This document shows positions 1 to 36,629 of a DNA stretch of 36,629 nt, in pieces (within the stretch, counting starts at the first letter, position 1; every line of letters starts with the position of its first letter). The notes under the pieces are model-generated. The model searched no databases and was not told the DNA's origin. It saw only the letters and a program-made list of their open reading frames with translations. A program made the translations under genes and the position numbers. The DNA comes from Chiloscyllium plagiosum (taxonomy: Eukaryota): assembly GCF_004010195.1 (NCBI RefSeq), contig NC_057717.1, forward strand, positions 102,686,358 through 102,722,986, written 5' to 3'.

Positions 1-135
1 CCTCTCTATCTCTCCCTCTCCCTCCCTCTCCCCGGTCTTCCCCTCTCTGCTTCTCCCACTCTCCCCCTTTCCCCCACCTTCCTCCCTCCCTTCCTCTGTC
101 TCCCTCTCCCTCTCCCCTCTCTTTCTCCCTCACTT
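1..135. repeat. CT-rich low-complexity tract
   Basis: Almost entirely C/T. Confidence 0.9.
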
Positions 136-206
136 GTCTTGTACTAGTTCACCAATGAGTAAAAAGATACATTTCCATTTACATCACCTCACTTACAGCC
201 CCAGGT

Positions 207-562
207 CATGAGGAGTGACCTTATAGAGGTTTACAAAATCACGAGGGGCATGAATGGGTGAATATCCAAAGTCTTTTTATAGGGCAGGCCAGAGGGGTAG
301 GTTTACGGTGAGAGGGGAAATATATAAAAGAGACCGAAGAGGCAACCTTTTCACACAGAGGGTGGTACGTGTATGGAATGAGCTGCCAGAGGAAGTGGGG
401 GAGTCTGGTGCAATGACAACATTTAAAAGGCAGCTGGATGGGTATATGAATAGGAATGGTTTGGAGGGATATGGGCCAAAAGCTGGCAAATGGGACTACA
501 CTAATTTAGGATATCTGGTCGGCATGGACAAGTTGGACTGAAGGGTCTGTGTCCATGCTGAA
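207..562 (+). mobile_element. CR1-clade LINE 3' fragment (HER1-like)
   Basis: Encodes remnants of the CR1 ORF2 end (DLIEVYKI; FTQRVVRVWNELPEEV..FKRQLDGYM) followed by the 3' tail ggtcggcatggacaagttggactgaagggtctgt. Confidence 0.85.
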
Positions 563-574
563 CATCCTCGACGA

Positions 575-945
575 CATGCCAAGCAATGCAACAGTTGTTG
601 AACTGGTATCACTGTGGTAATGTAGGACAGTTTGGCATCAGTGTGAGTGACATCAAGCTGCCACAGGTAACCTGGTGCTGCTGTCCAGCTTTGGATTGAG
701 TTTAGTCATGGACATTCTGGGAGATCTCTTCGTGGAATGAGTGTGCTGGATCTTCTGAGTCTTCCTCAGAGGGCAGGCAGAACCTTGGTTCCATGAGTCA
801 TTTGAAAGATGGCACCCCTGGCAGTGTGGTGCTCCCTCAGTACTGCGCTGGAGTTGAAATGTTCGTGGGCTCAGCAGCACAAAGAGGAGATTCTTTCCTT
901 GCATGCTGAACAGTAGACGTGCGTCAAACCCTGGACTGTCAGACT
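575..945 (-). mobile_element. Degenerate DeuSINE-like (SacSINE1/AmnSINE-like) element
   Basis: gaaagatggcacc..gcagtg..ctccctcagtactgc is the reverse complement of the conserved segment as I recall it; related remnants near 10880-11000 and 32500-32540. Confidence 0.5.
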
Positions 946-1589
946 CTCCGTTTTCCGGTACCCGGGTTCTCTCTCCTCGGTGGAATCGGGATGGACGACA
1001 GAGTCCCTCCTGTCGCCTGGTCTCCCAGAGCGGGTTTGAGTCTGGTAACTGGACATATGGACTGATTGCCTATGGATCGCATATGTATCTGTGCTGAGTC
1101 TAATCCTGTTCTTCTCTGGATCACTGAGTAGGCATTCCAGGTGGAGACTGGGAGTGGGAAGTCGGCCCCCTCTTGATTTCTCTCCATACCCCCTCCCACA
1201 GGGAGCAGGAAAAAACTGGAATTCCTTTCAATGTGGGGATGGAGTTTCAGCTAGGTGGAATGTAAGCCTCTCTCTTGCTTGCTGCTGATTTTGGGCTGTG
1301 TCTGGACAGGCCAGTGTTTGTTGTGAGTGGATGAGGCCCTGTCAGAGAGTGCAAGGCCTGTCCCATGCTGATCACTTACTCACACTCACTCCCCCCCCCC
1401 CCCCCCCCCCGGTCTGATCAGACTTAGCGATGCAGTACAACTGAGCAGAAAAGTGGGTCAAGCCAGGATCTGAGTGTGTGTGGTCTGTGCAGGAGAACAA
1501 CTTGACTCGGAATGTTCAGGAGAGTTCAACGTGACTTATCCCGACTGTTTCCTCACCAATTCGAAACCAGTTTATTCCTCTCACTCTGA

Positions 1590-2225
1590 CTCTGTGTGCG
1601 TGTATAACAGAGGGTGTCTGCATATGTGTGTGTGTCTATGTGTGCCTGCCAGTGTGTATGTGTGTGTGTGTGTGAGAGAGAGAGAGAGGTTTTGTGTGTA
1701 TGTGTTTCTGCCTGTGGGTGTGAGAAAGAGCGATTGTGAGTGTGTGTGTGTTTGTGTGCCTGTTAAGTGTGTTTGTGTCTGCTTGTCTCCCTATGTGTAT
1801 GGCGAGTGTGTGTATCTACTATCTGTTCTCATTCTTTCTCACTATCTGACTGTCTCTCTTTCATTGTCTCTATCTCTTCTCTTTCTCTTTTTCTTTCTCT
1901 AGCTGTTTTTTTATTCCTTCTCGCTCTCTATCTGACAACTTGGCTCTTTCTCTCTCTCTCTACTATCTGTTCTCTCATTCTTTCTTGCTCTCTATCTGAC
2001 TCTGCCTCTGCGCCTCAGTCTGCCATCAGATTCTCTTGTTTTCTCATTATTTTCTCTCTCTCTTTGTCTCTCTGTTGTGTCCTCTCTCTCTCTCTATCTC
2101 TATCTCTCTCTCTCTCTCGCTGTGTCAGATCTCCTTCCCATTTGTGTCCACCCCTTCACTGTGTGGTTGGGCACTGCCTGGGGTTAGTTTTATCTCTGTG
2201 ATTGCCACTCTCTCTGTCTCTCTGA
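1590..2225. repeat. Compound degenerate microsatellite, (TG)n then (CT)n
   Basis: Visible directly; explains the VC- and LS-rich ORFs. Confidence 0.9.
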
Positions 2226-2799
2226 GTCTGCCTGGTGCTTTTCCAGGCACCATCAGGTTGTGGAGAGGTCGATGTTTTGGGTGTAACCCTTCTTCAGGTG
2301 CTTTTCCAGCCTGTGTGCACTCAGTTGTGGTGAAAGCGTAGGTTTTGTTTTGTTTCTGTGGAACTCTCCTGTTTATCAGTTTTACAAACATTGTAACTGG
2401 GGGAAGCAGCAGCTGTTTGGGTGGAGAGGTTGGAGTGTGTGATAAAACCACCAGGAATACATCCAAGTGGAGTTGCCAAGTGTCAGTATTTGCGATTGGG
2501 GTTAAAACTCCCTCACTGCCTGCTCCTCTGGATGTGTTGTTGCAGTGTGCAGATACCTATCCCCCTGCCTTTCTACGCCTCTGGCTGAGCAAATCCAAGT
2601 TTCTCAAGTTCAGATCACAGGATTGTTCGGGTGCAGAATGAAGCCATTCAGCCTGCAGTGTCTGGTCTAGCCCTGGGTGCATTTTGAGTTGGTGCCTCTA
2701 ACCCTGCACAGAGGCAAAGTCAGCCACATCCGAGTCCAACACAGGCACCCCTCATCATGTCCTGCACTGAGAGTCGTAGAGTCACATGATCAGGTGGTA

Positions 2800-3073
2800 G
2801 CATCGCAAGTAGCAGATGGGCAGAATTTGAATTCAGTAACTATCTGGAATTAAGGGTCTAATGATGACCATGAATGCATTCCTGATTGTTGGAAAAACCC
2901 ATCTGGTTCACTCATGTCCTTCAGGGCAGAAAACTGCCTGCTCTAACCTACATGTGACTCCAGACCCACAGCTGTGGGGTTGACTCCTAACTGCCCTCAG
3001 TGCAATTAGGGATGGGCAATAAATGCTGGGCCCAGCCAGTGATCCCACATCCCATGAATGAATGAACAAAAAA
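2800..3073 (+). mobile_element. SINE family B (tRNA-type head, LINE-derived tail)
   Basis: Core ctacatgtgactccagacccacag..gcaattagggatgggcaataaatgctgg..cccatgaatgaa recurs at 12150, 16290, 23532 and 24110. Confidence 0.75.
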
Positions 3074-3164
3074 TACAGCATGGAATTAGACCCTTCAATG
3101 CAACACATCTGTGCTTAAAAGTTCCCATTGAAATAGCCATCGGATGGTCTCTGAAATGCTTTAG

Positions 3165-3690
3165 TTAAACCTCACAACACCAGGTTATAGTCCAACAGAT
3201 TTATTTGAAATTTTTTGGAGCGCTGCTCCTTCATCAGGTAGCTTGTGGGACAGGAACATCGGACACAGAATTTATAGTAAACAATCAAAGTGTCATACAA
3301 CTGATGCGATGTATTGAACAAACCGAGACTGCTGTTAAGTCTTTAATCACTCAGAATGATGCCGGTTTCAAATCATTAATATGTAAAACCCAGAACTTCT
3401 TTCAAATCACGGCCCTGAGATAATTTAAGGTTTTATCAGTATCTTAAAAAAAAAAGGTGACATCTCAGTTCAGACAATGCGTTAAAGGCGTGAGGTTAGA
3501 GTCTGTTTGTATCCCAACCTGGAGTCAGACTGGTTCTGTTACCAAAGTAGGAGTTTATAAAATGTCACATTGACTGACCTTAAGTTATCTCCAAAAGCTA
3601 GTGCTTCCAAATAAATCTGTTGGGCTATAATCTGGTGTTGTGTGATTTTTAACTTTGTATACCCCAGTCCAACACCGGCTCCTCCACACC
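3165..3690. mobile_element. Penelope-like remnant, family B, inverted arms around about 330 nt of internal sequence
   Basis: Arms cacaacaccaggttatagtccaacag / ctgttgggctataatctggtgttgtg; decayed hammerhead (ctgatgaaggagc..gctcc) on the minus strand near 3215-3240. Confidence 0.65.
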
Positions 3691-4067
3691 TTGTCTCCAT
3701 CACTACTGCAGGGTGGTGTGATAAAGTTTGTTCTCATCTCGCTCTTGCATTTTTTACGAAGCACTTTAAATCTGTGCCCCACGATTCCCCACTTTAAAGC
3801 ATCCTAAACCTCTCTGATTGACGCTTAATGTTCTTACCTGATCTGATGATCAGCTACTGTGATTATGATGCTCCTTTTTACTTCCATTACATATGGATAA
3901 GTTTGGGCCATGCTTCCTAAATATTTCCATGAGGTTTTATCGCAGGACCTGGTATGTACATGTGTACTGTTCAATCTCAGGCATTCGTGTGTCTTAGCTT
4001 ACAGTAAACATGGTGGAATACTTCCCAGATCATGGCAAGCTGGAAGAGGTACTCGAAAATAGTAGTC

Positions 4068-4255
4068 GTGATTTGGAGATGTCGGTGTTGGACTGGGGTG
4101 GACAAAGTTAAAAATTACACAACACCAGGTTATAGTCCAACAGGTTTATTTGAAAGCACTGGCTTGACACCTGACAAAGGAGCAGCATTCCGAAAGCTAG
4201 TGCTTCTCGATAAACCTGGTGGACTATAACCTGGTGTTGTGTGATTTTTGACTTA
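4068..4255. mobile_element. Penelope-like palindromic remnant, family B
   Basis: Same inverted arms; central decayed hammerhead ctgacaaaggagcagcattccgaaagcta. Confidence 0.7.
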
Positions 4256-4354
4256 GAAAAATAGAGACTGATATCTTTGTACTAATAGGTCATATGCCAT
4301 GATACAGTAATAACATCAAGACTCTTGAAGAGTCCAGTATCTTCATCTGCTGCA

Positions 4355-4666
4355 AGATTAGATTAGATTAGATTACAGTGTGGAAACAGGCCGTTCGGCC
4401 CAACAAGTCCACACAGACCCGCCGAAGCGCAAACCATCCATACCCCTACATTTACCCCTTACCTAACACTACGGGCAATTTAGCATGGCCAATTCACCTA
4501 ACCTGCACATCTTTGGACTGTGGGAGGAAACCGGAGCACCCGGAGGAAACCCACGCTGACACGGGGAGAACGTGCAAACTCCACACAGTCACCTGAGGCG
4601 GGAATTGAACCCGGGTCTCTGGTGCTGTGAGGCAGCAGTGCTAACCACTGTGCCACCGTGCCGCCC
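4355..4666 (-). mobile_element. V-SINE (HE1-like), full length
   Basis: Minus strand has A box ggtggcacagtggttagc, B box ggttcaattcc, V domain gtgggtttcctccgggtgctccggtttcctcccac and a (AATCT)n tail. Confidence 0.9.
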
Positions 4667-4674
4667 ACAAGATG

Positions 4675-5030
4675 TAACATATCAGACTGATTCCTGGGAT
4701 GGCAGATGAATGAAGAGAGACTAGATTGAGGACTATATTCACTGGAGTTCAGAGAAATGAAGGGAATGTCAGAAACCTGGAAAATTCTGACAGGACTAGA
4801 CAGGGGAAACACAGGAAGGATATTCCCGATGACTGGGGAGTTCAGAACCAGGGGTCAAAGTCTAAAGGTACAGGGTAGGCCAATTCGGACTGAGCTGTGG
4901 GGAAATGTCTTCACCCAGAGAGTTGGCGGGGGAAGGGGGTCTGTGGAAGTCTCTGCTATAGAAAACAGTTGAGGCCAAAACATTGAATGTTTTCGAGAAG
5001 GAGTTAGATGTAACTCTTGGGGCTATAGAG
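4675..5030 (+). mobile_element. CR1 LINE 3' ORF2 fragment
   Basis: Remnant translation EERLD..GLYSLEFR..KILTGLDR..TRG.SLK..FTQRV. Confidence 0.8.
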
Positions 5031-5857
5031 TGTTTAACCAGAATCCTGAATAATTACTTTTTCCGTGCCATTGATTTGCATCTGACAGCCTTGGACCATG
5101 ATCCTTTGTGACATGCCAATGGCTGTTCCCTCCCAGTTCTTGGAGATTTGCCCTTGGTTTATTCGTAGCTCCTGTTTTCCCCGGGAATTCCATTCCTCTG
5201 GCTCTTTCCCTCTCCTGAATGCTCGACAGGCGCGAGATCCTAATTTTTTTGGCGAATGCTCGCAAATCCCAGGCTCCTATGTTGAGTGGTGCAGGTGCAG
5301 AATCATAATGAGCTTTCAGTTCCAGGGAATTTCTGCATCCCTGTGTTCAGCTCTGATGTTTGTAGTTGATGGAATGAAGTGCAGGAATCGGAGGGTGGGG
5401 TGGAGGCAAGTTGCATACATTCAACGCATGAAATCCTTTCAATTCTTCCAGTAAATGGTGTAACTTGATCCTGAGTGGGCCCATAGAGAACAAAAGGGGC
5501 TTTCTGTGCTCTGATCTTTCGGTTCTAATTGAGTCAGTGACTAAATATTTGACAAAGGGCCTAATTTCTTCTCAGAATTTTAAAGAGCAAGGTTCAAGGG
5601 TTTTTTTTGGAATTTTTTGATTTGTGTGTGTGTGTGTCTGACTATCCCTGTGCCTAGGGCAGGCTCTCTGCTTCAGTTGAAAATAGAATGAGTGTACCAG
5701 ACTGACTGGATTGCAACTCATTGATTCCCCACATTAACCAATCCCCTTTATGGTAAAGTTTGGGTTTGTTCTTTCATAAACAAAACAAGAATTACCTTCA
5801 GGGAAAAAAGGGCTGAATTGAAAAGTGAATCAATTCTGGCAATCCCTATCCAGTGAT

Positions 5858-6680
5858 GTCTGTGTGTATTGACATGTGAGCTGTATGTGTGTGTCTCTGT
5901 GTATTTATGTCTGTTTGCCTTTGCATGTGTGACTGAGGATGCATCTGTCTGTCTTTACCTGTGAATGTGTGTGTTCACCTTTTTGTGTGAACCTGCCACT
6001 GCCTGTGTGTGTCACTCTCATGATCTGTCTTTGCATGTATCTGTGCGTGTCTGTGTCTGCTTATCTTGGTATGTGCCTTAGTGTGGCCCTGTTTGCCTTT
6101 GGGTTTGTGTGTGTCTGTGCATGTGTGCACCTGTGTGTATCTTGCCGTGTTTGTCTATGCTGGTATTATCTGTGTTTGTGTGTATTACTAATGTTTGTCT
6201 GTATGTAGGTAGTGTGTGTGTGTGTACTGCCAGTGTTTCTTTTTTTAGATTTTAGATTAGATTCCCTACAGTGTGGAAACAGGCCCTTTGGCCCAACAAG
6301 TCCACACCAACCCTCCGAAGAGTAACCCACACCCCCCCGCCAATGCACCTAACAACTATGGACAATTTAGCATGGCCAATTTACCTAACCTGCACATCTT
6401 TGGAATGTGAGAGGAAACCGGATCACCCGGAGGAAACCCACGCCGACATGGGGAGAATGTGCAAACTCCACACAGATAGTCACTGTGTGTGTGTGTGTGT
6501 GTATGTGTATGGGTATGTGTGTGTACACTGCCTGTGTGTATGTGTGTGTACTGCCAGTGTTCCTCTGTGTGTGTGTGTGTACTGCCAGTGTTTGTCTGTT
6601 TGTAGATATTGTCTGTGTGTGTATATACTGCCAGTGTTTCTGTGTGTGTCTGTCTGTCTCTCTGTCCGTGTATACACTGG
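5858..6680. repeat. Degenerate (TG)n region with recurring tactgccagtgtt motif, interrupted by a SINE
   Basis: Visible directly. Confidence 0.85.
6247..6484 (-). mobile_element. V-SINE, lacking the tRNA head
   Basis: Tail and V domain similar to 4355-4666. Confidence 0.85.
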
Positions 6681-7181
6681 CTACATGTCTATGCACATCA
6701 GCTCCTATGTACGTCTGTGGAATATTGGCTGATGCCACCTGTAGCCAAATAGCCTGCTGAAAAATGGCCAATGTTAACATTTGTAGAGCATTTTCCCCAG
6801 CAGCAATTCACAGCTCCCAGGGGTGGAAGAGAGGGAAAATCCTCCTTGGTGTCCTCCATGGATCTGTGTTTGTGTATGTCTCCTCTGGCCCCTTGGAATG
6901 TAACTGAAGGTACTGCTCTGAAAATCATTCAAATGGAGCTGAACCGTGAATCACTGCCTGGGCTTTCCTGAGTGACTGATTTCAGCAGGGAAATGAGCAA
7001 TAGAATCAGGAGGGCTTGTTAGTAAAACAGCAATGTATTATATTTTAGAAAAGTAATTATAAAAAGAAGGATCAATTAAATCTCAGGGACTAAATAAATA
7101 GCAAGGCTGATTTGAAAGAGTCGGTTATGTTTATGAAGCACATCATCAGGGATGAAGGGATGTTGTAGGTCACTTTGCATT

Positions 7182-7510
7182 CATAGAATCCCTACACTGT
7201 GGAAGCAGGCCATTCGGCCCATCGAGTCCGAACTGACCATCCAAAGAGCATCCCACCCCCTATCACTGTAACTCTGGATTTTCCATGGCTAACCCAGCCA
7301 GCCTGTACATTTCTGAACACTGCGGGTGACTTCCCATAGCCAATCCCCCCTAACCTGCACATCTTTGGATTGTGGGAGGAAACCGGAGCACCCAGAGGAA
7401 ACTCACGCAGAGACGGGGAGAGCGTGCACACAGACAATCGCCCGAGGCTAGGGTCGAACCCGGATCCCTGGCTCCGTGAGGCAGTACTGCTAACCACTGA
7501 GCCACCGTGC
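7182..7510 (-). mobile_element. V-SINE with internally duplicated segment of about 53 bp
   Basis: A/B boxes, V domain and two copies of ccat.gc.aa.c...c.a.cctg.acat. Confidence 0.85.
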
Positions 7511-7699
7511 AACCCTGAGTTATGGCATATGGGACAATAAGCAGACTTTGAGAGGCTGAGTAGCATCAAGCTCTACTTTATGCTCCGAAGGTCTAGCTGT
7601 TACTGCTACACTGCAGTGCTGACCTTTGGCAGACCCTTCAGAAGACTCAGAGCTGGTCACTCAGCCACATGGAAGTGGTGGGCATGAGGGCGGGTGGGT

Positions 7700-7910
7700 G
7701 CTATCGCTTAGCTCAGTTGGCTGGATGGCTAGTTTGTGATGCAGAGGGATGCTAACAGCTTGGGTTCAATTCCAGCTCTCGCTGACGTATACCTTGAAGG
7801 ACCCTCCTTCTCAACCTCTCCCTTCCCCTGCGACATGGTGACCCTCAGGATAAGCATCCATCAGTCATATCTCTCTTTCTAATGAGTCTTTCGAGGGCAA
7901 CTTTACCCTT
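7700..7910 (+). mobile_element. tRNA-derived SINE family C
   Basis: A box tagctcagttgg, B box ggttcaattcc; body ccttctcaacctctccc..ggtgaccctcagg shared with the copy at 18325. Confidence 0.7.
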
Positions 7911-8611
7911 CATCGTCAGACAGCATGGAGTGATCGCTGCTCTATTCTTAGATTGAATGGCTGGTTTTAAAGGGTTAAATGGACCGGAAAATTTGTGACG
8001 GTTCTAGCTTCAGTGGGCAGACTGACGATGAGGTGAGGCTCCCCTGGCGACGTAGGGGTTAATTTAAAGGGAAAAGCCACCCCGGTTCTCAAAGTCTGAC
8101 CGTGTTTGCTTCCCTTTGAAAGCTTCTTGTGGACGTGGGGACCTGACCCTGAGATTCTCTGTGGCAGCTTTTACTTGGCAATGGGTTGAAGGGATACAGA
8201 GGTCTGCCTGACTGAGTGGCATACAGGGGCAAAATCTATTCTAGAAAAGGGGAAGCTTGTGAGGGATGGGAGGAGAGGAAAAAGAAGGAATCTCCGTGGG
8301 AACGGGTTCCTAAATAGGCGAAGCTGAATCATCACAACTCCGAGGAGAGTGGAATGATTGATGACAGGGAGAATCCCTGCAGACTCTAATTACTTCTCCA
8401 TGTTGTGTTTTGTGAGTGCGCAGTGTGAAAGCCGAAGCCTTTATTCTCTCGCTGAAACTTGATGAGGAGTTGTAACCCTGTACCACGAGAAATGCTGGAG
8501 GATTCGTCTGCTCTTGAAAGGCTTTTTTCAACGATTTCACGGGATTTGAGGGTCACAGGCAAGGCCGGGCTGTGCAGACGGTGCTGGTTGTCGTTGGAGG
8601 ATGAGTTAGGC

Positions 8612-8903
8612 AGAAAGTGTGTATTGCAGATGCTGGAGATCAGAATCAAGATTAGAGTGGTGCTGGAAAAGCACAGCAGGTCAGGCAGCATCGGAGCAGC
8701 AGGAAACTCGACGTGTTGGGCAAAAGCACTTCATCGCCATAGAGGAGCAGAATGAGGCCATTTGGCCCATCGATATGCTTCCTAAAGAAGGGCTTATGCT
8801 TGAAATTTCGATTCTCCTGCTCCTCGGATGCTGCCAGACCTGCTGTGCTTTTCCAGCAGCACACTCTCAACTTTAATCTCCAGCATCTGCATTCCTCACT
8901 TTT
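8612..8903. mobile_element. Penelope-like palindromic remnant, family A
   Basis: Inverted arms gcagatgctggagat..gctggaaaagcacagcaggtc.ggcagcatc and their reverse complement; decayed hammerhead cores at the centre. Confidence 0.7.
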
Positions 8904-8981
8904 GCCTGTAATGCTCCTCACCCCTATTTTCCTGCCTTCTCTCTATATCCTTTCAACCCATTACAATTAAAAATTGAAGCG

Positions 8982-10212
8982 AGGGTGGATTGGCCATTGG
9001 AAATTGTCCCTTAGTGTGCAGGGAAGTGTAGGTTAGGGTGGATTGGCTATGGGAAATTGCCCTGTAGTGTGCAGGGATGTGTAGGTTATGGTGGATTGGC
9101 CATGGGAAATTGTCCCTTAGTGTGCAGGGAAGTGTAGGTTAGGGTGGATTGGCCATGGAAAATTGCCCTGTAGTGTGCAGGGATGTGTAGGTTAGGGTGG
9201 ATTGGCCATGGGAAATTGCCCTGTAGTGTGCAGGGATGTATAGGTTAGGGTGGATTGGCCATGGGAAATTGCCCTGTAGTGTGCAGGGATGTGTAGGTTA
9301 GGGTGGATTGGCCATGGGAAATTGCCCTGTTGTTTGCAGGGATGTGTAGGTTCAGGTGGATTGGCCATGGGAAATTGCCCTGTAGTGTGCAGGGATGTGT
9401 AGGTTAGGGTGGATTGGTCATGGGAAATTGCCCAGTGGTGTGCAGGGGTGTGTAGGTTAGGGTAGATTGGCCATGGGAAATTGTCCTGTAGTATGCAGGG
9501 ATGTGTAGGTTAGGGTGGATTGTCATGGGAAATTGCCCTGTAGTGTGCAGGGATGTATAGGTTAGGGTGGATTGGCCATAGGAAATTGCCCTGTAGTGTG
9601 CAGGGATGTGTAGGTTTTGGTGCATTGGCCAGGAAATTGCCCTGCAGTGTGCAGGGATGTGTAGGTTAGGGTGGATTGGCCATGGGAAATTGCCCTGTTG
9701 TGTGCAGGGATGTGTAGGTTCAGGTGGATTAGCCATGGGAAATTGCCCAGTGGTGTGCAGGGGTGTGTAGGTTAGGGTGGATTGTCATGGGAAATTGCCC
9801 TGTAGTGTGCAGGGATGTATAGGTTAGGGTGGATTGGCCATAGGAAATTGCCCTGTAGAGTTCAGGGATGTGTAGGTTAGGGTGGATTGGCCATGGGAAA
9901 TTGTCCCGTAGTGTGCCAGGATGTGTGGGTTAGGGTGGATTGGCCATGGGAAATTACCCTGTAGTGTGCAGAAATGTGTAGGTTCGTTGTGGATTGGCCA
10001 TGGGAAATTGCCCCTTAGCGTGCAGGGATGTGTAGGTTAGAGTGGATTAGACATGGGAAATAGCCCTGTAGTGTGCCGGAATGTGTAGGTTAGAGTGGAT
10101 TGGCCATGGGCAATTGCCCTGTAGTGTACAGGGATGTGTAGATTAGGGTGGATTGGCCATGGGAAAATACCCTGTAGTGTGCCGGGGTGTGTAGTTTAGG
10201 GTAGATTAGCCT
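8982..10212 (+). repeat. Minisatellite, 53-bp unit, about 23 copies, derived from a V-SINE internal segment
   Basis: Unit gtaggttagggtggattggccatgggaaattgccctgtagtgtgcagggatgt; unit starts at 9028, 9081, 9134 and onward; runs into a normal SINE 3' tail (10213-10335). Confidence 0.95.
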
Positions 10213-10335
10213 TGGGGGACAAAATGCAGAGTAATGGGGATGATGTAGGGGTGTGGATCTTGGTGTGATACTCTTCGGAGGCTCAGTGTGGACTTGTTGG
10301 GCCAAATGGCCTGTTTCCATGTTGTAGGGATTCTA

Positions 10336-10550
10336 TTAGGGCTGAAATGAGGAGAAATGTCTTCACCCAAAGAATCTGTAGAATTCTTTGCCACAGAAAG
10401 TAGTCGAGGCCAAAACATTGTGTGTTTGCCATGTGGCTAAATGAGCGATATGGGGGGGGGAGGAAAGGAGGGGGATTAGGGTATTGAGCTCGGTAATCAT
10501 GGTAAATGGAGGTGCAGGCTCAAGGAGCCCATTTGGCCAATTATGCTTTC
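10336..10550 (+). mobile_element. CR1 LINE 3' end fragment
   Basis: gaaatgaggagaaatgtcttcacccaaaga..ggaggtgcaggctcaagg. Confidence 0.65.
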
Positions 10551-12149
10551 CCAACCAGTATCAGGACTGGGTACCAAGCCCCTGCTTTAACCCCAACCCC
10601 AGCACATTATTCCTATGCATGCAATCATCTGGTGCCCCTCTTCAGTGTCTCAATTGAACCTTAGTCCACCACAGTTCAAAGCAGAATTCTAGATCCTACT
10701 GACAGGGGATTGATCCATTTCCGATGAAGATGAGGTGACTTCAGTGGAATCCCAGAGAAAAAAGGATTGTTTGAAAAAAAAAACAGTCCATTTTATTGTG
10801 AAGCGATTGCAGTGCACTAGAGTTCCATTTGTAGGTTCACAGGATGAGTGGAACTGTTGCATGTTGTAAATTGTACCCGTCTTTCCCTCTGGTCGCCCAC
10901 GTCCTTCCCTTGGAATAGTGCCGTGCCCTCCTGAGAGAGTAGATGGGTGCTCGGTTGACTGTCTGAATGCCCGCACCTCCGTTAGGGTGACACTGCACTA
11001 GCTCACCGGAGCAGGAACACACCCTGAGTCTCCGCCAGGGGCAAGGCGTGAGTTCACAGCCCTCTGACTCAGAGGTGGGAGGAGTGAGCTCGAAGTTACC
11101 CCTACCCTTCCAGCTGGAAATGACCCCGCTCCTGTCTGGACTGCTCTGATATGGATGGAATGTTGGCTCTGCTCGCAACAAATGAGCTGTCAGCCTAACT
11201 CTTGTTTTTATTTCGCTCTCGTCTCTGTTCAACACTCTTCCAGGGGATCACCCTCTCCGCTTGAAGACATGAGTCAGCATTTCTGCATTGGCACATGTGA
11301 ATTGTCAAGTCCGATGGGGAGAGCCGCGTTAATTTAACAAGGTTACATAAGAAATCGGAGGGGAGCAGGCCACTCTGCCCCTCCTTCCCAATTCTGCGGA
11401 ATCCTGGCTTGCTTAATTGTGGCCGCAACGACTTGTAACAGTGCCTCTCTTTCTCTCTGCAGGTGGGCTGCTGGGTTTCTCCCGTCGGTTCTCGTTTCAA
11501 TTTCCCACACCCACCATGTTTTGGGGGCTTTGATCATGGCGTCAAGGCCATTTTCTCATTTTGACTCCTTTGCTGGTTAAATATCTGTCCAAGGCTGCCC
11601 CGAATGCATTCCGTGACCCAATCCCTCTCCGGGGAGGAGTTTTCAAAGAGTACTGACCCTTTTGGGAGACAGCATTTCTTATTTGACGTGTCCTGAACGG
11701 GGCACCACACTTTATTTTGAAATTGTAGCTCCTAATTTCAGTTACCCCCCCCCCACAAGGAGGACCATCCTGTCAGCCTGTAGTGTGTAAAAGCCCCCTC
11801 AGAATCAGTGAGGACACCTCACATTTTTTTAAACTCCAATGAATGGGGGCCCCAATTTTTCCAGGGATGTTAAATCATTGCTCCAATTGCCAATTGCACT
11901 GCGTTTGTGGAAAAGCTTCGTATTTCAACCCCAGTCGGCTTATAATTAAATAAACCACAAATTGCCGATACTGAAGATCTGAAGCAAAACCAGAAAGTGC
12001 TGGAGAAACTCAGCAGCTCTGGCAGCATCCATGGAGAGAGAAAAAAACAGAGTTAACTTCTTGGGAACTAATAGCAATTGAGGATACGGAAGGACTGACA
12101 TCCATAGGAGGGTATAAAACTGGAGAGAGCAAGGGAAGAGATGAGGGTC

Positions 12150-12482
12150 TTTTCCTATTCATTCACAGGATGAGGACGTTTCTGGCTAGCCAGCATTTAT
12201 TGCCCATCCCTAATTGCCCAGAATTAGGAGTCAACCACATTGCTGTGGGTCTGGAGTTATGTCTTGGCTCAGACCAGGTAAGGATGGCAGTTTCCTTCCC
12301 TAAAGGACATTAATGAACCAGATGGGTTTTCTCTGATATTTAGCAATGATCATCATCAGACTCTTGATCCCAAATTGTTCCTGAATTCAAGTTCCACCAT
12401 CTGCCATGGCAGGATTTGAACCCAGGCCTCCAGAGCATTACCTGGATTAATAGTCCAGCAATAATACAACTCCGCTATTGCC
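12150..12482 (-). mobile_element. SINE family B
   Basis: Reverse complement of 2800-3073, with B box (ggatttgaaccc on +). Confidence 0.75.
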
Positions 12483-12610
12483 TAACCACCCCCCTCCCCC
12501 CCTCTCCGCCACATGGAATGTATGTAGTGAGTTAGATGTTGCTAAACTCGCATTATCAAAGGCTGCTGAGTTTACAAGGAAGATTGACGAGGGCTCCCCA
12601 GTTGTGCAGA

Positions 12611-12814
12611 CTTAAAAATCACATCACACCAGGTTACTGTCCAACAGATTTATTTGGAAGTACTAGCTTTCGGTGCCATCAGGTGATTGTGGACTGATGA
12701 AGGAGCAGCGCTCTGAAAGCTAGTGCTTCCAAATAAACCTGTTGGACTGTAACCTGGTGTTGTGTGATTTTTAATTTTGCCCACCCCATTCCAACACTGG
12801 CTCCTCCACATCAT
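12611..12814. mobile_element. Penelope-like palindromic remnant, family B, with near-intact hammerhead core at 12694-12722 (+)
   Basis: Inverted arms; CTGATGA-A-GGAGC-agc-GCTCT-GAAAGCTA. Stem II closes with G-U and stem I is broken. Confidence 0.7.
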
Positions 12815-12829
12815 GATCCCCGGTTGTGT

Positions 12830-13665
12830 TGAGGTTTGTGAGATGAAGAGTAGGAGATGGTGCCTTTACAGCAAATCTGTGATGAAGGTGTTTGATGGGA
12901 GTTGTGGTGGGTTGGTACAAATCAGAGTGGCTGTGTCTGACATCCACATCCACAAGAGGAAGTTACCACACCCGGTTACGATTTAATGCAGGAAGTGATT
13001 GGACCACTGCGACAATACTACGGCTTTAACAGGTGAATTTTATCCTGTTTTTTATGACAACAGGTTGAGACAGAGGAGCCAAGCAGTCTGCTCAAAGCCA
13101 ATAAAGTAAACAGTGTGTGAGGTCTTGGGTTTTTGTTTTAAAGTTGGAACAATAGAAGCAGCCTGAATGATGGAGTCAAGCTCCCACAGAATCAGGAGTT
13201 TTAGTGTTAGCTTTCTGCAATTGCTGGGGTCTTGAAGCTGGATGTAGAAGTTCTTATTCCCCTCTCTGTCACAGCTAAAAGCTGGGGTTCTCTGCCTGCT
13301 GCTAGTATTGCATATGAGACAATCTGTTTTACTGAATTTGCCTTTGCCAAGGGTGTGCTTATGGGAACAGTAGTGGTTAATATCTATATTGTTTTGTTAA
13401 GTATTTTAAGACCGTTATACCAGTTAATATCTATATTATTTTGTTGAGCATTTTGAGAGAGTTACAGTTCAGCCAATTCCATTATTTTTATTTTGACTAG
13501 ATTTTAATTTTGGTGTGTGAATAAAGTGTGTTTTGCTTACAACCTGGTAGTTTGGACAATCATATTGCAACTCGGATGCCACATCTTCCCCTTAATATAA
13601 GAGAAATACTCTGGGATCTAGACTATCTTAATGTATATTGAGGGGGTTTGGTCTGGTCCATAACA
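12830..13665 (+). mobile_element. Probable solo LTR
   Basis: About 830 nt ending ..ggtccataaCA, with AATAAA at about 13520; 5' TG boundary and TSD not resolved. Confidence 0.4.
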
Positions 13666-13839
13666 CTGTTCCCTAATCAGTTCCAGGACTAGCAGTGGTT
13701 GCTGGTGAATGGAGGGGTGGAGAGGGGGTGCTACATGAGTTGAGGGTGGTAGGGCTGCAGGTGTTGTGTGACACTGTGCCTCTGTTGTGACCTTACTGTT
13801 TCTTCTTCTTTACCCCCAACCCCCCCCGTGCTCCCTCAG

Positions 13840-13971
13840 GGTGATATCCAGCAGCTGCTGCTGTCAGCAGACCCGAAAGCAGCTTACAGCTACTGTGATC
13901 GCTACATCCCCGACTGCGACAGCCTCCTACCATACGCCCTGCGACTCCCGGACCCCGTCTACGAGGAGGAG
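13840..13971 (+). CDS. col5a3: Collagen V/XI exon (about exon 5), end of TSPN/PARP domain: GDIQQLLLSADPKAAYSYCDRYIPDCDSLLPYALRLPDPVYEEE
   Basis: Acceptor ctccctcag|GGT, donor GAG|gtgggt, 132 nt. The GDIQQ..DP.AAY.YC..Y.PDCD motif is diagnostic of the COL5A1/COL5A3/COL11A1/COL11A2 group. Confidence 0.96.
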
Positions 13972-16900
13972 GTGGGTGCGCTCCCGTGATCTGCTCTTGC
14001 TGACTTGCTGCGCTCTCTGCCCGAACCCCCTTTGCGCCCCGCCGAATCGACGGAGAACCTGAGAGTCGGGCAAGCGGCCAGTGACCCACATCTCCTCCCC
14101 CATCCTGGCCGTGTGTCCCGAGGGAGTCTGCCTTTGGCCTGGACTCGATCTGATCTCGAGGGAAGTGACTGGAGTCTGGCCAGTGGAAGCTTAAACTCTA
14201 TCAAGAGAAAGTTCAAAATGACACAACACCAGGTTATAGTCCAATTACAACCTGATGTTGTCTGATTTTGAACTTTGTCCACCCCAGACCAACACCGTCC
14301 ACTCCACATCATGTCAAGAGATGTTGCGCTAATTCTCGAACATTCGGGGCTCTCAGTTAAAAACCTAAGCGCTGTAAGGTGTTTGCAGTTCCCCTCTGTT
14401 TGTTCCCAGTTTTGAAACCAGCAAGGGTCTGGCAGTTTCTGTGGGGGGAGAGAGAGGGACAGAAACAGAGTTAACCCTTCCAAGTCCAATGTGACTTTTG
14501 ACTTCAGAAGCCTGGCAGACCAGCTGGGCTTTGGCATTATTTCCTGTTCTCATCTTTTTGTTCTTGGGCTTGCAGCTGCTCCTTTCCAAGTTCAGTCTTG
14601 CTGCCGTTGTGTTAGGGCTGCAGACATTTGGGAATCGATGACGGCCTAGTCTGGGTTTGGTGCGACGGAATGAGACTGGCTCCTCCGGGGGGTTTGGCTC
14701 ACCTCTCCTCATGTTGCAGCCAGATTTCCGTTTCCGTCTCCCCGTGACTGGGAGAGGCAGTGTCACCTCACTCCCATGTCCAGAGCTTTAAGAAACCATT
14801 GAGTTGGTATCTAACCAGAACACTTAGGCAGCTGCTTATACTATGGCTGCAAAGTTTGGAAGCTGGGGGGGTGGCTGAAATCAGACAACAGGGGGATGTT
14901 TAAAGATTCCCCTACAACTATGACCCACTCTGATCCAGCAGAACGTAACCGATGGGCAGGAAGGACACAACAGAGCCTTGACACAAAGCCCACTTCAGGG
15001 TACGCCATTGTATCCTCGGTTAGATCCAAGTCTACCACTGTCAGAAATGATTTCCTCTACAGCTGCCAGCTTCCCAAGGAGCTGGTATTCCTGGTGAGCC
15101 CCGTAACCTCACACGGCCAGCTATGGTGGTTGGGAACGGGGCCTAGTTTGGAAAGGGGTGCCAAGGTAGAAGGGGAGTCTGCCCACTCCTGCCCCCCTCC
15201 CATTCCTCCCAATTTTGATTCAGTTATGTTTCTGTCTGTGTGTGTGCGACATGCTTCTTGTTTTCAGATTGGTGCTAAGTGAGAGTCTCCGACACCCTCT
15301 CACACCACACAGCGGTGCAGGAATTCCGCACACCTCCGAAGGGAAAGGCAGCTCCCCGAGACACTCGGCCTTTCTCATTTGGTCATTCAGCCTTCTTTAC
15401 TCGCAATCTTTCTCTGGCCATTCCATCATTTCTCTCATGAGCGCCCTTTACTTCATTTACCTTCTCGGTTTCCCATGACGGCTGGTTTTCCTTACTCCTG
15501 CTAATGTGTGTCCAATTCCTCTCTTTATCAGGTTGTCTCCGATGGGATACCATTATCGAACTACTCCAATGCCCTCTGCCCAGTTTCCACCTTCCATAAA
15601 AAAGACTTGAGCTCCTCAACTACTCTGCTGATTTACAGTGAATCCCACCCTCCCACCTCCTCCTGTGATGACTGTCTTGAGTTGTCAACCATTCTGGCAG
15701 TGCCTTCAATTTAAATCTTACGTTATTGTATTCACATCCTTGAGTTGCTTCATCCACTGTAACGTTCCTCACCCCTACAACCCTCTGGATTTTAACTCCA
15801 CCCTCCCTGATTTCAGTCACTGCACCCCTGAGAGCTCTGGACCCTGAAGTCTGGAATGTCCTCCCTAAACATCTCCTCCTTTCAACCTCTCTTCTTTTGC
15901 CTTCCTCTGCAAAAACATGTGCCTCCCTTGGCAAATCCTCAATCACCATAGCACTCCACTATTGATGCCACATCTTCTGCCAGTCTCTGGAATTTCCTCC
16001 TTAAATCCCTCTGCACCACCTCCTCTCCCTTTTGAGATACTGCTGAAAACCTACGTGTGGTTTGCGTCTCGCAAGTGTTTGTCAAAGAGACATCTTTGGA
16101 TGTATTCCCAGACGGGTTTTCCAGCTTCAGTCAGCTCGCCTGATGTCCAAACAATCTTTTTTCCCAACTCCCACATTTTTATAACTTAATAATTCAGGGG
16201 AAGCGTTGCGATGATCTTAATGCACCTTAGGTGTTTCGTTTGGTGTTTCCTGTCAGTGGATCTCAGATGAGATGGTTTGAGAGAAGGAGAGTGAGTGATA
16301 ATGGACATAGTAATCCACAGAGATCCAGGCTCTTGTTCTGGGGAATATTGATCCAACTCCCACAACGGCAACCGGTGGAAATTAAAATAAATTTAAAAGT
16401 TAAAGTCTGAAATTGAAAACTGGTCCCAGTGACGATGACCATGAAGCTAACAATGCTTGTCCTAAGAATTCATTAGGGAGGGAAATTTGCTGTTTATACC
16501 CGATCTGTCCTACATGTCACTCCAGACCCACAGTGTAATATCTCCACAGAGACTGGTATCCCGTTACCAGGTCACCCATTATTTACACGTAGACTCATAC
16601 AGCATGGAAGCAGACCCTGTGGTCCAACCACTCCACGCTGAACATGATCCCAAACTAAACCAGGCCTGCTCCTGGCCCAAATACCTCCAAACAATTCCTA
16701 TTCAAATGTCTTTTAAACATTGCATTATACCCACATCCACCGCTTTCTCAGGAAGTTCCTTCCACATGCGAACCACCCTCTGTCTAAAACATTTTAATTC
16801 TCTCTCCACTCACCTTACAAATGTGCCACCAAGCCTCGAAATTCCCCTATCCTCAGGAAAAGACAAATACCATGTAAGTCTCATTATTTTACATACATCT

Positions 16901-19900
16901 ATAACGTCGCCTCCCAACCCGCTACACTCCAGTGAAAAAAACTCCCAGCCTATCCAGCCTCTCTCCATAACTCAAACCCCCTATACCTGGCAATATCATG
17001 GTAAATCATGAACAGTCCTTAACTCTAGTACTGCCTCGTCAGAGTCAACTTTCAGAGTGAACAGAACCTCTGACCCTCCTGTTTATTTCTGATGAAGGGC
17101 TTTTGCCCGAAACGTCGATTTTCCTACTCCTCGGATGCTGCCTGACCTGCTGTGCTTTTCCAGCACCACTCTAACCTAGACTCTGATTTTCAGCATCTGC
17201 AGGACCCACATCTGCCTGTTGATATCTGTCAGCCAGGACTCCCTGATTGGAACAGCCCCAGTCAGGGGATTCATATTCTATGAGGTTCCTCTGGCTGACA
17301 TCGTTACAATCACTACACACAACACTGTGGTTGACTTTTATCTACCGTCTGAAATGGGACAACACTAGGTTATAGTCCAACAGGTTTAATTGGAAGCACT
17401 AGCTTTCGGAGCGCTGACAATCACCTGATGAAGGAGCGTCGCTCCGAAAGCTAGTGCTTCCAATTAAGCCTGTTGGACTATAACCTGGTGTTGCATGATT
17501 TTTAACTTTGTACACCCCAGTCTAACACCGGCATGTCCAAATCTGAAATAGGAGACCACTTCAAGGGCGGTTAAGGACAGGTAACAGTCACGCTCTCACC
17601 CCATCAAAGAAGAAGACTGATGAGATGAATCTTTACATAATTGGAGACTCTGGGACAAGCGTCTGTCTAACCTAGACTGATCTTGACGCCACAATCGCAA
17701 ATTGCCTGAAAGTTGGCCAACTCGGAACAATGGAGGTGTTCCTCTCCCTCATGAGAGAAGATGGTGGTCTCACCTTTTTTGCCCCTGCCCCCTTCCACCG
17801 GCCCTCCCCCTCCCCCTCTTCCTCTCTGTATGTCTCCTCCGCTTCAGTCTGTCTTTCTCGCTGCTTTTTACAGACAGCCACCACCCGGCCCCGCCACAAA
17901 AAGAGGAGGAAGGGTCGCAAACGCTCTAGAAAGAAGGGCAAGGGCAGATCAAAGAAATCGAAAAAAAACCGCAGAAAGAAGAAGAAAGATCGGGCCGCTC
18001 GGCAAAAAATAGAAACTTTTGGGGTTGGGGAACAGGTAGACACGAAAACAAAAAATCCGATTGAGCTCCTTCTTAGGACAATGTAGGAGGAGCTTGGATG
18101 AGCTTTAATGATTGATACATATGATACAGCTAACACAGACTTAATACAGCCTTGCGGACCTCGATAAAGCCCTGTTCATATTACACTCCCAGTCTAGACA
18201 TTCTTAGTAGCTCCTTCATGAGATGTGCGTTTGTCCCAGTGAGAGTGGGAGGGGTGGACTTTGAGGAGGTGAGGAGATGGAGGTGAAGTGGAGTCAACAG
18301 TTTGGCGGTTAGCTTTCTTCTTGGGAGATCGGATAGCTCAGTTGGCTGGGCAAATGGTTTCTGATCATCACGGGTTCAACAATGCCCACCCCAGCTGAAG
18401 GTTACCCCGAAGGACTGTCCTTCTCAACCTCTCCCCTCGCCTGAGGCCTGGTGACCCTCAGGCAAAAGCAGCCCCAGCTCTCTCCAATGAAAGAATGAGA
18501 CAATGGTGCTAGCGAGTTTTGAGAAGATTTGTAGCTCAGGTTGAGGTTCTGGATGTAGGTTTGCTCGCTGAGCTGGAAGGTTCATTTTCAGACATTTCGT
18601 CACCATACTAGGTAACATCTTCAGTGAGCCTCCGGACGAGACCGGAATGGTGCCTTTACCAATTAATGTTAACTGAGAAAGGTAATCAAGGTCGAAAGTT
18701 GTTGGCCAATGACTTCTGATTGATTAGTTCCTGGCGTCCAAATACTCCCCTGTTTGGAATGCACAAATGTGCTCTAGATCTGACAGTGGTTCTTTCAAAA
18801 CGTTCACTCTCTTCACTGTTATTGTAAAATTGGGGTTGGTACCTGGTGACTTCAGACCCAGTTTTCCGACACGTTCTCCTCCATCCTGAGTTGAACATAT
18901 ATTGCCATTCCTTTAGTGTTGCTGGGTCAAAATGCTGGAACCCCCACCCCTCCCACACACAATGTACTTGCACCAAATGCACTGCTGCAATTCAAGATGG
19001 CAGCTCACCCCCAACCTTCTCCAGGGCAGCTAAAGATGGCCAATCAGTGGTGACCTAGCCAGCAATGCCTGTGCTCCTGAATGAAAAGTTTGTGTACCCT
19101 AAAATATTTGTCACACCATTGAACACAAGTCTGATCAAAACCTTTGAGGTTCTGTGCCACAATTCCATGTTTGTTCGCTGCAAACATTGGGACAGTCCTC
19201 ATTGGGAATCCCTGCTGTCAGTGTCTGAAAGGTAACAGCTAGCTTGGGTCAGGAGGGGACCATTCAGGATCCTCTAGAATCTTGTACCATTCAGTAAGAT
19301 CTGTATCTCAATTCCGGCCTCTTGTGTTCCATATCCCATAGTGTCCCCTCATCCAACAGGTCGCATCTCTTGACGTTTTTGATTGGTTTCGGAATGCATA
19401 GAATTGCAGAGTGTTTCCAAGGAAGGGTGTGCCATCGATGGAACAGAGAGGGGTGGTGGGATTGGTGGAGTATTTAGGGTGTTGGGATTGCGAATGGGGT
19501 CCAAGGTTTCGGAATTGAGAAGAATTAGTGCGAGAAACTGGGGTTCGGTTTTGTGTGTCAACTGGTGATAGTGGAAAGAAAGCTCCCCCCCCCATGGCCT
19601 GTACTCTGACCAGGTTCCGTGTAATCTGAATGGGGCTTGAGGTGCTTATTTCTGGCAAGACGACTGAATGTGTCACTGATAATCGCAATGCGTCGCTTCA
19701 CAGCAGTAACTGATCACAATAATCTGGCTTTCTGCCCGTACTGCATTGCTCGACTTTAACATCACGCATTATTCAGAGTCGCTTTTGCGCTGCCCCACAG
19801 GCTGATTTTGTTTTAATCTTCAAGGTTTTCTCTGTCTGTAAATTGTCGAACTCCGGTCCGAAGGTAGGTTGCCGGGTGTGGACTGACGGACGCGTCCAGG

Positions 19901-22900
19901 CGCTTTTTGACGTCTGGAGGGGGCAGCTATTGGGTTGTACTCGGTTAGAATGTAGAACATAGGACAATACAGCGCAGAACAGGCCCTTTGGCCCTCAATG
20001 TTGCGCCGACCTGTGAACTATTCCCCTTACACCACCCTTAGGCTACACTACACTTAGGCTGCAGGTCCGTTTGGAATCCTGTAATGTCCTCCCCATCGCC
20101 GTCACCTTTTCAGATGTTACACCGGTCACCGAGACTCCCTCAGGTGGGGCTTAACCCCCCTCCCCAGGCGTTGTCCTCGGGGAGCAAGCTCAGCTGCTCC
20201 AGGGTGCACCAGGCCATTTGCTTCATTGGTCAAGAGGGATACGGACCAAATGTGGGCAATTGGAACTAGCTGAGTGGGCACTATGGTCAGCATGGAGCAA
20301 TTTGGGCATGAGGAACAGGCTTCTAGGGAGGGAGGGAGGGAGGACTCATCGGGGTGAGGACAGTGTGGATTCCACCAAGCCCAAAAAACAAAACGCATTT
20401 TAATACGAATTAAAAATGATGGACACTTCCTTGGTGACGTACTGAGTTCCCTTCAGTGAGTAGGCAAATTGTCAGTGTGGCTTAAGCCGATTCCTTGTCC
20501 TGGCAACTGTTCCCCCGGAGCTGGGCAAAATCAAATTCCCTTTTCCCCCTTCTGAGGCTGGTTACTTGCCTCTTGTCATAGAGTGATACAGCATGGATAG
20601 GGGCCCTTCAGCCCAAACTGCTCCATGCCGACCATGGTGCCCACTCAGCTAGTTCCAATTGCCCACATTTGGTCCGTATCCCTCTTAAAGTCTTCCCATC
20701 CATGTACGGAACCAAACGTTCTTTAAACATTTCATGTAGAAGCCCTCCGATGACGGTGAGTCCGGAATATGGCCTCCTGTTCCGTGCTGCGTTACATTTG
20801 GGATGGACTCCTGCTGTTGTCACTTGGTCAATAGAGCGAGTCAGAGGCAGACATTGTGTCTTCAAGGAGGAGCTCGCTACAGCTCTTAAAGGGACCAAGG
20901 GATATGGGGATGAGCTCAATGATCAGCCATGATCATATTGATTGGTGGGGCTTACCCCTGCTCCAGCTCCTTAGCTCAGGTAATAGGGAAGGGCAGGGGG
21001 GAGCTGATCCCCATCCTATCCCAGTTTCACACACCCCCCGCCCTCCTCCAACATCATATTGATTGGTGGGGCTTACCCCTGCTCCAGCTCCTTAGCTCAG
21101 GTAACAGGGAAGGGCAGGGGGGGAGCTGATCCCCATCCTATCCCAGTTTCACACACCCCCCCGCCCTCCTCCAACCCCCCTGAACAAAATCACAGCCAGA
21201 GAAGGGTCAGTCCAGGCCTACTGCTCAGGTGCCTAACACCCTTTCGCTTTCTCCCCAGGACAAGGAGCAGCCTCAACTAGAGGAAGCAGAGAATAATTAC
21301 GATTATTTCCTTGGTGCGGAATACTACACTGATTTGGAATCGGTCCTCCTCAACTCCTCTGCGAATGCTGAGGTTGGAGCAGAAAACGTGACCGACCACG
21401 AGGTAACCCCTTTGCCTGAAAGCCGGGGCTCCTTTAAGATTCCCCATCCGCATGCAGTTGCTGACGGTGCAGAGGGATGGTTGAGGCTCAGTGGAGCATG
21501 AGCATGGCTAATGGACAGACCTCCAGACAGATTAACCTTCAGGAGGTGTGGCCGATATGAGCTGTCCCTTTGTCAGGGATCAGGAATAATTCCACAGTCG
21601 GTCTCCTGTTCCCACCCCCCTGGCCCAAAGTGAGATTGAAGTTCCATTCCCTTTGTACCCTGTCCCTTCTCCAACATGTGACTGTAGAGAATTCCCACCC
21701 CCCCCGGGGGAATTCCCAGCAGCCTTGATTTCACCACGGAGTGGGTCTTGGTGAAGGGAGAGAGTGCACTGGCATGGACCTGTCACAGACTGACCTTTGG
21801 TTGGCTGGCAAACCCAAAGGCTGGTTCACCAGGAAGTTGCTGGATTGGCCATTTTGCTGCTTTCTGACCGACTGCAGTCACTGACTCAGGAATCACTGAC
21901 CGTTAAGTGGCTACTACTGTGTCATTAGGCTTTTAATCTCTCTCCCTCCTCCCTCCCTCTCCTCTCTTTATGTCTCTTCTTTCTTCTCTCTTCCTTTTTC
22001 TCTTTCTCTCTCCATTCTCTTTTCTCTCTCTTTCTCTCTCCCCTCATCTCCCTCCTCTCACTGTCTCCCTCCTTTTTGCTTTCTCTCTGCCTCCTATCTT
22101 CTCTCTTTCTCTCTCTTCATGCTCTCCGTCTCCCTCTCTCTGTCCACTCTCTGTGACTCCCCTCTCTATATTTGTCTGTCTATCTCTCTTTGTCTCTTTG
22201 CTTCTCTCTGTCTCTCTCTCTCTCTCTCTGTCCTCTCTTCACTCTCTCTTTCTCTTCAATGTCTCTCTGCCTTCTTTCTTCTGTCTCCTCTCTCCCTCTC
22301 TCTTTGTTTGACAATGGTGGACTAATGGGTGTAAGGACCCTTGAGTGTTTCCTTGGAGATTGCCTGCTCATTTTGCCTTGTCCGGGGAGTTTTGAGTGTG
22401 CTGGCTATCATTGTCCTCTCTACCAGCAGAGAGAAGGTAGACTGCCCTCTCCTCTCACCTTGGGCTAGTAGGAATCGCCCTGTCAGCAGATTGGTTGAAC
22501 ATTAAGAAAGCTGTTTCTTTGGCTTTCAGACATGCTGAGTCTTCCTGAAGATATGACAGGTGCTATATATTCGAAAAGCTTTTCATAGACTCCCTACAGT
22601 GTGGAAATAGGCCACTTGGTCCAACAGGTCCACACCGATCCTCTGAAGAGTAACTCACCCAGACCTCTTCCCCTACGTTTCCCATGACTATTCCACCTAA
22701 CCTACACATCCCGAAGCAGTGTGGGGAATTTCCCATGAAAATTCCATCTAACCTGCACTTCTTTGGATTGTGGGAGCAAACTCACGCACACATGGGGAGA
22801 ACGTGCAAACTCCACACGGACAGTTGCCCGAGGCTGGAATCGAACCTGGGACCCTGGTGCTGTGAGGCAGCAGTGCTAACCACTGAGCCGCCCATGTGTG

Positions 22901-25900
22901 TTAGCACAGAAGGAGGCATTTCTGCCCATCACTTTGGTGCCTGCTCTTTGGTAGAGGCCTCCATTTGAAAGCAGATGCTTTTATGTCTGCGCTGGAATCG
23001 GGTTTTCAGACAAGCCTTGCGTTGCCAGGGGGTCGTTCGGTGAGGTTTAATTATACTTTCAGGAAGCATTAACACATGACTCAGGGCCAGACTTGGATCT
23101 GATTCCCTGTGCGGTCCATTCCTGCTGCATGAATCATACTGTCTTTGTGGAATATTATTCCCTTATCAGGAACGTTAACTTTTCTGGAATTTACAGGGAG
23201 CATTGGTGTCCAGTTGCTGTGGATGATTTCCTAGTGTTTGTAACTTTTTATCCCATTGGTAAACACTGTGCCATTTTGGCCTGGCTGATTCCAAGGAGGA
23301 ATTCAACCTCAGCTACAGTGTAACCCAGTTACAGACATGGTACATTTTTCTCACTCTTAAATTGCTGTCTGTTAACCCATTGAAATGAATGAGCTAGTGG
23401 ATGCTTTGGAGTAAGGTTGTAGTGTAAAGATACCCAATGTGTGCTCAACAATGGGCAACTAACTGAGGCCAGAACATTGGAACTACAAGGAGTTGGGGAA
23501 TGTGTCAATATCTTGTAAAGTGGAACACGTTTCTTTAATTCATTGGATGAGAGCATCGCTGCTTAGGACAGCATTTATTACCCAAAGGGGCAGTTAAGAG
23601 TCAACCACATTGCTATGGGTCTGGAGTCACGTGTAGGCTAGACCAGGTAAGGATGGCAGCTTCCATCCCTAAAGAGTGGGCTTTTCCCCTGACAGTCAGG
23701 AATGGATTCCTGATCGTCATCAGACTCTTAGTTCCAAACTTCCACTTAACCGTGGTAGGGGATTTGAACTCAGATCCCCGGAACATTATCTGGGTTGCTG
23801 GATTAATAGTCCAGCAATAATGCCACTAGGCCATCGCCTCCTTGCTCGGGGATGGCTGGATTTTTGACAAAGATGTACGCAAAACACATCGAGGGCCATT
23901 GAACCGATCTGAGGGAAGTAGCTTGGACTGTGGGAGGAAACCGGAGCACCCAGAGGAAACCCACGCACACAGGGGGAGAATGTGCAAACTCCACACAGAG
24001 TCACCTAAGAGTGGAGTCAAAACTGGGTCCCTGGTGCAGTGAGGCAGCAGAGCTAACCACTGAGCCACCGAGCACTGAAGGCCGGGAGATGTTGTTACTC
24101 CAGTAACTAGTTGACATGGTGGCATTGTGGTCATGTGATGGGACCCATCGTCCTGAGGCAGGACTGATGCTTTCAGGGTGTAGGAGCGGGAACGTAGTTT
24201 CAAATCTCACCAGGGCAGCTGATGGAACTGAAAGTACGCTGCATAAAATCTGGGATCAGAAGCTAGTCTGGGAGTCGGTGACGGAGAAAATCTGCTGTCC
24301 CTTTCCTACATGTGACTCCAGACCTGCTCAGCATTCCAGCCAGCTTTTAACTGCTCTCTGAAATGGCTGGGTGAGTTTGAGGGCAATTAGGGAGGGCATC
24401 AGAACACAGATTACATGGCCAGCAACACCCAGGTCCCATGAAAAATTAATTTGTCTCCTTTTTGATTACAGACCATGCAAGAGGAACTCATTGAAGAATC
24501 TGAAGGTCCCTTTACAAGCGAGTATGGAATCGGACATTATGGTACAGATATCAACGATTACTTCGATGGAGACTATGATGACCGGTGGAATGAGAGATAT
24601 GGACCAGCTGTACGAGTTGATATACAAGATACCCTGGTAAACCAAATATTCTCGTCCTTTAAAATTATTTATTTCAGTTAGTAGTTTAGATGCATTATAT
24701 TTTGATTATTCCTGAACAACGCTACAATGCAGTCAAAGCTTTTTGTCCGTCACCCACCAGGACAGATGCAAGAATTCCAAATTTTAAAGGAAACAACCAT
24801 TTTTGAGTATATTTATGCTTATGCAAATTTGTTTAAACCATTTGGTTGACAAAATGTCCCTCATTGATCAAGGCATTATATCGGAGAATGCCTCAGATGA
24901 GCTAAAGATTTCCACTCTGATGATTAATTTAAAATTGATACACTGTCCCACAGAGGACAGATGCCCTTCTAATAAGCATAGATGAGCCACACTTCAAACC
25001 CAAGTGTTTATCTTAAATCGGCTGTTAAGTGTAAATCTTAGCACATTTAGGATTGTTGACCAAACGATGTCCAAGGCTGGCCCATCTCCTGTTCTTTGCC
25101 ACTGTTAAACTGCTAGTCGGAAGCATTGAGGGGGGGAATGCCATAACAAGGCATTTGTAGTCATAGGATCAGCAGGTCTAATTGGGTAGATATCTAGGAG
25201 AAAGTGGGGACTGCAGATGCTGGAGATCAGAGTCGAGAGTGTGGTGCTGGAAAAGCACAGCAGGTTAGGCAGCATCTGAGAAACAGGAGAGTCAATGTTT
25301 TGGGTTCCTGATGAAGGGCTTATGCTCAAAATGTCGATTCTCCTGCTTCTTGGATGCTGCCTGACCTGCTGTGCTTTTCCGACACCACATTCTCAACTAG
25401 GTAGATACCTGGAGGAGTCATCATGTGATGTCAAGTTCTGAACAAGAGTCAGTCTGGGTTCAGAGGACAACACCTCCAGGAACAGGCCCTTCAAGCAAGC
25501 TCAAAATATTCTCTCTGTTCCTCTCTCCACACATGCTGGGTTTCCTGCAGCATTCTTTATCATTATGTGAGGATCTAGCCCTGACAGAATCATAGAATCC
25601 CTACTGTGTGGGAGATGGCCATTTGGCCCATCCAGTCCACACCAGCCTTCTAAATAGCATCCCACTCAGACCTGTAACCCTGCATTTCCCATGTCCTAGC
25701 CAGCACATCCCTGGACATTGCAGGGAAACAGCATGGCCAATCCACCCTAACTTGCACATCATTGGACTGTGGGAGGAGACCCATGCAGACATAAGGGATA
25801 ATGTACAAACTCCACACAGACAGTCACCCAAGGTCAGGATCGAACCCAGGTCCTTGGTGTTGTGAGGCTGCAGTGCTAACCACCGAGCCACCGTGCCAAC

Positions 25901-28900
25901 AGGTTTGGAAGGCAGCCTGCATTTAAACAAAGTGACATTTCACATTTGGATGAATGCCCAGCAGTTGTGAATGTCCTGGAGCGTACCAGTGACTCTGTGT
26001 GCTCCCCCTGTCGGGTCATCCGTGTCTAGAAACCCTGTTTTTGAAATCAACAGTATGCATTGAACCAAATTAATAAGGGGTGGGTGGAGCTGTGACAAAA
26101 CTCCACCCTTAAAACAAACTTAAAAACTAGATTAAGATTTGATTGTGAGAGGTGAAAATGCAGTTCCAGCTCCTGCAGGAAAAATGAAATGCATTCATTT
26201 AGCATCAGGTAAGCCAACTTGGAGATGATGTTAAAAATCACACATCACTCGGTTATAGTCCAACAGGTTTATTTGGAAACACTGACTTTCGGAGCATTGC
26301 TCCACCATCGGGTTGTGTGATTTTTAACATTGTCCACCCCAGTGCAAGTCCAAGTCATGGAGGTGATGTGTAACAGTACAATTGGGAGAAATCAAATTGC
26401 TGTGGCAACATTCACTTTTACGTGCATAGAGTCATAGAGGTTTACAGCATGGAAACAGGCGCTTCGGCCCATCTTGTCCATGCCACCCAGTCTTCACAAT
26501 TAATCTAACCCCATTTGCCTGCGTTCAGTCCATATCCCTCCATACCCATCCCTTCCATGTACCCGACTAAATGTTTCCTAAATGATAAAGTTGAACTCCC
26601 TTCCGTACCTCTTGCAGTCTGGAACTATGGAGGGTGACGGTAGAGGCTCCCATGGTCTGTTCATCACAGAGCTCACCAGGGGTCTCTCTCGTTCTAACTG
26701 CCTATCATTGGCGTTTCTTTGAGCACATTATGGATGCAGCCTGTTCAGCCACTGGGTCCAAGAGTGAGTCTCGAACGTAGAGGTTCCAGCTCAGAGGCAG
26801 GAGTCATCTTGCTGCCCCACTGTAGCTTTTTTCTTTCAGAAATTTTTGAACCAACCTGTTTTGAGATTTTATTACACAGCTGTGGAGCAGATGGGACTTG
26901 AACCCTGACTCAGCCGCTACCGCAAGAGCCCCAGCAGTTTCTGTTCATGTGTGTATAAGGTACTTCATCAGTGAATACCTCCACCTGTTTTGTCCTTAGC
27001 CTTAACAGTACAATCGATAAAACGTTAACGGGAAATAACGCAGGGCTGTCGTGTGTTAGTGCAATGTATGGTACATGGTGACATGTTTTGAAGGAAGTTC
27101 ATTTTACTGTGACTGGTGCTGTTCTCTGGCCCTCATTCTAGGGTGTTGTATTATTTCTAGACGCCGAGCCTGAAAGGAGAGAAGGGGGAGAAGGGAGCGC
27201 CTGCAGTCATTGAGCCTGTGAGTATGCGGTTCTGGTCCACGGTCCCTCCTTCGACACTGTGCTGTTAGGCCCCTCATCTCTGCCTGGCAGTGTTACCCCG
27301 TCCTGCCCTGGGTATCTCTCGCTCTATCTGAATCCGAAACCATAAACATTAGTCGCCTATTCAATCGCGTAGGGCATTGCATTCCCTGCCCGATCCTGGT
27401 CTCAGGGCATTCCTGCGCGTGGACAGTCTCGGTAAGATCTATCGGACTGCCACCAGGGTAGGGGAGATGAACACTGGCCAATTGCTTTCTCTCCCCACCA
27501 CTGCCCCCCATTACTAGCTGTAGGTAAAGTAAGGAGTGAATTTGGGTCATTGTCTCTCTGTTATATACAGTGTATTCCTTCACTCAGGGGGAGAAAGGAA
27601 AGATTCTTTTCGGAAATCATCTCACTGCCCCCACTCCTTCCCCACCGGGCTTGTCCCATTCAACAGGGCCATGGCTGATCCATTATCCAAACATCATTTT
27701 CTCACAGCATTCCCTGGTGTCTTTGTCTTCAACATTCTCAGCGACTGAGCTCCCTCTGCAGTAAAGAATTCCAAAGGTTCACTCCCCTCTGAGTAAAGAA
27801 ATATCTCCTCATCTCAGTATATCTCCTCCCGCTGTCAATGACCTGCTCTGATTCTGAGACTGCTCCCCCATGCCCTTCCTGCACCTACTATTACAGCCCT
27901 GTATGAACTGTATATGTTTCAGTCAGGTCCACCCCCCTCGTTCTTCTAAACTCCGAGGATACAGGGCCAGTCTCTTACACACGCACGAGCACACACATAC
28001 ATGCACACACACATGACACATACACACATGTATGTACACATACACACAAATATATGCGCACACATGTGTACAGGCACACACATGCATATGTACACACACG
28101 CATACATACACACGTACATTCACATGTTCACACACACAAATGTATGCACACAGATGTACACACAGACACATACATGCACACATAGACACATGCATACATA
28201 CACACATGTATGTACACACACACACACCAGGCACACACACGTGTACACACACAAATATATGCACAGTATACACACACATGCACAGACACACATATGCATA
28301 AACACATACACATACATACACATGTGTATGTACACACACACCAGACACACACACACAAATATATGCACACACTTACGTGCACACAGAGACACACACATAC
28401 ATACACACATGTATGTCCACACATACACACACACACAAATGTATGCACGCACATGCATATATGCATACACAGGAGAAAGTGAGGTCTGCAGATGCTGGAG
28501 ATCAAAGTTGAAACTTTATTGCTGGAACAGCACAGCAGGTCAGGCAGCATCCAGGGAACAGGAGATTCAACGTTTCGGGCTCATTCCTGAAGAAGGGCCT
28601 GTGCCCGAAACGTCAAATCTCCTGTTCCCTGGATGCTGCCTGACCTGCTGTGCTGTTCCAGCAATAAAGTTTCAACTATATGCATACACACACACACGTG
28701 TATATCACCTTATAGATTGGTACTACTCAAACCAACAGCGATTAAGTCCTTACATTTACATTTTTGTGTTTTGTTTGAAGGGAATGTTGCTGCCTGGACC
28801 TGCAGGACCCCAGGGACCTCAGGTAAGTGTTTGTTTATAAAAAACAAGCTTCTTTTTCACATTTTAAAGTAAATTGGTGACTGACCCCCCTTCCCCCCCC

Positions 28901-31900
28901 AGAGCCATTCCATTGGAAGACTGGCTGCAGTCTGGGATCACACAACTCAGGGTCTGACATAAACCCACATCAGTCTAGCCTCACATACATATACAGCAAT
29001 GAAAGAGGCCATTCAGCCCATGTCAGTGTTGTCTAACAAAGATCTGACTACACTCACCCCATTTCCCAGCTTTTACGCAGCTACAGCAAGGTAAGTGAGT
29101 GCATAAAGAAAGGATCCCCTCTCAACCCTCACTGCTTCAAGGAAGGTAGCCATGGCCTTTCCTATCAGCCCTCCTAGCTCAGACCCTGTAGCTTTCTGGT
29201 CTAGGCTGTTATTAGATTTCCAACTCATTTAACTCACTATGCTCAGCATCGAGAAGGTCCAGATGAGGGGCACAACTCCAGCCCACCTTATAACCATTAA
29301 ATTGTTCTCCGTACTTGATTGTGGGAACAGTTTCTCACTACATGCTCTGCCCAGACACCTTGTGATGTTGGAAATCTCTGTCGTGTAGTGGTTAAAACAC
29401 TCACCTCACAAGCGGAACGGCACGGTGGCACAGTGGTTAGCACTGCTGCCTCACAGCGCCAGAGACCTGGGTTCAATTCCCGCCTCAGACGACTGACTGT
29501 GTGGAATTTGCACATTCTCCCCGTGTCTGCGTGGGTTTCCTCCGGGTGCTCCGGTTTCCTCACACAGTCCAAAAATGTGCAGGTTAGGTGAATTGGCCAT
29601 GCTAAATTGCCCGTAGTGTTAGGCGAAGGGGTAAATGTAGGGGAATGAGTGTGGGTGGGTTGCGGGTCGGTGTGGACTTGTTGGGCTGAAAGGCCTGTTT
29701 CCACACTGTAAGTAATCTAATCCCTGATTCGAAAGTGGGCAGAAATAGTGACACGCCCTCATTATCGGGGAGTGAACTGAACATAGCTTGTCATTAACTA
29801 TTCAAAATGACGACTGCTGAAGCTTTTTGCTGTATTGATTGCTGTAAAATGCAAGTGACAATAAGTAAGTCATTCATTCGTTTGCTCGAATCCCCTTCTC
29901 AACCTTCTCCAGAAGGAAAACAGCCCCAAACTCTCCAATCTGTCCACACAACTGAGGTCAATATTTGTTCCCTAGCCATAGTGCTCACTGGCCAGACCAA
30001 TATCTATCAGCCATTTCTGTTTGTGTTGTTTTTACATCAGGCAGGCGTTTGGTTTTTATTCCCCGGGAATGAGCATCACTGGCCGGGTCAGCATTTATTG
30101 TTCATCCCAAATTGCCCCTGAGAATTTTCTGGAGAGTTCAGAATCCTAGAGTATTACGGCTCATTGTGTCTGCGCTGGTTATCTAAAAACTATCCTCACT
30201 AGCCCTGTTTTCTCCAACTTTACCCAAAACCTTGTACATTATGCATTTCAACTGATCCCCTAAATACTTCTGAAAGGGTTGTGATTGTTCTCACATCTAT
30301 CACCTTTTCAGGTAGTGAGTTCCAGATTCCCAGCCCCTTCAGGGTGAGAGAATGCTTTCCTCAGTCCCCTCTGCTCCTTTCAATTGTACCCCCTGGTTAT
30401 TAACCCCGCTACTCGGTGGAGAGGTTTCTTCCTATCTGGAATCCCTACAGTGTGGGAGCAGGCTATTCAGCCCATCAAATCCACACCGACCCTCTGTAGA
30501 GCATCCCACACTAACTCAGTCCCCTACGCTAACCATACATTTCCTTAGGCTGGACATTATGGGCAATTTCCCATGGCCAGTCCACCTAATCTGCACCTCT
30601 GGGAGGAAACCAGAGCAAACCCACACAGACACAGGGCAAACTCCACATAGACAGTCGCCCGAGGCTGGAATCGAACCCAGGTCCCTGGCGCTGTGTGGCA
30701 GCATCGCTGACCACTGAGCCACCGTGTTGCTCATGTCTATGCCTCTCACAACCCTGTGCATCTCAATCAGGACCTCCCTCAGCCTTCTCTGTTCAAGGAA
30801 GACCCACCCCAGCCTACCCAGTCCCTCTTTGCTTGGTGGATCTGGGGCTGAATGGCCTCCTCCTCTCTTCAGAGCTGAACGGCTCCAGCCCAGGTATTTT
30901 AACATCGCCTGGAATATTCCCTGTCCCTCATGATGACTTTCCCTGCTCCACATACTGGGGCTTTGCTGCCTCTGAGATATCGATCCGGACTGATGTACAT
31001 GTGTCTGGAGTCAAACATTGACTTCTGAGTGGGTGCTCAACGATGAGATATAAATCAAAGGAGCAAGAGGGAAATTAGAAAGAAATTGCAGCCAGTTTCT
31101 TTGCAGCAGATCACAGCAAGCCCCATTATTTTTGGTTTCACTCACGATGGGTCTCGCTGTTTGTTTGACTGGGACTGGGAAGGGGCTCAGCTTTCCCAGT
31201 GTCGTCAGGACATTTACACTGTTTTGGCTTTTAGAGAAGGCCTAATCAAACAGAAACCCTCCTGGATACATTTCGCTTTCGCTTTGAAATGTGCCGACAT
31301 AACTAAATCAGTTATGTCCCAAAGTCTGAACCCTGTTTGCCTGAATTCAGATTTGTTCCCTCGCGCTCCCGATGAGGACGGGGAAAGCTGGTGCATTGAT
31401 GTAACGCCTGTCACATCCTGAAGGCGCTTTGTTGCCCCCGGGGCTGCTTTCCATTGCATTGCAGCAGGAAATGCAGTATCCAGTTTGCACCCCGGCAAAC
31501 CCAAGCAGACAGCGCTGATAGACGGAGTGACAGTGATTGAGGGGTAAACATTGATAAAGATACGGGGGTGAGGTTGTTATTGTGCGGTAGGATCCAGCAG
31601 GGATATCCGAGGCTGAGTGGAAGGAGGCCGCAGAGGATGGTTCTATTGGTAATTGGATGCAAATTTGATTGTGTGTTTGGGAAATGAGTAGGCCCGTGTT
31701 GATGGTGCATTAGTTGGGATAGAATTCTGACTGGAAGTGTATCTGGACTCTGGACTCAACAGTTTTGTCTCTGGTGTTTTGACCAAGTCCTCCATAGAAC
31801 TGTGAAGCTGGATCATTTTCTTTTGCCTGAGAGTCTTGTCCTTCATTGCTGGAAGGATTGTGTTTAAAAGCAGGGAGGTTATGTTGCAGCTGTACAAGGT

Positions 31901-34900
31901 GCTGGTGAGGCCACACCTGGAGTACTATGTGCAGTTTTGGTCTCCTTACTTAAGAAAGGATGGACTGACACTGGAGGAGGTGCAGAGGAGGTTCACCAGG
32001 TTGGTTCCAGAGTTGAGGGGGTTGGCTTATGAGGAGAGACTGAGTACACAGGGATTATATTCATTGGAATTTAGAAGAATGAGCAGGGTATCTTATAGAA
32101 ATATATAAAATTATGAAGGGAATAGATGAGGTAGAAGTAGAGAGGATGTTTCCACTGGCAGGTGAAACTAGGACAAGGGGGCACAGCCTCAAAATTAAGG
32201 GGAGTGGATTTAGGACTGAATCGAGAAGGAACTTCTTCCCCCAGGGGGTTGTGAATCTATGGAGTTCCCTGCCCAGTGAAGCAGTTGAGGCTTCCTCAGT
32301 AAACGTATTTAAAGCGAAGACGGATCATTTTTTGAACAGTAAAGGAATTAAGGGTTATGGTGAGCGGACGGGAAAGTGGAGCTGAGGCCATGAAAAGATC
32401 AGCCGTGATCTTATTGAAAGGCAGAGCAGGCTCAAAGGGCCAGACGGCCTACTCCTGCTCCCGGTTGTTATGTTCCGATGTGGGATTCATTGTCCCACGC
32501 ACCTTCAACAGTGTAGCACTCCCTCAGTACTGTCCTGGTAGTGTCGGCCAACACTTTGTGCTTGATACCTTCAAGTAATTTCTGAACTCTCAGCCTGAAG
32601 ACTCGGGGAGTTGTAGTGACACTGCAGGGGGAAGAGATCACCACCCCCTGAACCACGGGTTTGGGTCCCATGCCAGGGCTTGTGCCAGTAGTGTAACCAG
32701 ACGGGGGCACAACGCTGACAAACTGTTGCATTGTTGGACGAGCCATTGATCTGAGACCCCGCTCTGCCTGCTCTGGTAAACCCTCTTGCATCTCGTGATG
32801 TAAAGAGCCAACATCCTCTTGGCTGATGGTTGGGCCACTATTCCTCTCACTCAACACCAGTAAAAGAGAACAAATTAAACACTCTTTCGTATCTTGTGAA
32901 ACATTTCGTGCGGAAACTAGCTGCTGTTTTGTTGAGACAGCAACAGCCAAGATCTCTTGTTTGGAGAGACCCTGGAACTGTCTGCCTGTCATTCCAGAAA
33001 GAATGCAAATCCTTCTATCAGGTTAGAGCGAGCTGTAGGAGAGGCTTATTTTATAGAGCTTGTTTCTTATTGAAAAGCTGAGCTAGCTGTAATCGTCAGT
33101 TTGAAAGTTTAATATGAGGTGGTTTGCACTGAATGGAAACATGCAGAGCTGAAGGCACTGAGCTACCTGGGGACCCTGGCTGGATATGGTCACAGTAATG
33201 AGCTGGGATGTGAAGGGTGAATGCAGATCAGATATTGCAGTGTCGATTGTCCAGACGCAGTCGGGATTATCAGTGGCAATGTCTTATGGTCCCCTTATGT
33301 CACAGAGTTCTTGTCCTCCCAGTCCGGAGGAGGTAACAATGGCTTCTGATTGTGGACTTACAGACAGAGAGACTCGGTGTGAGGGAGCACAGGCCACTTT
33401 AAGAAGCCTCTTTCCCCGACATGGAGTTCCCATAGCGAGCAGATGTGCAGGACCCCGTTTTCTGATTTGTGATCGGGTTGTGAGCAGTGCTGTCAGGGCC
33501 AGTACCTTATTCAACCCTCACTAAAGCCCCAGCAAGAGGGTTCGAACCCCCTTTCATATACCTGCAGCTGGGGAGCAGGCACATGCAAGCTGCGACCCAG
33601 TCACAGTGAAGAGTTGAGGGAGATTCTGGGGTCCTCTGGACGTACGTTAAATTGGAGCTGTTGTTAGGCCATTCGGTCCATCGGGCCTGCAGGACCATTC
33701 ATAGGCACAGAAAGTAGGAGCAGGAGTAGGCCATTCGGCCCTTTGAGACTGTTCCACCATTCGGTATGATTATGGTTGACCATTCAACCCCATTCCCATT
33801 TTGGCCCCATTCCCTTTGATCCTTTTCCTCCAAAGAGCTATATCAAACTCCTCCTTGAAACGATTCAATGTTTTGGCTTAACCACCTTCTCTGACAGAGA
33901 ATTCCACAGGCTCCCCCACTCTCTGGTTGAAGACATTTCTCCTCAGCCCAGTCAAAAATGGCCTACCCCATGTATTTAGTCTGTGACTCCTGGTTCTGGA
34001 CTCCCTTGGTCATCAGGAATGCCCTTCATTCGTTTACCCCATCTAGCCATCTTATAGTTTATAGGTTCCTATACCGTATTGGACTTTGCCTCCACTTTCT
34101 TAACCATTTCCCTATATGCCTCTAGATCCACAGAGTCCAAAGCTTGTCTATCCCTGCCTGAAAAGTGTGGAAGCTCAGTGTTTTGGGCTGGAGACTTCCA
34201 AAGATTCATGACCCTTTGATTGAAGTAATTCCTTGCCAGCTCAGTCTGAAATGCTCACGCCTTCACCAATCTCACTGTAGACCCTTCCCAAGTTCCTTCT
34301 GAGACTGGAATGGGACCTCTCATACTTCCAAACCCCAGAGAACACAGACAGTTACTCTGCTGAATTTATTCTCTGGTGGCGTGTGTGTGTGTGTGTGTGT
34401 ATGTGGACCCCCAAGGCCAGTGTGTGGCTGTGAAACCAGACGTCAATGCGCCCCACACCGATTAGCTTATGCCTAACCTCTGAGCATCGAGGGAGCACAG
34501 ATTTGGAGCCCGTTTATTCAGAGACCCCTTGTTAGAGGCCACTCCCATCATCCCAGTGGCGAACCCAAGTCAACCATCCTTGCAACATCTCCAAACCTAG
34601 TACATCCTCCCTTAAATATAGAAACCAAGACGGGGGTCCACAGAATTCTAGACATAGTCTCGCTCAATGCAGCTTTGATGCCCTTTCCATGACTTTGCCA
34701 CCCAGTGTGTCTTTGTGATGGGCATGAGGCATTGATAAAGGGGATCTTGGAGCATGCACACACACAGACACACATGCACACACATATGCAGACATAAACA
34801 CAGATGCACACACACCAACATAGATACACATGCACAGACACACGCACACACAGACACATACAAAGGTACACACACAGGCACACACACACACAGACACATA

Positions 34901-35542
34901 CCCAAACACATACACACCCACATAGACATACACGCACACCCACATGGACAAACACAGATGCATACACATACACATACACAGACACACACAAGCACAGACT
35001 CACACACAGGTGCGCACATTGATGCACACACAAGTATGCACACAGATGCACACACAGAGACAGACACAGACACACATGTACACACAGACACGCATAAGCA
35101 CACAGACAAACACACACACAGGCATAAACTCATACAGACTCACATGCGCACACTGACACACACACAAACACACATGCGCACACTGACACACACACAATCA
35201 CTGACACTCTCAAACAGACGCACACATTTTAAATGGGATCAGTTTTCCCAGGATGATGAAGGAGTCTTCTTCCAGTTACCTTGGTCCCGTCTCCTGGGGG
35301 ATGAAGGACACAGTCAAAATACTTGCCCCTTGCGTCCGTTCGGCATTTTCCCAGTGACAGAGCGGGAAAGAGAAATCTGGTAAAGATTAAGTATCTCTGG
35401 AGAATATTTTTCGCTAGCTCCAGCTGCAATCACGTGATGTCAGAACGGTTTGACCTCTCTTTTCAACTCTTTCTGACAGGGTCTTCCAGGAACTCCAGGG
35501 CTGAAGGGTGTGCGTGGACAGCCTGGTAACCCAGGGCAACCG
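13840..35542 (+). CDS. col5a3: Partial multi-exon gene for a type V/XI fibrillar collagen alpha chain, probably alpha-3(V): join(13840..13971,17874..18035,21259..21402,24472..24636,27161..27217,28781..28822,35480..35542)
   Basis: Seven AG/GT-bounded phase-0 exons splice into an open 255-aa frame: TSPN C-terminus, basic block, acidic Tyr-rich blocks, KGEKGEKG..IEP, then Gly-X-Y. Sizes 132 and 57/42/63 match exons 5 and 9-11 of COL5A1-type genes as I recall them. A T-x-RPR..KGRK..KGKGR basic block directly after the TSPN exon is the COL5A3 arrangement. Collagen V/XI identity is firm; the paralogue call is less so. Confidence 0.8.
14208..14312. mobile_element. Penelope-like family B, centrally deleted palindrome
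   Basis: aaagttcaaaatgacacaacaccaggttat / acaacctgatgttgtctgattttgaacttt; no hammerhead retained. Confidence 0.65.
15510..16060 (+). mobile_element. Old L2-type LINE 3' remnant
   Basis: Traces of L2 ORF2 end motifs (aactactccaatgccctc = NYSNAL; FK.L..VF; ctggaatgtcctccct = WN.LP). Confidence 0.5.
16591..17008 (-). mobile_element. CR1 LINE 3' fragment
   Basis: Tail catacagcatggaagcagaccc; ttccacatgcgaaccaccctctg is the reverse of QRVVRMW; similar to 207-562. Confidence 0.8.
17087..17118 (+). ncRNA. Minimal type I hammerhead ribozyme motif (ACGU stem III palindrome)
   Basis: CUGAUGA-A-GGGC-uuuu-GCCC-GAAA-CGUC; all core nucleotides present; stem I only about 2 bp. Confidence 0.65.
17087..17214 (+). 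mobile_element. Penelope-like family A, single arm
   Basis: Same arm as at 8612, 25197 and 28472; flanked by cctgtttat (17078-17086) / cctgttgat (17215-17223). Confidence 0.7.
17359..17543. mobile_element. Penelope-like palindromic remnant, family B
   Basis: Inverted arms of about 50 bp around a hammerhead core. Confidence 0.72.
17422..17456 (+). ncRNA. Minimal type I hammerhead ribozyme motif (AGCU stem III palindrome)
   Basis: CAC-CUGAUGA-A-GGAGC-guc-GCUCC-GAAA-GCUA-GUG: 3-bp stem I, 5-bp stem II, intact core, predicted cleavage after A17453. Confidence 0.72.
17874..18035 (+). CDS. col5a3: Collagen variable-region exon (about exon 6), highly basic: TATTRPRHKKRRKGRKRSRKKGKGRSKKSKKNRRKKKKDRAARQKIETFGVGEQ
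   Basis: Long pyrimidine tract ending tttttacag|ACA; donor CAG|gtagac (weak); 162 nt, phase 0-0; 28 of 54 residues are K/R; resembles the basic segment of COL5A3. Confidence 0.88.
18325..18505 (+). mobile_element. tRNA-derived SINE family C
   Basis: A box tagctcagttgg, B-box-like gggttcaa, body shared with 7700-7910. Confidence 0.68.
18506..18640 (-). mobile_element. Penelope-like terminal fragment, third family, with hammerhead motif at 18588-18627 (-)
   Basis: Minus strand reads UCA-CUGAAGA-U-GUUACC-uaguau-GGUGAC-GAAA-UGUC-UGA. Confidence 0.65.
18850..19088 (+). mobile_element. LINE 3' end sharing its tail with SINE family B
   Basis: gctgggtcaaaatgctggaac..caagatggcagctcacc..ccttctccagggcagctaaagatggc..tagccagc..tgaatgaaaa. 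Confidence 0.55.
20232..20686. repeat. Inverted repeat of a CR1 3' tail segment, 76-bp arms (20232-20307, 20611-20686)
   Basis: 73 of 76 positions match by manual comparison; 303-nt spacer. Confidence 0.92.
20932..21175 (+). repeat. Tandem duplication (121 + 123 bp)
   Basis: Copies start at 20932 and 21053 and differ by one substitution and two homopolymer-length changes. Confidence 0.95.
21259..21402 (+). CDS. col5a3: Collagen variable-region exon (about exon 7), acidic/Tyr-rich: DKEQPQLEEAENNYDYFLGAEYYTDLESVLLNSSANAEVGAENVTDHE
   Basis: Acceptor ctttctccccag|GAC with upstream cctaac branch-like motif, donor GAG|gtaacc, 144 nt, phase 0-0; composition typical of type V/XI variable regions. 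Confidence 0.88.
21937..22310. repeat. Degenerate (CT)n tract
   Basis: Visible directly. Confidence 0.9.
22584..22893 (-). mobile_element. V-SINE
   Basis: A/B boxes, V domain, duplicated internal segment. Confidence 0.85.
23532..23840 (-). mobile_element. SINE family B
   Basis: Similar to 12150-12482. Confidence 0.75.
23922..24073 (-). mobile_element. V-SINE 5' half
   Basis: V domain and tRNA head present, tail absent. Confidence 0.82.
24110..24445 (+). mobile_element. Degenerate SINE family B
   Basis: ctacatgtgactccagacc..gggcaattaggga..cccatgaaaaa. Confidence 0.65.
24472..24636 (+). CDS. col5a3: Collagen variable-region exon (about exon 8), acidic/Tyr-rich: TMQEELIEESEGPFTSEYGIGHYGTDINDYFDGDYDDRWNERYGPAVRVDIQDTL
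   Basis: Acceptor ctcctttttgattacag|ACC, donor CTG|gtaaac, 165 nt, phase 0-0; ends with a GP..QDT motif like that preceding the minor helix in COL5A1. Confidence 0.88.
25197..25399. mobile_element. Penelope-like palindromic remnant, family A
   Basis: Inverted arms; decayed hammerhead ctgatgaagggcttatgctcaaaatgtc; flanked by ggtagatatct (25185-25195) / ggtagatacct (25400-25410). Confidence 0.72.
25591..25897 (-). mobile_element. V-SINE
   Basis: A/B boxes, V domain, tail. Confidence 0.85.
26230..26358. mobile_element. Penelope-like family B, partial palindrome
   Basis: gttaaaaatcacac..gtgtgatttttaac arms. Confidence 0.62.
26426..26605 (-). mobile_element. CR1 LINE 3' end
   Basis: catagagtcatagag..acagcatggaaacagg..ccatatccctc tail. 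Confidence 0.75.
27161..27217 (+). CDS. col5a3: Collagen exon (about exon 9): TPSLKGEKGEKGAPAVIEP
   Basis: Acceptor ttatttctag|ACG, donor CCT|gtgagt, 57 nt; matches the conserved GEKG.KG.PA.IEP motif. Not in the ORF track. Confidence 0.95.
27977..28471. repeat. Degenerate (CA)n/(CATA)n tract
   Basis: Visible directly; resumes at 28678-28700 after the insertion. Confidence 0.92.
28472..28677. mobile_element. Young Penelope-like palindromic insertion, family A variant, with hammerhead motif at 28583-28618 (+)
   Basis: 75-bp arms (28506-28580 / 28603-28677, 2 mismatches); perfect 14-bp TSD TATATGCATACACA; core CUGAAGA-A-GGGC-cugu-GCCC-GAAA-CGUC. Confidence 0.78.
28781..28822 (+). CDS. col5a3: Collagen exon (about exon 10): GMLLPGPAGPQGPQ
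   Basis: Acceptor ttttgtttgaag|GGA, donor CAG|gtaagt, 42 nt; GML..GP.GP.GP start of the minor triple helix. Confidence 0.95.
29374..29747 (+). pseudogene. tRNA-Val(CAC) pseudogene split by a SINE (29374-29417 and 29721-29747)
   Basis: Rejoined halves atctctgtcgtgtagtggttaaaacactcacctCACaagcggaa / tccctgattcgaaagtgggcagaaata are collinear with vertebrate tRNA-Val-CAC; acceptor stem pairs at 6 of 7 positions; T loop TTCGAAA. Confidence 0.75.
29418..29720 (+). mobile_element. V-SINE (HE1-like), full length, young
   Basis: A box, B box ggttcaattcc, V domain, taatctaa tail; closely similar to the reverse complement of 4355-4666. Confidence 0.9.
30438..30726 (-). mobile_element. V-SINE
   Basis: Tail gaatccctacagtgtgg, V domain, B box ggaatcgaaccc on +. 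Confidence 0.82.
31835..32480 (+). mobile_element. CR1 LINE 3' fragment (ORF2 C-terminus with frameshift, plus 3' UTR)
   Basis: [45 protein letters not shown]..YEERL, then in another frame MKGID..TRTRGHSLKI..RRNFF.Q.VVNLWSSLP. Confidence 0.92.
33700..34070 (-). mobile_element. CR1 LINE 3' fragment
   Basis: gtaggagcaggagtaggccattcggccc tail; agagaattccacagg..ctctgg..gaagacatttctcctca. Confidence 0.75.
34753..35227. repeat. Degenerate (CA)n tract
   Basis: Visible directly; source of the HT and VC ORFs. Confidence 0.92.
35480..35542 (+). CDS. col5a3: Collagen exon (about exon 11): GLPGTPGLKGVRGQPGNPGQP
   Basis: Acceptor ctctttctgacag|GGT, donor CCG|gtaagt, 63 nt, seven perfect Gly-X-Y triplets. 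Confidence 0.96.
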
Positions 35543-36629
35543 GTAAGTGTTGGCACTCGATCATCATGGTAGCACCCCACGGAACTGAAAGCTGGACCCT
35601 GGGTATAGCCCCTCAGAAGGGGGCATGGCCACAGTTACTTCTACCCTCATCTGGGGTTGACGTGGGGAGAGGGTCACAGAGGGTTCTGCCAAGATGCCCT
35701 AGGCGGAGGATCGGTGGGTCACTGAGGATGGCGTTACTTTGGGGCAAATTTTCCCACGTTGTGAGCGAGGGCAGCAAGGAACATTGCAGGCTGTTCCTCA
35801 AGAGAATCTCCGAGCTGGGGATATTCCTGAGCCTTTGTGCAAGGGGCTGCCCATGGGCTTTTCAGGAACATCCATGGGTTCTGACTCTCAATGCTTTCCA
35901 TGTGATGTTTCCGCTCCCTTGCGCAGTAAACACTACAATATGCTGGACAGGTCTCTGCTATTGTTCTCCGAGTGGTGAGGGGAGAGGCCATTTGAGATCA
36001 GACGAATCTGAGCCAACAGATGATTCGAAACACATACAGTGCAGCAACAAAATGCCACGTATCACAGCAACAAAGGATATGAGCCACACGTTTTACGAGG
36101 GGGAGGAAGATTTTGGAGGTAATTAGTTCAGGCTCACTGAATCCTTTAAAGACGTTTTGACCAGGGATCTGGAAACCTACAAATGAGAAGGTTGACATGT
36201 CTGAGAAATTTCACACCTTGATAATTGCCAGGCAATTTATTTTTTTTTAACATATTCTCACTGTCATTTTTGTCTGATTTGTGTTAACTTCCCTCACTTT
36301 CATCCTCTCCCTATCACAGTCTCTCCTATATGATTTGTCTCACCATCTTTGCGTTCTCCGTCCCCACATTCAAGCCCTTCTTAGCTCCCTCGCGTTGTTT
36401 CTAGTCTCCTTCCTTACCCCTTGGCCCTTCATTCCAGCGTTGTTGCTTCTCGTTTCCCCGTCGCGTTCTTGGGAGGCCCTCGCCATCCATGTTTACCCCA
36501 ATCCCTCTCCCCTCAAAGTAACCCAGTCCCACACTGAGCCAGCGCAGTGTTAGGGAGGGATGGTAGGCGAAGGGGACGGGGGAGCTCATTGGGAGGGATG
36601 GTGGTGGGGGGTGGGGGGCGACATTGGGA

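What the first reader, a model, noticed from the sequence alone, without database searches (positions are those of the whole stretch)
4068..28677. Collagen introns carry minimal hammerhead ribozyme motifs from three Penelope-like families
Seen: CUGA(U/A)GA, one extra nucleotide, stem II, GAAA, short palindrome and a UH site. Motifs are at 17087-17118 (+, ACGU), 28583-28618 (+, ACGU), 17422-17456 (+, AGCU), 12694-12722 (+, AGCU) and 18588-18627 (-, AUGU), with decayed copies near 3215, 4171, 8780 and 25308. Stem II differs among families (GGGC/GCCC, GGAGC/GCUCC, GUUACC/GGUGAC) yet stays paired, which is covariation-like support. Established: Penelope-like elements carry minimal type I hammerheads whose stem III is a short palindrome and which cleave as dimers. 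Inference: these MITE-looking palindromes are Penelope pseudo-LTR remnants bearing ribozymes, and the best-preserved cores are mostly sense to the pre-mRNA.
Basis: partly seen in the sequence, partly recalled or inferred. Interest (0 to 1): 0.75.

Follow-up and report, generated by a model that had tools for sequence, protein, structure and literature searches.

The report
Hammerhead motifs in Penelope-like element remnants
The hairpin-shaped repeats in this stretch are short dead copies of the tail end of Penelope-like jumping genes, each carrying that element's usual small hammerhead ribozyme motif; this is an ordinary, already described kind of repeat.

Summary
All five motifs are real. My descriptor (CUGANGA, one extra base, stem II, GAAA, paired 15.2/16.2, UH) finds exactly those five sites. 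The mean over 300 dinucleotide shuffles is 0.003. Rfam's hammerhead models do not see them.

The motifs sit in at least 11 short insertions of three sequence families. These insertions show the hallmarks of Penelope-like elements (PLEs):
- an inverted 5'-truncated copy joined to a direct copy;
- a 35-nt "tail" at one end only (28 of 28 parsed genome copies);
- target-site duplications of variable length, 8-18 bp;
- fold-back centres that differ from copy to copy.

Elsewhere in the genome, family A/As and C units lie on the same strand 0-565 nt downstream of RT + GIY-YIG coding sequence, in 19 of 30 GIY-YIG loci. About 0.04 per locus is expected from flank density. Family B has the same architecture, but I found no ORF link. 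It looks like a non-autonomous element of about 480 nt.

In the palindromic copies the long hairpin beats the ribozyme fold by 10-19 kcal/mol. Cleavage of the host pre-mRNA is therefore unlikely, and it is untested.

"Collagen introns" rests on one 63-bp Gly-X-Y exon at 35480-35542 (+).

The phenomenon has been published since 2014, and this scan reached the same conclusion on another piece of this genome.

The parts
3163..3688 (-). Family-B long element. The direct copy is 3163-3578, 5'-truncated from an element of about 480 nt, with a decayed hammerhead at 3213-3237. An adjacent inverted arm with tail lies at 3589-3688.
   Evidence: At least 7844 first-look candidates in the genome; 83-86% identity in the 40 scored.
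4064..4257 (+). Family-B fold-back insertion with a decayed hammerhead at 4171-4199 (G8 changed to A; stem II mismatches). The tail is on the left arm.
   Evidence: (I6).
8614..8902 (+). Family-A fold-back insertion. Both arms carry decayed hammerheads: 8782-8809 on + and 8710-8737 on -. The centre holds foreign filler of about 40 nt.
   Evidence: (I4, I8).
12606..12840 (+). Family-B fold-back insertion with a complete motif at 12694-12722 (+, AGCU; G.U at 10.1-11.1). The tail is on the right arm. Probable 11-12-nt TSD with one mismatch.
   Evidence: (I3).
14205..14279 (.). Family-B fragment consisting of outer arms only, with no hammerhead.
   Evidence: (I9).
17067..17205 (+). Family-A solo copy (not palindromic), 5'-truncated about 20 nt upstream of the motif. 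Complete motif at 17089-17116 (ACGU). It is 92-94% identical to units downstream of GIY-YIG ORFs (L042, L033, L054).
17356..17541 (+). Family-B fold-back insertion with a complete motif at 17425-17453 (AGCU). The tail is on the right arm. 8-bp TSD TCTGAAAT at 17348 and 17542.
   Evidence: (I7). Rfam's sub-threshold MIR845_1 hit at 17384-17469 is this hairpin.
18510..18645 (-). Family-C solo copy, 5'-truncated, with a complete motif at 18591-18624 (helix III AUGU, probably decayed ACGU). 8-bp TSD AATGGTGC at 18502 and 18646.
25199..25398 (+). Family-A fold-back insertion with a decayed motif at 25308-25335 (G12 changed to A). The tail is on the left arm. Imperfect TSD of about 12 nt.
   Evidence: (I5).
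26230..26330 (-). Decayed family-B copy with a hammerhead remnant at 26283-26311.
28472..28676 (+). Family-As fold-back insertion (205 nt). The 35-nt tail is at 28472-28506, and the complete motif is at 28587-28614 on the tail-less arm. 14-bp TSD TATATGCATACACA at 28458 and 28677.
   Evidence: (I1).
35480..35542 (+). The only collagen-like exon in the window: 63 bp, (Gly-X-Y)x7, preceded by AG and followed by GTAAGT.

Best explanation
The window holds at least 11 dead-on-arrival insertions made by Penelope-like retroelements (PLEs). Each insertion is only the last 90-480 nt of the element's RNA.

Layout of the parent element. In this genome's PLEs the order is: RT-GIY-YIG ORF, about 150-200 nt of 3'UTR, the minimal type-I hammerhead, 65-95 nt, the site where reverse transcription starts, then an optional 35-nt tail.

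Proposed insertion mechanism. The element's endonuclease makes staggered cuts, which give the 8-18-bp target duplications. Reverse transcription is primed from target DNA at one of two internal start sites. One copy is often made from each DNA strand. The two short cDNAs are joined head to head inside or next to the hammerhead. This gives a fold-back palindrome with the tail on one arm only.

Status of each step.
- Shown here: the motifs, the insertion architecture, and the physical link of families A/As and C to RT/GIY-YIG ORFs.
- Taken from the literature: the two start sites and two-strand priming (PMC11167929); the inverted copy and one-sided tail as PLE hallmarks (PMC8557442); the minimal hammerhead as a PLE feature that cleaves poorly, as dimers or with protein help (PMC4209133, PMC11167929).
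- Inferred: family B is a non-autonomous element mobilised by a PLE. In the host transcript these copies are passive. The palindromic ones fold as long hairpins rather than as ribozymes.
For: Motifs beyond chance: 5 observed against 0.0033 expected.

Family As in the genome.
- At least 1706 first-look candidates. All 40 scored places cover 151-153 of 153 nt at 92-100% identity.
- 30 aligned copies have different centres.
- 28 of 30 copies could be parsed. All 28 have the tail at one end only.
- Among those 28, a complete motif sits on the tail-less arm in 19, on the tail arm in 3, and on neither arm in 6. No copy has it on both.
- A TSD of 13-18 nt was found in 20 of 28.

A sample chosen by arm identity alone.
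- 40 of 40 scored places are 100% identical over 94 nt.
- I fetched 10 of them. In 7 the copy runs on upstream for about 70 to more than 200 nt, with different truncation points.
- In the other 3 the copy begins 4 nt before C3.
- The tail is present in 4 of the 10.

Link to ORFs.
- That upstream sequence abuts GIY-YIG coding sequence in L063, L056, L065, L037, L036 and L043.
- The GIY-YIG search gave 14403 first-look candidates.
- In 19 of 30 GIY-YIG loci an A/As unit (17 loci) or a C unit (2 loci) lies on the same strand 0-565 nt downstream of the protein homology. Unit density in 109 kb of control flanks predicts about 0.04 per locus.
- L033, L053, L054, L057 and L058 align collinearly to residues ~210-800 of 800-900-aa relatives. 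Those relatives carry RVT_1 plus GIY-YIG.
- GIY-YIG passes Pfam's cut-off in 5 of 9 locus ORFs tested.

Family C: a common 3' end, variable 5' ends and an occasional inverted partner.

Literature (passages read): PMC4209133, PMC8557442, PMC11167929.
Against: - No PLE coding remnant lies in the window itself. tblastn with 37 relatives gave 0 hits at E<=1e-3.
- Family B was never found next to an ORF. Its longer form is a non-coding element of about 480 nt.
- 11 of the 30 GIY-YIG loci showed no A/As or C unit downstream. Several of these are cut by contig ends or by stretches that read N. A relaxed scan of 10 of these 11 found a hammerhead-like site with one core mismatch on the ORF's strand downstream in one of them, L044.
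- Rfam's hammerhead models give nothing even at E<=10.
- Covariation inside the A superfamily is marginal: score 0.162 against 0.143 in shuffles, with 21 of 500 shuffles as high.
- Helix I has only 0-3 contiguous pairs in the window copies.
- Catalysis, two-strand priming and the joining step were not tested here.
Confidence: 0.85

Rival explanations
1. The fold-back itself is the replicating unit. On this view a non-autonomous hairpin retroposon, retrozyme-like or SINE-like, is copied as a whole palindrome by a PLE enzyme. It is not made anew at each insertion.
For: - At least 1706 candidates, with 92-100% identity over the whole palindrome.
- Always exactly one tail, in 28 of 28 parsed copies.
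- The complete motif is mostly on the tail-less arm, 19 against 3.
- Family B does have a discrete non-coding form of about 480 nt.
Against: - The centre differs among copies whose arms are otherwise nearly identical.
- Among 10 fetched copies with a 100%-identical arm, 7 are not fold-backs and run on into the 3'UTR next to PLE ORFs. I left out one row that had a reported inverted partner, so this sample leans against fold-backs.
- At least 6 of the 40 places show an adjacent inverted match.
Confidence: 0.07
2. They are MITEs: deletion derivatives of a cut-and-paste DNA transposon whose inverted repeats happen to contain a hammerhead-like string.
For: - Palindromic shape with arms 54-79 nt long and 81-96% complementary.
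- High copy number.
- One family-B copy has an 8-bp TSD.
Against: - TSD length varies from 8 to 18 nt.
- The arms are unequal by a 35-nt tail.
- Solo copies and 5'-truncated copies share one 3' end.
- The units are physically contiguous with RT/GIY-YIG ORFs.
- Three unrelated families all carry the same ribozyme descriptor, against 0.003 expected by chance.
Confidence: 0.02
3. The sense-strand motifs have been taken over by the host. They self-cleave the collagen-like pre-mRNA, or otherwise regulate it.
For: - 4 of 5 intact motifs are on the strand of the one exon.
- Same-family pairs with matching helix III palindromes exist on the + strand: 17089 and 28587 (ACGU), and 12694 and 17425 (AGCU).
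Against: - With decayed copies the count is 7 + against 4 -, which is no bias.
- The same-family partners are 4.7 kb and 11.5 kb apart.
- In the three palindromic copies the ribozyme-competent fold costs 10-19 kcal/mol more than the hairpin, with a probability of 4e-8 to 4e-14. In the two solo copies the probability is about 1e-3.
- Helix I has 0-3 contiguous pairs.
- The copies decay at CpG sites like neutral DNA.
- PLE hammerheads cleave poorly without the element's protein (PMC4209133; PMC11167929, passages read).
- That the region is an intron is itself unverified.
Confidence: 0.03

Closest known systems
Minimal hammerhead motifs (min-HHR) of metazoan Penelope-like elements (Cervera & de la Pena 2014, PMC4209133; dimer cleavage by Lunse et al., cited in PMC6765202, paper itself not held)
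   Same: - Type-I layout.
- CUGANGA and GAAA boxes.
- One unpaired base between A9 and 10.1.
- G10.1-C11.1 pair.
- No helix III hairpin, but a self-complementary 15.1-16.1 tetrad.
- Short helix I.
- Many sequence families per genome.
- Most copies are single motifs in truncated elements, and some are close pairs on opposite strands.
   Different: Nothing essential. Stem II is 4-6 bp here, against the 7-8 bp reported for the Schistosoma families. Activity was not assayed.
Canonical EN+ PLE insertion units (Penelope/Poseidon, Neptune, Nematis) as described by Craig et al. 2021 (PMC8557442) and Frangieh et al. 2024 (PMC11167929)
   Same: - RT + C-terminal GIY-YIG ORF.
- Strong 5' truncation.
- An inverted 5'-truncated copy abutting the direct copy.
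- A 30-40-bp tail at only one end.
- Internal start of reverse transcription.
   Different: - In Anolis PAc the hammerhead overlaps the start of the ORF. Here it lies about 150-200 nt after the stop of the ORF, in the units seen downstream of GIY-YIG. Whether the same unit also precedes the ORF in tandem copies could not be seen.
- I did not determine which PLE clade these belong to.
Animal non-LTR retrozymes (Cervera & de la Pena 2020, PMC7229834, search listing only; Li et al. 2026 preprint 10.64898/2026.07.22.740005, abstract and passages)
   Same: Non-coding elements with type-I hammerheads, related to PLE pLTRs and present in one sampled cartilaginous fish. The ~480-nt family-B element could be of this kind.
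   Different: Retrozymes are defined by head-to-tail tandem arrays that yield circular RNA. The window copies are dispersed single or fold-back insertions, not tandem.
MITEs (miniature inverted-repeat DNA transposons)
   Same: Short, palindromic, high copy number, non-coding.
   Different: Variable TSD, a one-sided tail, a shared 3' end with variable 5' ends, and contiguity with RT/GIY-YIG ORFs.

Membership tests
PLE-type minimal type-I hammerhead motif | Catalytic boxes C3-U-G-A-N-G-A9 and G12-A-A14, then A15.1 ... U16.1-H17 | tested here: met
   5 of 5 named sites. 6 further copies have one or more core changes.
PLE-type minimal type-I hammerhead motif | Helix II closed by G10.1-C11.1, with one unpaired base between A9 and 10.1 | tested here: met
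   The extra base is present in 5 of 5 (A, A, A, A, U). G10.1-C11.1 is present in 4 of 5; the 12694 copy has G.U.
PLE-type minimal type-I hammerhead motif | No helix III hairpin; self-complementary 15.1-16.1 tetrad that allows a dimer | tested here: met
   ACGU twice and AGCU twice. AUGU once, pairing only through G.U and probably a decayed ACGU.
PLE-type minimal type-I hammerhead motif | Helix I of about 4-5 bp | tested here: inconclusive
   The five window copies have 0, 2, 3, 0 and 3 contiguous pairs. The commoner As variant (GUC-G) would give 4 pairs, GAAU/AUUC (read by eye).
PLE-type minimal type-I hammerhead motif | Compensatory changes in helix II | tested here: met
   Between families: GGGC/GCCC, GGAGC/GCUCC and GUUACC/GGUGAC. 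Further variants are AGGC/GCCU, AGGU/ACCU and GGGU/ACCC. Within the A superfamily the signal is only weak: 84% of stem II cells are paired, with 5 GC-to-AU double changes at one pair, and 21 of 500 shuffles score as high.
PLE-type minimal type-I hammerhead motif | Self-cleavage at H17 | not testable with these tools
Rfam hammerhead families | Score at or above the gathering threshold of a hammerhead covariance model | tested here: not met
   0 matches at gathering. None of the 41 matches at E<=10 is a hammerhead. From recall, these models expect a helix III hairpin, which the minimal motif lacks.
Penelope-like element (EN+) insertion | Reverse transcriptase plus GIY-YIG endonuclease ORF belonging to the same element | tested here: met
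   Met for families A/As and C in the genome. Not found for family B. No coding remnant in the window.
Penelope-like element (EN+) insertion | Inverted 5'-truncated copy adjoining the direct copy | tested here: met
   Seven window copies. 30 of 30 As loci chosen with the palindrome as query. An occasional partner in family C.
Penelope-like element (EN+) insertion | 30-40-bp tail present at one end only, or optional | tested here: met
   35-nt tail at one end in 28 of 28 parsed As fold-backs. Present in 4 of 10 arm-selected copies. Family B has a tail of about 40 nt or more on one arm.
Penelope-like element (EN+) insertion | Target-site duplication of variable length | tested here: met
   13-18 nt in 20 of 28 copies; none found by my strict rule in the other 8. 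In the window: 14, about 12, 8 and 8 nt.
Penelope-like element (EN+) insertion | Tandem or partial-tandem arrangement forming pLTRs | tested here: inconclusive
   Not seen in the window. L055 shows a second patch of protein homology after the unit. Stretches reading N prevented a closer look.
MITE / DNA transposon | Terminal inverted repeats with a TSD of fixed length, and a matching transposase element | tested here: not met
   Variable TSD, unequal arms, and contiguity with RT/GIY-YIG ORFs.
Animal non-LTR retrozyme | Head-to-tail tandem repeats, each with a hammerhead | tested here: not met
   The motifs are dispersed, 336 nt to 11.5 kb apart, and the nearest neighbours belong to different families. 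I ran no tandem-repeat finder.

The most novel reading that the evidence does not exclude
The 5' edge of hammerhead helix I may be the true 5' end of the RNA that the PLE enzyme copies, for example a transcript started by the pLTR promoter.

On this reading the ~95-130-nt units and the fold-backs are full-length copies of a minimal RNA made of the hammerhead plus the entry site for reverse transcription. They would not be random truncations. The hammerhead region, or a hammerhead dimer holding two templates head to head, would set the fold-back junction.

Hints for this reading:
- 3 of 10 arm-selected copies start exactly 4 nt before C3.
- No fold-back arm in the 30 aligned copies extends more than about 6 nt before C3.
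- The inverted arm always ends inside the motif.
Probability: 0.2. Interest if true: 0.45.

Novelty: new member of a known kind. Interest (0 to 1): 0.2.

Why it matters
It matters mainly for annotation. These fold-backs look like MITEs or microRNA hairpins, but they are the tail ends of Penelope-like retroelements. One of them gives a sub-threshold MIR845_1 hit. Annotation pipelines often mislabel such elements.

The near-identical copies (40 of 40 scored arms identical over 94 nt) suggest recent or ongoing PLE activity in this genome. This makes the genome a useful natural record of PLE integration products: a one-sided tail, a junction inside the hammerhead, and TSDs of 13-18 bp. That record can be set against the in vitro model of Frangieh et al. 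2024.

Nothing here suggests a role for the motifs in the host gene.

Tried and rejected
- Rfam. The gathering scan and the E<=10 scan gave no hammerhead. The 41 weak hits are microRNA-like matches to TG/CA repeats and to the fold-back hairpins.
It was not available.
- ARAGORN. It found no tRNA-like head, so there is no sign of a tRNA-derived SINE.
- tblastn of 37 PLE-like proteins against the window. No hit.
- Family B to ORF link. I looked in the 30 GIY-YIG loci, with the ~410-nt body, and by walking upstream in 8 copies. I found only a non-coding element of about 480 nt, preceded by CA/CT-rich sequence in 5 of 8 copies.
- The long 'open frames' of 772 and 1407 aa are artefacts of stretches that read N. 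I left these stretches alone.
- Pfam on 9 locus ORFs. GIY-YIG was found in 5. RVT_1 appeared only in one ORF, on the strand opposite the GIY-YIG match, and that is probably an unrelated element. RT adjacency was instead shown by collinear tblastn.
- Covariation test inside the A superfamily. It is marginal, so I do not lean on it.
- Expression. There are therefore no read data on introns, strand or cleavage ends.
- Lunse et al. (PMC5785218) is not held. It is known here only through the review PMC6765202.
- I first read the GUC-A variant of the window's As copy as a private CpG decay. I dropped that reading: 40 of 40 scored places share it, so it is a subfamily variant.

Full report
**1. The observation**

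I read the five named sites and then scanned the whole window on both strands with my own descriptor. It asked for CTGANGA, 0-2 extra bases, a stem II of 4-9 bp (G.U allowed), a loop of 3-10 nt, GAAA, a pairable 15.2/16.2, then T and a non-G base.

- 12694-12722 (+)
- 17089-17116 (+)
- 17425-17453 (+)
- 28587-28614 (+)
- 18591-18624 (-)

The window holds 34 CTGANGA boxes, and five extend to the full motif. In 300 dinucleotide-preserving shuffles the mean count was 0.0033, and one shuffle had a single hit. Even counted as three independent families, this is far beyond chance.

Rfam found no hammerhead at its gathering scores or among 41 matches at E<=10. From recall, those models expect a helix III hairpin, which this minimal form lacks.

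The decayed copies near 3215, 4171, 8780 and 25308 are there. Further ones lie at 8710-8737 (-) and 26283-26311 (-).

**2. What carries the motifs**

The inverted-repeat scan shows that seven of the copies are fold-backs, with arms of 54-79 nt that are 81-96% complementary. The window copies fall into three sequence families:
- A, with a young subfamily As: stem II GGGC/GCCC.
- B: stem II GGAGC/GCUCC.
- C: stem II GUUACC/GGUGAC.

The genome that holds the window has 3.56 Gb.

With the As fold-back as query there were at least 1706 first-look candidates. All 40 scored places matched 151-153 of 153 nt at 92-100% identity. Aligning 30 of them with flanks showed several things:
- One arm starts 35 nt further out than the other. 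This is the "tail".
- The element is flanked by direct repeats of host sequence.
- The centre differs from copy to copy while the arms are nearly identical.

In a scripted tally, 28 of 30 copies could be parsed, and all 28 have the tail at one end only. A duplication of 13-18 nt (one mismatch allowed) was found in 20 of the 28. A complete motif sits on exactly one arm in 24 of 30 copies, on neither in 6, and on both in none. Where it is present it is mostly on the tail-less arm, 19 against 3.

The window's own copies have duplications of 14, about 12, 8 and 8 nt.

Variable duplications, unequal arms and variable centres are not what a cut-and-paste MITE shows.

**3. Link to Penelope-like elements**

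A search of the genome with Pfam GIY-YIG gave 14403 first-look candidates and 47 matches, and I took 30 loci.

In 19 of these 30 loci, an A/As unit (17 loci) or a C unit (2 loci, L039 and L041) lies on the same strand as the endonuclease, 0-565 nt downstream of the protein homology. Unit density in 109 kb of unrelated flanks predicts about 0.04 such units per locus.

A relaxed scan of 10 of the 11 other loci found a variant motif with one core mismatch (GGGU/ACCC) on the same strand downstream in one of them, L044. It also found a complete motif (AGGU/ACCU) on the opposite strand in L038.

The coding evidence is as follows:
- A 429-aa open frame in L065 passes Pfam's GIY-YIG cut-off.
- Its longer relatives of 759-1058 aa carry RVT_1 and GIY-YIG by the precomputed Pfam lists, and in my own scan of two of them.
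- Loci L033, L053, L054, L057 and L058 align collinearly to residues ~210-800 of such relatives, right up to the unit.

I then drew a sample that does not favour palindromes, by searching with one As arm alone. All 40 scored places were 100% identical over 94 nt. I fetched 10 of them, leaving out the window itself and one row that already showed an inverted partner. At least 6 of the 40 rows show such a partner. In the 10 fetched copies:
- 7 continue upstream of the motif for about 70 to more than 200 nt, with different truncation points.
- 3 begin 4 nt before C3.
- 4 carry the tail.

That upstream sequence abuts the endonuclease homology in L063, L056, L065, L037, L036 and L043. In L065 the motif starts about 150 nt after the end of the open frame.

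Family C copies share one 3' end and have variable 5' ends. The window copy is a 136-nt 5'-truncated piece.

The window itself has no PLE coding remnant.

**4. Family B**

The window's B copies have the same build: a fold-back, a tail of about 40 nt or more on one arm, and duplications of 8 and about 12 nt.

The copy at 3163-3578 (-) belongs to a longer non-coding element, with at least 7844 candidates and 83-86% identity. In 8 fetched copies this element extends about 60-70 nt further 5' than the window copy, and in 5 of the 8 it is preceded by CA/CT-rich sequence.

I found no B unit next to an ORF. I therefore read B as a non-autonomous element mobilised by a PLE. This rests on architecture only, and I put it at about 0.6.

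**5. Comparison with the literature**

- Cervera and de la Pena 2014 (PMC4209133, whole text of parts 1-2 read) define the minimal hammerhead of metazoan PLEs. Its features are the extra base after A9, G10.1-C11.1, a palindromic 15.2-16.2, a short helix I, many families per genome, mostly single motifs in truncated elements, some close pairs on opposite strands, and low activity in vitro even as dimers.
- Craig et al. [quoted passage not shown]
- Frangieh et al. 2024 (PMC11167929, main text read) show that a lizard PLE protein cleaves and extends both DNA strands and starts reverse transcription at two internal sites. The interval between those sites is the tail. Its hammerhead needs the protein to cleave and is dispensable for insertion in vitro.
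- A 2026 preprint (10.64898/2026.07.22.740005, abstract and passages) ties animal retrozymes to PLE pLTRs and includes one cartilaginous fish.

The present copies fit all of this. I tested the claim independently here.

**6. Would they cleave the host RNA?**

Several lines argue against it:
- For the three palindromic copies with intact motifs, forcing the ribozyme core fold costs 10-19 kcal/mol against the long hairpin. The ensemble probability is 4e-8 to 4e-14. For the two solo copies it is about 1e-3.
- Helix I has 0-3 contiguous pairs.
- The nearest same-strand neighbours, 17089 and 17425, belong to different families. Their helix III tetrads (ACGU, AGCU) cannot pair with each other. Same-family partners are 4.7 and 11.5 kb apart.
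- Copies decay at CpG sites within the core. In family C, the 15.2/16.2 dinucleotide is CG in 8, TG in 9 and CA in 4 of 22 distinct copies. The window's AUGU is therefore probably a decayed ACGU.

I conclude that the motifs are passive here. This is an inference and was not assayed.

**7. Gene context**

Only one collagen-like exon is present, at 35480-35542 (+). It is 63 bp, (Gly-X-Y)x7, with AG before it and GTAAGT after it. The other short Gly-X-Y hits are five copies of an unrelated repeat.

Whether the finding's range is an intron could not be checked.

Four of the five intact motifs are on the + strand. With the decayed copies the count is 7 + against 4 -.

**8. Covariation**

Between families, stem II differs completely and stays paired. 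Other PLE lineages in the genome add AGGC/GCCU, AGGU/ACCU and GGGU/ACCC.

For the A superfamily I aligned 60 distinct sequences chosen by their arm, not by the motif. Within it:
- Stem II is paired in 84% of cells, and one pair shows five GC-to-AU double changes.
- The overall score barely exceeds the shuffles: 0.162 against 0.143, with 21 of 500 shuffles as high.
- Sliding the partners drops pairing from 75% to 46% or less.

Most copies are neutral descendants of a few masters, so this weak signal is expected.

**9. Verdict**

This is a new instance of a known kind. One loose end may be of interest: 5' ends and fold-back junctions cluster at the hammerhead. [quoted passage not shown]

Noticed in passing
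window 20232-20686: Two 76-nt arms, 96% complementary, separated by 303 nt (I2). This looks like a true terminal-inverted-repeat element, unrelated to families A-C.
   Followed up: no
window 4384-4419, 6277-6312, 7203-7238, 25612-25647 (-) and 29665-29700 (+): Five copies of another short repeat translate as a false Gly-X-Y run, for example GLCGLVGPNGLF. They could mislead a search for collagen exons.
   Followed up: partly
window 8735-8775: The centre of the family-A fold-back at 8614-8902 holds about 40 nt that resemble the repeat named in the previous item (by eye). It may be filler from a template switch during insertion.
   Followed up: no
window 27970-28470 and 34379-34777: TG/CA-rich simple sequence gives most of the sub-threshold microRNA-like Rfam hits: mir-297, mir-3149, mir-1277.
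   Followed up: no
L088, L089, L091, L092, L094 (upstream of family-B long elements): 5 of 8 fetched copies are preceded by CA/CT-rich microsatellite-like sequence. A microsatellite insertion bias is reported for some PLE clades (PMC8557442, abstract).
   Followed up: no
L083, L086, L081 and the As fold-backs: The shortest As copies begin exactly 4 nt before C3, at the 5' edge of helix I: 3 of 10 arm-selected copies. No fold-back arm in 30 copies reaches more than about 6 nt before C3.
   Followed up: partly
window 254-538 (+) and 32083-32382 (+): Two stop-free stretches of 95 and 100 aa share an ...FTQRVV..W / ...FPQGVVNLW-like ending. From recall this resembles the C-terminus of LINE reverse transcriptases. 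Not tested.
   Followed up: no
G000 loci L034, L061, L062 and others: The open frames of 772 and 1407 aa reported are runs of N read as X, not real ORFs.
   Followed up: yes
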